NCBI GenBank assembly: GCA_963762565.1
Contig: CAVXLD010000001.1
Coordinates: 928,001 to 992,000 of the forward strand
Length of the DNA stretch: 64,000 bases
Reading direction: 5' to 3'
Source: an uncultured Verrucomicrobiae bacterium
Lineage (GTDB): Bacteria > Verrucomicrobiota > Verrucomicrobiia > Chthoniobacterales > JAFAMB01
A program made the position numbers and the translations under genes. Under the pieces are notes generated by a model that saw only the letters and a program-made list of their open reading frames with translations, did not search any database and was not told the DNA's origin. This document shows positions 1 through 64,000 of this stretch, one piece after another (within the stretch, counting starts at the first letter, position 1; each line of letters begins with the position of its first letter).

Positions 1-813
1 AGCACGCTCGCTGACGAGCTCTGCGACTTGCACATGCCGGGTAGGAGTCTCATCGAACGTTGAGCTAAAGATTTCGCAGTCTAAACACCTGCGAAGATCG
101 GTTACTTCCTCGGGGCGCTCATCGACTAAGAGCAACATCAAATGGACCTCGGGCGAATTTGCCCGGATTGCCATAGCTATCTCCTTCAGAAGAATCGTCT
201 TGCCCGCCCGTGGCGGCGCCACGATCAATCCACGTTGCCCTCGTCCCAAAGGCGCAATTAAGTCAACCGCTCGCGCGCTTACGCTCTTGGTCCGGCTGTT
301 TTCGAGTAAGATGCGCCGGTCTGGGAACAACGCGGTCAGCTGGTCAAATTGCTTAGGCTCGGTCCATTGCTCAATCGGGATGCCCTCGACGCTTAAAACT
401 TCTTCGACGGCCATGAATTTTTCTTTATCCCGGGGCACGCGGATGCTGGCCTTGATCTTTACTCCCGCGCGCAGCCCGAACCGTTTGAGGGTAGAAGCGG
501 GCACATAAACATCCTCCGGGCAAGGCGTGAAGTTGTAGCGTTCCCAACGCAAGAACCCATAGGCCTCGTTGGAAAGCTCTAACATGCCTTCGGCTCGAAG
601 TTTAACCCCTCGGGCGCCGTAAGCCTTTAGTAGATCGAACGTAAATTGATGCCGGGTTCGCTCCTGAGCAACGCGCAGATTGAACTCGCGCGCCAGGTTA
701 ACCAATTCGGCATGGGCCAACTGATGAAGTTGATCCAATTCCAAAACGGTCCCATTCTCGGCAAGATACTGGGCGCCAGGTAGCTGAACGAGCTCAGTCG
801 TTTGCGTGTCCAT
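1..813 (-). CDS. rho: Transcription termination factor Rho (runs off the left edge; 3' part missing)
   Basis: Not in the ORF track. Manual translation from ATG 813 gives MDTQTTELVQ...YGFLRW...DVYV...DLIAPLGRGQRGLIVAPPRAGKT...LLVDERPEEVTD, the Rho RNA-binding and Walker A motifs. GAGG lies just upstream of the ATG. Confidence 0.95.
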   Translation of the reverse strand, partial: MDTQTTELVQLPGAQYLAENGTVLELDQLHQLAHAELVNLAREFNLRVAQERTRHQFTFDLLKAYGARGVKLRAEGMLELSNEAYGFLRWERYNFTPCPEDVYVPASTLKRFGLRAGVKIKASIRVPRDKEKFMAVEEVLSVEGIPIEQWTEPKQFDQLTALFPDRRILLENSRTKSVSARAVDLIAPLGRGQRGLIVAPPRAGKTILLKEIAMAIRANSPEVHLMLLLVDERPEEVTDLRRCLDCEIFSSTFDETPTRHVQVAELVSERA

Positions 814-1408
814 ACCTCGCTACGATGTGTTTGGCCAGACGATCGGTCTGAAGCTTGGTTATCTGGAGCGGACAATCCGTCCAGACCACGTGGGCCCCTC
901 GTTCCATCTTGTCGGCCAGCGGCGTCTGAGCATTTATCATTTGTTCAACCAAAGATAAGGATAACGAACGTTTCTGAACCATTCTTTCGGTTTGGGTCTG
1001 GTAGCTGCAAGCCGTGACCACAATCAGGTCAAGGTACCGGTCGGCTTTGGTCTCGAACAGCAATGGTATCTCTGCGAGCAACAGCTTCTTCGCTTTTATA
1101 AGCTCAAGCCATGCCGCCCGAATACGAGGGTGCAAGATATTCTCAAGTTCTTTTCGTGCCTGGGGCTTTTGAAAGACCAGTTCCCGAAGTTGTTCCCGCC
1201 GCAAACGACCCTCGCTGTCAAACAGCTGCGCGCCGAGCTTTAGCCTAATCTCACCTTGTACACCCAAATCGCTGTCCGTCAATCTCCTCGCTTCAGAATC
1301 TGAGCTAAATAGGTTGACTTCCAGCTTATCTCGCAAAATCGCGAATAGTTCGGCCGTAACCGTCGACTTCCCTGTCGCAATCCCCCCTGTGATACCAATT
1401 CCCGGCAT
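794..1408 (-). CDS. coaE: Dephospho-CoA kinase
   Basis: IGITGGIATGKS P-loop, LENILHPRI and EIPLLFE motifs. Start moved to MPGIG (1408) because the upstream ORF extension runs through a repeat element. Confidence 0.93.
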   Translation of the reverse strand: MPGIGITGGIATGKSTVTAELFAILRDKLEVNLFSSDSEARRLTDSDLGVQGEIRLKLGAQLFDSEGRLRREQLRELVFQKPQARKELENILHPRIRAAWLELIKAKKLLLAEIPLLFETKADRYLDLIVVTACSYQTQTERMVQKRSLSLSLVEQMINAQTPLADKMERGAHVVWTDCPLQITKLQTDRLAKHIVARYGHAND

Positions 1409-1460
1409 TGGGCAGCTTTTCCTATTAGTGAAAAATCGCGCGTTTCGTCTGCCGACAGAC

Positions 1461-1728
1461 CGGAGGGGAGCCGCTTTGGTATGCACCAGGCGACCTGGCG
1501 ATATTTGTTCAGCGGTCAATCCAACCAAAGAATGTGGCAATGTGCGGCTCCCGGGAATAGCCCAGCGCAAGGATTTACCCATGGTCCAATTTGATTACAC
1601 GCAACCGCAGAGCTGCGAACCGCTGGGTCGTTCCCGGGGAGCCGCCTGTTGTTGCCCGTTTCGGCCGATTAGGGTTAGCACAAAATTCGCGAGGGCGAAA
1701 AGATGCGCTCCAAAGCGGCTCCCCTCCG
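1461..1728. repeat. Palindromic element family A, copy 1 (REP-doublet/MITE-like, nested inverted repeats)
   Basis: Ends CGGAGGGGAGCCGCTTTGG / CCAAAGCGGCTCCCCTCCG; inner pair GCGGCTCCCGGGAATAGCCCAGCG / CGCTGGGTCGTTCCCGGGGAGCCGC. Confidence 0.9.
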
Positions 1729-1740
1729 AGCGCCGGGCAA

Positions 1741-2706
1741 TTAACGCTCCAGTCCCAATCTTTGCTTAAAATATCCAATGGTTTCGCGGACGCCGGATTC
1801 AAAATCCACTTTGGGTTGCCAACCCAGCAAACGTTTTGCTCGGGTTATATCGGGCTGGCGAACACGGGGATCATCTACCGGGAGCGGCTTAAACACGATT
1901 TGCGACGTAGAACCGGTCAGAGCCATGATTTTTTTAGCGAAATCAAGAATCGTCATTTCTGCTGGATTCCCAATATTAACCGGTTCGTGGAAATCCGAGA
2001 GCGACAACCGGACGATACCATCAATCAAATCGGACACGTAGCAGAAGCTCCGGGTTTGGCTGCCATCGCCAAAAACCGTAAGGGGTTCGTTGTGAAGAGC
2101 CTGACTAACAAAGGCCGGGACGACTCTTCCATCTTGGAGGCGCATTCTGGGGCCGTAGGTATTGAAAATCCGGACAATCTTAGTGTCCATGCCATGGAAC
2201 CGGTGGTAAGCCATCGTCATCGCTTCGGCGAACCGCTTGGCCTCGTCGTAGACACCTCTGGGCCCAATAGGATTAACGTGCCCCCAATAATCTTCGCTCT
2301 GTGGGTGCACCAACGGATCACCGTAGCATTCCGACGTTGAAGCCAACAGAAAGGTCGCTCCTTTGTCCTTTGCCAAACCGAGCGTGTTGTGTGTCCCCAG
2401 CGCACCCACTTTCAAAGTGGGAATCGGATGTTCCAGGTAATCTATTGGGCTGGCCGGAGAGGCAAAATGGAAGACGTAATCTACCGGACCGGGAACAAAG
2501 ATGTATTCCGAGACATTTCGGCGGATAAACTTAAAATCGGGATTCCCCGCCAGATGCTCGATGTTGTCGGTATTCCCGGTGATCAGATTGTCGATCCCAA
2601 TGACTCTAAATCCCTCCGCGAGCAATCGATCGCTTAAATGCGAGCCGAGAAAGCCCGCTCCGCCGGTGACCACCGCTGTTTTCTTGTTAGACTTCGTTTC
2701 AAACAT
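1741..2706 (-). CDS. UDP-glucuronate decarboxylase-like NAD-dependent epimerase/dehydratase (SDR)
   Basis: [34 protein letters not shown] and [10 protein letters not shown] motifs. Confidence 0.9.
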
Positions 2707-2759
2707 GGACACGCTCTACAATCAGAAGGGTATGACTTATGGATGTCGAGGAATAAATT

Positions 2760-3452
2760 CTATTCCTCAACCTTGCGTTGGTAGGTGTGCCGGATGTCCT
2801 GGGCTTGATTCGTCCAAACCGCATCCTCGGAAATGTTAGTAGCATGGTCACCCACTCGTTCGAGAGCACGGGCGATCAAAATAATATTAAGGTACGATTT
2901 TACCTGATTGGGATCTGCCACAATGCGAGCCATGATCTTGTCGCCGACTTCCAGATTCAGCTGATCCAGTTCGCGGTCACGCGATTTCATCTTGAGCGCC
3001 ATTTCAACGTCCCGGTCGACAAAAGCGCGCATACTGTCCCGAAAAATCGCTAGAGCTCGTTGAAAAACCGGCTCCAAAAGTGAAATCTCGGACACAACTG
3101 CTTCCGTGTTCAATTTCTTGGCCTTACGTGCAATCGCAACCGACTGATCGGCGATTCGTTCCAGGTTAGCGCTCAGCTTCATCGCCGAAATGACTTCGCG
3201 CATATCGGAAGCCACCGGATGAAACCGGATCAATAAGTCAATCCCTTCACGATCGATCTCTTTCTCCAAAGAATCGACCTCTTCGTCATCGGCGATCGCG
3301 AGATTGCAGAGATCGTTGTCACGCTTAAGCAGGCCTTCCATGGCGAAGTTAAGAAGCCGCTCTGTCAAACTCGACATCATCAAGACGTCGTTTCTTAGTG
3401 ACTGGAGTGCGGTCTCAAAGTTGCTACTAATGTGTTTACCTAACGGCGCCAT
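2760..3452 (-). CDS. phoU: Phosphate signalling protein PhoU
   Basis: Two PhoU repeats: LERIADQS and LERVGDHATNISE. Confidence 0.92.
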   Translation of the reverse strand: MAPLGKHISSNFETALQSLRNDVLMMSSLTERLLNFAMEGLLKRDNDLCNLAIADDEEVDSLEKEIDREGIDLLIRFHPVASDMREVISAMKLSANLERIADQSVAIARKAKKLNTEAVVSEISLLEPVFQRALAIFRDSMRAFVDRDVEMALKMKSRDRELDQLNLEVGDKIMARIVADPNQVKSYLNIILIARALERVGDHATNISEDAVWTNQAQDIRHTYQRKVEE

Positions 3453-3524
3453 AAAAATCTAATTCCCCCTCGGCACGGGATAATACCTCTCCCCAAGCCT
3501 CTCGGCGAGGCAGTTTTTAAAAAC

Positions 3525-4045
3525 AGGAGCTAGGAGCTAGAATCTAGGAGTTAGGAGGCGTTCTGCGGCCTGAATCGTTCTCGTCCTTCGTCGTCGTCCT
3601 CGTCCTCGAAAAGGTCGCAGGTTAACAAGGCGTTTTTGTTCCCAACGTCCGGAGGGGAGCCGCTTCGGCGCGTAGCCCACGACCTCGCGATGTTTCTTTC
3701 AGCGCTCAATCCAACCACGAAATGTCGCAACAGGCGGCTCCCGCGAATAACCCAGCGCGACGTTTTACCCGTGGCTCCGATTCGTTTCGTTTACAGCGGG
3801 CCTCAGACATGCGAACCGCTGGGTCGTTCCCGGGGGCCGCCTGTTTTTGCACGTTTCGGCCGGATTAATGTTGAGACGAATTTCGCGAGGGCGGACAGAT
3901 TAACGCCAAAGCGGCTCCCCTCCGGGGCATTGGACAATCGCTCCTCGCATCAACAGGCCACGCCTTTCGAGGACGAGGACGACGACGAGAACGATTCATG
4001 CCGCTAGATTTCCTCCTAGCTCCTAGATTCTGGCTCCTGGCTCCT
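3525..4045. repeat. Four-layer nested inverted-repeat complex containing family A copy 2 (3649-3925)
   Basis: (AGGAGCT)n 3525-3558 vs its complement 4012-4045; GAATCGTTCTCGTC..GTCCTCGAAA ~3565-3615 vs complement ~3960-4004; then family A outer and inner repeats. Confidence 0.9.
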
Positions 4046-4051
4046 TCTCGA

Positions 4052-5755
4052 TCACATCCGCTCCGGAACCTCGATACCGAGTAAACCCAAACCTGTTTGG
4101 ATCGTCCGGGAGAACAGATCGCACAGTAAAAGGCGGCTGGCTTTGATCTCGCCCTCGGCCGTAAGCACCGGGCATTGCTCATAAAAGACGTGATATTTGG
4201 CCGCCAACTCATAAAGAAAATTGGCCAACACGTTCGGCTTGAAACCGTCCAGTACCGCCGGCACCACTTCACCAAAGCGTAAAATCTCCTTCCCCAGGCT
4301 CTGTTCGGCAGGATCAGTCAACAGCATACGATCAGGCGGCCGGAATACATCGTCTAACCGGCGAAAAATCGCCCTGCTCCGCACGTACGCATTCTGCAGG
4401 TAGGGAGCTGTGTTTCCCTGAAAAGAAAGCATTTTCGACCACGAAAACACATAGTCGGTTAACCGGTGTTGGGAGAGTTCCGCGTATTTAACCGCGCCTA
4501 GACCCACGACTTTGGCGATTTCTCCGGATTCATCGTCGGGTAATGGCGGATTTTTTTCGCGCACTAATTTCCCTGCCCGTTCGATTGCTTCCTCCAGCAA
4601 CTCGCGCAAGGGAACGGATTCGCCGGAACGCGTTCGCATCAGCTTGCGGTCTTCTCCCAAGATGCTGCCGAAAGCGATATGCTCTAAGTCAACCTTATAC
4701 CCAAGCCTCCGAGCCACCCCGAATAACTGCCTGAAATGGAGTTGCTGCGGTGCGCCGACCACATACCAAATCCCGTCTGGATTCCACCTTTTGATTCGGT
4801 AATCCAAAGTCGCGACATCGGTCGAACCGTAACCAAACCCACCGTCTGACTTGCGGATCATGAACGGCGTTTCCGAAATCTTGTTGTCAAACACTACGGC
4901 CGCACCTTCGCTGATCTCGGCTACGCCCTTGGCTAGAAGGCGTTCGACCATGGACGGCAGCTCGGGGTCGTAAGCGCTCTCGCCGAGTTGTTCATCAAAT
5001 TGGACGCCCAGCAGCGTGTAAATGGCGGCAAACTCGCGACGCGAAAGAGACACACATCGCTCCCAGATGGTCCGGTTCTCCGGGTCGCCCTGTTGCAGCC
5101 GGACCAGCTCAAGCCGGCATTGCTCTAAGACGGCAGCATCTTGCTTCGACCGCAGATCCGCCTCTCGATAGAGGCGCACCAACTCCGCCATGGGTTCAGC
5201 TTCAAGCGCTGCCTCGTTCCGAAAATGTTTCCAGGCGTAAATGACCTTTCCAAACTGAGTTCCCCAATCTCCCAAATGATTATCGGTCACGACTCGATGC
5301 CCTAAAAACCGGGCAATTCGGGCGATCGCATCACCGAGGATTGTCGATCGGATATGACCGACATGCATCGGTTTCGCAATATTAGGGGAGCTGAACTCGA
5401 CGATCAGCGTCTTCGGATTCGAGACCGTATCTACGCCCAACCGGGGATCCTTGGAAACCGCGTGCAGTGTTTGAGCTACAAACTCGGGGTCCAAGCGAAA
5501 ATTGACAAAGCCCGGACCAGCCACTTCCGGCGGAGCACCGATCCCAGCCAGGTCTATCTTTTCGGCAATGCGGCCCGCTAGAGCACGAGGATTCTCCCGG
5601 CGCGCCTTGGCCAAAACCATGGCGATGCTTGTCTGGTAATCGCCATTCCTCGGATCCGCAGTCGGCACTACCTCCGCGGAGTCGACAGGTTCAAGCTCCA
5701 GTGCTGCCAGGGCGTGGGCAAGGCGCTCTTGCAGAGTCTGCGCCACCGTTGGCAT
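4052..5755 (-). CDS. argS: Arginine--tRNA ligase
   Basis: VEFSSPNIAKPMHVGHIRS, GDWGTQFG and GNTAPYLQNAY motifs. Confidence 0.97.
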   Translation of the reverse strand: MPTVAQTLQERLAHALAALELEPVDSAEVVPTADPRNGDYQTSIAMVLAKARRENPRALAGRIAEKIDLAGIGAPPEVAGPGFVNFRLDPEFVAQTLHAVSKDPRLGVDTVSNPKTLIVEFSSPNIAKPMHVGHIRSTILGDAIARIARFLGHRVVTDNHLGDWGTQFGKVIYAWKHFRNEAALEAEPMAELVRLYREADLRSKQDAAVLEQCRLELVRLQQGDPENRTIWERCVSLSRREFAAIYTLLGVQFDEQLGESAYDPELPSMVERLLAKGVAEISEGAAVVFDNKISETPFMIRKSDGGFGYGSTDVATLDYRIKRWNPDGIWYVVGAPQQLHFRQLFGVARRLGYKVDLEHIAFGSILGEDRKLMRTRSGESVPLRELLEEAIERAGKLVREKNPPLPDDESGEIAKVVGLGAVKYAELSQHRLTDYVFSWSKMLSFQGNTAPYLQNAYVRSRAIFRRLDDVFRPPDRMLLTDPAEQSLGKEILRFGEVVPAVLDGFKPNVLANFLYELAAKYHVFYEQCPVLTAEGEIKASRLLLCDLFSRTIQTGLGLLGIEVPERM

Positions 5756-5758
5756 CGT

Positions 5759-6235
5759 TTAAGAAGCTTGAGCCTTTGGCGCTTTATTATCGAAGATAGC
5801 GAGAATCTCCTCCGCCGATTCGGCTCTTCCGAGCTGTTCGCGCACCGATTTGTCGTTCAAAAACTTGGCAATCGCAGCCAATGTCCTGAGGTGCACCTGA
5901 AACTGGTCTTTAGGCACCACAAACAGAACAATGAACTTAACCGGCGAATTGTCTAAAGAATCGAATTCTATGCCGGCAGAAGATCTGCCAAACGCCGCTA
6001 CGACCTCGTTGACGCAATTGGATGATGCATGAGGAATCGCGATCCCGAAGCCGATGCCCGTACTCATTGTTTCTTCCCGTTGGCGCAGCGCCGCTAAAAC
6101 GGATTCGCGGTCGGCTTTTCGAACAGCGCCTTTCTCAACCAACAGATCGATTAATTCAACGATCGCGGCCCACCTCTCGGTGGATTTCATTTCCGGGATT
6201 ATTTGATCTACAGATAAAAGAGAGCCCAAAGTCAT
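5759..6235 (-). CDS. PTS EIIA-type (fructose/nitrogen-regulatory, PtsN-like) protein
   Basis: REETMSTGIGFGIAIPHA phospho-His motif. Start placed at MTLGSLL. Confidence 0.88.
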   Translation of the reverse strand: MTLGSLLSVDQIIPEMKSTERWAAIVELIDLLVEKGAVRKADRESVLAALRQREETMSTGIGFGIAIPHASSNCVNEVVAAFGRSSAGIEFDSLDNSPVKFIVLFVVPKDQFQVHLRTLAAIAKFLNDKSVREQLGRAESAEEILAIFDNKAPKAQAS

Positions 6236-6418
6236 AGCTCGCGAGCCAGAATGCGGCACATTATCAAGGTGCGGACCTTTGACAAGAGCGTTTCGCTTGA
6301 AAGATATGGGCCGCGTGCCATCGATTTTTTTGTTAGCTTTTGCTGGAGCAGCGCACGGCAGAAGACACAGTAACGCCAAATAGAATATTCACCTCCAGAA
6401 CCTGAAAGACACTACGGT

Positions 6419-7867
6419 ATGAAGATTTTGATGGCAACGAGCGAATTTGCTCCTCTCGCGTCCACCGGATCCCTCGGCGAGACGGTACGGACCTTGGCCG
6501 TTGAGTTGAAACGTCTTGGACACGATGTGAGCGTGGCGATGCCACTTTATCGCTCGATCAGGGAAGCGACGTACAAACTGGAACCGTCCTACGACCCGCT
6601 CCAGATCGCTTTAGGGGAGAAAAAAGTGACCGCCGAGTTTCTGACCACGAAAACTACCGAGGGCATCCCGGTTTTTCTGGTCCGGCGAGACGAATACTTT
6701 GACCGCTCCGGAATCTATTCCGGAAATGATCGCGCATATGAGGACAATTCGGAGCGATTTATCTTCTTTTCTAAAGCAGTCGTGGAACTGGCTCGCCTGA
6801 TAACGCCGGCACTTGAAATCGTCCACTGCCATGACTGGCCCACTGCGTTGATTCCCGTCTTCGTTAAAGACAGGCGCCTACCGTTATTGACGGCTCTGAG
6901 TGTTCACGATCTCGAGTATCAGGGTTCTTTCTGGAGCTTCGATTTCGCATTAACCAACCTGGCCGGCGGTTATTTTTCCCCTCGCGGGATCGAGTTTTAC
7001 AACCGGCTGAATTTCCTGAAGGGCGGCATCGTGTACGCCGATTCGGTCGTTTTTCCTGGAGAACTCGTTCTCTATGAATCATTTACGCAAGAGGGTGGAT
7101 ACGGGCTCAACTTAGTCCTTCAAGAAAACTCTAGTCGGACGGTTGGAATCCCGTTCGGTGTCGATTACTCGGCAACTAATCCGCCGTTCGAAAAACTCCT
7201 CGGCCGGAAGATGAAGCTTGATTCTGGAAACGGTAAAGCAGCCTGCCGACAAGCGATTCTGGACCAATTGGAGCTTGAAATCGGAGAGAACGACCTGCTG
7301 ACGGTTTGTCCAATCGAAGAGGGTGATAGCCGGACATTGACCAATGTAATTCCGGTTTTCGATCGGTTACTCACCAGTAACCTGCGTTTCGTATTGCTTG
7401 GCTCCGCCGCGAACAGCTGGGTCTCAGATTTGATGGTCACCCAGCGAAAATACCCGAAGCGGTTCGCCTGGAATCCAGAAGCGGAATCCCGGCTCAAGAC
7501 CCTGGCTCTAGCGGGCGCAGATTTGGCTCTGTTCCCAGGATCGTTGGGGCCTCGCGGCGTCACAGCCATCACCGCCATGCGCTACGGCACTGTCCCGATC
7601 GCAGGTAATCGGGGCGGCCTCCGGCAGATCATTGTCGATTTCGACCCGATTCAAAACGAGGGCTCCGGTCTGGTTTACTACCGGGATCATCCGGAAGCTA
7701 TCTGGGACACCGTGCAGCGAGCTTTCTGGCTAAAGCGGGATCCGGCGAGATGGAACAAACTCGTCGCCGGTTGTGAGGCCGTTGATTTCTCCTGGCCAGC
7801 TTCAGCTCGGACGTTCGCCCAACTTTATGCTGATCTGTTGCGCCACCGGCAAGCGGCATCGGCGTAA
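6419..7867 (+). CDS. glgA: Glycogen/starch synthase (GT5) homolog with degenerate catalytic motifs
   Basis: GT5 motifs DNSERFIFFS, VHCHDW and NFLKGGI are present. KTGGL reads STGSL and PSRFEPCG reads PGSLGPRG. Confidence 0.8.
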   Translation: MKILMATSEFAPLASTGSLGETVRTLAVELKRLGHDVSVAMPLYRSIREATYKLEPSYDPLQIALGEKKVTAEFLTTKTTEGIPVFLVRRDEYFDRSGIYSGNDRAYEDNSERFIFFSKAVVELARLITPALEIVHCHDWPTALIPVFVKDRRLPLLTALSVHDLEYQGSFWSFDFALTNLAGGYFSPRGIEFYNRLNFLKGGIVYADSVVFPGELVLYESFTQEGGYGLNLVLQENSSRTVGIPFGVDYSATNPPFEKLLGRKMKLDSGNGKAACRQAILDQLELEIGENDLLTVCPIEEGDSRTLTNVIPVFDRLLTSNLRFVLLGSAANSWVSDLMVTQRKYPKRFAWNPEAESRLKTLALAGADLALFPGSLGPRGVTAITAMRYGTVPIAGNRGGLRQIIVDFDPIQNEGSGLVYYRDHPEAIWDTVQRAFWLKRDPARWNKLVAGCEAVDFSWPASARTFAQLYADLLRHRQAASA

Positions 7868-8047
7868 CGGCGTGTCGGCGTACCGCGTGTGGGGGTGCTG
7901 GCCGGTAAGAGGTGGTAGCAAGTGAACTTAGTGGACGCAGTGGAACCTACCTGACGCTGGATCAGAGAGAGTCTAGGCGGTCCACTACGTCTACTCAGTC
8001 CACTCCCGTCCACTAAAGCGGGCGCCCATGCGCCCATACGCCCAAAC
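7859..8047. repeat. Nested inverted short-repeat arrays between convergent genes
   Basis: Outer GGCGT-type 8-mers vs CGCCCAT-type 8-mers; inner TTAGTGGAC.. vs ..GTCCACTAA 9-mers. Confidence 0.7.
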
Positions 8048-8048
8048 G

Positions 8049-8354
8049 TCATTTCGGCTTCGGGTCGCCGTCAAAATCCAGGACCAGGGATTCGGCCATA
8101 TTTGGCTTAATGATCTCCTCTACAAACTTGATGTAGAAAGGGTCCTCTTCAAAAATCCGCAAACGCTCTTTCGAATCGAAATCGACCGAGATAAAAAATC
8201 CCCAAGGATTCGACTTATCCGTCCTCCGACCACATCGCACGTTGGCCGCTACCGAGATCTTCAGGAGTTGGATTCGGGTTTGCATCATGATCACTTCGAG
8301 CTGAGCAGAGCTGATGTTTGGCTTCAGTTTGTAGAGAACGATGTGATGAAACAT
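8049..8354 (-). CDS. Dabb / stress-responsive A/B barrel protein
   Basis: MFHHIVLYKLK start, about 100 aa, ends ..VLDF, typical of the Dabb family. Confidence 0.7.
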   Translation of the reverse strand: MFHHIVLYKLKPNISSAQLEVIMMQTRIQLLKISVAANVRCGRRTDKSNPWGFFISVDFDSKERLRIFEEDPFYIKFVEEIIKPNMAESLVLDFDGDPKPK

Positions 8355-8476
8355 GAGCTTTTTCGTTTGTAGAAACTACCTTTGTCCGAGGCAAGTATTA
8401 TCAGCGGCCTGACCTTCTATGCCTCAAAAATGGTCACCTATTTAACGCCGGGGGCTGGCTGCGAGCCACATAAAAC

Positions 8477-9337
8477 ATGAAAACCGTCTCGGAAAGTACG
8501 CTGGCTTGGAGAAAAATATGCCACGAAAAATGGGTGGACAGCTGGCAAGAGCGCCTGCTTTGGCTGGGCTCCGAGCGACTGGTGATCACTCAGTTCAACG
8601 GCAGCAAACGAGTTCGGCTGGAGATTTACCAGGTTACCAAGTCCGAAGCTGCCGTTCTGAAACGGGAGTTTGGAGGCGAAATCCGCAATCTGAGCCGATC
8701 CACTGCGGACTGGGTAAAATCGATCGTCCAGAAAAAGCCGATCCCGATTCGCGGCAGGCTTCGCATCGTCAATCTTGAGCCCGAAGCCGGCCAGAGCTCG
8801 GATGGCGATATTATTTTTGTCCCGGCAAGTCTGGCATTTGGGACAGGCGAACACGCAACCACGGCGGGCTGCCTGCGCCTGCTGTGCGATATCATTCCTG
8901 CCCATCATACCGATTGGTCTTTTTTGGATGTCGGTACTGGAACCGGCATTTTGGCCCTGGCCGCTGCCAGGCTAGGCGCCGGACGCATCGACGCTATCGA
9001 CGCAGATGCGGTTGCCGTACGGACCGCGAAACAGAATGCTCGGCTAAATGGTGTATCCCGAAAGCTCCGCATTTGGCGTCAAGACGTTTTGCAATTTCAA
9101 CCGGAGTCTGCCTATGACGTCGTTGCCGCCAACCTTTATAGCGTGCTTCTCCGGCAAGCGCTTCCCCAACTCGTCAAAGCCGCCCGCAAGGGTGGTTTCC
9201 TTATTTTTTCTGGGGTCCTCAGGGAGCAACGGGACGAAATAAAAGACTGGTTGAGAGGATCCGGCTTGGAGCTCAAGGAAACGCGGAACCGGGGAAAATG
9301 GATCGTTTTATTGGCGCAGAAACAAAGGAGTGTTTGA
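8477..9337 (+). CDS. prmA: Ribosomal protein L11 methyltransferase
   Basis: AFGTGEHATT, LDVGTGTGIL and VAANL motifs. Confidence 0.88.
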   Translation: MKTVSESTLAWRKICHEKWVDSWQERLLWLGSERLVITQFNGSKRVRLEIYQVTKSEAAVLKREFGGEIRNLSRSTADWVKSIVQKKPIPIRGRLRIVNLEPEAGQSSDGDIIFVPASLAFGTGEHATTAGCLRLLCDIIPAHHTDWSFLDVGTGTGILALAAARLGAGRIDAIDADAVAVRTAKQNARLNGVSRKLRIWRQDVLQFQPESAYDVVAANLYSVLLRQALPQLVKAARKGGFLIFSGVLREQRDEIKDWLRGSGLELKETRNRGKWIVLLAQKQRSV

Positions 9338-9408
9338 GGTCGCCGAACAAATCCACCCAAATCCTTGGTTGAAATAGGTGGCTGACACATATAGTCCTCA
9401 AAGGTTTT

Positions 9409-10572
9409 ATGCAACTTTCCTCACGAGCGAACAGCCTCACTCCTTCTCTTTCTCTATCAGTTGATAGCAAGGCAAAGGCGATGAAGTCCGAAGGGCTTGA
9501 CGTCTGCGGTTTCGGTGCCGGTGAACCGGACTTCGATACTCCAGAACACATTAAAGCCGCAGCGATTACTGCGTTGGAGTCCGGGTTTACAAAATACACA
9601 CCTAGCTCCGGCATCCCAGAACTACGCCAGGCGATTGCAGATAAATTAGAACTGGAGAACGGCCTCAGCTATAAGCCAAGCCAAATCATCGTTAGCACCG
9701 GAGCGAAACACTCCTGTTACAACGGGATCTTGGCCACCTGCCAGGCGGGAGACGAGGTTATTATCCCAAGCCCTTACTGGCTCAGCTATCCCGAGATGGT
9801 GCGGTTGGCTGGGGCTGAACCTATCTTTGTCCAGACCAAGGAAGAGAACGGCTGGAAGATCACTCGCGACGAGTTCGAGAATGCGATGACACCTCGAACC
9901 AAAATGATCATCCTTAACTCGCCCAACAACCCAACCGGAGCAGTTTATACCCGCGAAGAAATCGAGGGGATCGCGGCGGTCGCAGCGGAAGAGGAAATCT
10001 TGATTCTCTCGGATGAAATCTACGAGAAGCTGGTTTACGAAGGCCACGAGCACGTCAGTATCGCTTCACTAGGACGTGAATTTTACGACCTAACAATCAC
10101 GGTTAACGGATTTAGCAAAGCTTATGCAATGACCGGCTGGAGGCTTGGCTACTTAGCGGCTCCGGAACCGATTGCCAAAGCGATTGACTCCATTCAAAGC
10201 CATGTCACGTCTAACCCGTGTTCGTTTGCGCAAAAAGGGGCTCTAGCAGCTCTGAAAGGAGATCAGCAGAGTGTTGCCGACATGCGCGACGAGTTCGACA
10301 TGCGACGGCAGTACATCATCGAACGCTTTTCCAAGATCCAGAGCGTGAGCATTGTGAAGCCAAACGGAGCTTTCTACGTTCTGGCGAACATCAGTAAGCT
10401 GGGGTTGACCTCTCAAAACTTCGCTGATCGGTTGTTGAGCAAAGCGAATGTCAGCGTTGTACCGGGTATTGCCTTTGGTGACGACCGGACGGTACGGTTC
10501 AGCTACGCAACCAGCCTCGATGTGATCAAGAAAGGGATGGATCGGTTCGAAGATTTCTGCCGAACGCTGTGA
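9409..10572 (+). CDS. PLP-dependent class I/II aminotransferase (aspartate aminotransferase-like)
   Basis: GAGEPDFDTP, NSPNNPTG, SDEIY and GFSKAYAMTGWRLGY motifs. Confidence 0.95.
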   Translation: MQLSSRANSLTPSLSLSVDSKAKAMKSEGLDVCGFGAGEPDFDTPEHIKAAAITALESGFTKYTPSSGIPELRQAIADKLELENGLSYKPSQIIVSTGAKHSCYNGILATCQAGDEVIIPSPYWLSYPEMVRLAGAEPIFVQTKEENGWKITRDEFENAMTPRTKMIILNSPNNPTGAVYTREEIEGIAAVAAEEEILILSDEIYEKLVYEGHEHVSIASLGREFYDLTITVNGFSKAYAMTGWRLGYLAAPEPIAKAIDSIQSHVTSNPCSFAQKGALAALKGDQQSVADMRDEFDMRRQYIIERFSKIQSVSIVKPNGAFYVLANISKLGLTSQNFADRLLSKANVSVVPGIAFGDDRTVRFSYATSLDVIKKGMDRFEDFCRTL

Positions 10573-11372
10573 AGCGTTTAAGCCAGTACCTTGAAGTTTA
10601 CCGTATCATGTTACGGAACTCCCTTGTCCGGGAGATGAACTTCAAGCTCAACTTTATTCTCTGGCTCTTTACAGATGCGCTTTGGTTTGTTGGGCAGCTG
10701 ATCTTTATTGAGGTCATCTACACGCAGGTCGACGCCGTCGGCGATTGGACCAAATGGGATATGGTCCTTTTGGTCGGGACCTATCAGATCATAAGCCAAA
10801 TCTTCCAAGGATTCTTTTACCTTAACCTGACAAATCTGTCTGAGCTGGTGCGGACCGGTAAGCTCGACTTCGTCTTGTTGCAGCCGATCGATCCCCAATT
10901 CACCGTGTCACTGCGGCAATTCGGCATTGACGGCATGGTGAATGCCCTCATCGGAATTGTGATCGTCTGCTACTCCTTGGTGCAACTGCAGGTAATGCCG
11001 TCAATAGGACAAATTCTGCTTTATCTGGTGGCAATCGGATTCGGCATATCAGTGCATTATGCCGCCATGCTGGCTTTTGCGACGGTCAGCTTTTGGACAG
11101 TCCGAACCCAGGGAATCACGTATGGTTATTACAGCTTGATTAGCCTGGCTCGGTATCCGGATTCGATGTTTAAGGGGTTGGCGAAATTTGTCTTCAGCTG
11201 GATAATTCCGGTAATGGTGGTTACGAACGTCCCAGCTCGATTGCTGATTCACGCCACTTCGAGTCCATGGCCATTGCTTGGGCATTTGGCGGCCGCTTCT
11301 ATCTTAATGATCGTGGCCTCACGCCTACTCTGGCGAACAGCGCTCAACCGGTATTCCAGCGCTAGCTCGTAG
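10569..11372 (+). CDS. ABC-2 family transporter permease
   Basis: About 6 hydrophobic segments and a VRTGKLDFVLLQP motif. GTGA overlap with the upstream gene. Confidence 0.82.
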   Translation: MKRLSQYLEVYRIMLRNSLVREMNFKLNFILWLFTDALWFVGQLIFIEVIYTQVDAVGDWTKWDMVLLVGTYQIISQIFQGFFYLNLTNLSELVRTGKLDFVLLQPIDPQFTVSLRQFGIDGMVNALIGIVIVCYSLVQLQVMPSIGQILLYLVAIGFGISVHYAAMLAFATVSFWTVRTQGITYGYYSLISLARYPDSMFKGLAKFVFSWIIPVMVVTNVPARLLIHATSSPWPLLGHLAAASILMIVASRLLWRTALNRYSSASS

Positions 11373-11718
11373 GTGGGGGCATCATGGACGACTTCGTTCT
11401 CGTTCTCGTCCTCGTCGTCGTCGTCCTCGAATCCGGCCACGCGGAGTGATGGAGTGCAGGAGTGTCGGAGTAGTGTGCCAAGTCTGAATAGCGCCCACCT
11501 AGGGGCTAGAACGCCATAACGGAAGGCCCCCCATATCTCATCCATCGTCATCCGGCAAACACCCGATGGTTGTGTCAGGTTACTTTTTTCCGATCATTTT
11601 AAACATCCAGAAGGCATCCGGAGTCGAATCTGTCTCGAACAAAACCACTAGTCACCGAGACAAAACGCGTAGCCGAAAACCGAGGAATGAAGGGCTGATT
11701 TTTCCTGCAATCTTTCGC

Positions 11719-11747
11719 TTGAACCCAGAGACAATTGCCATTATATG
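11719..11747 (+). promoter_or_regulatory. Candidate sigma70 promoter for dksA-rpmG-rpsR
   Basis: TTGAAC-N17-TATATG, 56 nt upstream of the ATG. Confidence 0.5.
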
Positions 11748-11802
11748 TTCGCCTCTTCCAGGCGGGTAGGCGGCGCGCAGACCAGCTTTGCACTAATCTT
11801 TT

Positions 11803-12396
11803 ATGGCGAAATCGAAATCACAGAAAAAGGATGACGCGTCCGCAAACGGGCACTTACCCGCGGACGAAAATAGAGAGAGACCTGTCTCCTCCATCCCGTC
11901 GGCGCCGAAGGATAACGGCGACGAGAAACTGTCCCCATTTCTTCGCAAACAGAAACTGAAACTGCTCTTTCTGCGCGATTCGCTTCTCGACTCCATGATG
12001 GGGGTTTCCCGGGACACATTACGCGCGCGGGCTGAAGGCAGTGAGGCCTCGGCGTTTGGCATGCACCAAGCAGATGCCGGCAGTGACGCTTACGATCGTG
12101 ACTTTGCTCTCAGCTTACTTTCCCAAGAACAAGACGCTCTCTACGAGATCGAAGAAGCTCTAAAACGCGTGGATGCAGGTACTTACGGCGTTTGTGAGAT
12201 GTCCGGAAAAGCAATCCCGCACGCTCGCTTGGAGGCAATCCCCTTTGCTCGTTTCACGGTTGAGTGCCAGACTCAGATTGAGAAACAGCGGAAAGCGACC
12301 CGTATTCGCCAGCCCGTGACCTCGCTGTTCGGTCTAACCGACGAAGAAGGTGGCGAAGGCGAAGAAGAAGAGTCGACTCCTGAGGCGAAGGACTAA
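11803..12396 (+). CDS. dksA: DksA/TraR family transcription factor
   Basis: HQADAGSD coiled-coil tip and EALKRVDAGTYGVCEMSGKAIPHARLEAIPFARFTVECQ. Confidence 0.85.
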   Translation: MAKSKSQKKDDASANGHLPADENRERPVSSIPSAPKDNGDEKLSPFLRKQKLKLLFLRDSLLDSMMGVSRDTLRARAEGSEASAFGMHQADAGSDAYDRDFALSLLSQEQDALYEIEEALKRVDAGTYGVCEMSGKAIPHARLEAIPFARFTVECQTQIEKQRKATRIRQPVTSLFGLTDEEGGEGEEEESTPEAKD

Positions 12397-12399
12397 TTT

Positions 12400-12573
12400 A
12401 TGCCACGCGAGATTATCGTTTTGGAGTGCACTGAAGCCCGGGCAGAGGGAAAGCCGGTCTCCCGTTACGTTAGCACCCGGAATAAAAAGAGCCCAAATAC
12501 TCCGGGACGCTTGGAGAAAAAGAAGTATAATCCTTTCCTTCGCCGGCACACACTGCATCGCGAAGTTAAGTAA
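12400..12573 (+). CDS. rpmG: 50S ribosomal protein L33
   Basis: Below the ORF-track cutoff. Manual translation: [57 protein letters not shown]. Confidence 0.95.
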
Positions 12574-12576
12574 CCC

Positions 12577-12816
12577 ATGGAACCCAAGAACGCTAAACGA
12601 CGGTCCAATTTTCGGCGGGCGAATCGAGCCATGCCCCGGCGCCGGATTGATATCGCTTTAGAGGCGATCGATTACAAGAACCCGGATCTGCTTCGCAAAT
12701 TCGTGACGGAAAGCGGCAAGATTTTGCCTCGCCGGGTAACCGGCATGCCGGCCTATCTGCACCGAAAAATTACCCGAGAGATCAAGCGCGCTCGCTCCGT
12801 GCTGTTGATGAAGTAA
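12577..12816 (+). CDS. rpsR: 30S ribosomal protein S18
   Basis: [31 protein letters not shown]. Confidence 0.95.
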
Positions 12817-12837
12817 CCGGCGGTAATAGCCGCTTAC

Positions 12838-13075
12838 GGTAGGGCGAGGCTCCCGATCTTCCTCAAAGGGAACCCAAAAGCGATCGGAGTTTCCCAATCT
12901 GCAGTGCCCAACACCAAATGGTTGCCGAGCCGCGGCCCAACGTTTGCCAGGGCCCATCGCAGCCAGATTATGGGCACGGCTCGGCGGGTGTGTCGGCCCC
13001 AAGACACGAAATCTTCCTTCCGACGTCCCGGTCCCTGGAAAGCCATCGCGGACCGTGCGGGAGCCTCGCCCCACC
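12838..13075. repeat. Palindromic element family E (split GTAG-REP doublet)
   Basis: GGTAGGGCGAGGCTCCCG..68 nt..GCCGAGCCG / CGGCTCGGCGGG..68 nt..GCGGGAGCCTCGCCCCACC. Confidence 0.85.
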
Positions 13076-13097
13076 AAAAACCCATCCAAAACACTGC

Positions 13098-13125
13098 TTG
13101 CACCCCTCTGTTGAATAGCTATCTT
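13098..13125 (+). promoter_or_regulatory. Candidate sigma70 promoter for rpsA
   Basis: TTGCAC-N16-TATCTT about 100 nt upstream of the likely start. Confidence 0.4.
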
Positions 13126-13223
13126 TTGCCTCCCTCTGATTCCGTGAATAGCCATCCGTGTGGGTCGCTCGGTTCGGAGCAAATTTAGGTAACCCGTGGT
13201 TTGTTGGTGTTTGTGACTCTTTT

Positions 13224-14903
13224 ATGACTGAAATGCAGGAGCTAATCGCGAAGTCCCTGCGCGATTTTAAGGAAGGTAGCATCGTTAAGGGCAGAATTCT
13301 GGAAATCCGCCCGCGAGAGGTGTTGGTCGACATAGGATACAAGTCCGAAGGCGTCATTCCCTCGTCTGAGTTTGACGATGTCGAACAAGTGGAAGTTGGT
13401 GACGAGGTCGAAGTTCTCTTAGAACGCCTGGAAAACGAGGACGGGATGGTGGTGCTGTCCAAAGAAAAGGCAGCCCACAAACAGAACTGGGACAAAATTG
13501 TCAAGGTTTTCGAGGGAGACGGCCTGATCAAAGGCAAGGTTAAAGCGGTCGTAAAAGGCGGACTAACGGTCAATATCGGCGTCGAGGCATTCCTGCCCGG
13601 GTCACAAATTGACATTGTTCCGCCCCGCGATCTGCAGCAGTTCGTCGGCAACACGTACGATTTCAAAATCGTTAAAATCAACGACGAGCGGAAGAACGTA
13701 GTCCTCAGCCGGCGAGAAATTATCGAGCAGGAACGCGCAGAGAAACGAAGCCGGTTCTTGGAAACGGTGCAGGTCGGCAACACCGTCAAAGGCACGGTAA
13801 AGAATCTCACCGATTTTGGCGCTTTTATAGATCTCGACGGGATGGACGGTCTTCTGCACATCACCGACATGACTTGGGGACGGCTCACCCATCCAAGCGA
13901 GCTCCTCCGGATCGGCCAGGAAGTCGATGTGGTTGTGCTCGATATTAACAAGGAAAAGGAGCGCGTCTCGCTCGGCTTAAAGCAGACCCAGCGTAATCCT
14001 TGGGATAAAATCGAAGAACGATTCCCTGTCGGCGCCAAGGTGCATGGCAAAGTTACCAACCTGGTACCTTATGGTGCCTTCGTCGAAATCGAAGAGGGCG
14101 TTGAGGGTCTTATCCACGTATCGGAGCTCTCTTGGACCAAACGCATAACCCGGCCTTCGGATGTATTGACCCAGGGTCAGGAAATTGAGGCCGTCGTTCT
14201 TGGCGTCAACAAAGAGGAGCAGAAAATCTCCCTCGGCGTACGCCAATTGGATCCAAATCCGTGGGATGCCATCGAACACCGCTATGCGTTGGGCTCAGTG
14301 GTTAAGGGCAAGATTCGTAACATGACCGCGTACGGTGCCTTCGTTGAGCTTGAAGAAGGAATCGATGGAATGATCCACGTTTCCGATCTCAGCTGGACTC
14401 GAAAGATCAACCACCCGAGCGAAGTTTTGAAGAAAAACGACGAGGTGGAGGCAATTGTCCTGGATATCGACAAGGTCAATCAACGGATCAGCCTCGGAAT
14501 CAAGCAGCTCGAGTCCGACCCGTGGAAAGAGATCGACCAGAAGTACAAGATTGGCGATCTGGTAAACGGAAAAGTGACGAAGCTCGCTAGCTTCGGCGCC
14601 TTTGTCCAACTCCAAGACGATATCGATGGGTTGGTACACATCTCTCAATTGAGCGAAGAGCACGTCGCTAAAGTGAAAGATGTCCTCAAAGTTGGACAAG
14701 AAGTTGAGGCACGCGTCATTAAGGTAGACAAGGCCGAACGACGGATTGGTCTATCGATCAAGGCGGCCCATTACTCCGATGAGGAACTGCGGCGTGAGAC
14801 CGAAGCCTTCGACAGCTTACGGCCAGGCGAAGATATGGTGGGTCTGGAACAGGCATTCCAGGCGGCGGAAGAAGAGTATCGACCTGGAGATCGAAAGCGT
14901 TAA
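13224..14903 (+). CDS. rpsA: 30S ribosomal protein S1
   Basis: Repeated S1 domains (FGAFIDL..DGLLHI, YGAFVE..EGLIHVSE). Start placed at MTEMQEL. Confidence 0.97.
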   Translation: MTEMQELIAKSLRDFKEGSIVKGRILEIRPREVLVDIGYKSEGVIPSSEFDDVEQVEVGDEVEVLLERLENEDGMVVLSKEKAAHKQNWDKIVKVFEGDGLIKGKVKAVVKGGLTVNIGVEAFLPGSQIDIVPPRDLQQFVGNTYDFKIVKINDERKNVVLSRREIIEQERAEKRSRFLETVQVGNTVKGTVKNLTDFGAFIDLDGMDGLLHITDMTWGRLTHPSELLRIGQEVDVVVLDINKEKERVSLGLKQTQRNPWDKIEERFPVGAKVHGKVTNLVPYGAFVEIEEGVEGLIHVSELSWTKRITRPSDVLTQGQEIEAVVLGVNKEEQKISLGVRQLDPNPWDAIEHRYALGSVVKGKIRNMTAYGAFVELEEGIDGMIHVSDLSWTRKINHPSEVLKKNDEVEAIVLDIDKVNQRISLGIKQLESDPWKEIDQKYKIGDLVNGKVTKLASFGAFVQLQDDIDGLVHISQLSEEHVAKVKDVLKVGQEVEARVIKVDKAERRIGLSIKAAHYSDEELRRETEAFDSLRPGEDMVGLEQAFQAAEEEYRPGDRKR

Positions 14904-15055
14904 TCACCGGTTGCGATCCGTCAAAAATGCTGAAGCTTTAGCTTGGAACACTGCGAGGCGGCGTTATGCCGCCTCGATAGCATTTCCACATAGCTTTGGC
15001 CTGACCCGAGTGGGGGCTTAAGCACGATCACAAACAGATACCTATAGCAAATTTT

Positions 15056-15394
15056 ATGGAAAAACCGCAAATCGCAGCCTACGTGAAGACTTATTGCGGC
15101 TGGAGCAATGGCGTTCGGGCAGTCCTGAAGAAGTACGACCTTCCTTACGAAGAGAAAGATATTATCCAGAACCCGGCATTCCGCTGGGAAATGGAGCAAA
15201 AGAGCGGCCAACCTCTTTCACCGTGCGTTGAAGTAAACGGTACTATGCTGGCCGATATCAGCGGCGAGGAGTTGGAAGAATATTTAGTTTCCAACCAATT
15301 AGTGGCAGCTAGTGCGGCGGCGACCGATGTTCCGCTAAACGCTCCTTGCCCTCCTGAGCAGCACGAAGCGCCCAACGTGGCGTTTCGCAGGTAA
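15056..15394 (+). CDS. Monothiol glutaredoxin-like protein
   Basis: CGWS active site and SGQPLSPCVEVNG cis-Pro region. Confidence 0.8.
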   Translation: MEKPQIAAYVKTYCGWSNGVRAVLKKYDLPYEEKDIIQNPAFRWEMEQKSGQPLSPCVEVNGTMLADISGEELEEYLVSNQLVAASAAATDVPLNAPCPPEQHEAPNVAFRR

Positions 15395-15451
15395 CACGGA
15401 TTTGTCCCTGCGCGGAGATTCCAATCTTACGGAAAACAGCGGCCTATTTTG

Positions 15452-15482
15452 AGCCTGGGTTTAACTTAAGCCCAGGCTTTTT
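15452..15482 (+). terminator. Intrinsic terminator
   Basis: AGCCTGGG-loop-CCCAGGCT followed by a T-run. Confidence 0.7.
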
Positions 15483-15520
15483 GCGCTTGCGCTAATTAGC
15501 GCCTCAAAGCGGGTGTCCGT

Positions 15521-15673
15521 AGGCGCGAAGGGTTAACCCCGGAGCCTTTCTGGGCTGTTAGATCTTAGCCTAGGCCGCCTTCTTTCGGATATCCCTGGGC
15601 CTCGGCCTCGCAGACTCAGCTAGGCTAAAATCTTTTCAGCCCCGAAATGCTCCCGGGTAAACGCTTCGCGCCT
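15521..15673. repeat. Palindromic element family F, full imperfect hairpin
   Basis: AGGCGCGAAG..CTTAGCCTAG / CTAGGCTAA..CTTCGCGCCT. One arm recurs at 17968-18052. Confidence 0.75.
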
Positions 15674-15709
15674 GGTGCCAAGGCGGACCAGCTTCGCGAG
15701 GCGTCCCCC

Positions 15710-16555
15710 CTACTCCACAAATTCCAGTTCGACCGCGGCCGGTAAGACGCCTTTTTCTTTGCCCCGCCCTAAGAACTGCCGGATCGCTTCCCGGCCGCTC
15801 GCACCGTAATCGAGCGTATAATCGTTTACGTACATTCCGATGAATTTGTCGGCCTGATTCAGATCCAGCCCTCGGGCTAAGGGCATAGAGTGCTTTATGC
15901 CCGCCAGCCTGTTCTCAAGCCCGTATCGAATGCTTTCCTTGAGAATCTCGGAAACTTCCTTGCGGACAGCGGGAGGAATATCTTTGCGGATCACGTTGCC
16001 ACCCAAAGGAAGCGGTAATCCGGTCTCGGATTTCCACCATTGACCCAAATCGAGAATCAAGTGAAACCCTTCTTGCGCATAAGTGAGTTGGCCTTCGTGG
16101 ATCAGCAAACCGACTTCCGCCTTTCCTGAGCGAACATAATCAAAGATCTGATCAAACGGTACCACCACGGTTTCAACCGGAACCCCGAACAGTTTCAACG
16201 CGAGATACGCGCTGGTTCGGAGCCCAGGAACAGCAACTAATTTTTTAGAAAGCCAGTCCCGAATCTGGTCCGGCGTTCGCGGAGGTTCGATCGTAGAAAC
16301 CAACATTGGCCCGTATCCGTCGCCCATGCTCGCCCCACACGGTAAAAGCGCATAGCGATCCGTGAGATAGGCGTACGCATGGATCGAAACTGCCGATATA
16401 TGCAGCTCTCCGCGCGCTGCTCTCTGATTGAGGGTTTCGATATCTTGCAAAATGTGCTGAAAAGTATGGCCGCGAGTGTCGATCTTATTCTCCGCTAGGG
16501 CATAAAACATGAAGGCGTCGTCAGGATCCGGAGAATGACCAAGAAGAAATTCCAT
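15710..16555 (-). CDS. mqnD: 1,4-dihydroxy-6-naphthoate synthase (futalosine menaquinone pathway)
   Basis: GHSPDPDDAFMFYAL, GLLIHEGQLTY, DLGQWW..TGLPLPLG and MYVND motifs. Confidence 0.85.
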   Translation of the reverse strand: MEFLLGHSPDPDDAFMFYALAENKIDTRGHTFQHILQDIETLNQRAARGELHISAVSIHAYAYLTDRYALLPCGASMGDGYGPMLVSTIEPPRTPDQIRDWLSKKLVAVPGLRTSAYLALKLFGVPVETVVVPFDQIFDYVRSGKAEVGLLIHEGQLTYAQEGFHLILDLGQWWKSETGLPLPLGGNVIRKDIPPAVRKEVSEILKESIRYGLENRLAGIKHSMPLARGLDLNQADKFIGMYVNDYTLDYGASGREAIRQFLGRGKEKGVLPAAVELEFVE

Positions 16556-16599
16556 GGCTCAAGAAAGCGAAAGGAGTCGTGCGTGCAAGGACAACGAAC

Positions 16600-17706
16600 T
16601 TACAAGGCCCCTTTCCACCCGTTCTCGCTCGTTCTCGCTCGCTGCCGTCCGTTCACGGCGGTGTCCGCGTTATCGTCGTCATCCTCGTGGCTATGCGCCT
16701 GTTCGACTTCACCTTCCATCTGTCCCCATCTCGGCCGTGCGCCGGGCTTTCCATTGGCGCGCGGGGAATAGAACAAATAACAGATTCCGCCGATAAGCCC
16801 GAAGAGGAGAAAAAAGGAGAAACCAAGCAGCGATATCAGGATGCCAACCTCGCCTGGCACCTTGGCCAAGTCGCTCATTAAGATTTGGAAAAGAGACTCC
16901 CGAAAGCCGAGCCCACCCGGAGTAATCGGCAACGAGATGATCGTAGTCACAATCGGCATGATTGTGATCATGTCGAGGAACGAAACGTCAGCATGCACCG
17001 CCTGGGAGGCGCAGTAGAAAGCGCCATAAAAGGAAAACAAGACGGGAAACGAAAGCACAAAAGCCCACGCCAATGACGCTCTTGCCTTGGCAAAGAGATG
17101 GTAGGCTTCTGAGGCCTCGATTAGCTGCTCACGAAAGGGAAAATGTCGCGGCAGCCGGTTTGCCAGGTTTAGTCCGCTGATCAGGAAGGACCCACCCACT
17201 AGAGCGGAAAAACCAATCAGCATACAGATCAAGACCCAGGCGAAGAAAGATGCTTGAGGCGTTTGTTGAAGCCATTGCCAGCGCAGAGCGGTGGTGCCAA
17301 CAGCCGTCAATACCAGAGCGAGCATTCCGATCATGCGATCCATTACGACGGTCAGGACCACCTCTTTCTTTCGATCAGGAAACTCTCGCATGGAGTAATA
17401 GAGCCGAGCGAAATCGCCGCCAGTGTAACCCGGCATAAACAGGTTAAAGAACAACCCCACAAAAAACAGCTGAGACAAACGAAGCCAGCCAATGCGCATC
17501 CCTTGCACCCGCAGAAGGATATTCCAGCGTATGATGTTGGCGATTTCGCCAACGAAAGCCACGGGAAGGCCGATCAGCATCCAATGGGCGTCGGCACGGC
17601 CAAAAGCCGCGCCCATCTGCGCCCTTTTTTCTGGGCTGTTAAAGAGATAGATAAGAATCGCAATCGTAAAGATCGCTTGAGCGGTACGGATTAGAGCCTT
17701 CTTCAT
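16600..17706 (-). CDS. Lysylphosphatidylglycerol-synthase TM (flippase-like) membrane protein
   Basis: RW..LL, FFNLFMPGYTGGD, DR and PITPGGLGFRE motifs, multiple TM segments. Confidence 0.85.
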   Translation of the reverse strand: MKKALIRTAQAIFTIAILIYLFNSPEKRAQMGAAFGRADAHWMLIGLPVAFVGEIANIIRWNILLRVQGMRIGWLRLSQLFFVGLFFNLFMPGYTGGDFARLYYSMREFPDRKKEVVLTVVMDRMIGMLALVLTAVGTTALRWQWLQQTPQASFFAWVLICMLIGFSALVGGSFLISGLNLANRLPRHFPFREQLIEASEAYHLFAKARASLAWAFVLSFPVLFSFYGAFYCASQAVHADVSFLDMITIMPIVTTIISLPITPGGLGFRESLFQILMSDLAKVPGEVGILISLLGFSFFLLFGLIGGICYLFYSPRANGKPGARPRWGQMEGEVEQAHSHEDDDDNADTAVNGRQRARTSENGWKGAL

Positions 17707-17967
17707 CGATACGCCGAAGTCCTAAAGATGGGCTCGTAAGTCGGGCGAGTTCACGTGGTGCAAAGTTTTTTGGCGAGCCTGTCCCGGGAAGCTGCCAAGA
17801 CGGGGCAAGGGCTCTAAGTGATTGCTAAGATCTAAGATTTCGAGACGATACGCCCGGGAGTTCAGGTAAATCAACGGCCGATTTCTCGGGATGAGATGTA
17901 GGCCCCCGGATGATATTGGGTAACTGGAGGCTGCGTGTCACCCCATTTTCCGATCTACCTGGATGCG

Positions 17968-18052
17968 AGGCGCGAAGCAGTCTACCCCAAAGCATTTCGG
18001 GGCAGAAAGACTTTAGCCTCTAGGCTGAGTCTGCGAGACCTAGGAAGCCCAG
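17968..18052. repeat. Family F single arm
   Basis: AGGCGCGAAGC..AGCATTTCGGGGC..TTTAGCCT..GCTGAGTCTGCGAG matches the reverse complement of ~15594-15673. Confidence 0.7.
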
Positions 18053-18146
18053 AAAAAAGCACCCAGCGCTGAAAGCGCGGCAGAACAGATCTCCCATCGC
18101 CCCACGTTGAATTCGACGCAGCCGCGGGCTACAGCTTCGGTGCAAA

Positions 18147-19442
18147 ATGAATTTTGTCGATCTGACCTCGCAGGGTGAAACCGAATGGCGCAAAGAATTC
18201 GACCGGCGTTATCTGCCGTCAAATGAGCTAGTGCAGCAAGTGCACGAGATCTTGTCGCGAGTTCGGGCCGAGGGAGATGCCGCTTTGGTCGATTTTATTC
18301 TCCGGTTCGATAAGACCCAGCTAGCGGCGAAGGAGCTTCGCGTCAGCCGGTCCGAGATCACGTTGGCATTGGGCCATTTGGACCCCGAACTCCGCGACGC
18401 CTTATCGGCCTCCAAAAAGAATGTTCAAGAATTTGCTCGCCGCAGTCGGAGAACCGATTGGCAGGCGGAGAATGTCCAGGGAGCCAGTGTTGGAGAGCGG
18501 TTTGACCCGATTCGCCGAGTGGGAATCTATGTGCCGGCAGGGACGGCGCCGCTAGTCTCTTCCGCGATCATGACGGTGGCAATCGCCAGCGCGGTTGAAG
18601 TACCGGAGATCGTGGCAGTATCGCCGGTGTCCGGTTCAACCGAGATGAATAGCGCACTCTTGGCCGCTTTGGATATGGCCGGAGCTACCGAGATCTACAA
18701 AATCGGCGGTGCACACGCAATCGGCGCATTGGCGTTCGGAACCGAAACAATTCGACCGGTCGATAAGATCTTCGGCCCAGGAAACGCATTTGTCACCGAG
18801 GCAAAACGGCAGGTCTTCGGTTACGTGGGAGTCGATCTCCTCCCCGGTCCCAGTGAGATTTTGATTGTAGCGGACTGCTCGTCGGTTCCCGCGTGGGTAG
18901 CAGCAGACCTGGTGGCTCAAGCCGAGCACGGTCCCGGCACCGTTATTGCGCTCGCGTCTTGGGATAGGCAAACGTTAGAGCACGTCCAACACGAGATCGA
19001 GAAAAGTTTACCCGCTCTCTCTCGCCAAGGGTTTATCAAGGAAGTCTTGGCAAAAAGAGCCTACGCTGTTCTGACGCGTGATCGCGAGCAAGCAGCCGCT
19101 TTCGCCAATGCGTTTGCTCCCGAGCATCTCACCGTCGTCACCGAAGAGGCAGCCGATTTTGCTTCTGGGATCACTACCGCCGGCGCTATCTTTCTGGGCA
19201 ACTATTCTCCGGTTGCAGCCGGAGACTTCATAGCAGGTCCGAGCCATGAGCTGCCGACCGGTGGCGCCGCTAAATCATTCGGAGGACTAACTGCTGATCA
19301 ATTTCAGCGCCGTACGAGCATTGTGAGGTTAGAGCGGGAATCGTTACAAAAATCGCTCCCCTTTATCCTTTCATTTAGCCGAGCCGAAAAGCTCGATGCC
19401 CACGGTGCATCGGCCCAGATACGCTTCGATAGTGAGAAGTGA
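18147..19442 (+). CDS. hisD: Histidinol dehydrogenase
   Basis: GIYVPAG, KIFGPGN, GPSE, QAEH, APEHL and GPSHELPT motifs. Confidence 0.96.
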   Translation: MNFVDLTSQGETEWRKEFDRRYLPSNELVQQVHEILSRVRAEGDAALVDFILRFDKTQLAAKELRVSRSEITLALGHLDPELRDALSASKKNVQEFARRSRRTDWQAENVQGASVGERFDPIRRVGIYVPAGTAPLVSSAIMTVAIASAVEVPEIVAVSPVSGSTEMNSALLAALDMAGATEIYKIGGAHAIGALAFGTETIRPVDKIFGPGNAFVTEAKRQVFGYVGVDLLPGPSEILIVADCSSVPAWVAADLVAQAEHGPGTVIALASWDRQTLEHVQHEIEKSLPALSRQGFIKEVLAKRAYAVLTRDREQAAAFANAFAPEHLTVVTEEAADFASGITTAGAIFLGNYSPVAAGDFIAGPSHELPTGGAAKSFGGLTADQFQRRTSIVRLERESLQKSLPFILSFSRAEKLDAHGASAQIRFDSEK

Positions 19443-19520
19443 GAGGTGAGAAGTGATTAGTGAGAGGTGACCACGGGGGACCGCCTCTCACTTCTCACCA
19501 ATCACTTCTCACTTCTCACA
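19431..19520. repeat. Inverted heptamer arrays (GTGAGAA)n / (TTCTCAC)n between convergent hisD and atpC
   Basis: Read directly. The hisD stop codon lies inside the left array. Confidence 0.85.
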
Positions 19521-19934
19521 CTAGTGTTCGCGCCGTCTTCGCTTGAAACGCAACTGGGCAATGGAACGAGCTAGCGCCGCTTCAACTTCCGCAGTGTCGT
19601 CAGAGGAAAGGTTCTTATCCTTTAGAGCCGCTTGAGCCCGGTTGATCGCATCTTGCGTAGCATTCTCATCGATTTCCTCTTCGCCGAGCGCGCTATCGGT
19701 AAGAACCGAGACACTTTCACCGGTGACTTCAATAAATCCAGAGCCAACCACCAACTCCTTGGTATTACCCTCTTTGATGATCCGCAGCTCACCGGGCAGC
19801 AACTGAGTCATCAAAGGCACGTGCGCCGGATAGACCCCGATCTCGCCCTCTATCGAGGGTAGGACCACCATCGTAACATCATCCGAATATGCCCGACCTT
19901 CCGGGGTCACAATCTCCAGCTTCAAGGTGGCCAT
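19521..19934 (-). CDS. atpC: ATP synthase F1 epsilon subunit
   Basis: LEIVTPEG, GEIGVYPAH; operon position. Confidence 0.95.
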   Translation of the reverse strand: MATLKLEIVTPEGRAYSDDVTMVVLPSIEGEIGVYPAHVPLMTQLLPGELRIIKEGNTKELVVGSGFIEVTGESVSVLTDSALGEEEIDENATQDAINRAQAALKDKNLSSDDTAEVEAALARSIAQLRFKRRRREH

Positions 19935-19946
19935 GACAATGCTAGC

Positions 19947-21374
<1,428 letters not shown>

Positions 21375-22223
21375 TTATTGCACTGCGAGTTGAGCGGTGG
21401 TGATTTCTAGCAACTCTGTCGTAATACTGGCTTGCCGGACCTTGTTATATTCCAAGGTAAGGTCTTTCACTAACTGCTTCGCGTTATCTGTCGCATTCTT
21501 CATCGCAACCATGCGGGCGCTGTGTTCAGAGGCTCGAGCCTCGAGCGCCATCTGGTAGATCTCGTAACCAAGATAATGAGGCAGAATCGCAGCTAAAACC
21601 GCATTCTCGTTCGGTTCAAAAACGAATTCACCGCCCTGCGGTTTTTGCTCAAGGGCGATTTCAGCCGGCGTGATCGGCAGTAGCCGATGAAAAGTCGGCT
21701 GCTGATTCAAAGTATTAACAAACTTCGGGTAAAGGATCCGCACCTGATCAACGTCACGGCTCAAGAACTTCTCCGCGCAAAAGGTGGCTACCGGCCGGAC
21801 CTCCCGGAACCGCGGAATTTCACTGGCGGGAAAGTCTGCCAACAAGTCTCTCCGAGTTCGGGATAAAAACTGGACTCCTTTTTTCCCCACGGTGACAAAG
21901 CCAGCGTTGACTGAATCAACCGTCGACAACTCCCGGAATAAATTCGTGTTTAAAGGCCCGCAAAGTCCTTTGTCGGTACTGATCACGACGATCAACTCGC
22001 GGTGCACCGGGCGTTCCTCTAATAAAGGATTCTCCCGAGGATCAACCTTGCCATGAAGAGCGCCCAGTACTCGGTCCAGCGCTTCCTGATAGGGCCGTCC
22101 GGCCAGCGCGGTGGCCTGCGCCTTTCGCATCTTGGAGGCGGCCACCATTTGCATCGCTTTGGTGATCTGGGCAGTATTTTTGACTGACCGGATCCTGCGC
22201 CGAATGTCCAGCGTGTTAGCCAT
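21375..22223 (-). CDS. atpG: ATP synthase F1 gamma subunit
   Basis: ITKAMQMVAASK, DKGLCG and RQASITTEL motifs. Confidence 0.97.
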   Translation of the reverse strand: MANTLDIRRRIRSVKNTAQITKAMQMVAASKMRKAQATALAGRPYQEALDRVLGALHGKVDPRENPLLEERPVHRELIVVISTDKGLCGPLNTNLFRELSTVDSVNAGFVTVGKKGVQFLSRTRRDLLADFPASEIPRFREVRPVATFCAEKFLSRDVDQVRILYPKFVNTLNQQPTFHRLLPITPAEIALEQKPQGGEFVFEPNENAVLAAILPHYLGYEIYQMALEARASEHSARMVAMKNATDNAKQLVKDLTLEYNKVRQASITTELLEITTAQLAVQ

Positions 22224-22270
22224 TTGCTATAGAGATTTCGCTCTTATGAAGCTGGAAATGATCTGAACCA

Positions 22271-23806
22271 TTACGGCTTGTAGAAGGATTTGAAATCCTT
22301 CATCGCGGCTTGGAGTTGTTGGTCGAGCTCTTTGTCGATTGCTAACTTCTCTATCACCACCTTGAGCACATCCTCTTTCCGCGTCCGGAAATAATCCGCC
22401 ATCTTTTCCTGGCAATCCTTCACCTTGTCCACTGGGACATCGTCAAAGTATCCCTTCTGCATGGCAAATAACAGGACCACTTCCATTTCGACCGGAAACG
22501 GGGTGTATTGAACCTGCTTAAATAGCTCAACAACTCGCTGACCGCGGTCTAGCTTCTTCCTCGTGCCCGGATCAACATCGGAACCGAATTGAGCAAAGGC
22601 TTGCAGATCGCGAAACTGGGCTAAATCCAGCTTGATCGACCCCGCCACTTGCTTGACGGCCTTAATTTGCGCGGCCGAACCAACTCTGCTAACCGAAATT
22701 CCGACCGAGATAGCCGGACGTACTCCTTGGTAGAATAGGTCCGTTTCTAGATAAATCTGCCCGTCGGTAATAGAGATAACATTGGTGGGAATATAAGCAG
22801 ACACGTCGCCCGCCTGGGTTTCGACGACCGGCAGGGCGGTCAAAGAGCCACCTCCCTCCTTTTCACTGAGCCGGGCAGCGCGTTCCAACAACCGGGAGTG
22901 AAGATAGAACACATCCCCGGGATAAGCCTCCCTTCCCGAAGGCCGCTTCAGGACGAGTGAAACTTGCCGGTAAGCTGCGGCGTGCTTCGAGAGATCATCA
23001 TAGACGATGAGGGCATCCATGCCATTGTCCATAAACCATTCGCCAATAGCGGCTCCGGCGTACGGAGCAATGTACTGATTCGTAGCGCTTTCTCCCGCGG
23101 GTGCTGAGACTACAACCGTGTACGGCATCGCTCCCGCCTTATCCAGAATATCGATCGTCCTAGCAACACTCATGTTCTTTTGGCCGATGGCGACGTAAAT
23201 GCAGTAAAGCGGCTTATGGTTTTTGAGACGACCTTCTTCGGCAGCGCGATTGAGCTTTGCTTGGCTGATAATGGTGTCCACTGCTACGGTTGTTTTGCCG
23301 GTAGCACGATCACCGATAATCAGTTCGCGCTGGCCTCGGCCGATCGGGATCATCGCGTCGATCGCCAGAATTCCGGTCTGCACTGGGACGCTCACGCTGC
23401 GCCTTTTGATGATGCCGGGCGCTATCTTTTCGACCGGATAACTAATATCCGATTTGATCGGGCCTTTGCCGTCGATCGGTTGGCCTAGAGCGTTGACCAC
23501 TCGACCGAGCAAGCCCTTGCCCACGGGAACCGATAACAATCGCCCAGTGGTCCGTACCTCTGAGCCTTCCTTAATCTCTTCGGAATCACCCAGCAGAATC
23601 GCACCGACTTCGTCCTCCTCGAGGTTTAAAGCTAGACCATACAGGCCGCCCGGAAACTCGAGCATCTCGTTCAGCATCACATCGCTCAACCCCTCGAGTT
23701 TCGCGACTCCATCACCCACCTCCCGAACGGTCCCAACGTTAGACCTTGTGGTGTCCGCCTTCAGTCCGGCGATCGTGGTTTCTAGCTCTTCAAGGATGGT
23801 GCTCAT
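22271..23806 (-). CDS. atpA: ATP synthase F1 alpha subunit
   Basis: GDRATGKT and [19 protein letters not shown] motifs. Confidence 0.98.
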
Positions 23807-23815
23807 CTTACCTGA

Positions 23816-24208
23816 TTAAATCTGTTCCTGCAGGGTACGGAGGCGACTGCGGACTGACCCGTCCCAGACATCGTCTCCTAATTTGACACGTAAGCCGCCC
23901 AGCAAGGTTGAGTTGGTCTTAAATTCGATCGTCAGATCATCACCATACCGAGCTTTCAACTTGGTCACTAACAGGTTGCTTAAGTTCGAGTTTAAAGCGG
24001 TCGCGCTTTCTACTACAGCATGATGCTTCGCTACCTCCAGCCGCAGGAGCCGTTGGTAGTCCTTCAGTACCTCCCCGAAATGCCGGGGCTTTTCAGTTAA
24101 GACAGTTTGCACCACTTGATTAACCTTGTGTTCATCCAATTTCCCGTCTGTGAAACTAAGCTTGAGCAGCTGCCGGGACGTTTCCCGGGCTTCTTTCGTC
24201 GTTCTCAT
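23816..24208 (-). CDS. atpH: ATP synthase F1 delta subunit (short form)
   Basis: LLGGLRVKLGDDVWDGSV C-terminal motif; operon position. Confidence 0.9.
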   Translation of the reverse strand: MRTTKEARETSRQLLKLSFTDGKLDEHKVNQVVQTVLTEKPRHFGEVLKDYQRLLRLEVAKHHAVVESATALNSNLSNLLVTKLKARYGDDLTIEFKTNSTLLGGLRVKLGDDVWDGSVRSRLRTLQEQI

Positions 24209-24213
24209 GGCAA

Positions 24214-24723
24214 TTAGGCCGCGATTTGCCGGGCCGATTCTTCGTTGATTTTCTGATGATCCTGCGGGGTTAAAATTTTCTGGGTTACTTTCTCCGTGGT
24301 CTCGGCTACCAGACGGCCAACCTCCTTTTTCAATTCGGCCAAGTTCCGTTCGCGCTCCAGGCTGAGAGATTCATGAGTCCTCCGAATGATCTCTTGGGCT
24401 TCAGCAAGGGCAGCCTGCCGTTTCTCGTCAGCGAGTTTCTCGCCACTGGCCTTCACTTCTTCAATCAAGCGCTGAGCCTCCGCATTTGCCCGAGCCAGCG
24501 TCTCCTCGTACTTCGCTTGGGCCTCGGCCAGCTGTTGTTTGATCCTTTCTGCGTTGATCTGGCCTTCCTCGATTCGCCGTCGCCTTTCTTCGAGCATCGC
24601 CATGATCGGCTTGAAGGCGAACTTGCTCAAAACCCAATAAACAATGAAGAAAAGAACGATCTGGGCGATCAGGTTGGGCCAATAGACTCCAAACTGTTCG
24701 GCGACGTTGCTGGCGGCGTCCAT
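24214..24723 (-). CDS. atpF: ATP synthase F0 subunit b
   Basis: N-terminal TM, KPI..LEERRRRI, coiled coil. Confidence 0.93.
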   Translation of the reverse strand: MDAASNVAEQFGVYWPNLIAQIVLFFIVYWVLSKFAFKPIMAMLEERRRRIEEGQINAERIKQQLAEAQAKYEETLARANAEAQRLIEEVKASGEKLADEKRQAALAEAQEIIRRTHESLSLERERNLAELKKEVGRLVAETTEKVTQKILTPQDHQKINEESARQIAA

Positions 24724-24818
24724 AGATCAAAGAGCGGGTATTGGGGGGGCTGTGGGGAAGTTTCGCCGCCGCTTCGCAATGGCGCGACGGATTTTCCCCA
24801 CAGCAGTACAGTTATTAT

Positions 24819-25076
24819 TTATTTAACGAAAGCAACGACCAAACCGTAAATGGCGATGGCTTCCGCCAATGCCATACCGATGATCGCCATGGTCAAAATG
24901 TTGCCAAATGCGCCCGGGTTGCGCCCTACGGCTTCCGCCGCCTTTGCTCCAACCAAACCGACGCCGATACCTGCTCCGCCGCCGGCGAAAGCAAGGGGCA
25001 AGGTCGCGGCAATGTTCCCGCCTTGTGCTGCGTCCGCTAGCATCGGCGCTAGCATCGGGAGTAGTTCTAATGTCAT
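24819..25076 (-). CDS. atpE: ATP synthase F0 subunit c
   Basis: GxGxG repeats, RNP loop and LAEA carboxylate. Confidence 0.95.
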   Translation of the reverse strand: MTLELLPMLAPMLADAAQGGNIAATLPLAFAGGGAGIGVGLVGAKAAEAVGRNPGAFGNILTMAIIGMALAEAIAIYGLVVAFVK

Positions 25077-25164
25077 AATCTTTGTCTTCTCTATCTCTTG
25101 GGGTTGTTTCTATCGGATGCTCTTACCGCCCACGCTCTTGGATGGTCCCGGTAAGAAATTCATT

Positions 25165-26022
25165 TCAGTGGCCTGAACCTCCTCCCGGTTCGGCATGGCC
25201 AGTCGAGAGCCGGATGTAAACTCCGCACAGCGCCGAGAAGACCAAAGCCTGCAGAACCCCTACCAGCAGCTCGAGAAAAAAGAACGGCAACGGAAAAATC
25301 ACCGACGTTATCCAGTTCAGGGGGATCGGCAGCGCGGCGCCCAGGTTGGTCATCGTATGCAGAAGCGTCTCGCCCGCGAAAATATTACCAAAAAGCCGGA
25401 GCGATAGGGAGACCGGCCGCAAGAGGATTGAGAGGACTTCAATTACTCCGACGAACAAGAAAATCACCACTAAGAACGGCCCCAGGGCGCCTTTGACTTC
25501 GCCTTTGGGACCGAAGATCTCTTTGATCAAGCCAAGGATACCTACATCGCGGAGGGTCCAAAAGAGCCACAAGATCATAAACATGACCGCCATCCCCAGC
25601 GTCATGTTTAGGTCGGCGTCCGCCGGCCGCAACAGGGGCCGATCGATTTGGGTAAGGCTCCAGAGGCCGGGACCTGGCTTACCAAACCCAATGCTTCCTA
25701 CTCCTGGCACCAGACCGAACCAATTCGCCGCGCAAATAAAAATAAAAAGTGTCGCGACCACCGGGAACACTTTTGAGATCATGTGCCGGCCGACGATGTT
25801 CTCAAAAGTTGCGTAAAGCGTTTCGACGAGCGCTTCGATGAAGTTCTGTGCTCCGGCCGGCACTAGGGCCATTTTGCGGGTAGCGGCGCGCGCCCCGATC
25901 ACGATCAGGACAGTCACAATCACCGTGAAAATAAACGAGTTGGTGAACCAGCCCTGACTCGGCCAAAGAGAGTTTGGCTGCACCGTGATTTCACCGGCTG
26001 CGAGGATGATTGTGGCCTGCAT
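25165..26022 (-). CDS. atpB: ATP synthase F0 subunit a
   Basis: RPVSLSLRLFGNIFAGE and LQALVF motifs. Confidence 0.95.
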   Translation of the reverse strand: MQATIILAAGEITVQPNSLWPSQGWFTNSFIFTVIVTVLIVIGARAATRKMALVPAGAQNFIEALVETLYATFENIVGRHMISKVFPVVATLFIFICAANWFGLVPGVGSIGFGKPGPGLWSLTQIDRPLLRPADADLNMTLGMAVMFMILWLFWTLRDVGILGLIKEIFGPKGEVKGALGPFLVVIFLFVGVIEVLSILLRPVSLSLRLFGNIFAGETLLHTMTNLGAALPIPLNWITSVIFPLPFFFLELLVGVLQALVFSALCGVYIRLSTGHAEPGGGSGH

Positions 26023-26153
26023 AAATAAAGGGGTACTTCACCGGCCTGAAGACAATAGTCCTGCATCTTTAAACAGCAAAAGACAAAGAACGCCTAAAGG
26101 CCGAAGGGGTAGGCTCGGTAAAAAAGCAACACAGGGCCGTTATGGCAAGTAAT

Positions 26154-26171
26154 TTGTGAAACTTTTCACAA
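26154..26171. promoter_or_regulatory. Perfect TTGTGAA-N4-TTCACAA operator (Rex-type; also fits CRP TGTGA-N6-TCACA)
   Basis: Sequence TTGTGAAACTTTTCACAA, about 130 bp upstream of atpB. Confidence 0.7.
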
Positions 26172-26183
26172 GGAAAGAGCCGA

Positions 26184-26330
26184 GGTTCTAGGTTTTAAGT
26201 TTCAAGTTTTAGGTTTTAACTCTCGTCTAAGGATCGCGAGGACGCTGATAAGGACCGCGTGGACGCCGTGTGCCTTTCGCAGGCGAAACCTCTAACCTAA
26301 AACCTCCAACCTAAAACCTATAACTTGTAA
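26184..26330. repeat. Inverted heptamer arrays (TTTAGGT-like)n / (AACCTAA-like)n
   Basis: aggttctaggttttaagtttcaagttttaggtttt ... aaacctctaacctaaaacctccaacctaaaacctataactt. Confidence 0.75.
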
Positions 26331-26335
26331 CCCTC

Positions 26336-27520
26336 GTGCGCCGGCTCGCCTATCTGTTTGAAAGGTTCCCCGCGTTCACAAAGACCTTTTGTGCTCGCGA
26401 AGTGGCGGAACTCTATAGCCAAAACCTCCGGGTTCCGGTCTTTTCGATTCGCAGACCTAACGACGACCGACCGCTGAATATCCCGCTGGACGGCGTCGAT
26501 ATCCGCTATCTACCCGATTCTAATAGCCTGCGGTTCAAGGTGTTAACCCGCCTCGCCGCAAAACGGTTCTCTCACATCTGGAACCCGAAACAGGACCCCA
26601 GGGACAAACATCGTTTTTATGAGGCGCTTCATTTGGGTCCATTGCTCGAAAAGGAAGGAGTTACTGCGCTACACGCCCATTTTGCCGGTATGGCGGCGCG
26701 CACAGCTTGGTGGATAAAGCGGCTGTTCGGGATTCCGTACAGCTTCACAGGCCACGCTAACGACATTTTTGTCGAAAAGCCGGATCAACGGTTGCCGCTC
26801 GCACAGTTGATCCAAGACGCGGAGTTTGTAGCTACCGAGACCGAATTCAGCACCCAATACCTGCAATCGAAGTTCCCTGAATCTGGCGGCAAGGTTCATC
26901 GGGTTTATAACGGGATCAACCTGGACCCATTTCGGCCAGCTGATCCGGCCGCCGGCTCGCTCGAAATGATCGCGATCGGCCGCCTGATTCCCAAGAAAGG
27001 CTTCGAGATACTGATTCACGCATGTAACATGTTGGTTTCTAGAGGGTTAAATCTGCATTGCCGAATCGTGGGAGCGGGCCCCGAACATGTTCCATTACGC
27101 CAATTAATCGACCAGTTCCGGCTCGAGAAGTTCGTCGAGCTCGTTGGCCCGAAAGCTCAGCCGGAGATAGTCGAATTGCTGGCTCGAAGCAATCTTTTCG
27201 TGTTTCCAGCAGTCGAAGACGGCACCGGCGATCGAGACAATCTCCCAACCGTGATCATTGAGGCAATGGCGAGCGGTCTACCCGTAGTTGCAACCGGACT
27301 AGGCGGGATCGGCGAAATCGTGACCCACAAATCCAACGGTCTCATCGTCCCTGAGAAGGACCCCGACGCGCTAGCAGATGCGATCGCTTTCCTCGCTGAA
27401 CATGCCCAACTTAGACAGACCTACGGTCAAAACGGTTTGGCGGTTGTTAAGGAAAAGTTCACGGTGGAAACGACGGTCAGAGGACTGGTTGAGCTATTCC
27501 GGCAGTACTTCCGGGAATAG
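26336..27520 (+). CDS. Glycosyltransferase family 4 (WcaL-like)
   Basis: LHAHFA, SFTGHANDIF, GRLIPKKG and DNLPTVIIEAMASGLPVV motifs. Confidence 0.9.
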   Translation: MRRLAYLFERFPAFTKTFCAREVAELYSQNLRVPVFSIRRPNDDRPLNIPLDGVDIRYLPDSNSLRFKVLTRLAAKRFSHIWNPKQDPRDKHRFYEALHLGPLLEKEGVTALHAHFAGMAARTAWWIKRLFGIPYSFTGHANDIFVEKPDQRLPLAQLIQDAEFVATETEFSTQYLQSKFPESGGKVHRVYNGINLDPFRPADPAAGSLEMIAIGRLIPKKGFEILIHACNMLVSRGLNLHCRIVGAGPEHVPLRQLIDQFRLEKFVELVGPKAQPEIVELLARSNLFVFPAVEDGTGDRDNLPTVIIEAMASGLPVVATGLGGIGEIVTHKSNGLIVPEKDPDALADAIAFLAEHAQLRQTYGQNGLAVVKEKFTVETTVRGLVELFRQYFRE

Positions 27521-27660
27521 CCAATAGCCAATAGAGCGCGCAGGGAGATCGGCAAGCGAGTGGACCGGAGTGGACGGCGTGGACAGAGTGGACGAACCAC
27601 CCCAGCACTCCAATACTTCCGCCACTCCAACACTCCGGTTGTTCTGGTTTGGCTATTCTC
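27515..27660. repeat. Cluster of short tandem arrays (AATAGCC, GAGTGGAC, CACTCCA types)
   Basis: Read directly. The glycosyltransferase stop TAG lies in the first AATAGCC unit. Confidence 0.7.
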
Positions 27661-27689
27661 CATCTCCCCGCTAGGTTCTGGTCCAAAGT

Positions 27690-28445
27690 ATGAATGCTCT
27701 GATCCTGGCCGCCGGATACGCCACCCGACTTTACCCGCTCACGCTAAATCGGGCGAAGCCACTGCTCCCGGTAGCGGGAAAGCCGATCATTCAATGGGTG
27801 GTTGAGCAACTTGAGCCGATCACCGATTTAGAAACCGTCTACATCGTGACTAACAACCGGTTTGAGCGTGATTTTGTAGAGTGGGCCAAAACTTATCGCG
27901 CCACCCGTCCGGTCCAGATCGAGGTGATCAACGACGGCTCTAACTCTGATGCGGATAAGCTCGGGGCGATCGGTGATATCTATTTTGCAGCCAACAAGGC
28001 CAATTTATTTTCCGCGGATCTATTGATCGTGGCTGGAGACAATCTGTTTAGCGAATCATTGGCTGGTTTTGCCGAGTTTGGACGTGAGCATCCGGCAACA
28101 TTGGGAGTTTATAACGTCCAAACGCTCGACCAGGCCCGCAAATACAACGAGCTAACCACCAATACCGCCGGCATCATTACCAAGTTCACCGAAAAACCGG
28201 AAAATCCGACGAGTACGATCTGCGGAATCGCGCTGTACTACTATCGGCCGGAAGTCCTCCGCAAACTGAACACCTATATCGCCGAGCGGAATAATCCGGA
28301 TCAACCAGGCCGATTTGTCCAGTGGCTGCACGAGCAAATCGATGTTTTTACCTATCCGATTGCAGGCACTTGGTACGATATTGGCAGCCACGAGACGCTC
28401 TCAGAGGCAAATGAGCTTTTCTCCAAGCCCGGCAAAGGATGCTAA
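27690..28445 (+). CDS. Sugar-phosphate nucleotidyltransferase family protein
   Basis: LILAAGYATRLYPLT..KPLLPV, AGDNL, EKP and WYDIG motifs. Confidence 0.88.
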   Translation: MNALILAAGYATRLYPLTLNRAKPLLPVAGKPIIQWVVEQLEPITDLETVYIVTNNRFERDFVEWAKTYRATRPVQIEVINDGSNSDADKLGAIGDIYFAANKANLFSADLLIVAGDNLFSESLAGFAEFGREHPATLGVYNVQTLDQARKYNELTTNTAGIITKFTEKPENPTSTICGIALYYYRPEVLRKLNTYIAERNNPDQPGRFVQWLHEQIDVFTYPIAGTWYDIGSHETLSEANELFSKPGKGC

Positions 28446-28520
28446 AAACGGGTGATTCCCCTCGCTACGGAGAGGAATTTATGGTTGATTTGGCGACAGC
28501 CGTTTCTTTAATCCCATCCT

Positions 28521-28778
28521 ATGTCCAACGAAAGCAAAGCAAACAGCGCCTTCATGAAACCGGTTCAACCCGATGAAGCGCTGGCAAAAATCGTGGGGTC
28601 CTCTCCGCTTCCAAGAACTGAAGTTACCAAGAAAGTTTGGGAATATATCAAAAAGCACAAGCTGCAGAACAAGAAGCAGATCAAAGCTGACTCTGCGCTC
28701 GAAGCCGTTTTTAACGGTAAGAAAGAAGTCGACATGTTCGAGCTTACGCGTTTGGTTAACACCCACATTGTAAAGTAG
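28521..28778 (+). CDS. Standalone SWIB/MDM2 domain protein
   Basis: LAKIVG..PLPRTEVTKKVWEYIKKHKLQ..MFEL. Confidence 0.9.
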   Translation: MSNESKANSAFMKPVQPDEALAKIVGSSPLPRTEVTKKVWEYIKKHKLQNKKQIKADSALEAVFNGKKEVDMFELTRLVNTHIVK

Positions 28779-28840
28779 TTACCCGGTAAAAACAGGCGAG
28801 GCGGGCCCGAGATCCGTCGGAGGCCAGTTATTGGTATCGT

Positions 28841-29560
28841 GTGTTGTCGTCAATTAAGGCCAAGTTACTCGTCGCGATAGGTACGATTATCGTCCTAGCG
28901 ACGGTAGCTTACTTTTTTCCTTTGGTGCCCGCGCTGGAGCATGTATCCGCGTGGCTTGGAGGACTGGGTCTAATCGGCGCTGCTTTATTTGCGGTCCTAA
29001 TTGCAGCTTCGAGCCTCTGTTTGTTGCCCGCCAGCCCGTTCATTATCGCCGCGTCAGCGGTTTTTGGCTTCTCCCTTGGTTTATTGACTTCTTCGGTTGG
29101 TATTATCTTGGGCGCATCCTCCGGATATTTCCTTTCCCGCCTTTTCCTTCGCAAGGACTTAGCGGATCAGTTAAAGGAGCGGCCAACCTTCAAAGCCATT
29201 GATCAAGCAATTGCCGAAGAAGGCTGGAAAATAGTCTTACTTCTCCGGTTATGCCCAATTCCGTTCGGCTTGGCCAATTATCTTTACGGCCTCACGGCTA
29301 TTCCATTCGTTCCCTATCTCCTTACCAGTTTCCTTGGGGCAGTGCCGGGAATGATCTTATTCTCGCACCTAGGCGCCGCCGGCAAGGCCGGCCTTCAAGC
29401 GCTAGCTGCGGGAAACCTAAACAAGGGTGGCGGTGAACTCGCGTTGCTCGGGCTGAGTTTAGCAGCAGCGATGGTGCTGGTCTTCCTTGTGCCGCGCCTG
29501 GCTCGCCGCGTACTCGAGAAGCGTACAAAGATCACGATCATTCCAGAAGCTAGGAGCTAG
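28841..29560 (+). CDS. TVP38/TMEM64 (VTT/DedA superfamily) membrane protein
   Basis: LLRLCPIPFGLANYLYGLT motif; multiple TM segments. Confidence 0.88.
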   Translation: MLSSIKAKLLVAIGTIIVLATVAYFFPLVPALEHVSAWLGGLGLIGAALFAVLIAASSLCLLPASPFIIAASAVFGFSLGLLTSSVGIILGASSGYFLSRLFLRKDLADQLKERPTFKAIDQAIAEEGWKIVLLLRLCPIPFGLANYLYGLTAIPFVPYLLTSFLGAVPGMILFSHLGAAGKAGLQALAAGNLNKGGGELALLGLSLAAAMVLVFLVPRLARRVLEKRTKITIIPEARS

Positions 29561-29716
29561 AATCTAGGAGTTAGGAGCGAGCGCCGGGCGCTTGACGTGA
29601 CATTATCCTCGTTTCGATAGGCATTTGAACGTCTTTTCGCCCACACGCTGGTGCGCCCTTTCGCCCATTCGATCTCACACGCCCTGCTAGCTCCTGGATT
29701 CTAGCTCCTAGCTCCT
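29545..29716. repeat. Inverted (AGGAGCT)-type heptamer arrays between convergent genes
   Basis: AGAAGCT AGGAGCT AGAATCT AGGAGTT AGGAG (same variant order as at 3525), with its complement at 29687-29716. Confidence 0.85.
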
Positions 29717-31086
29717 CATATCTCGTACTCCCTGTCCGGTTCCGGAACGATCACTTGCGTAGCCGGCAATGCCGTAGCGATCGCCTCTTTAAACCAATCA
29801 AGCGATGGAGGATCACCATGAACCAGAATAACCGTCCTCGGCTTTGTCTTCACGATGTAGGCCATCAGAAGTTCCCGAGGAGCGTGTCCGCTGAAATCGA
29901 ACTCTTCTCGGGTACAGAGCACCGGCAATCGAGAACCGCCCTGCTCCAACTGCAGTAATTCGCCATCCCGCGCAGTCTTTAATTTCCCAGCTGGTGAATC
30001 CGGATCGGCATAACCAACGAAGAAAATCGATTGTTCGGGCCGGTCGACAAAACGACTAGCCATTTGATTCGACAACGTATGCTCGGTCATCATTCCACTA
30101 GAAAGGACGTACAGCCGATTGCGCTGGATCTGAGTGGTGGCTAAATCACGCCCGTTAAGAACAAAAGGAGATAATGTTTCTAGCAATTGGAGACCCTTCA
30201 GGGATAGTTGGGGATTGGCGGCCAGCTGATCGTAGACGACCGTTATCTTTGTGCTGAGGCCGCCAATATAAATTGGCGCTTCCAAGGCAGCGGTGGATCG
30301 GAACCGATGCAGCAGAGCGAGAATTTCTTGAGTCTTACCCAGCGCAAACACAGGGATCAGGACCGAGCCTCCCCGCGCGAACGCGTCAAGAATGCACTGT
30401 AGAAAACGCTCCTCCTCGCCCGCTCGTGAATAATTAGCCCTCAAAGCGCGGTCACCGCGGGTCGTCTCGATGATCAGTACGTCGAGTGGTTCGGTTGGGA
30501 ATTCCGCTCGCCTCTGCAATGTTTGGTCCAGAAAATTGACGTCGCCAGTGTAAAAGATTCTCTGCTCGCCATTTCGGAACAACACGCCAGTCGATCCAAG
30601 AATGTGGCCCGCGTAAAAGAGCTCAAAACTCGTTTCAGTTCCGTTAGACCCCAGCCTCTCGCCGTCGATGCTCCAACGCTGGCCGATCCCGACCTCATGC
30701 CACAGCTCTCTCGATTGATCGGCCTCGCGGTGTGTGAACAAGGGATAGCTACCCAAGTCCAATTCATCTCGCTGGCGGGACATCACATTGACCGAGTTAT
30801 GCAGCATGATCTCACTCAGCCTAGCTGTCGCCGGAGTCATAAAAACTTTCGCCTGCGGCTGACGCCGTGTCAGGACGGGAAGCGACCCAATGTGATCTTG
30901 ATGTGCATGGGTAATAAACACGGCATCCATTTCTCCGTCCGCGACCCGTCGATAATTTGGGAGTGCCTCTTCCCCAAACTTTTTCGGATGAAGACCCGCA
31001 TCTAAAATGATTTTTCGCCCGTTAAGCTCTAAGAAATAGGAGTTCGCGCCAATTTCGTTCTGACGCGCTAGATTTATAAACCGCAT
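29716..31086 (-). CDS. MBL-fold beta-CASP ribonuclease (YSH1/CPSF-like)
   Basis: THAHQDHIG, AGHILGS, YTGD, PVFALGKTQE, FSGHA and LVHGD motifs. Start placed at MRFINL. Confidence 0.9.
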   Translation of the reverse strand: MRFINLARQNEIGANSYFLELNGRKIILDAGLHPKKFGEEALPNYRRVADGEMDAVFITHAHQDHIGSLPVLTRRQPQAKVFMTPATARLSEIMLHNSVNVMSRQRDELDLGSYPLFTHREADQSRELWHEVGIGQRWSIDGERLGSNGTETSFELFYAGHILGSTGVLFRNGEQRIFYTGDVNFLDQTLQRRAEFPTEPLDVLIIETTRGDRALRANYSRAGEEERFLQCILDAFARGGSVLIPVFALGKTQEILALLHRFRSTAALEAPIYIGGLSTKITVVYDQLAANPQLSLKGLQLLETLSPFVLNGRDLATTQIQRNRLYVLSSGMMTEHTLSNQMASRFVDRPEQSIFFVGYADPDSPAGKLKTARDGELLQLEQGGSRLPVLCTREEFDFSGHAPRELLMAYIVKTKPRTVILVHGDPPSLDWFKEAIATALPATQVIVPEPDREYEI

Positions 31087-31222
31087 AGAATCCTTTAAAT
31101 GCGCCGTGTTCGGTAGAGATGAGCCCCAACTCGTCTCGCTAGCCCCTCGATTTGTCTCCCCCTGCGACACTCGAACAAGCGGGAGTTCGTCTCTACCGAA
31201 CACGGCGCATTTAAAGGATTCT
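31087..31222. repeat. Palindromic element family G: perfect 33-bp inverted repeats with GTAG-REP cores
   Basis: AGAATCCTTTAAATGCGCCGTGTTCGGTAGAGA ... TCTCTACCGAACACGGCGCATTTAAAGGATTCT. Confidence 0.9.
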
Positions 31223-31463
31223 TCCCGGTTTTCAAGGATTCTCTTTGAAACCTCTCAGAACTCGCCGCGTCAATCCACACATGGAGTTTCGCACGTGCCG
31301 GATTTCCTGGTCGACCCCGCAGCAAGACCAGACATAGTAAACGCGACGGCCACAAGTAAGCTCTAAACATTTCAAGATTCACTGATAGAGAGTGGTCCGA
31401 GAACAGCCTGCGGGCGAGTGGCGCGTTTGCCAGCTAAGGCTAGATGAGAGGTCCCATTCGAGT

Positions 31464-33077
31464 ATGTTAAGCCAATTGTCTAAAGACCAGTGGACTTACG
31501 ATGCCGCGGCTCATTTGGCTGCTCGAGCGGGATTTGGTGAATCGCCGTCTCAACTGGATCGCTGGGCTCAGCAAGGGATGGAAGCAACAATTCAAGAGCT
31601 CCTCCATCCAGTCAGCGACACGACCGTTCCGCCCAGCTGTGCTGCTCCGAACCAATTCCAACAGTTGAGGGAGCGAGTCCGGCTGGCTACATCGCCGGAC
31701 GAAAAAAAGGAGATCCGTCGTGCCATACAAGAAGCCACCAAACAGCAGCTTTTTGAACTGATCAACTGGTGGACGCAACGCATGCTCACCACCCCGGCGC
31801 CATTGGTAGAGAAAATGACTTTATTCTGGCATGGTCACTTCGCCACTAGCGGCCTCAAAGTGCGGTCACCGTACAAACTTTGGCAACAGAACGAGACTTT
31901 TCGGCGGCACGGCCTCGGAAGTTTCGCAGCTTTGACCAAAGCCATCTCTCGCGACCCGGCCATGATGGTTTATCTCGATTTACAAACGAGTCAGGCCGAG
32001 CATCCAAACGAGAATTTCGCGCGTGAGCTCATGGAGTTGTTTACCTTGGGCGAAGGGAACTATACTGAGGCCGACGTCAAAGAATCTGCGCGCGCCTTCG
32101 CTGGCTATCGCATCGATCGTTTCGAAGAATTCCGCTTCGCAAAAAATCAGTCTGATGGCGGCAGTAAAACCTTCCTGCAGCAAACCGGAAACTGGAATGG
32201 CGATCAGATCATTGATATCGTCCTGCAACAGCCTGCCGCCGCTAAATTTATCAGCAGCAAGTTGTGGAAGTTCTTCGCGTATGAAGATCCTGACTCGCAG
32301 CTCACCGACAGGTTAGCAGAACTATTTCGCAAGAACTATGAAATCCGCCCGTTGTTGGAGACGATCTTTTCGTCGGAAGAATTCTATAGCCAGCGGGCCC
32401 GAGATGCGATCGTGAAAAGTCCCGTGCAATACGTTGTCGAATCCGGCCGTACACTTGGAGTTAACCTCCCAAGCGGCCGTACTCTATTCCTCGTTTACCA
32501 GCAGTTGGCCCAAGTCCCCTTCTTCCCTCCAAACGTCAAAGGCTGGGACGGCGGCAAAACCTGGATTAACACGGCTACATTGACATTTCGGTACCGGTTG
32601 GCACAACAATTGGTTCGCGGAATCAGAGTGGTGAGCGAGCCGCCGCTCGCGAAGGAGCCTCAGCCTTCGCCGTCAGCACTAGCCTCACCTTTAGCGCAAG
32701 CTTCGCCTTCAGCGCAGGCTTCGGCTTCAGCGCTGGCTTCGGCTTCACCGCTGGCTTCGGCTTCACCGCTGGCTTCGGCCACAGCGCAACGCGCAAGCTT
32801 GATGACCCAGAACGGTTCCGTCTCCGCAGACTACAGCGGGACAGGCGTGCGCCTGCCCGCACTTCCGGTCGACCAGTTAGTCACCGCCGAGGACAGAAAG
32901 GATCCCGAAGCAACCGTACGGAAAATTTACGCTCGGGCTTTCCAAACCACACCGGATCCGGAGCTTTTCGACCGGATCTTAGCTGTGGCCAAACTCAAAG
33001 CGCTTCCTTTGACCGATGATGCGATCAGAGATCTGGTCGCGCTGATGATGATGACGCCCAACTATCAAGTGTGCTAG
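31464..33077 (+). CDS. DUF1800 family protein, paralog 1
   Basis: EKMTLFWHGHFATS, PAMMVYLD, PNENFARELMELFTLG and PPNVKGW motifs. Confidence 0.9.
   Translation: MLSQLSKDQWTYDAAAHLAARAGFGESPSQLDRWAQQGMEATIQELLHPVSDTTVPPSCAAPNQFQQLRERVRLATSPDEKKEIRRAIQEATKQQLFELINWWTQRMLTTPAPLVEKMTLFWHGHFATSGLKVRSPYKLWQQNETFRRHGLGSFAALTKAISRDPAMMVYLDLQTSQAEHPNENFARELMELFTLGEGNYTEADVKESARAFAGYRIDRFEEFRFAKNQSDGGSKTFLQQTGNWNGDQIIDIVLQQPAAAKFISSKLWKFFAYEDPDSQLTDRLAELFRKNYEIRPLLETIFSSEEFYSQRARDAIVKSPVQYVVESGRTLGVNLPSGRTLFLVYQQLAQVPFFPPNVKGWDGGKTWINTATLTFRYRLAQQLVRGIRVVSEPPLAKEPQPSPSALASPLAQASPSAQASASALASASPLASASPLASATAQRASLMTQNGSVSADYSGTGVRLPALPVDQLVTAEDRKDPEATVRKIYARAFQTTPDPELFDRILAVAKLKALPLTDDAIRDLVALMMMTPNYQVC
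32700..32779 (+). repeat. In-frame 18-bp tandem repeat (GCTTCGGCTTCACCGCTG, encoding ASASPL)
   Basis: About 4.4 units read directly inside the DUF1800 gene. Confidence 0.85.
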
Positions 33078-33082
33078 CCAGT

Positions 33083-34390
33083 ATGTCACAAGAACCCGAT
33101 CTACTCACCAGACGTCACTTTCTGCGTACCTCGATCTTAGGGGCAGCATTAAGTTGGACTGTTCCCATCTTCGTTGAACGAACGTTTTCCCTCCTGAATG
33201 CCGAGGCAACAGAGACAGCCACGCAAATCGCAACAGGAAAAGATCATCCGATCTTGGTGGTGCTCCAACTTGCCGGCGGTAATGACGGCCTCAACGCATT
33301 GGTTCCTTTCGAGGACGATTTGTATTATCGGGCGCGCCCCACCATCAATATCCCGCGAGACCAGGTTTTGAGTCTCGACGGTTATGTTGGGTTTAACCCT
33401 CGCATGGCGCCGCTGAAAAACCTGTTTGATCAAGGCAAACTCGCCGTTATTCAAGGTGTGGGGTACCCGAATCCAAATCGATCACACTTTCGATCGACTG
33501 AGATCTGGCAGACCGCTTCTGATGCTGACAAATATGTGAAGACGGGATGGATCGGGCGCTACTTTGACAACTGTTGCGCCGGCCAAGATCCCACGGTGGG
33601 CGTTACGATAGGCAGTCAATTGCCGCAGACTTTCACCGCCGACAAGATCACCGGCATCGCGATGACTCCCGGTGGTAGGCTAGGTTTCGGGAAAGAGGCC
33701 GATGCTTTTGAGCAACAGGCCTTTAACGAACTCAATGGAATCACCCAAGATCACGACCTTACCAGTGGTGCATCGATTGGATCGATCACGGGCCCTAGCG
33801 AGTCAGCGCTCAGCACCATCGAATATCTGCAACGTACAGCGCTCGATGCCCAAGTCGGAACTGACAAAATTGCGGCGATCCTGAAACGGACTAAACCGGA
33901 AGCCGTCTACCCGAAAACGCCGTTAGGAAATGAGCTATCTCTTATTGCTCGGTTGATCAGCGGGGGATTACCGACCCGAGTTTACTACGCTAGCCAAGGG
34001 GGTTATGACACTCACAACGCCCAGGAGAATTCGCATAACAACCTTCTGGGGCAGTTAGCGGACGCCTTGGCAGCCTTCTCCAACGATCTAACCTCCAAGG
34101 GCATCTGGGGCCGGGTATTGGTCATGACCTTTAGCGAGTTCGGTCGCAGGGTAGCCGAAAACGCCAGCAAGGGAACCGATCACGGTACCGCCGCTCCTAT
34201 GTTTGTTTCCGGGGGCGCGGTTAAACCCGGTGTTTACGGGAACCATCCTTCGCTCAGTAACCTCGACCAGGGCGACCTGATCCATACCGTCGATTTCAGG
34301 TCTGTTTACTCGACAATCCTAAACCGTTGGATGAAAGCGCCTGCGTCGAAGATTCTGGGAAGGGACTTCACCGCGCTGCCTTTCGTGTAG
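33083..34390 (+). CDS. DUF1501 family protein with Tat signal
   Basis: TRRHFL Tat motif, QLAGGNDGLN, PNRSHFRS, GYDTH and SEFGRR..N...GTDHG motifs. Confidence 0.9.
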   Translation: MSQEPDLLTRRHFLRTSILGAALSWTVPIFVERTFSLLNAEATETATQIATGKDHPILVVLQLAGGNDGLNALVPFEDDLYYRARPTINIPRDQVLSLDGYVGFNPRMAPLKNLFDQGKLAVIQGVGYPNPNRSHFRSTEIWQTASDADKYVKTGWIGRYFDNCCAGQDPTVGVTIGSQLPQTFTADKITGIAMTPGGRLGFGKEADAFEQQAFNELNGITQDHDLTSGASIGSITGPSESALSTIEYLQRTALDAQVGTDKIAAILKRTKPEAVYPKTPLGNELSLIARLISGGLPTRVYYASQGGYDTHNAQENSHNNLLGQLADALAAFSNDLTSKGIWGRVLVMTFSEFGRRVAENASKGTDHGTAAPMFVSGGAVKPGVYGNHPSLSNLDQGDLIHTVDFRSVYSTILNRWMKAPASKILGRDFTALPFV

Positions 34391-34410
34391 AAATAAGCGC
34401 CACCCAGCCC

Positions 34411-34677
34411 CTGGAGGGTAGCCGCTTTGCAGGTTGGCAACTCTGCAGGTTGGCAGCCACCGAAAGCATTCGGGGTAGACAGGCGGCTCCCGAGAATTAC
34501 CCAGCGTTATGCAATTGAATAAGCGTCATGGAAATCGCGTTGGAACCGAGGCGCTGGGCGAAGAGATCACGCTGGGTAATTTCCGGGAGCCGCCTGCTGT
34601 CTCATGGTTCAGACAGACACGCCTTGAGACTAATTTTGCGAGATCGTCCCGTACATGCCGAAGCGGCTCCCCTCCAG
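34411..34677. repeat. Family A copy 3
   Basis: CTGGAGGGTAGCCGCTT..CAGGCGGCTCCCGAGAATTACCCAGCG..CGCTGGGTAATTTCCGGGAGCCGCCTG..AAGCGGCTCCCCTCCAG. Confidence 0.88.
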
Positions 34678-34729
34678 ACCAAGGCGCATCGAAAACGATA
34701 CCCGTAAAACGCAAACGGAGAACTGTTAA

Positions 34730-36397
34730 ATGATGCTAGCCCCACTGCCGCCTGATTATTGGAGCGCGGAGGCCGCTGCTCATCTTGCGCTGAGAGCAGG
34801 ATTCGGCCAAACGCCGGACGAATCAAAGAAATGGGCCGAACAAGGGCTGGAGGCCATGCTCAACCATCTCCTCCAGTCGCCCGCCGACAACGTGGCGCCA
34901 CCGGACTGGGCCTACCCCACTCGCGATGAAGACCTGTTGCAAAGGGTCCGCAATCCGGCGCTAACTCCGGAAGAAAAAGCGCAAGTCCAGCGCGACCTAA
35001 ACATCCGGAAAGCAGAGCACATGGCGGACTTAGTTAATTGGTGGACACTCCGCATGAGTCGTTCCCCTGCGCCTTTCGTCGAGAAGATGACGCTTTTTTG
35101 GCACGGTCATTTTGCTACCAGCGCCGAGAAAGTCTCTGCCTATCGGATGTGGCTGCAAAACGAAACGATCCGCCGCTACGCGCTCTCGAATTTCGGCACC
35201 CTGGTCAAAGCGATTTCATGTGATCCAGCTATGATCAATTGGCTGGATTTGGGCTCGAGCCAGAAAGAGCATCCGAACGAGAATTTTGCTCGCGAATTGA
35301 TGGAGTTATTTACTCTCGGGGAGGGACACTACACGGAGGATGATGTCAAAGCGGCTGCCCGCGCTTTTACCGGTTATCGGGTGGCCGGCCCGGCTGAACA
35401 GTTTCGTTTCGTGGCCGGCCAGTTTGATCAATCGGATAAGACTTTCCTCGGCAAAACCGGCCCCTGGCGGGGCGATCAGGTGATCGACCTCATTCTTTCC
35501 CAGCCCCAGTGTGCCAAGTTTATTGCTACCAAGATCTGGCGTTTCTTTGCCTACGACGATCCAGCCCCTCCCTTGATCGACGTTTTGGGCGGGCAGCTGC
35601 TGCGTTGCAAGTATGAGCTAAAACCATTCATGAAGATCGTGTTATCGAGCCAAGAATTTTTCAGCCCGCAAGCTCACAGCACAATCATTAAATCACCCGT
35701 CCAATTCCTAGTACAAGGCCAAAAGACGCTCGGACTCCCGCTGCCAACCGGGCAGCCATTGGTCTTTATCTATCGGCAATTAGGCCAGATTCCGTTTTAT
35801 CCGCCAAACGTTAAAGGCTGGGACGGCGGAAAGAGCTGGATAAATACCGCGACTCTGACTTACCGATACGAACTAGCGAGAGAACTTGTCTATGGAGTTC
35901 TGCCCGAACAGGTCGGCTTACCCAAAGGACCCGCGCCCAGTCCTACACCGAGTCCAACACCGGCCGTAACCAAACCTCTCGCTATGGAAGCATCGATGGA
36001 AGAGATGGCCGTTAAGGCGATGAATGCAGACCCGCAAAGTATGAGCCTCATCGCCGACCAAAACATCCCTGGCCCAGCTAAAGCCGTGGGAAATACGGGG
36101 ACGCCAGCGCCCCAAAAGAGACCGGAACCTCAAGTAGTGCCGCCTCCCGCGCCAACTCCTCTGGCTCGACTCACAGCTGGTTTGCCCATCGGCAAGTTCG
36201 TTTCCCCCGACGATCGCAAGGATCCACGGCGCGTGGTGGAGAAACTAAGTCTAGCGATTTTCCAAGCCACACCAGATACGGCTCTCTTAGAAAAGTTCGT
36301 CAACGTAGCAACGGCAAACCCAGTTCCATTTGATGACCACGCGATCCGGGAGTTGGCGACGCTGATGATGACCACGCCGATTTATCAGCTATGCTGA
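34730..36397 (+). CDS. DUF1800 family protein, paralog 2
   Basis: Same motifs as paralog 1 with clearly diverged sequence. Confidence 0.9.
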   Translation: MMLAPLPPDYWSAEAAAHLALRAGFGQTPDESKKWAEQGLEAMLNHLLQSPADNVAPPDWAYPTRDEDLLQRVRNPALTPEEKAQVQRDLNIRKAEHMADLVNWWTLRMSRSPAPFVEKMTLFWHGHFATSAEKVSAYRMWLQNETIRRYALSNFGTLVKAISCDPAMINWLDLGSSQKEHPNENFARELMELFTLGEGHYTEDDVKAAARAFTGYRVAGPAEQFRFVAGQFDQSDKTFLGKTGPWRGDQVIDLILSQPQCAKFIATKIWRFFAYDDPAPPLIDVLGGQLLRCKYELKPFMKIVLSSQEFFSPQAHSTIIKSPVQFLVQGQKTLGLPLPTGQPLVFIYRQLGQIPFYPPNVKGWDGGKSWINTATLTYRYELARELVYGVLPEQVGLPKGPAPSPTPSPTPAVTKPLAMEASMEEMAVKAMNADPQSMSLIADQNIPGPAKAVGNTGTPAPQKRPEPQVVPPPAPTPLARLTAGLPIGKFVSPDDRKDPRRVVEKLSLAIFQATPDTALLEKFVNVATANPVPFDDHAIRELATLMMTTPIYQLC

Positions 36398-36404
36398 GGG
36401 ATTC

Positions 36405-36545
36405 GGGGAGGGCGCGCGTCCCCGCGCGCCGCGAGCGGGTCTACGCCGTCCGCATAACCAAACGCCTCAATCCGGTCTGCCATGGGCTCCGCGAACCATC
36501 CGGCATCTGCCAGGCATCTGCCGGACGGGGACGCGATCCCTCCCG
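36405..36545. repeat. Palindromic element family B, copy 1 (GGAG-REP doublet)
   Basis: GGGAGGGCGCGCGTCCCCGCGCGCC ... GGGGACGCGATCCCTCCC. Confidence 0.85.
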
Positions 36546-36602
36546 AAGCGCCCTTGCAACAAATCCAGCTCCAGACCATGCTTTTGATCTTCAACCATAA
36601 GT

Positions 36603-37385
36603 GTGAAGATCCTCCTAACCGCAGATCTCCATTTTTATCGTCCCTGGTTTGACTGGTTGCGAAGCGAGGCGCCTTTCTTCGATCTGATTTGTATCGCCGG
36701 TGATTTCTTCGACATGGAACATCCAGCCGGTTTGCTCCCCCAGATGGTCTTCTTCTACGATTGGATAGCCAACCTGGCCCGGCAAAAGACTCCCATCGCT
36801 GTCTGCACTGGGAACCACGATCTGCCGCCCGGAAGTTTCTTAGTCCGACCCGGTGTTCCAATTGTGAGCAAGGATTTAGCTGTGATCGCTCACTATGCTA
36901 AAGCAACCCGTTGGATTCACGCATTGAAACTCGATCACCAGATCGCAGTCGACGGCGACCAAAAAATTGTCCGCGGCAAATCCGGCGAATCCTTAACAGT
37001 GGTCTGTTGTCCTTACCGGGCCGATGGAAGAGTCGACCCCTGGAAACCGGTTCCCGGAAAATCGATCGTCCTTCACCATGAGCCTCCCGGCAACAGTCAA
37101 TTGGCCATCCCTAAAGCGGGTAATCCCGAGCTGTCACTGATTGTGGAGAAACTCAATCCGACCTGGTGCGTAAGCGGTCACGTCCACTTCACACCAGGCG
37201 AACAAAACCAGTTCTTCGAACGTATCGGAAGCACCATTTGCTTTAATTGCCGGCAAAATGCGCCAAACGACATGCTACCTCCCCGCCCCAATACGATCGT
37301 TCTTGATAGCTCTACCGGAACCGCGGCCTGGCGTCGCTGGTTCTCGGCGACGTCGTACGACGAAACCATCGCCCGCCTAGACTAA
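36603..37385 (+). CDS. Calcineurin-like metallophosphoesterase
   Basis: ADLH, AGD, GNHD, HHEPP and SGHVH motifs. Confidence 0.85.
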   Translation: MKILLTADLHFYRPWFDWLRSEAPFFDLICIAGDFFDMEHPAGLLPQMVFFYDWIANLARQKTPIAVCTGNHDLPPGSFLVRPGVPIVSKDLAVIAHYAKATRWIHALKLDHQIAVDGDQKIVRGKSGESLTVVCCPYRADGRVDPWKPVPGKSIVLHHEPPGNSQLAIPKAGNPELSLIVEKLNPTWCVSGHVHFTPGEQNQFFERIGSTICFNCRQNAPNDMLPPRPNTIVLDSSTGTAAWRRWFSATSYDETIARLD

Positions 37386-37432
37386 CTCCCGCTTTTTGGA
37401 ACGTTTGTTCCTAAAACCGGGAGATACCTTCA

Positions 37433-38236
37433 ATGCGCGCCCTTTTTATTGTCGTTCAATTCTGCTTTCTAACCCTGGGTATCGTACCATTTGCGACCGC
37501 CCAAACTCAGTTACTAGCTCAGGGAAAGTCGGGCACAGGCAAGATTTCCTGGGAGATCCGGCTAGATAATAACGACTACACGCTCTGGTTATGGCCGGAT
37601 GGCCACAAAGGTCAGGCCACTCAAGTGGGTTCGGCCGAGGACGCAATGCCAGTCGCGGCGACCTTCAACGGCGATGACACCTGGCTTGTGGTTACGCGTC
37701 ATCTTAGCAGCGGTCAATTGTTTTCGATCTACCGTAAAGACGCTGCTGGTTCCTATAGCGAACAAGGAGGCCAGGACGACGAGGATGAACCTGTACCAGG
37801 CTTCTTCAAAGTGGAAAAAACGGTGACCGGCAACGATATCGACCGCTGGTCGGTTAATTTCGACAAATGGGACCCTAGTTTTGGGTCTTCGGCGTTTGTT
37901 TTTTCCTGGACTGCCCGCTTGAACAAGGGTTCGGATGGCGATTTCCGGCGCTTTGTAGGATGGCAGGGAGTTTATGATCTGGAAAAGAGGGCAGTCGTTA
38001 AGACCCTGTCACCCGGCACAGTCTTCACTCAAACCGAGCTTTCGGAGAAGAGCCTGAACCAGGATTACCGCGAACTCAGGGGCATGCTTGACGCAACTGA
38101 TCAGCAGAAACTGCGACAGGAACAACTTGAATGGCTGAAAAAACGAGACGCGATCAAGACCTCGCAAGAAAAGCTCGAATTGACGATGGCTCGCGTCGAG
38201 GAATTCGAAGACAGAATAGCTAAGTTGAAGAAATAG
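37433..38236 (+). CDS. Secreted protein with C-terminal LprI (DUF1311)-like helical domain
   Basis: N-terminal signal peptide (..ATA-Q) and LNQDYREL..LRQEQLEWLKKRD. Confidence 0.65.
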   Translation: MRALFIVVQFCFLTLGIVPFATAQTQLLAQGKSGTGKISWEIRLDNNDYTLWLWPDGHKGQATQVGSAEDAMPVAATFNGDDTWLVVTRHLSSGQLFSIYRKDAAGSYSEQGGQDDEDEPVPGFFKVEKTVTGNDIDRWSVNFDKWDPSFGSSAFVFSWTARLNKGSDGDFRRFVGWQGVYDLEKRAVVKTLSPGTVFTQTELSEKSLNQDYRELRGMLDATDQQKLRQEQLEWLKKRDAIKTSQEKLELTMARVEEFEDRIAKLKK

Positions 38237-38303
38237 CGGCCGCAGTGTTCTTTACAGAAGCAAAACGAAGTTACCCCAAGTTTTTCCTTTCTCCGTTACC
38301 TCG

Positions 38304-38843
38304 TTATCCGGCAGCTGAAATCTGCGGCTTTCTGCCTCGCTTTAGCGGAGCAAACCGCTGCGGCCCAAAATCGCGCACCGTACCTTCAAAACTTAGTAAA
38401 GCTTTCTTCAGATCTAGCCCGCCGCCATATCCGACCAACTGACCGTTGGCCCCTATTACCCGATGGCAAGGAACGATAATGGCAACCGGGTTCTGGCCGT
38501 TAGCCATGCCCACGGCCCGAGCGTGACTACCTACGCGGGCAGCTTCTTCTTTGTACGATATCGTCTCTCCGTACGGGATGCTTTGTAGCGCTTCCCAGGC
38601 TCTGACCTGAAATGGCGTCCCAATGAATCGAATAGGGATATCGAACTCCATTCTTTTTCCTTCGAAATATTCGTCGAGCTGTCGGACCACTCTCGGGAAT
38701 GGCTCCACTTTTTCTTGGCTTGGCGCGGACTCGGACTCGACGGGCTGACGATCCCACCAAAAGTGCAAGCCGATCAGATTGGTACCATCGGAAACCAATT
38801 TTAAGTCACCGACAGGACTATGATAAATGATGTGATAGTTCAT
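38304..38843 (-). CDS. ogt: Methylated-DNA--protein-cysteine methyltransferase
   Basis: GTPFQ..W, IPYGETISY, RAVG and VPCHRVIG motifs. Confidence 0.93.
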   Translation of the reverse strand: MNYHIIYHSPVGDLKLVSDGTNLIGLHFWWDRQPVESESAPSQEKVEPFPRVVRQLDEYFEGKRMEFDIPIRFIGTPFQVRAWEALQSIPYGETISYKEEAARVGSHARAVGMANGQNPVAIIVPCHRVIGANGQLVGYGGGLDLKKALLSFEGTVRDFGPQRFAPLKRGRKPQISAAG

Positions 38844-40263
38844 GTTGTTGCTCCAAAGAATTCCAAAGTTGCATGGCAGCATAAGCTCGCCATGGTCTCC
38901 ACTTTTCCGAAAGAGCGAGCGCTTCTGACGCCTTCTTCACCGCAAGCGCTTTCTGTAGGCCTAGATCCTGATGAGGAAAGGCGTCGGGCCAACCCAACAC
39001 TCTCATCGCGATATAGCCGGCTGTCCAAGGCCCGATCCCCGGCACCAGGGTCAGCTGTTTTACACTTTCTTCCCAAGAGATCACATGCAAGAAATTGATC
39101 TTCTCTTCTGCCACCGCTCGAGCCAGTCCTGCTAACGTTGTCGCCCGCGCTTCCGTCAAGCCGACTGTCCGCAATTCGGCAACCGGCACCGCCGCGATTT
39201 GGGCGGCGGTCGGCACCAGCAATTTTAACTCGGGAAACGGAGTATCGATTCGTTGGCCAAACCGCTCCACTATTCGCCCGGCAATGGTCGTCGCCGCCGG
39301 GACACTGATTTGTTGACCGAGCACCGCGCGCATGGCGATCTCGAAACCATCAAAAGCGCCTGGCACCCGAAGGCCTGGGTTCCCCAACGCTAACGATCCG
39401 AGCGCGGCAGTGATCGGATCGGGCGAAGCATCGAGATCGAATAAGCGTCGCAATCGAGCAATCAAAGGTAATAGAACGGAGAGCAGATCCGGAGCGACTT
39501 CCACCTTCAGAGAAAGGTTATTGGGATCATTTTCCACCGAGATCCATCCTGTCGAACGCCCGATCTGCACCGTTCGGAAATATTGAGTTCCGTTAACGAA
39601 CTCCGCTCCCCGATAAAATCGTCGGCGAAAATAACGAAGTATGCTGTCCCAACAAAATGGCGGTCGATAACTGAGGCGGAAGGTGCATTCCGAGCCGCTC
39701 GCGCCATTGCCAGAGTCTTTACGCAAGGCCGTTGGTGAAAGCCGATACCGTTCCTTAAATAAGCTATTGAATCGACGCAAACTTTTGAATCCGCTCGCTA
39801 ACGCAACCTCGTTCATGGTGAGCCTCGTATCGGTGAGCAACTGCTTTGCGAGAAGTAATCTCCGAGTCTGCATCAACTGAATAGGAGAAACACCGAGCTG
39901 TTTCTTCAAAATCCGCCGAAAGTGCCGATCAGAAAATTGGAATGTGTTTGCCAGTTCAGGTATCGATTGGTTGGCTTCTTCCATTCGATCGAGATAACGC
40001 AGAGCGGCCCCCACCACTCTCTGCTCTGAGTCAATGGGAGCATTGCCTGGAGCCAATTCAGGCCGACAACGCAAACAGGGACGATAACCGGCGACTTCTG
40101 CGGCCGCTGCCAAGCGGAAGAATTCGCAGTGCTCCTCATGCGGACGTCGCGACGGACAGATCGGACGGCAATAGATCTTCGTCGTTTTCACGCCAATGAA
40201 AAAGACGCCATCGAACCTCCGATCTCGAGCACTGAGCGCCTCATAGTACTGGTGCGAATTCAT
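38818..40263 (-). CDS. alkA: Ada-N/AraC/AlkA fusion (adaptive-response regulator and 3-methyladenine glycosylase)
   Basis: CRPIC..PCLRCRP zinc site, AraC HTH, RAVLGQQIS and HhH-GPD (PGIGPWTA..D.FP..D). Confidence 0.92.
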   Translation of the reverse strand: MNSHQYYEALSARDRRFDGVFFIGVKTTKIYCRPICPSRRPHEEHCEFFRLAAAAEVAGYRPCLRCRPELAPGNAPIDSEQRVVGAALRYLDRMEEANQSIPELANTFQFSDRHFRRILKKQLGVSPIQLMQTRRLLLAKQLLTDTRLTMNEVALASGFKSLRRFNSLFKERYRLSPTALRKDSGNGASGSECTFRLSYRPPFCWDSILRYFRRRFYRGAEFVNGTQYFRTVQIGRSTGWISVENDPNNLSLKVEVAPDLLSVLLPLIARLRRLFDLDASPDPITAALGSLALGNPGLRVPGAFDGFEIAMRAVLGQQISVPAATTIAGRIVERFGQRIDTPFPELKLLVPTAAQIAAVPVAELRTVGLTEARATTLAGLARAVAEEKINFLHVISWEESVKQLTLVPGIGPWTAGYIAMRVLGWPDAFPHQDLGLQKALAVKKASEALALSEKWRPWRAYAAMQLWNSLEQQHELSHHLS

Positions 40264-40377
40264 GGTGCGGTCAGTATCGGTCGCTTTTTGGCGACTGTCT
40301 CGCCGTTTTCGGACAGGTAGATTTTCGGGGGCTGGAGGGGGCGGTGGGCGCTGCAGGGCACGTCGGGCAGGGTACGG

Positions 40378-40449
40378 ATGGGACTTATATGACCTATGGG
40401 ACCTATAGGTCGCCCGTCATATAAGTCCTATAGGTCATATAAGTCCTAT
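40378..40449. repeat. Inverted 9-mer arrays (ATGGGACTT / AAGTCCTAT type)
   Basis: Read directly. The same family occurs at 55860-55929. Confidence 0.8.
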
Positions 40450-40471
40450 CTGTGCGCCCGCCCACCGTCCA

Positions 40472-41683
40472 TTACTTTGCGGAGGACTCGCCCAGGCCCG
40501 GCGTTCCCCCGGCGAAGCCAGTTAGTTCCAGATAGCCTTTCCCGTTCACCGACTGCTGATTTCGCGTTCCTTTAATCCGCACACAGCCTTCCCAATACCT
40601 GACCCCTACGTTCAGCTCTTGGTTCTCCACCGGGGTGTTGATTTCGGCATCGAATCCGAGCTTTTCTATCTTAAGATGCCACCCGATTGGATAAGTGGCT
40701 TGCTTGTCCGCCGTGGTCCAGAAGCGAGTCGGTTGCAGGACAAATTCTCCGTTGGCGATATCAACCGCATGCCCGTCGCGATCGATCCACTTGCCGCTGG
40801 AACAGGGATCGATGCCTCCATCGCGCATTCGAATCTGGTAAAGCATTAGATCAGAACCATCGTCCATCTGGATACCAAACCAGTTCCAGCCGACCTGATT
40901 TGCCGCCAATTGGTTCGTGCTCCACTCGCGATCGAACCACGAAAGCCCGGTGACTTGGAATTTCTGCCCAGCTATCACTACCGACCCATGCGTGCGCATG
41001 CGGGTAATCGAATAGTACTCGGATGCATGATCACCGCTGCTGGCCTTCCGGCTATAGCCATTTTCACCCTCAAACACAGGTGATCTTTCCGGCTCTAGAT
41101 CCAAATCAATGGCGCAGCCGTTATTCTCTGCTTTCGCCGCAAACCCTTGTCCAAGATCCAATTCCCAATCTCCAATCCAGGCCAGGCGTGACCCCGAAAG
41201 AAAGCCGGCGTCTCCGTAAGCTCCTCGACTAGTCCGTTCCGCAACATGAAAACTCTTCGCTCGTACGTCGGTGACAGTGAAGTGGGCGAACTTCACATCA
41301 TCCACAACAAATCGAGATTTCACGGGCGTTCGTTGCCTAGGAGATCGATAGCCGTACCTAAAGAAAGTCAGTTCGTAACCGAATTCCCTTCCATCCGCAG
41401 TTTGCAGGTTACCGGTCAGATACCACCATTCGGTTCGATAGTCGGGATGCGGGCCATGATCTTGCGGGAAACGAAATTGGTAACCCGGCTCCGCCAGCCG
41501 CCAGCCCTCCGGCGTTAACGCCGAGAACGCCGTCGGGTCGCCACTCGTGGAGCGCGCCTCGCTTGCGAGGCCGTGGTAAGCAGGGCTGTCGGTAGGAAGG
41601 GCCGATTGATCGCCTGCGCTCTGGTCTGTGAAAAGGCAGGAAGTCACGAGATAGAGCGCTGACCCATACAAGGTGTGCATCAT
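40472..41683 (-). CDS. AttH/CrtC-like lipocalin-fold secreted protein; start uncertain and inside a repeat
   Basis: FPQDHGPHPDYRTEWWY, YYSITR, WFDREWS, GWNWF and YWEG motifs. Confidence 0.85.
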   Translation of the reverse strand: MMHTLYGSALYLVTSCLFTDQSAGDQSALPTDSPAYHGLASEARSTSGDPTAFSALTPEGWRLAEPGYQFRFPQDHGPHPDYRTEWWYLTGNLQTADGREFGYELTFFRYGYRSPRQRTPVKSRFVVDDVKFAHFTVTDVRAKSFHVAERTSRGAYGDAGFLSGSRLAWIGDWELDLGQGFAAKAENNGCAIDLDLEPERSPVFEGENGYSRKASSGDHASEYYSITRMRTHGSVVIAGQKFQVTGLSWFDREWSTNQLAANQVGWNWFGIQMDDGSDLMLYQIRMRDGGIDPCSSGKWIDRDGHAVDIANGEFVLQPTRFWTTADKQATYPIGWHLKIEKLGFDAEINTPVENQELNVGVRYWEGCVRIKGTRNQQSVNGKGYLELTGFAGGTPGLGESSAK

Positions 41684-41729
41684 AACGTTCCCTTGCTTAC
41701 CACGGCCTCGCAAGCGAGCCGCGCTCCAC
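41547..41729. repeat. Palindromic element family C, copy 1
   Basis: GTGGAGCGCGCCTCGCTTGCGAGGCCGTGGTAAGCAGGG ... CCTTGCTTACCACGGCCTCGCAAGCGAGCCGCGCTCCAC. Confidence 0.9.
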
Positions 41730-41767
41730 AACTCACCTTTCACCTTTCACCTCTCACGTCTGAAGTC

Positions 41768-44302
41768 TCACACCATCGACCTTAGCACTCGAAGATTCGA
41801 AGCCCGGGCAGCGAGGAGCGCGGGCAAAAGCCCAGCTAGAACGCCAACCGCAACTAACAACGCTCCCAGGGGGGCGATGTCGGCCCAGGGAAAGTGAACC
41901 GGAATTGTCCAACCAAAAAAGGTTACGTTAATCACACTAGTCAGAACGATTGCCAGAGCGCAGCCACCAACGATTCCCAGTACAACCGCCACTATGGTGA
42001 GGAAAAACGCTTCCAATAGAATAAGGAACAGCAACTGAAACGAAGAGCCACCAAGGCTCCTCAACACCGCAAGCTCTCGTTCCCGCTCTTTCACGATAAC
42101 AGTAAGATTAAGGATAATTCCGATGATCGACACCGCCAGAGCAATCCCCCGCAACAAGTTGGTCACCTGGAAAGTCTGGTCAAAAATGCGTTGTACAACT
42201 CCGCGCAATTCTCGGTTTGATTGAAATGCGTAGGCTTCGGCCCCCGGATAGGATGTTCGCGCCCGCTCAATGACTGCATCGGCAGAAGACCCCGGCCGCA
42301 AATAGAGAGATACCGCCTGCACCCGGTCATCGGCCCAGAAGCGGGTAAAGTTTTGCCTCTGTATCAGTAGCAAACCTTGATCACTGGTATAATCGTAGAA
42401 GATCCCTGCGACCGTGAACTCTCTTTCTCCCAGCGGCGTCGGAATTGTAATCCGGTTGCCCACCTTTAACCCCAACCGTCGGGCGAGCGGTTCCGACGCA
42501 ATCACTCGGTCGGGTTCATGCCAAGCCCGCTCTTTTTCTGCGTCGCCACCGCCGACAAACTCGGGGCTGTTTCTGGGTGAATCCATGGTAACGCCTAGAT
42601 TGACATCCTGATCGTTGATCGTGACCGGAAGCTCACGGTAAGTAGCCATGCTCTCGACTTCCGGAAAGCCTCGCAAAAACGCAATCAGGCCAGGACTAAC
42701 ATAACTGTCGAACCCGGCGAGTTGGTTCTCGGTTGTCGTCACGAATATATCGGCCACCAAGCGCCGGCTCATCCAGCGATCTAAGGTCAGACGAAATGAA
42801 AAGATCATCACCGAAACACTTACCAGAAGCGCAACCGCGCAACCGAGAGCAGCGCTAGTGACCGAGTTTCGATAGAGCGACCGAATTAGGTTCTGAGCGG
42901 AAAGTCGAATCAAGCGCTGCCGTGAAAAAACAATGGCGACCAAATTACCGAGTCCCTGGGTGACACTAGGCGACAGCAAACAGGCCGCGAGTAACACCAG
43001 CGCGGCTGACGCGAAACTGAGCGCTCGGGCATGCCACCACAGAGCCAACCAGCCGCTCAGGACTGCAAGCAGGGCAGAACCGATAGCCAGTAACAGTGTC
43101 CAGGGCCGGAATCGCTCACTGCTTTCGATTAAGAGCCCCAGATTCAGTGCCCGCAGTGGCGGTAAATTCGCGGCTTGAGCCGCTGGAACCCAGGCTCCGA
43201 TGCCGCCGGTCACCAGTCCTAGAACACCTACCACCACTATCTGATCCCAAGGAACGTACGATTGTTCGATACTGGTCAGGATATAGAGATTGCTGATCGT
43301 TTCGGACACTATCCTAATACAGCGGTTGGCTAACACCAATCCCAGCACAACACCAAGGATCACACCGCAAATTGAATAGAAGCTTGCCTCGCCCAAAAAC
43401 AGCAGCCGCACGCCTGTTCTCGAGACACCAAGCGAGCGCAGAATCCCTATCTCCGGACGTCGTCGAACCACGGAAGCAGAGACCGTATTGTAAATCAGAA
43501 AAACGCCGACCATGAGCGAAGCCATGCTGAGCGCACTTAAATTGAGTTGAAAGCCAGCCACCATCTTCTCAATTTGCGAACTACGCGATTGGGGCGTCTG
43601 CACCGACACCGTTGGCGGCAAGAGCTGCTTCAAGAGTGCGATCACCGGCGATGGATCCAGGGGATCGCTTAAACGAAATAGTACCGACGACAGTTTCCCG
43701 GCATCGCCAGACAGCTCTTGTAACCAGCCGATATCCATGGCAGCCAAATGAGAATCCCCTTCCGGCGCATCCAAGAGAAACGCGACCGTCAGCGATTTCA
43801 CTTGCTCACCTAAGCGCACTCGAAAGGTACTGCCAGCATCGAGGTGGTGAGAGTGGGCAAATGCTTTCGTTACCGCGACAGCGCTTGGGTCGCTGAACCA
43901 GCGACCACCGTCAATTTTTTGGCTACCCAATTGTTTGACCTCAAAGGTGCGAAATTCGCTATCGGTGAACGGATCAACCCCCAGCAGATGGAGATACTCC
44001 CCCTGATAGTCAGGAAGAGTAACGATCTTCTCGACCAACGGAGTAGCTGCCGTACAACCGGGCGCTTTTTGTAACTGGGGAAAGATGGCGTCATCTATTT
44101 CCCCGTCTGCTTCCAGGTTAGCTCTCCCTGCGGTCACGTCGACGCTGGCCGACAACGCTCGATTAGCGCTATAGTTAGTAACCTGAATTGCCAAATAGAC
44201 GGCCACCCCTAGAGCGACACTCAGGATATTGATCGAAGCGAGTATGGGATGACAGAGCGCGTCCCGGATCACCAAGTGATAGAAAAATCGGAAGCCGCTC
44301 AT
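41768..44302 (-). CDS. FtsX/MacB-like ABC transporter permease (duplicated, ~845 aa)
   Basis: Two repeats of R.PEIGILRSLG / RERELAVLRSLG, with TM plus periplasmic domain architecture. Confidence 0.88.
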   Translation of the reverse strand: MSGFRFFYHLVIRDALCHPILASINILSVALGVAVYLAIQVTNYSANRALSASVDVTAGRANLEADGEIDDAIFPQLQKAPGCTAATPLVEKIVTLPDYQGEYLHLLGVDPFTDSEFRTFEVKQLGSQKIDGGRWFSDPSAVAVTKAFAHSHHLDAGSTFRVRLGEQVKSLTVAFLLDAPEGDSHLAAMDIGWLQELSGDAGKLSSVLFRLSDPLDPSPVIALLKQLLPPTVSVQTPQSRSSQIEKMVAGFQLNLSALSMASLMVGVFLIYNTVSASVVRRRPEIGILRSLGVSRTGVRLLFLGEASFYSICGVILGVVLGLVLANRCIRIVSETISNLYILTSIEQSYVPWDQIVVVGVLGLVTGGIGAWVPAAQAANLPPLRALNLGLLIESSERFRPWTLLLAIGSALLAVLSGWLALWWHARALSFASAALVLLAACLLSPSVTQGLGNLVAIVFSRQRLIRLSAQNLIRSLYRNSVTSAALGCAVALLVSVSVMIFSFRLTLDRWMSRRLVADIFVTTTENQLAGFDSYVSPGLIAFLRGFPEVESMATYRELPVTINDQDVNLGVTMDSPRNSPEFVGGGDAEKERAWHEPDRVIASEPLARRLGLKVGNRITIPTPLGEREFTVAGIFYDYTSDQGLLLIQRQNFTRFWADDRVQAVSLYLRPGSSADAVIERARTSYPGAEAYAFQSNRELRGVVQRIFDQTFQVTNLLRGIALAVSIIGIILNLTVIVKERERELAVLRSLGGSSFQLLFLILLEAFFLTIVAVVLGIVGGCALAIVLTSVINVTFFGWTIPVHFPWADIAPLGALLVAVGVLAGLLPALLAARASNLRVLRSMV

Positions 44303-44399
44303 GGGTAACGCCGACAAGACCGGGAGCGCTCCGGCGGCTGCCGGACCGAGGAACGACCTGTTGCGGCCATACCCAGACGGCGCGCCATCACCCCAACCT

Positions 44400-44524
44400 G
44401 GGGAGGGCGCGCGTCCTGGCGCGCCGGGAAAACGTTCCCCGCCTCCAGATGTATTTTGATCATTCGGTCATCAAACGCGGTTAGCCTCCGTAAACAAAGG
44501 ATCGCGGGGACGCGATCCCTCCCC
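44400..44524. repeat. Family B copy 2
   Basis: GGGGAGGGCGCGCGTCCTGGCGCGCC ... ATCGCGGGGACGCGATCCCTCCCC. Confidence 0.85.
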
Positions 44525-44541
44525 CTCACCGCAGACCCCGT

Positions 44542-47310
44542 TCACGGCGCTCCCGGCGTTGTCTCAATACTAACCCCGGTGGCGGCAGTTAGCAGGTTCG
44601 CCTGCAGCCGGTCAAGCAGCGGTCGGCTAGTCAGTTTTCTGCCTTCGGCGTCATTTACATAAAAACTGTCGAAGGCAGCCCCTTTCTCAGTGGCAATTCT
44701 GGAGTGAGCGATATTGAGTTGAACTGCAGCAAAACAGCGGAGCACATCGTACAACAGCCCCATTCGATCCGCGGTCTGCAGATCAATCACGGTGTACGCC
44801 GGGTGCACTTCATTAGAAATCGTTAGCTTAGTGGGAAGTTCCATATCAGCGCTCACTTGGTATACAGGCCGCCGGCGGGCCTTGTTAAGAAGCGGGCCAA
44901 AGTCGAAGTCGGGTACACTCAGCGCCTGACTTAGAACCAATTCTACTTGGTTCCGCTCGGTTTCCTCGGTCACAGGCTGAAAGTTCGGGTCGCACACGCG
45001 AAAGACGCCCAACATAATATCGTCGTCCCGGGTGTACGCGTCCGCGCTGAGAATATTGATTGAGGCGGTGGCAAATGAGCCCGCTATCTTCGCCATCAAA
45101 GCGACCCGATCCCACGTACAAACCCAGACTTCGCTATGACCTTGGTCGGGTTTATCCTGCCAGCGAATCGCCGCACTCAACGCTGCCGTCGGCTCGTTAT
45201 ACCGGGCTTCTAACCAGGTTCGTACCAGCCGTATATGTCCAATAATGTCGTTAACCTGGGTACTCTGGAAGTATCGTTCAGGCATCGATTCGAAATGAAC
45301 CTCGATCTCTTCTCCAAAATCACGGGCCATTCGCTTGGACACCGTCTGCCGAAGATCAGCTCGCTCAATGCGCGCCTGTTTGAAGAATTCCGCTTCGTCA
45401 CGCAAATAACTCGAGGCCGCGTTGTATAGCTGCCACACCAGCGTCTCTTTCCAATCCGACCAATTCTGTCCGCTGGTGCCTTGGCCGTCTGCCAAGGTTA
45501 GTAGCATCAGATAATCCAGGTTGACTTGATTACGCACGTTCTCCGCAAAAGCCGCGATGGTTGCCGGGTCCTCAATGTTTCGACGTTGAGCGATCTCCGA
45601 CAACGTCAGGTGATGATCAACCAACAAAATGAGCCGGCTGCGTCGCTCCGGCGAGAGCTGGAGCCGGGCGGCCACCTTTTGGGCGTTCAGAGCGCTGGCT
45701 TCGGAATGATGCCGGGCGCTGGATGCTTTCCCGGTATCGTGGAGCAGTAACGTCAAATAGAGAACGAATGGATCCTCCATTCCTCTAAACAAAACTTGAT
45801 AATCGGTTAGCTTTGGATCGATCGTGTCTATTAACTCGTCCAACTTCTCGATACATTGCAACGTGTGCTCATCCCCCGTATAGCGGTGGAAAAATTCATG
45901 TTGAACCAGGCAGGTAATTTCTCCGAATTCCGGCAAATATCGCCCGAGTACGTCGACTTCATGCATCATTCTCAAGATGCGACCTACCTGACCCTTGCGG
46001 GAAAGGATGGCTTGAAACGTTTCTCGAGCAGAGCGCGCGTATTGAAAGGTCCGATTAATTAGGCGCGTCCTGCGGCGAATCAGCTCTTCCAACTCGGGGC
46101 TAAGATCCAGCTCGCGCTGCTGCGCATGCAGAAAAACCCGCAATAACCTGAACGGGTCTTCCTTAAAAATGTCGCGGTTCTCGTAATAGATCAATCCGTT
46201 CTGACTATAGAATCCGTCGAAATGCTCAGTTTTGAGCTTCCGCTTCGCTAAAAAACCAAAGATCGGGCGCGTATCTTTGTTGGTACTCTCAGGTAGGAGA
46301 AACCGCTCGGTGATTCGAGTCGTTGTAAGATAAATCGTGCGAGCGTGCTGGAAATAGTCTCGCATGAACGCTTCACTTCGACGCACCACCGTTTTCTGAG
46401 GATAATTGAAGTGGTTCGCTACTTGGCCCTGTAAAAAGAGCGTCAGCACATCGGCAGGTCTTTTATTTATGTAATGCAGCTCGGTTCTGACCCGCTCAAG
46501 AAAGTCGTAAGCCCGATCGATTGCCCGGCGATCGCTCTCGGAAATATATTTTCGCTCTACCAACTTCGCCGTGCTCATGACACCGTCGCGGAAATAGCAG
46601 ATCCATTGCATGTTCTGGTAATCGCGCAGGCCGCCGCACCCGTTCTTGACATTCGGCTCCTGCATAAACACAGAGCCGCCGTATTTCCGCCACCGTTCTT
46701 CCTGGTTAGCCAGACGCCAGGTCAAGTATGCGCTGACCTGTCCACGAACGCAGTGTTCGAAGAAATCGCGACGGAATTTAGCGTACAGATTCCGGTTACC
46801 CGCGAGGAACCGGGACTCGAGCAGCGACGTTTTCGTGAGAACATCAGAGTTGGCTAGCCGGATGGCCTCCTGAATCGATCGGGTCGCGTGCCCGACCTTG
46901 AATCCTACATCCCATAACATGTAAAGAACCTGTTCGATGATGTTGGCGGCGTCGGGTTGGATCTTCCCCATCTCATGCAGGAACAAAATATCGACGTCGC
47001 TGTAAGGATTCAGTTCACCCCGGCCATATCCGCCGATAGCTAAAAGTGCGACCGGAGGCGTCTGGTTGTTGAACGGGGGGAATTCGACCGCCCCTTCAAA
47101 TAGGTGCCGGAGGACGACGTCAAGCAAGGTTGCTCGGTCCCGGACTACTTCTAGTCCACCGGCGCCCGAATAATGCTTTAGCCGGAGGCGATGCTCTTCT
47201 AGCTTAAGAAACTTCTTATACAGGTTAAGTCTTTCTCGAAGCCGCTCCTTGCCTTCGGAAACAAGTTGTCGCTCGGCATGAGCCAAGATTTTTTCGAGAT
47301 GTTGAGCCAT
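44542..47310 (-). CDS. glnD: [Protein-PII] uridylyltransferase / uridylyl-removing enzyme
   Basis: AIGGYGRGEL.PYSDVD, EPNVK..GGLRD, HD domain (LLHDTGK) and two ACT domains. Confidence 0.96.
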   Translation of the reverse strand: MAQHLEKILAHAERQLVSEGKERLRERLNLYKKFLKLEEHRLRLKHYSGAGGLEVVRDRATLLDVVLRHLFEGAVEFPPFNNQTPPVALLAIGGYGRGELNPYSDVDILFLHEMGKIQPDAANIIEQVLYMLWDVGFKVGHATRSIQEAIRLANSDVLTKTSLLESRFLAGNRNLYAKFRRDFFEHCVRGQVSAYLTWRLANQEERWRKYGGSVFMQEPNVKNGCGGLRDYQNMQWICYFRDGVMSTAKLVERKYISESDRRAIDRAYDFLERVRTELHYINKRPADVLTLFLQGQVANHFNYPQKTVVRRSEAFMRDYFQHARTIYLTTTRITERFLLPESTNKDTRPIFGFLAKRKLKTEHFDGFYSQNGLIYYENRDIFKEDPFRLLRVFLHAQQRELDLSPELEELIRRRTRLINRTFQYARSARETFQAILSRKGQVGRILRMMHEVDVLGRYLPEFGEITCLVQHEFFHRYTGDEHTLQCIEKLDELIDTIDPKLTDYQVLFRGMEDPFVLYLTLLLHDTGKASSARHHSEASALNAQKVAARLQLSPERRSRLILLVDHHLTLSEIAQRRNIEDPATIAAFAENVRNQVNLDYLMLLTLADGQGTSGQNWSDWKETLVWQLYNAASSYLRDEAEFFKQARIERADLRQTVSKRMARDFGEEIEVHFESMPERYFQSTQVNDIIGHIRLVRTWLEARYNEPTAALSAAIRWQDKPDQGHSEVWVCTWDRVALMAKIAGSFATASINILSADAYTRDDDIMLGVFRVCDPNFQPVTEETERNQVELVLSQALSVPDFDFGPLLNKARRRPVYQVSADMELPTKLTISNEVHPAYTVIDLQTADRMGLLYDVLRCFAAVQLNIAHSRIATEKGAAFDSFYVNDAEGRKLTSRPLLDRLQANLLTAATGVSIETTPGAP

Positions 47311-47328
47311 CTGTCCGCCGGAAACTCA

Positions 47329-47438
47329 ACCGCAAATACACGCAGATAAACGCGGATTGAATTCCCTGGAACTACTGTAGCAAACGAAACGTCGCATTAC
47401 TCTCTTAAATCTGCGTCTATCTGCGTTAATCTGTGGCT
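47329..47438. repeat. Inverted 10-mer arrays (ACGCAGATAA / ATCTGCGT type)
   Basis: ccgcaaatacacgcagataaacgcggatt ... aatctgcgtctatctgcgttaatctgtgg. Confidence 0.8.
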
Positions 47439-47456
47439 GAGGGTCTTGCCTTACGT

Positions 47457-50045
47457 TCATGAGGCCATTGCTCCTAGCCGGTCGCGGAGTTGTTCTAGTC
47501 GGCTCAGAAAGTCGGCCTCTCGTTTACGATGCTCTTCGACAACGGCCGCCGGGGCCCTGTTCACAAAATTCTCGTTCGCTAATTTCTTGCGCACTGTCTC
47601 TAATTCTTCTTCCAGCTTGGCGATTTCCCGCGCCAGACGTTGCTTTTCCGCGTCTAGGTCGACGGATCCCTCCAAAGGTAAGAATACTTGCCCGATTGGG
47701 GTGATCGCAACGGGCTCACCTCGCGCTGACTGATAGTCGGGTGTCACCTCAAGAGGTTCTGCTCCGCAAAGACGACCGAACACAGCGAAGTCTCCGGCCA
47801 GCTCAGGCCTCAAAACAATTCGGATTTTTTTGTTCGACGGAATCCGGTATTCGGCTCGCAAATTTCGAGTGATCGAAGTTGCCTCGTACACCGCCGTCGC
47901 AAACCGCACGCTTTCTTCGGCCGGCGGCAGATCAACTCGCAGATCCGACAGTGAAGCAAATTGTATACTCCCAGAGCCGTACCCCATCCGCTGCCAAAGC
48001 TCTTCGGTGATGTGTGGCATAAACGGATGGAGCAATCGGATCACAGAGGAAAGCACTCGATCCATGACCCAGAGAGCGCCCGCACGCTCCTTCTCGTTTT
48101 GCAATTCTGTTTTCGCCGCCTCCAGGTACCAGTCGCAGAAGTCGCTCCAGAAGAAGTCGTATAAACTCTGAGCAATGTCCGTGAAAAGGTACTCGGAATA
48201 CCCGCGCTCGATCCGATCCACCGTCTGGTTCAGCTGAGAAAGAATTTTGATGGAATAGGGCGAGAAACTCGACACCGCCGGTGGCTCATCGACGCTCGCT
48301 CCCTGCAGCTGGCGAAAGCGAAACGCATTCCAGAGCTTATTGGCAAAGTTCCGTCCCTCCTCGATTTGTTTCTCATCGAAACGGATATCTTGCCCATGTG
48401 GAGCGGTCCGTAGAAGGCCGAACCGAAGCCCATCAGCGCCGTATTTAGCGATTAAGTCCAAGGGATCAGGCGAGTTCCCCAAGCTCTTGGACATTTTGCG
48501 CCCTTGCCCATCCCGAATGATCCCGGTAAAGAACACGTCCTCAAAGGGTCGCCGGTCTTGGAATTCGAATCCGGCCATCATCATCCGAGCCACCCAGAGA
48601 AAAATGATGTCAGGGGCGGTCACGAGATCGTTGGTAGGATAAAACCGTTTTCTCATGCCGGGCGTCATAGTGGCAAACGGCCAGAGCCACGATGAAAACC
48701 AGGTATCCAGCACATCGGGATCTTGTTCCCAATTTTCCGGATCCGGCGGGGGCTCAATCGCTACGTGGAGACGGCCTGGTTCGTTCCGATGATACCAGAC
48801 CGGAATCCTGTGGCCCCACCAAACCTGCCGGCTGATACACCAATCCTGGATATTCTCGATCCAGTGTTCGAGGTTTTTGACCCAACGTTCAGGGCGCAGC
48901 CGAATCTCACCGTCGCGAACCGCGTTCAAGGTTCGCTCAACCTGGGGGTACCGCAGAAACCACTGTTCGCTCAGCCTTGGCTCAATCGGGACCTTAGCCC
49001 GCTCACTATAACCAACGGTGTGCTCGTACGGTTCCTCTCGGACCAACAACCCCAGGTCTCGAAGCTTCTCGACAGCCAATTTGCGGGCCTCGGCCCGATC
49101 CACGCCAACGAAGTCCGGCCCGGCTAGTTCATTCAAGGTCCCGTCCGGATTGAGCACGTCGATTAACTCCAGTCCGTGACGCTGGCCAATCTCAAAGTCG
49201 ACTTTGTCGTGCGCCGGAGTCACCTTCAAAACTCCGGTCCCGAACTCCACATCGATCGCATCGTCTCCAACGATTGGGATTTGGACTCGGGGAAACGGAC
49301 GCCAGCAATGCTTCCCGATCAGGTGCGCGTACCGGCTGTCTCGAGGATTCACCGCCACCCCCGTATCTCCCATCAAGGTCTCCGGACGAGTGGTCGCGAT
49401 CTCAAGGAATTGCCCAGGCAGCTCAACGATTTCGTACCGCATCACGTACAGGAAACCTTTCACCGGTGTCGGCACCACTTCTTCATCGGACAATGCCGTT
49501 AACGAGCCTGGGTCCCAATTCACCATTCGCTTCCCTCGATAAATTCGGCCCTTGTTGTAGAGGTCAACGAAGGTAGCTCTCACCTCATGCGAGTACTCCG
49601 GGTCCATGGTGAATCGCTCCCGGGACCAGTCGCAGGAACAGCCGAGCTTCTTAAGCTGCTCGATGATGATGCCGCCGTGACGTTCTTTCCACTCCCAGAC
49701 GCGCTTAATAAAATCCTCCCGCCCAAGATCAAAACGGGACTTTCCTTCCTTGCGGAGCTGTCTTTCCACAACCGTTTGAGTCGCAAGCCCGGCATGGTCA
49801 GTCCCGGGCAGCCAAAGCACTTCTTTCCCGAGCATGCGCGCTCGCCGCGCAAGAACGTCTTGGATCGTGTTGTTCAAAACGTGCCCCATCGTTAGGACCC
49901 CGGTCACATTGGGCGGAGGAATCACGATGGCGTAACCCGGCTTCGGCGATCGGACCTTGGCGTGGAAGTCCTTGTCGCGGACCCAGTTGCGGTACCATTT
50001 CGGCTCGACGGCTCCCGGTTCGTAGGCTGTGGAAATCACTTCCAT
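47457..50045 (-). CDS. valS: Valine--tRNA ligase
   Basis: PPPNVTG, WLPGTDHAG, ATTRPET, DWCISRQ, KMSKS and C-terminal coiled coil. Confidence 0.97.
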   Translation of the reverse strand: MEVISTAYEPGAVEPKWYRNWVRDKDFHAKVRSPKPGYAIVIPPPNVTGVLTMGHVLNNTIQDVLARRARMLGKEVLWLPGTDHAGLATQTVVERQLRKEGKSRFDLGREDFIKRVWEWKERHGGIIIEQLKKLGCSCDWSRERFTMDPEYSHEVRATFVDLYNKGRIYRGKRMVNWDPGSLTALSDEEVVPTPVKGFLYVMRYEIVELPGQFLEIATTRPETLMGDTGVAVNPRDSRYAHLIGKHCWRPFPRVQIPIVGDDAIDVEFGTGVLKVTPAHDKVDFEIGQRHGLELIDVLNPDGTLNELAGPDFVGVDRAEARKLAVEKLRDLGLLVREEPYEHTVGYSERAKVPIEPRLSEQWFLRYPQVERTLNAVRDGEIRLRPERWVKNLEHWIENIQDWCISRQVWWGHRIPVWYHRNEPGRLHVAIEPPPDPENWEQDPDVLDTWFSSWLWPFATMTPGMRKRFYPTNDLVTAPDIIFLWVARMMMAGFEFQDRRPFEDVFFTGIIRDGQGRKMSKSLGNSPDPLDLIAKYGADGLRFGLLRTAPHGQDIRFDEKQIEEGRNFANKLWNAFRFRQLQGASVDEPPAVSSFSPYSIKILSQLNQTVDRIERGYSEYLFTDIAQSLYDFFWSDFCDWYLEAAKTELQNEKERAGALWVMDRVLSSVIRLLHPFMPHITEELWQRMGYGSGSIQFASLSDLRVDLPPAEESVRFATAVYEATSITRNLRAEYRIPSNKKIRIVLRPELAGDFAVFGRLCGAEPLEVTPDYQSARGEPVAITPIGQVFLPLEGSVDLDAEKQRLAREIAKLEEELETVRKKLANENFVNRAPAAVVEEHRKREADFLSRLEQLRDRLGAMAS

Positions 50046-50155
50046 TGGGATTGCGAATCTGTCCTGAGCGGGGCAGTTCTGCAACTATGGAGCGCAGAGG
50101 ATGGGACGAGAGGATGGAACCCGGGGATTGTCGCGAACACGTGAATGGTTCCCAA

Positions 50156-50397
50156 CCCCTGATCGGTAGGGCGAAAAACTCGGCGCGCTGAATGCATGTT
50201 TGTTTCAACCGCTTGCCCGCGCCGGTTTTGAGCCGTCCCGTGCGTGTGCCACCTCAAAGGCGGGCACGATCCATGGCTATTTTGGCCGCCCAATGGATGA
50301 AAACGACCCCACGGTGCCGCTCAAAACCGGCGCGGACTAATTACAGGCACAATCAACGTCTTCGGCGCGCCGAGTTTTTCGCCCTACCGATCAGGGG
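50156..50397. repeat. Palindromic element family D (GTAG-REP doublet with loop inserts)
   Basis: CCCCTGATCGGTAGGGCGAAAAACTCGGCGCGC / GCGCGCCGAGTTTTTCGCCCTACCGATCAGGGG; inner CCGCGCCGGTTTTGAGC / GCTCAAAACCGGCGCGG. Confidence 0.9.
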
Positions 50398-50425
50398 CCT
50401 GCTACACGCCCCTCGGCAAGCCGCG

Positions 50426-51253
50426 TTATCTGAGCCCGCATGCACGCCCGATCATAAACAACCCTGCCCCGATCACGACGACTCCTATGCCTCGAGCGAC
50501 ACGCTCGCCGGAAGGTGCGAAACGTTCAGCGGTGATGGCTACGGTCACAGCCGCCATCGTCCGCAGATCCATAACTCCGATGACGAGAAGGATCGTCATC
50601 AAGCCGGCACAGCAATAGCAGCAGTGGAGGCCTAGCTGAAGGCCGTGCCGCCAAGCCGTGCCGGCGTCCGCTTGAAACTGAAAGCGACACTTGGGTGTGC
50701 CCCGGCAACAAGCTAGATAGTGTGCCTTCAAGGGTGTGAACTGGAACACGCCGGCGATCAGGACAACAACAGCAACCGCGAGTGGAACTGCGCGCGACAG
50801 CGCTGGCAGCTGCATCTCAAGCTCCGCCGCTGCGACGCCGACCGGAAAGGTGACTATCCCGCACACGGTCCAAACAAAGAAGTAACCAACGCCCACCAGG
50901 AAGGTTAGCCAACCCCGGCGTTTTTCGCCCCTCGTGTCCACGGCCCGGCGGTAGCGCCAAAGCATCGGCACCAAGCACGGCAGCATCATCGCTACCATCA
51001 TCACGACCCACATGCCCAGGAATGACGCTCCAACGCCGAGCCACGTCTGCCCGGGCATTCGCATCCACGCCATCGACATCGACCAACCACCCGGCATCGA
51101 CATCTCGCCCATCGTCGACATCGAGGCGCACCAGACGATCGTTACCAACGCGCTGGCAGCGAATACCAGCGCCGAGAAGCCGAAGAAGGCTCGCTGGCCA
51201 ACCACGTTCTGTGAAGCCCGATACCAGGAGGTGGCCTTAAAAATGTCTTCCAT
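50426..51253 (-). CDS. DUF2182 predicted metal-binding membrane protein
   Basis: Met-rich loop, MWVVMMVAMMLP, YFFVW, QFTPLK..L.CC and GLHCCYCC motifs. Confidence 0.88.
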   Translation of the reverse strand: MEDIFKATSWYRASQNVVGQRAFFGFSALVFAASALVTIVWCASMSTMGEMSMPGGWSMSMAWMRMPGQTWLGVGASFLGMWVVMMVAMMLPCLVPMLWRYRRAVDTRGEKRRGWLTFLVGVGYFFVWTVCGIVTFPVGVAAAELEMQLPALSRAVPLAVAVVVLIAGVFQFTPLKAHYLACCRGTPKCRFQFQADAGTAWRHGLQLGLHCCYCCAGLMTILLVIGVMDLRTMAAVTVAITAERFAPSGERVARGIGVVVIGAGLFMIGRACGLR

Positions 51254-51280
51254 AGTGCTACTAGCAGCTAACAGCCGCAG

Positions 51281-52024
51281 TTAATCCTCGTATCTATCGT
51301 GGTAATGCAACCAGGCCATCGGCCAGTCCAGCTCAGCCTCATCTCGTCCCTTGGGAACTAAATCGAGATAATTATAGGCCGTATTCAGGGTGTCGATCCC
51401 GCGAGTATAGGTCGAATAGGTGTGATAAATGCTCCCGTCTTCGCCCTTGTAAAAAACGCTCACCCCCGGCAAATCTGGCGAGCCTGTGTCGGAGCCAGTC
51501 CAGTAGTTTTGGACATGCTTCGCATAGTTGTACTCAACTTCACCCTTCAGCTCTTCGGGAGTAAACGAAACATGATAGTCATAGTTGAAATCATTGTTAG
51601 CGGACGACACCCAGTTGAAGTTCCAGCCCATTCGTCGCTTGAACGCTTCTAGCCTTTCCGACGGCGCCCGCGAGATCGCTATCATGGTTACATCTCGATG
51701 ATTCAGATGAATACCGATCGGGTTGAAATTATCAGCCCAGAACGAGCAACTAGGGCATCCCTCTTCCCAGTCCGGCGCAAACATGAAATGATAGACTAAC
51801 AATTGGCTTCTGCCCTCAAACAGTTCAGCCAGGCTCATCTTTCCGGCCGGCCCATCAAAAACATAATCCTTTTCTACCTTAACCCAGGGTAATTCCCGGC
51901 GCTGCCGGCTCAATTGATCGCGGAGACGTGTGAACTCCTTTTCTTGGGTCAGAAGCTGTCTTCTTGCCTCGATCCAGTCGTTCTGCGAAACGACCTTGTG
52001 TTTATTTAGCTCTGTCTTAGTCAT
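51281..52024 (-). CDS. DUF899 thioredoxin-like protein
   Basis: EKEFTR.RD..RRELPWV, YHFMF..GCPSCS, RMGW and PKGRDE..HD.Y motifs. Confidence 0.9.
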   Translation of the reverse strand: MTKTELNKHKVVSQNDWIEARRQLLTQEKEFTRLRDQLSRQRRELPWVKVEKDYVFDGPAGKMSLAELFEGRSQLLVYHFMFAPDWEEGCPSCSFWADNFNPIGIHLNHRDVTMIAISRAPSERLEAFKRRMGWNFNWVSSANNDFNYDYHVSFTPEELKGEVEYNYAKHVQNYWTGSDTGSPDLPGVSVFYKGEDGSIYHTYSTYTRGIDTLNTAYNYLDLVPKGRDEAELDWPMAWLHYHDRYED

Positions 52025-52226
52025 ATCGTCATTTCTGTTATTGGTTGGTGTTCGGTGGATAGAATAGTATCGGAAATTGAACGCTGAGAGTGACAAGTGT
52101 GGCGGGATTAGGACGGATGCTAAGAAACGCCGGCATCGCCGCGAACGGGAACCGAACGCGACAGCGTCGGATAGGATGCCGCGCTCGGTTGCCGACCGTC
52201 GCGATCAGCAGACTGATTCTTCGGTC

Positions 52227-53435
52227 ATGACCGACGCAGCGCGTGCGCTCGCGCTGGGTGACTACATAGGTGCATTGAACCGGGTGGCCTTACGTGACGA
52301 CGCGCCTGCGCTAGCCCTTCGAGGCATCGCGATGGCGCAACTCGGCGATCTCGTTCGAGCGAAGGCGCTCTTGCGGAGTGCGGCCCGGCGCTTCGGTCCG
52401 AAAGAGGCTTTGGCCCGTGCGAGATGTATCGTCGCTGAGGCGGAGATCGCCCTTGTCACCCGTGACTTGAGCTGGCCGGCAAAGACATTGGAGGCTGCTC
52501 GCGCGACGCTGGAAGAGCATGGTGATCGAGCGAACACCGCGCACGCCTGGCATCTCCAGGTGAGGCGCCTGCTCTTGGTCGGACGCCTCGATGAGGCCGA
52601 GCGTCTGCTTGCGGAGCTCGACCCCGAGCCTTTCCCGCCTGCATTGAGGACTGTCCATGAGCTGATCGTTGCGGGCATCGCGTTGAGACGTCTTCAAACA
52701 AAGGCGGCACGACTTGCGTTGGCTCGAGCCCAGCGCGCTGCACATCGTGCAGGTATCCCAGCGCTGACCGCCGAGGTCGAAACCACGTCACTTGTTCTCG
52801 ACACACCCGCGGCGCGCTTGATTAAGCGTGGCGAGGAGCGACTCCTCTTGCTTGAGGAGGTCGAGGCGTTACTGAGATCGGAGGCGCTGGTCGTGGACGC
52901 CTGCCGTTATGTTGTGCGAGGTGCCAGCACGATCGTCTCGCTCGCCAGGCGACCTGTGCTATTTGCGCTGGCACGCACGCTAGCTGAAGCATGGCCGGGA
53001 GACGTCTCGAGAGGTACGCTCGTTGCCCGGGCCTTCGGGGGGAAACGCGCCGACGAATCGCATCGCGCCCGTTTGCGAGTCGAAATCGGACGGCTGCGCA
53101 GACTGCTTCGGACACTGGTAGGCGTGAGCGCCACAATGCGAGGGTTTGCCCTTGTGCCCCGGCGCAGACGAGAGGTTGTTGTGTTGGCGCGGCCTGTCGA
53201 AGAAGAGCACGCGGCCGTACTCGCCTTCCTCGCCGACGGCGAGTCGTGGTCGAGCTCGGCCTTGGCGTTTGCCCTCGGAGCCAGCCAACGCACTGTTCAG
53301 CGCGCCCTCGACTCCCTCACGACCGCCGGCAAAGTTCAATCGTTTGGTCGTGGACGGGCACTGCGTTGGGTGACCCCGCCGGTGCCAGGATTCACGACGA
53401 CCTTGTTACTCCCGGCTCCACTACCGATTGACTAG
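52227..53435 (+). CDS. Helical-repeat protein with C-terminal helix-turn-helix domains (putative regulator); start uncertain
   Basis: Ala/Leu-rich helical N-part; winged-helix-like RLRVEIGRLR and WSSSALA.ALGASQRTVQRAL. Confidence 0.75.
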   Translation: MTDAARALALGDYIGALNRVALRDDAPALALRGIAMAQLGDLVRAKALLRSAARRFGPKEALARARCIVAEAEIALVTRDLSWPAKTLEAARATLEEHGDRANTAHAWHLQVRRLLLVGRLDEAERLLAELDPEPFPPALRTVHELIVAGIALRRLQTKAARLALARAQRAAHRAGIPALTAEVETTSLVLDTPAARLIKRGEERLLLLEEVEALLRSEALVVDACRYVVRGASTIVSLARRPVLFALARTLAEAWPGDVSRGTLVARAFGGKRADESHRARLRVEIGRLRRLLRTLVGVSATMRGFALVPRRRREVVVLARPVEEEHAAVLAFLADGESWSSSALAFALGASQRTVQRALDSLTTAGKVQSFGRGRALRWVTPPVPGFTTTLLLPAPLPID

Positions 53436-53444
53436 TATAGAGGA

Positions 53445-54074
53445 ATGAAACGATCAACGGCAGAAATTGTTCGTGAATACGGTCCCTTTCCAGACGTCGA
53501 CCAAGTGAATGGGGTTACCTATGACGGCAAGCAAGTCTGGATGGCAGTTGGAGAGAAGCTTAGTGCCTTCGATCCATCGACTGGGAAGACGGGGCGCTCG
53601 ATTCCCGTCGCCGCGACTGCGGGAACGGCCTTCGACGGCCAATACCTCTATCAGATCGCCGAAGACCGAATCCAGAAAATCGATCCGAAGACCGGTCAAC
53701 TGCTGGCGACAATACCGACACCCGGCAGCGGTTGTTCAGGCCTAGCGTGGGCCGAAGGTTCGCTGTGGGTGGCGCTGTACGAGGAGCGCAAGATCTATCA
53801 AATCGATCCGCAAACCGGTGAGGTTCTTCGCGCCATCGAGACTGCGCGCTTCGTCACCGGCGTCACCTGGATCGACGGAGAGCTCTGGCATGGCTCATGG
53901 GACGATGACGGAAGTGATTTGAGACGACTCGATTCTAAAACGGGAAAGGTTCTTGAGAGTATCGAGATGCCTCCGGGCGTAGGCGTGTCGGGCCTCGAGT
54001 CTAATGGCAGCGACCTCTTCTATTGCGGAGGAGGAAGTAGCGGAAAGCTGAGAGCGATCCGCAGGCCCAAATGA
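53445..54074 (+). CDS. Glutaminyl-cyclase-like / small beta-propeller protein
   Basis: Repeated blades GVTYDG..W, GTAFDG, GLAWAEG.LW, GVTWIDGELW with IDP.TG linkers. Confidence 0.75.
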   Translation: MKRSTAEIVREYGPFPDVDQVNGVTYDGKQVWMAVGEKLSAFDPSTGKTGRSIPVAATAGTAFDGQYLYQIAEDRIQKIDPKTGQLLATIPTPGSGCSGLAWAEGSLWVALYEERKIYQIDPQTGEVLRAIETARFVTGVTWIDGELWHGSWDDDGSDLRRLDSKTGKVLESIEMPPGVGVSGLESNGSDLFYCGGGSSGKLRAIRRPK

Positions 54075-54087
54075 AGCGTCAGGCTTC

Positions 54088-54186
54088 AAAATGACAAATG
54101 ACAAATGACAAATGACAGATGACAAATCGCTGGCCCCACTCTCCTGAGGCGTTACATTTGTCATTTGTGATCTGTCATTTGTCATC
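54088..54186. repeat. Inverted (ATGACAA)n / (TTGTCAT)n heptamer arrays
   Basis: Read directly. Confidence 0.85.
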
Positions 54187-54230
54187 CTGGACCGGTCACA
54201 AATCCGTTACAGATTTGTGAGTGGTCCAGG

Positions 54231-54821
54231 TCAATCCATCGGCGTCAGGAAATGATCCCAATCCCTGACGTTGTGAGCATTCCGAATAAAGTAAGTAACC
54301 GGCAACTCCCGAGGAGATTGCGGTTTCTTTGCCAGCTTTAGGCCGACTTCGTCCGGTAGACGGTTCCCTTTAAGGCTGTTGATCTTCTTGTCAGCCAGAA
54401 CGCAATTCTCCCAAGTGGTCGTCCCGCCTCGTGACCGGGGAACGACGTGATCAATATTGCCCTCGTGCGGCCCAAGCTTTTTACCGGTGTACTGGCATTT
54501 TCCCCCATCTCTTTCCCAAATCCCTCGGGCGGAGAGTTTTGGCCGGCGCTTCGGTACCTTGTTGTAGCGAGCCAAGACCAGCACCGTTGGCACCCGAACC
54601 AGACCTCGCACGGTACGAACAGCGTTATCTTGTTCCCGAGTCTCCAGTTCTAGCCACTCGATCCAACGAACGGGTCGCATATCCCCAGTACCTTCGATGT
54701 CCAGGGCGGTGGCGTTTCCGTTCGCCATCATGCAAAATGCTTGTGCAGGTGTTTTTACATCGATAGCCTGCCAGTTCCGATTCAGCACCAGAACCGTCGA
54801 TTTGTATAGGACGTCGTTCAT
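54231..54821 (-). CDS. HNH endonuclease (McrA-like)
   Basis: VLVLN, RD..CQYTG, IDHVVPRSRGG..WEN and N..KG motifs. Confidence 0.9.
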   Translation of the reverse strand: MNDVLYKSTVLVLNRNWQAIDVKTPAQAFCMMANGNATALDIEGTGDMRPVRWIEWLELETREQDNAVRTVRGLVRVPTVLVLARYNKVPKRRPKLSARGIWERDGGKCQYTGKKLGPHEGNIDHVVPRSRGGTTTWENCVLADKKINSLKGNRLPDEVGLKLAKKPQSPRELPVTYFIRNAHNVRDWDHFLTPMD

Positions 54822-54921
54822 GCCGTCGCCTCAACCATTTGATTTGTCGGTCGCCCGATTGCGACAGACTTATGCTTCAAAATTCAACAATTGTCTAGCG
54901 AGACGGCGCCCGCCGTCTTGC

Positions 54922-55031
54922 TATGACAAATTACAAATGACAAATGACAAATAGCTTCCGCCACGGTTATTGTGCACCTCTCTCACTACCAATCTGTCAT
55001 TTTCGATCTGTCATCTTGTCATCTGTCATTT
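54922..55031. repeat. Second inverted (ATGACAA)n / (CTGTCAT)n array pair
   Basis: Read directly; abuts the start of the PHP gene. Confidence 0.85.
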
Positions 55032-55033
55032 CC

Positions 55034-55816
55034 ATGCGTTGCGATTGTGATTACCACACCCACCCACAGGGCCACGCGGTCCGTCCCTACACGATCGAGC
55101 TCCTGCAACCCTGGATCGATCGATGCCGGGAGCGAGGTATCGAAAGTATAGCGTTCACAGATCACGACCGGTACCGCGAAGGGGTCGACTTCGATGTGGT
55201 CGATCGGTTGCGAGAGATGAATCCTGGCCTTGAGATTTTGCAGGGGATTGAATTGGACAATGATCCCGTAACCGGCAAAGGCGGGCTGGGGTGGGTCGAA
55301 ACCCATTGGGATCGTCTCGATTTTGTGCTCGGCTCGGTCCATTATTTGCCGGGCGCAAACCGGATGTTCGATGGAGCCGATCAAGCCGGCCAATTGCATT
55401 CGCTGGGTTTCGAACGCGCGTATGAGGGATACCGGTCGCAACTTGAGGCATTGATGGAGCGAGGACACATCGATTGTCTGTCGCACTTGGATCTAATAAA
55501 GATTCATGGACTCGCGCCGAACACCTACGAACCCGAGCAGTTTTTTGGACCGATCCTTCGGGAGATAGCTAAACGCGGGCTGGCCATGGAAATCAATACC
55601 GCGGGTTGGAGGAAGCCGGTCAGCGAACAATACCCGGCCGAATCGATCTTGCGCGCGGCCCTAGCCCTGAACATCCCTATCACGATCTCATCGGATGCGC
55701 ATTCATTTGCGCAGGTCGCCGAGGATTATGCGAGGCTCGAACAACTGTTGGAGCGGGTCGAACTGGAAAAGCCGGCGAGGTTCCGGCGGCATCAGGCTGG
55801 AGTGGCCCAGCGATAA
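55034..55816 (+). CDS. PHP-family histidinol-phosphatase (HisJ-like)
   Basis: DYHTH, TDH, GIELD, DFVLGSVH, HLDLIK, EINT and SDAH motifs. Confidence 0.85.
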   Translation: MRCDCDYHTHPQGHAVRPYTIELLQPWIDRCRERGIESIAFTDHDRYREGVDFDVVDRLREMNPGLEILQGIELDNDPVTGKGGLGWVETHWDRLDFVLGSVHYLPGANRMFDGADQAGQLHSLGFERAYEGYRSQLEALMERGHIDCLSHLDLIKIHGLAPNTYEPEQFFGPILREIAKRGLAMEINTAGWRKPVSEQYPAESILRAALALNIPITISSDAHSFAQVAEDYARLEQLLERVELEKPARFRRHQAGVAQR

Positions 55817-55859
55817 TGCAACCTGTGTACCTGCCGGAACCGCGCTGGGTTTCTCAACG

Positions 55860-55929
55860 GATGGGACTTATACGACTTATGGGACTGATATGACGACCCA
55901 TAGGTCCCATTAGTCCTATAGGTCCCATC
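55860..55929. repeat. Inverted 9-mer arrays between convergent genes
   Basis: gatgggacttatacgacttatgggact ... cccataggtcccattagtcctataggtcccatc. Confidence 0.8.
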
Positions 55930-55966
55930 CGCTCCCGGAGCCCACAGCGGCGCTCACCTCGAGCCT

Positions 55967-57124
55967 CTACCGTAGCTCATCATTGAGCAGCTTTAGCATG
56001 GTGAACAACAGCAACGACCGCTCCACCAAGCTTTCGGAAGTCAGGAACTCCTTCTCGCTATGGATGGCGCCGCCCCTGGCGCCTAAGTTATCAAGATTCG
56101 GTAATCCCTGTTGCGCCAACCGATTCCCGTCGCAGGTGCCACCCGTTGGCTTCGCATTGAGGTCGATCCCGATTTGGGCTGCAGCCCGTTGAGCTTGGGT
56201 GATGAGCCACGAAATCTCGGGAGTCATCATTTTCGGCGGCGCTGTGAATTGCCCGCCGAGTTCGATTCGATACCGGTCTCCGTCTTGCAACGAGACTCGC
56301 AGCCGCTCCAGTTCGCGCTTAAGCCAATCTTCGTCCTCCCGAGACGTAGTACGAACGTTGAGCTGACAGGTTGCTAGATCGGGGACCACATTGGTCGCCT
56401 CGCCTCCCGAAACGATGGCCGGGTTCAAAAAAACAGTGGACCGCTGCTCGTTGAGTCGCTGGCAGGCCAAGATAAACTGGGCCAGCGGAACGAGCGCGTT
56501 TCTGCCAGCCGTCGGATTTCGGCCGCTGTGAGCCGCCTTTCCCAGAGCTTTAAATGTAAACGTGCCAGACCCTTTTCGCGTAGACGCCAGCGACCCATCT
56601 TCGAGCGCCGGCTCGAACCCGAAACCAAATCGATGTTTCTTTGCTTCAGCCGCAAACACCTCGGAAGAGATTGGTGAGCCAATTTCTTCGTCCGAATTGA
56701 TAATGATCGTCCACCCAAAGTTCTTGTCCGGGACGAATCGTTCGAAAGCCGACAAGCCGCAGCGCAAGATCGCCAAGCCGCCCTTCATGTCGCAAACGCC
56801 GGGACCGCGTATCTCGTCTGCCGCGAGCTTGGCCTGTTGCAACGGATGTTCGGGGCTATAGACGGTATCGAGGTGACCGAAGAAAAGCACCTGCTGGGCG
56901 GCCTGATTGCGTTTCCGAAAGATGGCGATTGGCCCGCCGTCGGCTTTGTCCGGGTGTAAAAGCTCCGAGAAATCGGGGTCGGTCTTTTGAAAATCGGCAT
57001 AGATGACCTTGGCCGCGGAATAGAGGCCGGGAATGTTTCGACTGCCTGAATTGATATCCGACCAAACCAAAACCCGCTGAATCAGCTCGGTCCGCTGCGC
57101 GTTGATCCATTCGTTCGCCGTCAT
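55967..57124 (-). CDS. M20 family metallo-amidohydrolase (ArgE/carboxypeptidase G-like)
   Basis: GHLDTV, GPGVCDMKGG, DEEIGS, AAHSGR and IHS motifs. Confidence 0.88.
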   Translation of the reverse strand: MTANEWINAQRTELIQRVLVWSDINSGSRNIPGLYSAAKVIYADFQKTDPDFSELLHPDKADGGPIAIFRKRNQAAQQVLFFGHLDTVYSPEHPLQQAKLAADEIRGPGVCDMKGGLAILRCGLSAFERFVPDKNFGWTIIINSDEEIGSPISSEVFAAEAKKHRFGFGFEPALEDGSLASTRKGSGTFTFKALGKAAHSGRNPTAGRNALVPLAQFILACQRLNEQRSTVFLNPAIVSGGEATNVVPDLATCQLNVRTTSREDEDWLKRELERLRVSLQDGDRYRIELGGQFTAPPKMMTPEISWLITQAQRAAAQIGIDLNAKPTGGTCDGNRLAQQGLPNLDNLGARGGAIHSEKEFLTSESLVERSLLLFTMLKLLNDELR

Positions 57125-58464
57125 TTCTGGAATGAATAGATGGAGCCGAGCCCAAGGATCTGAGTTAGCTTATCCAGGGCGGTTTGGATCTCCCTCAGCA
57201 ATACTGGTTCGCGAACGTCCGATAACGAGAGAGACTCGCGGTAATAGCGTTTCACCCAGGACGTCAATTCGTTGAAAAGCTGCTCGGAAAAGAATAACCC
57301 CGGCGGAATAGCACACTGCTCTTCCTGGTTCAAAACGACTCGAGTGCGCAGACAAGCGGGTCCGCCTCCGTTCTGCATACTCTCGCGAAGATTTAGAAAC
57401 AACACATCGGCGAGCGCGGCATCCGCACCTTTCACGAGGTCCGCAATGACTGAGCGCACCCTAGGATTTTCCTCGGACTCGGTCGGGGCTACCATCACCA
57501 GCCGACCATCACTGCGAGTGACGATCTGCGAATTAAAAAAATAAGATTCGACCGCGTCTGCTAAGGAAAACTCTTTGATCTCGATTGCCCGCAGACTTCG
57601 ATGCTGAGCCTCCCCGAACACTTTTTCTAGGCGACCTAGAACCATCGGACCGTCGGCAAATGCATCGGCATGATAGAGGAACAACGACCCGTGACCGGTT
57701 GAGATCACGTCGTTATGAAACACACCCGCGTCGATCGCCGCAGGAGATTGACGCGCGAAAACCACGGTATCTTCAGGAAGTTGGTGTAAACGGGCGATGG
57801 CTTGGCAAGCCTCGAAAGTCTGGCGTTGAGGGTAGTGGGTAAGCGGGTTGGATCCAAAATACTCTTTGCCATAAACAAATAGATGCACCCCCAGCCCTCC
57901 CTCAGGGCCAACCAATCGGACGTGGTTCGCCGCCCCTTCATCACTAAAAGCGACTGTCTTTGGGAGCGGCGGATGGTGTTTGAACAAGGTGAAATTAGGA
58001 AAGATCTTTTTGAGCAAAGCAGCAGTTTCGTCTGCCTCTAACGAACGATGCAAGTTCGATATCAGGTTGGCCGGAGTTACATGCATGCACCCATCACGCG
58101 AATCGCAGCTAGGCGCGAACATGGCTGCATTCGCAGCCCACATACCGGAAGCCGAGAAGGCCGCCGACAAAAGTGAAGGACTATGGCGAAACGCTTCTTC
58201 AATAATCTGTTGATCGCCGCCCATAAATCCGGCTCGTCTCAATAGATCAACACGAGGCCGGTAAAGTGGAGGGAGGATCGCTTGACCTACTCCCATCCCG
58301 GCGAGAACCCGCATTTTTTCCAGGCCTTGTAACGCTGCCAAGCGAGGGTGTGAAATCTGGAAGCGATGGCCGACAGATGCACGATTTCCTTCTGCTAATC
58401 CGCCGTAGTGATGGGTCGGCCCAACCAGTCCGTCAAAATTGAATTCTCGATAAGCCAAAGTCAC
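57121..58464 (-). CDS. astB: N-succinylarginine dihydrolase
   Basis: EFNFDGLVGPTH.Y.GL..GN.AS, MWAANAA, DEGAANH, GVFHNDVI and ESMQNGGGPACLR motifs. Confidence 0.95.
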   Translation of the reverse strand: MTLAYREFNFDGLVGPTHHYGGLAEGNRASVGHRFQISHPRLAALQGLEKMRVLAGMGVGQAILPPLYRPRVDLLRRAGFMGGDQQIIEEAFRHSPSLLSAAFSASGMWAANAAMFAPSCDSRDGCMHVTPANLISNLHRSLEADETAALLKKIFPNFTLFKHHPPLPKTVAFSDEGAANHVRLVGPEGGLGVHLFVYGKEYFGSNPLTHYPQRQTFEACQAIARLHQLPEDTVVFARQSPAAIDAGVFHNDVISTGHGSLFLYHADAFADGPMVLGRLEKVFGEAQHRSLRAIEIKEFSLADAVESYFFNSQIVTRSDGRLVMVAPTESEENPRVRSVIADLVKGADAALADVLFLNLRESMQNGGGPACLRTRVVLNQEEQCAIPPGLFFSEQLFNELTSWVKRYYRESLSLSDVREPVLLREIQTALDKLTQILGLGSIYSFQK

Positions 58465-59483
58465 CTCGGGATAAAAATGACGCGACTGCCAACCTTGAGC
58501 CGGAGCCGCTCCGCGATTCTTGGTTCGATGGCAACACTTATTCCGTCAAGGGACTCGACTTCGGCCAGACACGCCCGAAAGTCCAAGGCAGCGTGGCCAA
58601 TTAAACAAACCGAACCCCTACTCAACGCGCGGACTTCACCGACTTGCGCGGTAGCCGCTTCGCGGATGGCCTTGATTTCAGACCGATGCGCGATCACCAA
58701 TGGCCCACCGTCGAAAATGTCGACCTCATCGGATCTACCGAATCCCTGGTTGAGCAAAATCCGAAGAGCAGGTTCCGCGTCCCGATGCACTCTTCCGATA
58801 ACCGCTTGCGCCGCCAACGGCAGCATCGCCGCATAAATCGGGTACTTCGGCATCAGGTCGCGAATGAAATCCTTTTGACCGCTTCCACTCAAAAAGTCGG
58901 CTTGAGCGAAAGTCTGGGAAAAAAAGTGGCGCCCAATCGATTCCCAAAACGGCGATAGACCTTGCTCGTCAGTGAACCCGCGCATCTCGGCAATGACTCG
59001 ATCGTCAAACCGTTTAGGGAATGCAGCCATAAAGAGGAATCGGGCAAGCGACAACAATTGGCCCAGTCCTGCCCGGCGAAAGGTTGGCTTTAGACAAAGG
59101 CTGCCGACTTCAGAGGGCCCTTTGTGGTCGAGCTTCAAATGAAGCACATCCAATTCGCGATCAATGCCGAGCGGAGGGTGAGAAAATCGCTCTTTGCGCA
59201 CCTCGTAAGTGTAAAACGGATCGAAACCGCCTACTCGGGCGATAATGCCGGAGGTTCCGGCGATCTCTCCAGTGTCGCATTCTTCCAGCACAAACAGATA
59301 ATGATCGCCACCCGCCTTTTTTATTCGGTAATCGAAGGAACGTTGGGAATGATTGATCAAGTCTTCGAGCGCCGATTCCTCTGCCGGAAGCGAAGTCATC
59401 CCGTCCGTAATGGAGGTCGCCACGCCTTTTAACCCTGACAGGTCCTTGTCTTCTACTGGCCGAAGTACAAAATCGGGAAGCAT
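58461..59483 (-). CDS. astA: Arginine N-succinyltransferase
   Basis: TSLP, YLFVLE, LLSLARFLF, AEMRG..SPFW, LMPKYPIY and DIFDGGP motifs. Start placed at MLPDF. Confidence 0.93.
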   Translation of the reverse strand: MLPDFVLRPVEDKDLSGLKGVATSITDGMTSLPAEESALEDLINHSQRSFDYRIKKAGGDHYLFVLEECDTGEIAGTSGIIARVGGFDPFYTYEVRKERFSHPPLGIDRELDVLHLKLDHKGPSEVGSLCLKPTFRRAGLGQLLSLARFLFMAAFPKRFDDRVIAEMRGFTDEQGLSPFWESIGRHFFSQTFAQADFLSGSGQKDFIRDLMPKYPIYAAMLPLAAQAVIGRVHRDAEPALRILLNQGFGRSDEVDIFDGGPLVIAHRSEIKAIREAATAQVGEVRALSRGSVCLIGHAALDFRACLAEVESLDGISVAIEPRIAERLRLKVGSRVIFIPR

Positions 59484-59524
59484 CGATGAATCTTGGCGTT
59501 GAGGATCGGAGAGTTCAAGGAGAA

Positions 59525-59710
59525 GGGGACGCCACCCGTGGAGCGCTGCCTCGCTTGCGAGGCCGTGGTGAGCAGGGATGAATCGTGCGGCCCGCTTCTG
59601 TGGAACAGAGGCATCTGACGTAGAGCGCTGACAAGGAAGGGCTGCGCCTCGCGATTTCCCTTGCTCACCACGGCCTCGCAAGCGCGGCGCGCTCCACGGG
59701 TGGCGCCCCC
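59525..59710. repeat. Family C copy 2
   Basis: CGCCACCCGTGGAGCGCTGCCTCGCTTGCGAGGCCGTGGTGAGCAGGG ... CCTTGCTCACCACGGCCTCGCAAGCG..GCGCTCCACGGGTGGCG. Confidence 0.9.
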
Positions 59711-59718
59711 TACCAGGC

Positions 59719-60483
59719 TCAATACAACACCCGCACGAGATAGAGGCCTTCCGCTGGCGCGGTGTGATTCGTCTTTTTTTTGCCAGGCTTTTCTAGCAGC
59801 TCCTTCAACCAATCTCCGTCCTTCCGGCCTAAAGCCATCTGCACCAACGACCCCGTGATCATACGGACCATCCGATACAGAAATCCGTCCCCGGTAAACT
59901 CGAGTGTAACCAGTGAACCTTGGCGTCGCACTTTAATGTCTTGAAGGTTACGAACCGTGGTTTCCGGGGGCACGCCTCGGTTCGCGGCAAACGACGCAAA
60001 GTCGCGCTGACCGCGAAATTGTCCCGCATAGGTCATGAGATCATCTACGGCGAGCCGCTGAGGAACATGCCATGCCCTGCCAACTTCCAAGGGATGGAAT
60101 GTCTCGGTATTCCAGATCCGGTACCGATAGACTTTGCCCTTAGCGGAGAACCTGGCGTGAAACTCCCGGGAGACCCGGCGACAGGCAACGATCCTGATGC
60201 TGGACGGCAGATTGGCATTCAGAGCGACCCGCCAGGTCGAGGTCGGGAATCGTTTGGCGGGAACGTCTACGTGCGCGGCTTGGGCAAGGGCATGCACGCC
60301 TGCATCCGTTCGGCCGGCGCCGTGCACTCTGGCAGGTCGATCGAGGATCTTTGCCAACGCCGCCTCGAGATGATCTTGGACACCGCTCCGGTTAGGCTGG
60401 CTTTGCCAACCCGCGAACGGAGTCCCGTCGTAGGCGATGGTCAGATGAAGCCGTTCTGTTCCGCGTGAGTCGCTAACCTGCAT
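59719..60483 (-). CDS. truA: tRNA pseudouridine(38-40) synthase
   Basis: YDGT.F.GWQ, AGRTDAGVHA, FHARFSA and GFLYRMVR motifs. Confidence 0.96.
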   Translation of the reverse strand: MQVSDSRGTERLHLTIAYDGTPFAGWQSQPNRSGVQDHLEAALAKILDRPARVHGAGRTDAGVHALAQAAHVDVPAKRFPTSTWRVALNANLPSSIRIVACRRVSREFHARFSAKGKVYRYRIWNTETFHPLEVGRAWHVPQRLAVDDLMTYAGQFRGQRDFASFAANRGVPPETTVRNLQDIKVRRQGSLVTLEFTGDGFLYRMVRMITGSLVQMALGRKDGDWLKELLEKPGKKKTNHTAPAEGLYLVRVLY

Positions 60484-60587
60484 CAGTACTCAGAATAGCA
60501 GATAGCAACTAGCAAATGGCGCTTTTCGCGCACTGGGCGCTTCGTTCTCGTCCTCCAGTAACGCACGTGGCATCGCGCCCCACGGCC

Positions 60588-60865
60588 TGGAGGGGAGCCG
60601 CTTTGGCGCGTGCTTGTATGGTCCCCCGTATTTCTTCCGAAGACGGGCCTGACCTTAGCGTGTGCAAAACAGGCGGCTCCCGCGAATTACCCGGCGCAAC
60701 GTTCTCACCCAGCGATTCTATTCGTTGATTTTCACAGACCCCGATAGAGATGCAACACGTTCGCACATTCCCGGGAGCCGCCTGCTTGGTACCTGATTCG
60801 GCTAGACCAACGCTGCGATGAATACGCGAGGTACTACAAGCAAGCGCCAAAGCGGCTCCCCTCCA
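60588..60865. repeat. Family A copy 4
   Basis: TGGAGGGGAGCCGCTTTGGCGC..CAGGCGGCTCCCGCGAATTACCC..GGGAGCCGCCTG..GCGCCAAAGCGGCTCCCCTCCA. Confidence 0.88.
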
Positions 60866-60867
60866 AG

Positions 60868-61287
60868 CTATTCTGGCGCTCCTGCCACAGAGTCCAGATA
60901 ACTCTGCAAAAGCACCTGTGCAGCTACTTGATCGATAACGGGCCGGCTCTTTTTGACGTCACGCCCGGCGGCATGAAGAAGGCGTTGCGCCTCCATCGTC
61001 GTCAGGCGTTCGTCCCAAGCGATCAATTGAAGGTCTGTAAACTGACTCTTCAGTTCGGAGAGAAACAACTTGGCTTTCTCGGCAGCCGGCCCATAGGAGC
61101 CGTCCATATTGCGAGGGATGCCCACTACCATCCGTGACACCCCCTTTTCTAAAACGATCTTCCGCAGCCTGGACAGAAACGAGGCATCGTTGGGAACCGT
61201 TTCCAATGGGTGCGCCAGCATGCCGAGCTCATCGGAAATCGCGATCCCGATGCGGCTGGAGCCGAAATCGATTCCCAGATAACGCAT
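60868..61287 (-). CDS. ruvX: YqgF/RuvX pre-16S rRNA processing nuclease
   Basis: LGIDFG..RIGIAISD, WDERLTT and ID.VAA..LLQ.YLD motifs. Confidence 0.93.
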   Translation of the reverse strand: MRYLGIDFGSSRIGIAISDELGMLAHPLETVPNDASFLSRLRKIVLEKGVSRMVVGIPRNMDGSYGPAAEKAKLFLSELKSQFTDLQLIAWDERLTTMEAQRLLHAAGRDVKKSRPVIDQVAAQVLLQSYLDSVAGAPE

Positions 61288-61288
61288 C

Positions 61289-62350
61289 CTATTGGTACTC
61301 TTCGGGTAGAGCGCCGACCAGGCTCTTTACCCGTTCAACGTCGTGCCGGTGACACACTAGAATCGAGTCTTTGGTCTGAACTACAATCAGGTCGTTTACT
61401 CCAACCAGCGCCAAATGGATCTTCTGATCGGAGAAAATAATATTGTTGTTTGATCCTTCGATTGAGACCGTGGTGTTAGCGGCGTTGCTGTTGGGTAATT
61501 GTTCAAGATATTTCGCGATGGACGTCCAACTGCCGACGTCGTCCCAATCAAACGAGGCAGCCTTCACCACCACCCGGCTGGCTTTTTCCATCACCGCGTA
61601 GTCGACCGAGATCTTTGGCAGCGTGGAGAACCGATCTCCGATCACCCGCGCCGGGTCGCTAGTGTGTCGAAGAGCTGAAATAAACTCTCCCAGGGCCGGC
61701 GCGTGCCGATTCAACTCGGTAAGAATCGCCTTTACCGACCAAACGAAAATACCGGCGTTCCAAAAGAAATTGCCGCTTTTCACAAACTGTTCTGCCAGAT
61801 CCGCCTCCGGCTTCTCTCGGAACCGGACCACTTCGAAAAAGTCGGAAAAAGGTCCATCGACTTTCTTTCCGCGCTCGATGTAGCCATACCCCGGACAGGC
61901 CCAGGTAGGAGTGATGCCGATCGTAACCAGATCACCGGTTTTGCCAGCCACAGTGGCCGCTGCCAGTAAATCGCCCTGGAACGAAGCCTTATCCTTGATC
62001 AGATGATCGGCTGGCAGCACCGCCATGGTCGCATCCGAATCACGGGCGGCGATAAGACCGACTCCAAGGGCGATCGCGGCCGCGGTGTCCCTCCGGGCCG
62101 GCTCTGCAAAAATGTTTTTCTGCGGATGCGCCGGTAGCAGCTTTCGCACTGCCTCCTCTTGTTCCTGGTTGGTTAGGATCAAGATATTCTCCGCCGGGAT
62201 TACCCCGGCTAAACGGAGAATGGTCTCTTCAAGTAATGTGTTTTCGTTAAACAGGGAGAGCAGCTGCTTAGGCCTAACCTTGCGGCTTAATGGCCAAAAG
62301 CGAGTCCCGCTACCGCCAGCCAACACCAGAGCATAAAAAGAATTCGACAT
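61289..62350 (-). CDS. manC: Mannose-1-phosphate guanylyltransferase
   Basis: LAGGSGTRFWPLSR..PKQ, EP..RDTA, F.EKP, WNAG.F, SVDYAVME and WDDVGSW motifs. Confidence 0.92.
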   Translation of the reverse strand: MSNSFYALVLAGGSGTRFWPLSRKVRPKQLLSLFNENTLLEETILRLAGVIPAENILILTNQEQEEAVRKLLPAHPQKNIFAEPARRDTAAAIALGVGLIAARDSDATMAVLPADHLIKDKASFQGDLLAAATVAGKTGDLVTIGITPTWACPGYGYIERGKKVDGPFSDFFEVVRFREKPEADLAEQFVKSGNFFWNAGIFVWSVKAILTELNRHAPALGEFISALRHTSDPARVIGDRFSTLPKISVDYAVMEKASRVVVKAASFDWDDVGSWTSIAKYLEQLPNSNAANTTVSIEGSNNNIIFSDQKIHLALVGVNDLIVVQTKDSILVCHRHDVERVKSLVGALPEEYQ

Positions 62351-62524
62351 TGGTCCAATCTCGCTAGAACTATTGCCTCGGAAAAAGTAGTTTGTGAGCC
62401 CTAGCGAATATCTTCTAGGTTTGCCCAAGGGCAACCAAACAACGTCGTAACTTGACATTTTGTGGTTGGCGAAATGAGCTGGAGCAAAACACTGATATCT
62501 GATAAGAACGATGAATCTTGCGCT

Positions 62525-62821
62525 ATGAGCAGCGAACATGGCAAACCACTAGTTCTGTCGCTTTCGTCGGCCGCTTTGTTGACCATCTCCCAGGGAGCGG
62601 TTGGCTGTGCTCTGGGTATCTTGTTCTCGGATAAGCTCGACAAAAAGAACCGCACTTTGGTCGGGTTGGGTTTCATTTCTCTAGCCTTGGCGACGACAGT
62701 ACCGGCACTAGTGGCCGTCGTGGTTGATTTGGTCAACGGTCCCAGCTCAAAACTTGGCGCCCGCCGACGGCTACGATCGATTCGCGAAGACTCCGGGCTC
62801 CACGAGGAAGAAGTGTTCTAG
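62525..62821 (+). CDS. Small hypothetical membrane protein
   Basis: Two hydrophobic segments and a charged C-terminal tail; fills the gap between manC and cysE. Confidence 0.6.
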   Translation: MSSEHGKPLVLSLSSAALLTISQGAVGCALGILFSDKLDKKNRTLVGLGFISLALATTVPALVAVVVDLVNGPSSKLGARRRLRSIREDSGLHEEEVF

Positions 62822-62832
62822 ACGCTTCGCAC

Positions 62833-62955
62833 GGGGAGGGATCGCGTCCCCGCGATCCGTTGTTAACGGAGCTGAGCGCATCTAGATCATCGAAGGAGTT
62901 TAATAAGTCTGTAGGCCCATAACGTCTTCGCGGCGCGCGAGGACGCGCGCCCTCC
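62833..62955. repeat. Family B copy 3 (inverted)
   Basis: GGGGAGGGATCGCGTCCCCGCGATCC ... GGCGCGCGAGGACGCGCGCCCTCC. Confidence 0.85.
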
Positions 62956-62968
62956 AGCGTCAGGGGCG

Positions 62969-63880
62969 TTATCGGCTATTGGCTATTCGCTCGGACCGCC
63001 GTTCCTTCGCCGTTATGCTAATGTCTCCCGGACCGCTGGTCACGAGAGAGTCCGGTGGAACGCTGCTCATCAGGAACACGTTTGCTCCGATGGTGGACCT
63101 TGCTCCAATTACTGTTTCACCGCCAAGGATCGTCGAATTCGGATAGATGGTCACCCCATCTTCAACGTCGGGATGGCGCTTACCGCCTTTTTTAATTTTT
63201 CCTTCCTCATCCTTCTTGAAGCTCCGGGCGCCCAAAGTCACTCCGTGATACAGCTTCACCCGATTCCCAATTTCGCAGGTCTCACCAATGACCACCCCCG
63301 TTCCGTGGTCAATGAAAAAGTAGGCTCCGATTTTAGCACCGGGATGGATATCGATCCCCGTCCGACTATGAGCCCATTCGGTCATGATTCGCGGGACCAA
63401 AGGTAATTTTTCAAGGTAGAGAATGTGAGCGGTGCGTTGGATAGCAATGGCTTCGATGCAGGGATAACTTAAGATTATCTCTTCAAAGCTCTGGCTGGCC
63501 GGGTCACCTTCGAAAGCCGCCTCCACGTCCGTACACAGCAGCTCTCTTACCCGGGGAAGCTGGTCCACCAAATGCAGAACGATTTCCTCCGCTCGCTTGT
63601 ATGGGCACTCAGGCTCTTGAACCCGAAGGCTCTTGAAAGTCTCGCCTCGCAGACGTTCGGCAAAGTTGAGCAGCCGGCTGGACGTTAGACCAGTGATTCG
63701 TTGCGAGGCGATCGGCTCTTCGTCATGAAATCCGGGGAACAGGATTTCCAGTAAATCCTCACAGATCTGGGCTACTGCACCTTTCGAAGGCAGATTCAGC
63801 CCGTCTATGTTGTTTATCCCTCCGACTCGGTTATACGACTCGAGAAGCTCATTGAGCAGAGCCATGACGCTCTTTTCCAT
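62969..63880 (-). CDS. cysE: Serine O-acetyltransferase
   Basis: GDPA, SYP, TGIDIHPGA.IG..FFIDHGTGVVIGET and KRHP hexapeptide region. Confidence 0.93.
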   Translation of the reverse strand: MEKSVMALLNELLESYNRVGGINNIDGLNLPSKGAVAQICEDLLEILFPGFHDEEPIASQRITGLTSSRLLNFAERLRGETFKSLRVQEPECPYKRAEEIVLHLVDQLPRVRELLCTDVEAAFEGDPASQSFEEIILSYPCIEAIAIQRTAHILYLEKLPLVPRIMTEWAHSRTGIDIHPGAKIGAYFFIDHGTGVVIGETCEIGNRVKLYHGVTLGARSFKKDEEGKIKKGGKRHPDVEDGVTIYPNSTILGGETVIGARSTIGANVFLMSSVPPDSLVTSGPGDISITAKERRSERIANSR

Positions 63881-64000
63881 AACACCGGACCGTAAGGTAG
63901 TTTCGGCATGCGCGCCAATTCCATTCGCAGAATTTCGTGCGGTTCAATCTCGGACTAGTACCCGAGCTCCTTGGGACGGCCGAGTTAGGATCGCTCGACA

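Follow-up and report, generated by a model that had tools for sequence, protein, structure and literature searches.

Three co-resident populations of probable REPIN-type doublets with enlarged hairpin loops

Three families of inverted doublets (A, D and E) are found in the 64-kb window, i.e., the whole stretch of 64,000 nucleotides analyzed here, and very probably represent three co-resident REPIN-type populations, each with its own RAYT gene. They are a variant of REPINs, unusual mainly by a filler of 30–70 bases in each hairpin tip. A previous sequence-only reading of the window had drawn an analogy to REP, REPIN and RAYT systems, which is borne out by a RAYT-type gene for every family, flanked by the arms of that family. 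Its further proposal of an undescribed class of element gives way to the REPIN variant.

Architecture of the doublets

The same reading had assigned one architecture to families A, D and E, that of inverted doublets of hairpins split by a loop, and the corresponding blocks were located in all three. The units have the order tag-stem-loop-stem, with the tag (GGAG in family A, GTAG in families D and E) directly 5' of a stem of 9–13 bp and with loops of 29–71 nt. Units of about 95–110 nt are arranged as inverted pairs around a spacer of 55–141 nt, and the doublets are 200–285 nt long.

All four family A copies that had been reported for the window were read at their places (Table 1). They share the order (T/C)GGAGGGGAGCCGC - loop - GCGGCTCCCG - centre - CGGGAGCCGC - loop - GCGGCTCCCCTCC(A/G), with loops of about 68–70 nt in seven of the eight arms and of about 57 nt in the left arm of the copy at 34412. 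Copy 1, which is bordered by two minus-strand ORFs, was matched by nhmmer with 246.5 bits at C1:929462-929727. Copy 2 comprises a head block (3651-3663), a left loop (3664-3733), two inner blocks (3734-3743 and 3832-3840), a right loop (3841-3910) and a tail block (3911-3923), and it lies within two mirrored shells; copy 4 is likewise enclosed by a mirrored array hairpin of the AGCAAAT type. The sequence of the second shell of copy 2 also borders many other family A copies genome-wide.

In the family E doublet, where GGTAGGGCGAGGCTCCCG is the outer and GCCGAGCCG the inner block, the fillers separating them are 68 and 71 nt long, in agreement with the expected inserts of about 68 nt. For family D, whose outer blocks are GGTAGGGCGAAAAACTCGGCGCGC and its inverse and whose inner blocks are CGCGCCGGTTTTGAGCC and its inverse, the doublet and its palindrome were confirmed, while the loops, first given as about 25 nt, turned out to be slightly longer.

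Table 1. Coordinates of the doublets, the shells around copy 2 and the RAYT genes (positions without a C prefix are those of the window)
Feature	Position	Strand	Description
Family A copy 1	1461..1728	+	REPIN-type doublet, L loops in both arms; sequence read
Family A copy 2	3650..3924	+	Sequence read, profile match
Family A copy 3	34412..34676	+	Left arm with 56-nt M loop, right arm with L loop
Family A copy 4	60588..60865	+	L loops in both arms; sequence read, profile match
Family E doublet	12838..13075	+	Outer blocks 12838-12855 and 13058-13075, inner blocks 12924-12932 and 12978-12986
Family D doublet	50165..50388 (core)	+	Palindrome reaches 50156-50397; loops about 29 nt
Outermost shell of copy 2, left half	3524..3557	.	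Mirrored short-period array (AGGAGCTAGG...); partner 4012-4045
Outermost array shell of copy 2, right half	4012..4045	.	Pairs with 3524-3557
Second shell of copy 2, left half	3588..3611	.	TCGTCGTCGTCCTCGTCCTCGAAA; 100% complementary to 3965-3988
Second shell of copy 2, right half	3965..3988	.	Complementary to 3588-3611
RAYT-A	C1:579808-580269		153 aa; between family A arms
RAYT-D	C7:542274-542699		Between family D arms
RAYT-E	C10:17399-17833		Between family E arms

Hairpin pairing, element ends and RAYT genes

According to the sequence-only reading, a loop insert divides the hairpin of each arm. Family D upholds this description: its one variable stem pair (T:A, A:T or C:G) follows Watson-Crick rules inside the arm in 50/50 arms. 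Moreover, 4 of the 25 family D elements are heterodimers whose arm variants differ, so that pairing between the arms is broken. Backed by this covariation, the single-arm hairpin is the probable structural unit. The stem of family A is invariant, and covariation in this family is therefore uninformative on pairing.

The nuclease that would process the elements had been predicted to be encoded elsewhere, and the proposed search for a RAYT or HUH gene flanked by the same stems was successful for all three families: each RAYT gene lies outside the window and occupies the position that the spacer has in the doublets of its family. On its left flank, RAYT-A has a tandem of family A units, two full and one partial, and on its right flank one inverted unit, and the RAYT-D and RAYT-E genes are bordered by complete D and E arms, respectively. 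With the NCBIfam model NF047646 (curated cut-off 80 bits), RAYT-A and RAYT-E score 89.4 and 83.1, and RAYT-D alone falls below the cut-off with 69.2. RAYT-A matches the TnpA-REP structure PDB 4ER8 with E = 6.7e-8; its score against Pfam Y1_Tnp (21.9) is under the cut-off of 23, and against the IS200 model NF033573 it obtains 19.2 bits, where the cut-off of 55 is not reached. The three paralogues share 34–37% identity, and neither the HUH histidines nor the tyrosine vary among them. There is one intact RAYT gene per family, in addition to a single frameshifted paralogue of a fourth type.

A RAYT-A homologue is present in 27 of the 41 genomes searched, this genome included. The RAYT orthologues of four genomes of the same genus (L013-L016) are also flanked by inverted REP units. 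Within the genus, the flanks of RAYT-A homologues carry S or L loops (the modules are described below), and outside the genus they carry tagged REPs with short loops; the same kinds of blocks are present beside distant homologues but adjoin each other there. Since the distant homologues are flanked by short-loop REPs, the large loops are an expansion specific to this lineage.

The element ends were inspected in 149 A copies. The dinucleotide CT stands directly 5' of GGAG in 96 of them, and AG directly 3' of CTCC in 104. This is consistent with the CT cleavage rule given for TnpA-REP in the available part of PMC3479197 (Messing 2012). Long inverted termini, many copies and an intergenic location would also be expected of ordinary terminal-inverted-repeat MITEs that depend on a DDE-type IS transposase for their movement and use the stems as protein-binding terminal repeats. 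Target duplications had been named beforehand as the mark of such an ordinary MITE; however, direct flank repeats of 2–8 nt were found in only 0–1 of the 149 copies, and the flanks lean to inverted rather than direct repeats (78/149 at 2 nt). In addition, the covarying partner in family D lies in the same arm and not at the other terminus, as the heterodimers also illustrate, and the only genes seen between such arms are RAYTs. An origin of the elements as ordinary MITEs is therefore extremely improbable.

The doublets could alternatively be multi-copy structured non-coding RNA genes, with the stems as helices and the loops as variable or guide-like segments. The strong conservation of the stems fits this proposal, which the sequence-only reading had also entertained, and so does the folding of 14 A copies into single long and very stable hairpins (-135 to -158 kcal/mol). 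However, Rfam yielded no match at gathering score in the window. The covariation analysis that had been suggested for the aligned genomic copies revealed none in family A: RNAalifold gave a covariation term of -0.34 for 58 copies, with a double change in just 2 of 34 pairs, although its consensus retains only invariant helices and is uninformative either way. The A copies show neither strand nor orientation bias, with 48 lying in the sense of the flanking tandem genes and 40 against it, and their gene context equals the background of intergenic gaps. Both strands fold with equal energies (-143.1 vs. -140.6 and -128.5 vs. -129.9), and pairing a loop with its partner in the same copy gives no higher complementarity than pairing it with the loop of a neighbouring copy (0.659 vs. 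0.658; among 82 comparisons, the own loop wins 36 and loses 37). Taken together with the RAYT gene between the arms in every family, these results make structured non-coding RNA genes most unlikely and favour the REPIN-type populations.

Copy number, loop modules and site turnover

With a profile built from the four window copies, 406 strand-wise matches to family A were obtained in the 6.12-Mb genome, corresponding to 208 loci, of which 153 are matched nearly end to end. The head GTAGGGCGA, which is common to families D and E, occurs 398 times; of the exact heads, 61 of 118 for family E and 36 of 52 for family D have the inverted tail at most 600 nt away. The repeat pattern is far above chance. 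According to a crude ORF map, the midpoints of 168 family A loci are outside ORFs and those of 40 are inside.

The contrast between conserved stems and diverged loops that had been noted in the window extends to the genome, since an alignment of 58 long A copies shows blocks with no variation or with conservation of at least 90%, against a mean column identity of 65%. Among the 86 copies with L loops in both arms, the mean pairwise identity is 0.71 and the median identity to the nearest copy is 0.83, without a dominant master sequence. Pairs that are 97–98% identical involve only four copies, and all of these have identical flanks, indicating a larger duplicated segment. Judged from this divergence, the family A copies in the genome are old.

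The loops of family A fall into three discrete modules, S (33 nt), M (56 nt) and L (about 69 nt), each with a clear consensus; in copy 3, the M loop consists of the S module to which a 23-nt hairpin is added. The 148 parsed copies comprise 43 S/S, 86 L/L and 19 that are mixed or contain M. The idea of segments of near-constant length thus holds for the loops (69.3 ± 1.3 and 69.2 ± 0.9 nt for L, 33.2 ± 0.5 nt for S), whose standard deviation is about 1 nt, but less so for the centre, which measures 86.8 ± 7.1 nt.

Loops that have strongly diverged yet kept their length, modular arms as in the mixed S/L elements, and interiors that differ among species at one site would all be expected if the loops and the centre were captured foreign or host sequence held between conserved stems, similar to a spacer-type memory or cargo. 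The modules argue against the captured sequence that had been postulated, as there are just three of them in all parsed copies, and they are homologous among the copies and among congeners, in which the L module is recognisable. A search of the inserts, as had been advised, gave host matches confined to A loci (42/42, 50/50 and 12/12 BLAST matches inside), apart from the 23-nt M hairpin, which occurs 22 times inside A loci and once outside. The phage and plasmid collections (50,697 and 72,556 records, respectively) contain no match to a whole A copy (window 3650-3924 as the query). Capture is therefore highly unlikely, and the loops are better described as inherited modules of REPIN-type elements.

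Orthologous sites were compared in five congeners (G001-G005) and one near-identical soil-metagenome contig. The empty alleles that had been sought in relatives exist: at the site of copy 1, an A element is present in G003 and a remnant in G005, while G001, G002 and G004 have none. At the copy 2 site, the soil-metagenome contig (35 differences in 2,415 aligned letters) has 251 different letters in place of positions 3532-4053, with an end resembling that of a family E element; G004 also carries family E there, and G003 lacks the A element but keeps the array hairpin. The copy 3 site is occupied in G002-G005 by interiors that are not homologous to copy 3 (loop identities of 0.53–0.63, as a global-alignment score), those of G004 and G005 being 0.85 identical. 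At the copy 4 site, G002 and G004 have an A element, G003 the array hairpin alone (129 nt) and G005 a 71-nt gap. The family E site holds E in G004, family D in G005 and nothing in G001; in G002 and G003, a third REP family comes after a head of the E or D type. The D element is absent from the orthologous site in G002, G003 and G004. Thus, A, D and E elements are present or absent and are swapped at fixed sites between genomes.

At orthologous sites, the blocks stay 94–98% identical, a figure biased upward because parsing allowed a maximum of two mismatches per block, while the loops fall to 0.53–0.83. Simple selfish decay cannot account for this contrast, which requires per-copy selection, conversion between copies or repeated replacement. 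It would suit elements that by now chiefly serve the host as structures in DNA or mRNA (for example terminators, stabilisers of mRNA or nucleoid-protein sites), under selection at the level of the locus and with RAYTs that act in maintenance and not as transposases. The refilling of fixed intergenic sites (A or E at the copy 2 site; E, D or others at the E site) points in the same direction, as does the long-lived, vertical inheritance of REPIN-RAYT systems described in the available parts of PMC3116915, PMC3337134 and the RAREFAN preprint. On the other hand, neither a preference for convergent or tandem gaps nor an orientation preference was found, although a terminator role would call for them, and several orthologous sites are empty or contain unrelated hairpins. 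Such a host function, which is compatible with the REPIN-type populations and not exclusive of them, is very unlikely to be the explanation.

Proposed mechanism and comparison with known systems

The RAYTs are related to TnpA-REP of Escherichia coli and would be Y1/HUH single-strand DNA nuclease-transferases. A RAYT may bind the tag and lower stem of a folded unit on single-stranded DNA, cut C^T beside the tag and then transfer the strands. As a result, intergenic sites, in many cases within older hairpins, would gain copies of doublets, lose them or exchange them. In the solved TnpA-REP complex, the enzyme contacts neither the 5 bp nearest to the hairpin tip nor the tip bases, according to the available part of PMC3479197. 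As the tip is left untouched, growth of the loops could have been tolerated in this lineage, and the loops may then have drifted as inherited modules while tag and stems remained fixed. We infer the action of the RAYTs on these arms, the cleavage site and the reason for loop tolerance. Mobilisation of the repeats by the RAYTs would fit both the turnover of the sites and the CT next to the tag.

A more far-reaching and unlikely possibility is that the loops are not passive and that, in this genus of Verrucomicrobiota, the RAYT paralogues catalyse a hairpin-tip-directed process that both inserts and exchanges cassettes in existing hairpins, at their tips and heads. If true, this would explain the fixed-length loops in all three REP families, arms with different loop modules in one element, copies nested inside older array hairpins, and a docking site with A, E (near-identical strain) or D (congener). 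In this case, the constancy of loop length would stem from the geometry that the enzyme-DNA complex or a host protein requires.

IS200/IS605 elements and their gene-less palindrome-associated derivatives share with A, D and E a Y1 HUH enzyme with single-strand DNA chemistry, a subterminal hairpin at either end, the lack of a target-site duplication and gene-less copies reduced to the ends. What distinguishes the present families is that RAYT-A passes the cut-off of the RAYT model but not that of the IS200 model and that each RAYT found here is single-copy rather than multi-copy. IS200/IS605 are described in the available part of PMC3479197.

GTAG-tagged REP families and their HH dimers, including those of the verrucomicrobium Opitutus terrae, are reported in PMC3733652 (Di Nocera et al., 2013). 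As far as the available part of that paper goes, they resemble the present families in a GTAG-type tag that is sometimes degenerate (GTGG), in stems of 6–13 bp, in HH dimers with spacers of 20–100 bp that may hold their length but not their sequence, and in the presence of several families per genome and in the PVC superphylum. The loops given there are mostly 2–3 bp and 27 bp at the largest, and the string GGAG, the tag of family A, does not occur in this portion of the text. Repeats with a loop length or composition unusual for their family were dropped by pruning, which would probably exclude units like A, D and E.

The closest counterparts are the REPIN-RAYT systems of Pseudomonas fluorescens SBW25 and the REP/BIME elements with TnpA-REP of E. 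coli, for which REP doublets and a single-copy RAYT are described in the available parts of PMC3116915, PMC3337134, the RAREFAN preprint and PMC3479197. These systems and families A, D and E have in common hairpins preceded by a 5' tag, the arrangement of two inverted units on either side of a spacer, extragenic copies in the hundreds, a single RAYT for each family with that family's units at its flanks, the HUH and tyrosine motifs, CT beside the tag, the lack of a target-site duplication, and long persistence in the lineage. They differ in that the present units are about 95–110 nt long rather than 20–40 nt, forming doublets of 200–285 nt, and in apical loops of 29–71 nt, which do not match the usual definition of a REP (20–40 bp, short loop). 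Further differences are the strong divergence of the A copies (mean identity 0.71) around no dominant master, the discrete modules of the family A loops (33, 56 and 69 nt), which may differ between arms, and the expansion of the loops in all three families of one genome.

Anatomy and abundance of the repeat families

Inspection of the sequence confirmed four family-A copies at the positions named in the sequence-only reading, each running in the order T/C, head GGAGGGGAGCCGC, loop, GCGGCTCCCG, centre, CGGGAGCCGC, loop, tail GCGGCTCCCCTCC and A/G. In family E, for which loop inserts of about 68 nt had been claimed, the outer and inner blocks are 68 and 71 nt apart; the inserts claimed for family D are present as well, with a size of ~29 nt instead of ~25 nt. 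A profile built from the four A copies gave 406 strand-wise matches in the genome (6.12 Mb, 15 contigs), corresponding to 208 loci, 153 of which were matched near end-to-end over 190-229 nt (44), 230-259 nt (16) or 260-309 nt (93). The head common to families D and E, GTAGGGCGA, occurs 398 times in the genome, and an inverted tail was found within 600 nt of 61 of the 118 exact E heads and 36 of the 52 exact D heads. The repeats of the three families are real and abundant, and they account for a large share of the intergenic repeats of this genome, which is of value for its annotation.

Features in and outside the window. Bare coordinates are window positions (C1:928001-992000); C numbers are contigs of this genome and L numbers extracted loci.
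Feature	Position	Remark
A1	1461-1728	family-A copy
A2	3650-3924	family-A copy
A3	34412-34676	family-A copy
A4	60588-60865	family-A copy
D site	50165-50388	family-D core
E site	12838-13075	family-E copy
RAYT-A	L011 1309-1767	153-aa ORF
RAYT-D	C7:542274-542699	between complete family-D left and right arms; 69.2 bits vs RAYT model (cut-off 80)
RAYT-E	C10:17399-17833	between complete family-E left and right arms; 83.1 bits vs RAYT model (cut-off 80)
Fourth RAYT paralogue	C4:78543-78997 (L053)	frameshifted
Weak Y1_Tnp match	C1:579877-580146	flanked by weak family-A matches
AT-rich stretch	L011 ~1265-1308	also in L051, L052
IS200-like Y1 genes (L001-L005)	C7:408772, C3:712536, C3:55497, C9:102253, C1:119032	~150 aa; one with internal TAG
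Proteins with N-terminal Y1_Tnp-like domain (L006-L009)	C1:531701, C5:482843, C12:565110, C3:501577	~345 aa
Array shells round A2	3524-3557/4012-4045, 3588-3611/3965-3988	mirrored short-period arrays
AGCTAGG-type shell	29545-29716	no A element inside
CCCA[AG]CGCC beside short REP	36405, 44400, 62833	
Polymorphic spacer	7867-8050	184 nt, intergenic
Further palindromic family	40374-40453, 55857-55931	
97-98% identical L/L copies	C3:923334, C1:340365, C12:29702, C3:509300	identical flanks

The loops of 148 of the 149 anchored family-A copies could be parsed into three modules: S (33 nt), whose left and right versions are mutual reverse complements, M (56 nt), which is S plus a 23-nt hairpin, and L (~69 nt). 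The combinations were 43 S/S, 86 L/L and 19 mixed or with M. A clear consensus exists for each class, which marks the loops as homologues that have diverged rather than as unrelated captures. When L-left, L-right and S-left loops, five of each, were compared with the genome by BLAST, matches fell inside A loci only (42/42, 50/50 and 12/12). Of the occurrences of the 23-nt hairpin of M, 22 were inside A loci and one adjoined a decayed A block, and the whole copy 3650-3924, used as query in place of the loops alone, had no match in phage and plasmid collections. The suggestion that the loops carry captured sequence therefore found no support. The near-constant length proposed for the variable segments was borne out for the loops, with a standard deviation of ~1 nt (L left, 69.3 ± 1.3 nt; L right, 69.2 ± 0.9 nt; S, 33.2 ± 0.5 nt), and less so for the central spacer (86.8 ± 7.1 nt).

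A2 is enclosed in outer hairpin shells made of mirrored short-period arrays (AGGAGCTAGG..., TCGTCCTCG...), and similar shells lie beside many A copies genome-wide. The AGCTAGG-type shell also occurs without an A element, both in the window and at the orthologous A2 site of the same-genus genome G003. The hairpin at this G003 site is filled by GGGACTTATA/GGGACCTATAGG words, which make up a further palindromic family in the window.

RAYT genes and element ends

A nuclease encoded elsewhere had been postulated, together with a search for a RAYT/HUH gene flanked by the same stems; a REP-associated tyrosine transposase (RAYT) gene was found outside the window for each of families A, D and E, in every case between arms of its own family. 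A search of the genome with Pfam Y1_Tnp gave 12 matches; one of them, weak and placed between weak family-A matches, marks the RAYT-A ORF. RAYT-A is bordered on its left by a tandem of two full units and one partial unit, each composed of GGAGGGGAGCCGC, a 33-nt loop, GCGGCTCCCG and a tail, and on its right by one inverted unit. The protein scored 89.4 bits against the NCBIfam model NF047646 "REP-associated tyrosine transposase" (cut-off 80), while it stayed below the cut-offs of the IS200 model (19.2 bits vs 55) and of Pfam Y1_Tnp (21.9 bits vs 23). It matched the solved E. coli TnpA-REP (4ER8) with E = 6.7e-8, and the closest titled relative, from a Verrucomicrobiota MAG, was 75% identical. 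Searching the genome with the RAYT-A protein revealed more paralogues, including RAYT-D and RAYT-E, which were missed by Pfam Y1_Tnp alone and surfaced only with this query. The HUH histidines and the tyrosine are kept in all three proteins. The fourth paralogue has a GGAGGGGCGT-type arm on its left only, and its intact counterpart in the same-genus genome G005 (L019) is flanked by units with ~60-nt loops.

The location of these genes between A, D and E arms indicates that the window repeats are gene-less doublets of three RAYT-centred units, the doublet spacer occupying the position of the gene. Families A, D and E consist of doublets of the REPIN type, each family with its cognate RAYT, and we infer that the RAYTs act on their arms.

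An AT-rich, partly palindromic stretch (e.g. ...ATAACACACAATATTTATAGGTTGTGATAT...) lies just upstream of all three RAYT genes, possibly as a common promoter or operator. On a public MAG contig titled Chthonomonas sp., Armatimonadota (L113), a homologue shares 53% identity with RAYT-A; many Verrucomicrobiota homologues are more distant. This gene is bordered by arrays of short GGAG-tagged REPs and may reflect cross-phylum transfer. The five IS200-like Y1 genes each lie between inverted REP-like hairpins of the classical type (GTCCCGTAGGGAC..., GTAGCCTGGCA...TGCCTGG), with which they constitute a separate Y1/REP system; this hairpin family also occurs in G002 and G003 at the E site. Among the four ~345-aa proteins, short inverted flank matches were seen at C5:482843 (23 nt) and C3:501577 (29 nt), and C1:531701 and C12:565110 showed no notable inverted flanks.

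An ordinary MITE would be expected to leave target duplications, and these were found in 0-1 of 149 family-A copies. CT directly precedes GGAG in 96 of the 149 copies, and AG directly follows CTCC in 104. As described by Messing et al. (2012; PMC3479197), TnpA-REP cleaves at a CT dinucleotide and the tag is essential; the family-A ends fit the CT rule. In about half of the A copies genome-wide, the motif CCCA[AG]CGCC lies right next to the head (at most two mismatches in 72/148 left and 68/148 right flanks), and it likewise borders the heads of a short REP family of classical type (GGGAGGGATCGCG...). An "empty" palindromic target, in which the motif is directly followed by its own inverse, was not among its common followers; the motif may represent a target site, an outer layer of the element or the tail of an adjacent unit.

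Arm hairpins and tests for a structured RNA

The view of each arm as a hairpin split by a loop insert is backed by family D, which has one variable stem position. An exact-motif pattern collected 25 elements (50 strand-wise matches). At this position the two blocks of an arm, outer and inner, form a Watson-Crick pair in 50/50 arms (T:A, A:T, C:G), and 4 of the 25 elements carry differing variants in their two arms, by which pairing between the arms is broken. Within-arm pairing and these heterodimers together identify the conserved structural unit as the hairpin of a single arm, whose loop holds the insert.

As an alternative, the elements had been proposed to be structured RNA. The proposed covariation check was silent in family A, whose stems are invariant: RNAalifold on 58 L/L copies returned invariant helices only, with a covariation term of -0.34, and since MAFFT aligns the loops poorly, the lack of loop pairs in this consensus folding is weak evidence. 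An Rfam scan of the window gave no match at the gathering score. The mean folding energy is equal on both strands. Outside a crude ORF map lie 168 of the 208 family-A loci, in 88 tandem, 44 convergent and 36 divergent gaps (background intergenic gaps: 1895, 740 and 749, respectively), and the copies in tandem gaps are co-oriented with the genes in 48 cases and opposed in 40. The two loops of a copy did not co-evolve either: complementarity of the left loop to its own right loop was 0.659, compared with 0.658 to the right loop of another copy, the one whose left loop resembled it most, with 36 wins and 37 losses among 82 of the 86 copies (identical 20-nt flanks being counted once). With no Rfam match, no covariation in family A and no strand or gene-orientation signal, a structured RNA is not supported, and the loops appear to drift.

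Turnover at fixed sites and origin of the long loops

The 86 L/L copies have a mean identity of 0.71 and a median identity of 0.83 to the nearest copy. The only pairs at 97-98% are formed by four copies, whose identical flanks show that they belong to a larger four-copy repeat. Orthologous sites were compared in five same-genus genomes (G001-G005), in which the flanking genes are 72-93% identical to those of this genome (G000). The proposed comparison for empty alleles revealed sites without an element as well as exchanges among A, D and E.

Content of orthologous sites in G000 and five same-genus genomes.
Site	G000	G001	G002	G003	G004	G005
A1	A	different hairpin, no A	7-mer array hairpin	A	7-mer array hairpin	remnant
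A2	A inside two array shells	anchor missing	anchor missing	outer array hairpin only	family E	anchor missing
A3	A, interior non-homologous to others	no full-length match	A	A	A	A
A4	A	anchor missing	A	bare array hairpin	A	71-nt gap
D	D	anchor missing	absent	absent	absent	anchor missing
E	E	none	E head + third REP family	D head + third REP family	E	D

At the E site, the start lies at the same position just past the upstream gene in G000 and G002-G005, and at the A3 site G004 and G005 share an identity of 0.85. In shared sites the four blocks are 94-98% identical, a value biased upward as parsing allowed at most two mismatches, and the loops lie at 0.53-0.83. For A1 and A4, identity to paralogues in G000 (0.81-0.83) exceeds that to their positional orthologues (0.69-0.77). 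These copies and the site-by-site differences indicate that sites are refilled or converted, not merely inherited. The conservation of the blocks exceeds what plain selfish decay accounts for.

A soil-metagenome contig of 2665 nt, with 35 differences from the window in 2,415 aligned letters, joins 2690-3531 to 4054-5626, 251 other letters replacing the 522-nt A2 composite; a joint of equal depth links the family-E copy, at its end (13076), with 4054. The comparison relied solely on the contig bridging with sides of 842 and 1573 letters, and joints such as 3665 to 3727, with sides of 21-27 letters, were set aside as probably derived from other A copies in the metagenomes. Positions 7867-8050 are another polymorphic spacer, replaced by 107 other letters in near-identical contigs from two soil runs.

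A RAYT-A homologue was present in 27 of the 41 genomes searched (G000 counted), including all five of the same genus. Outside the family, its neighbours are tagged REPs of the ordinary kind, whose loops span a few bases (L020-L023, L113, L114, L116-L118), the family-E outer and inner blocks standing side by side in L114 and L117. In another genus of the same family (L017, L018), A-type blocks are only TT apart, and one genome of that genus holds this form beside a variant with a ~32-nt loop; in genomes of the same genus, S-type loops (L013-L015) or a 72-nt loop (L016) border the RAYT. Relative to the short-loop relatives, the large loops are an expansion. According to Messing et al. (2012; PMC3479197), the hairpin tip and the 5 bp nearest to it make no contact with TnpA-REP, a plausible reason for loop growth, which would be tolerated as the RAYT would not touch the tip. 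The series from short loops to 33, 56 and 69 nt agrees with this crystal-structure finding and represents a natural experiment on the parts of a REP that a RAYT needs. Conserved blocks, drifting loops and the replacement of A, D and E by one another are relevant to three views of REPINs, as selfish elements, as elements that conversion maintains or as assets of the host.

The customary definition of a REP, also applied in searches, is a 20-40-bp hairpin with a tiny loop, and the units of A, D and E fall outside this size range. Large, modular loops of fixed length are common to all three families. Given three RAYT-linked families with loops of 29-71 nt, standard REP searches could overlook whole systems in poorly studied phyla. 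In the survey of Di Nocera et al. (2013; PMC3733652), stems measure 6-13 bp, loops mostly 2-3 bp (maximum 27 bp) and dimer spacers 20-100 bp, and repeats whose loops deviated in length or composition were excluded. The proposal of an undescribed class was thus not upheld: A, D and E fit the arrangement outlined for REPIN-RAYT systems in PMC3337134 and the RAREFAN preprint, with the gene in place of the doublet spacer, and depart from it in unit size and loops.
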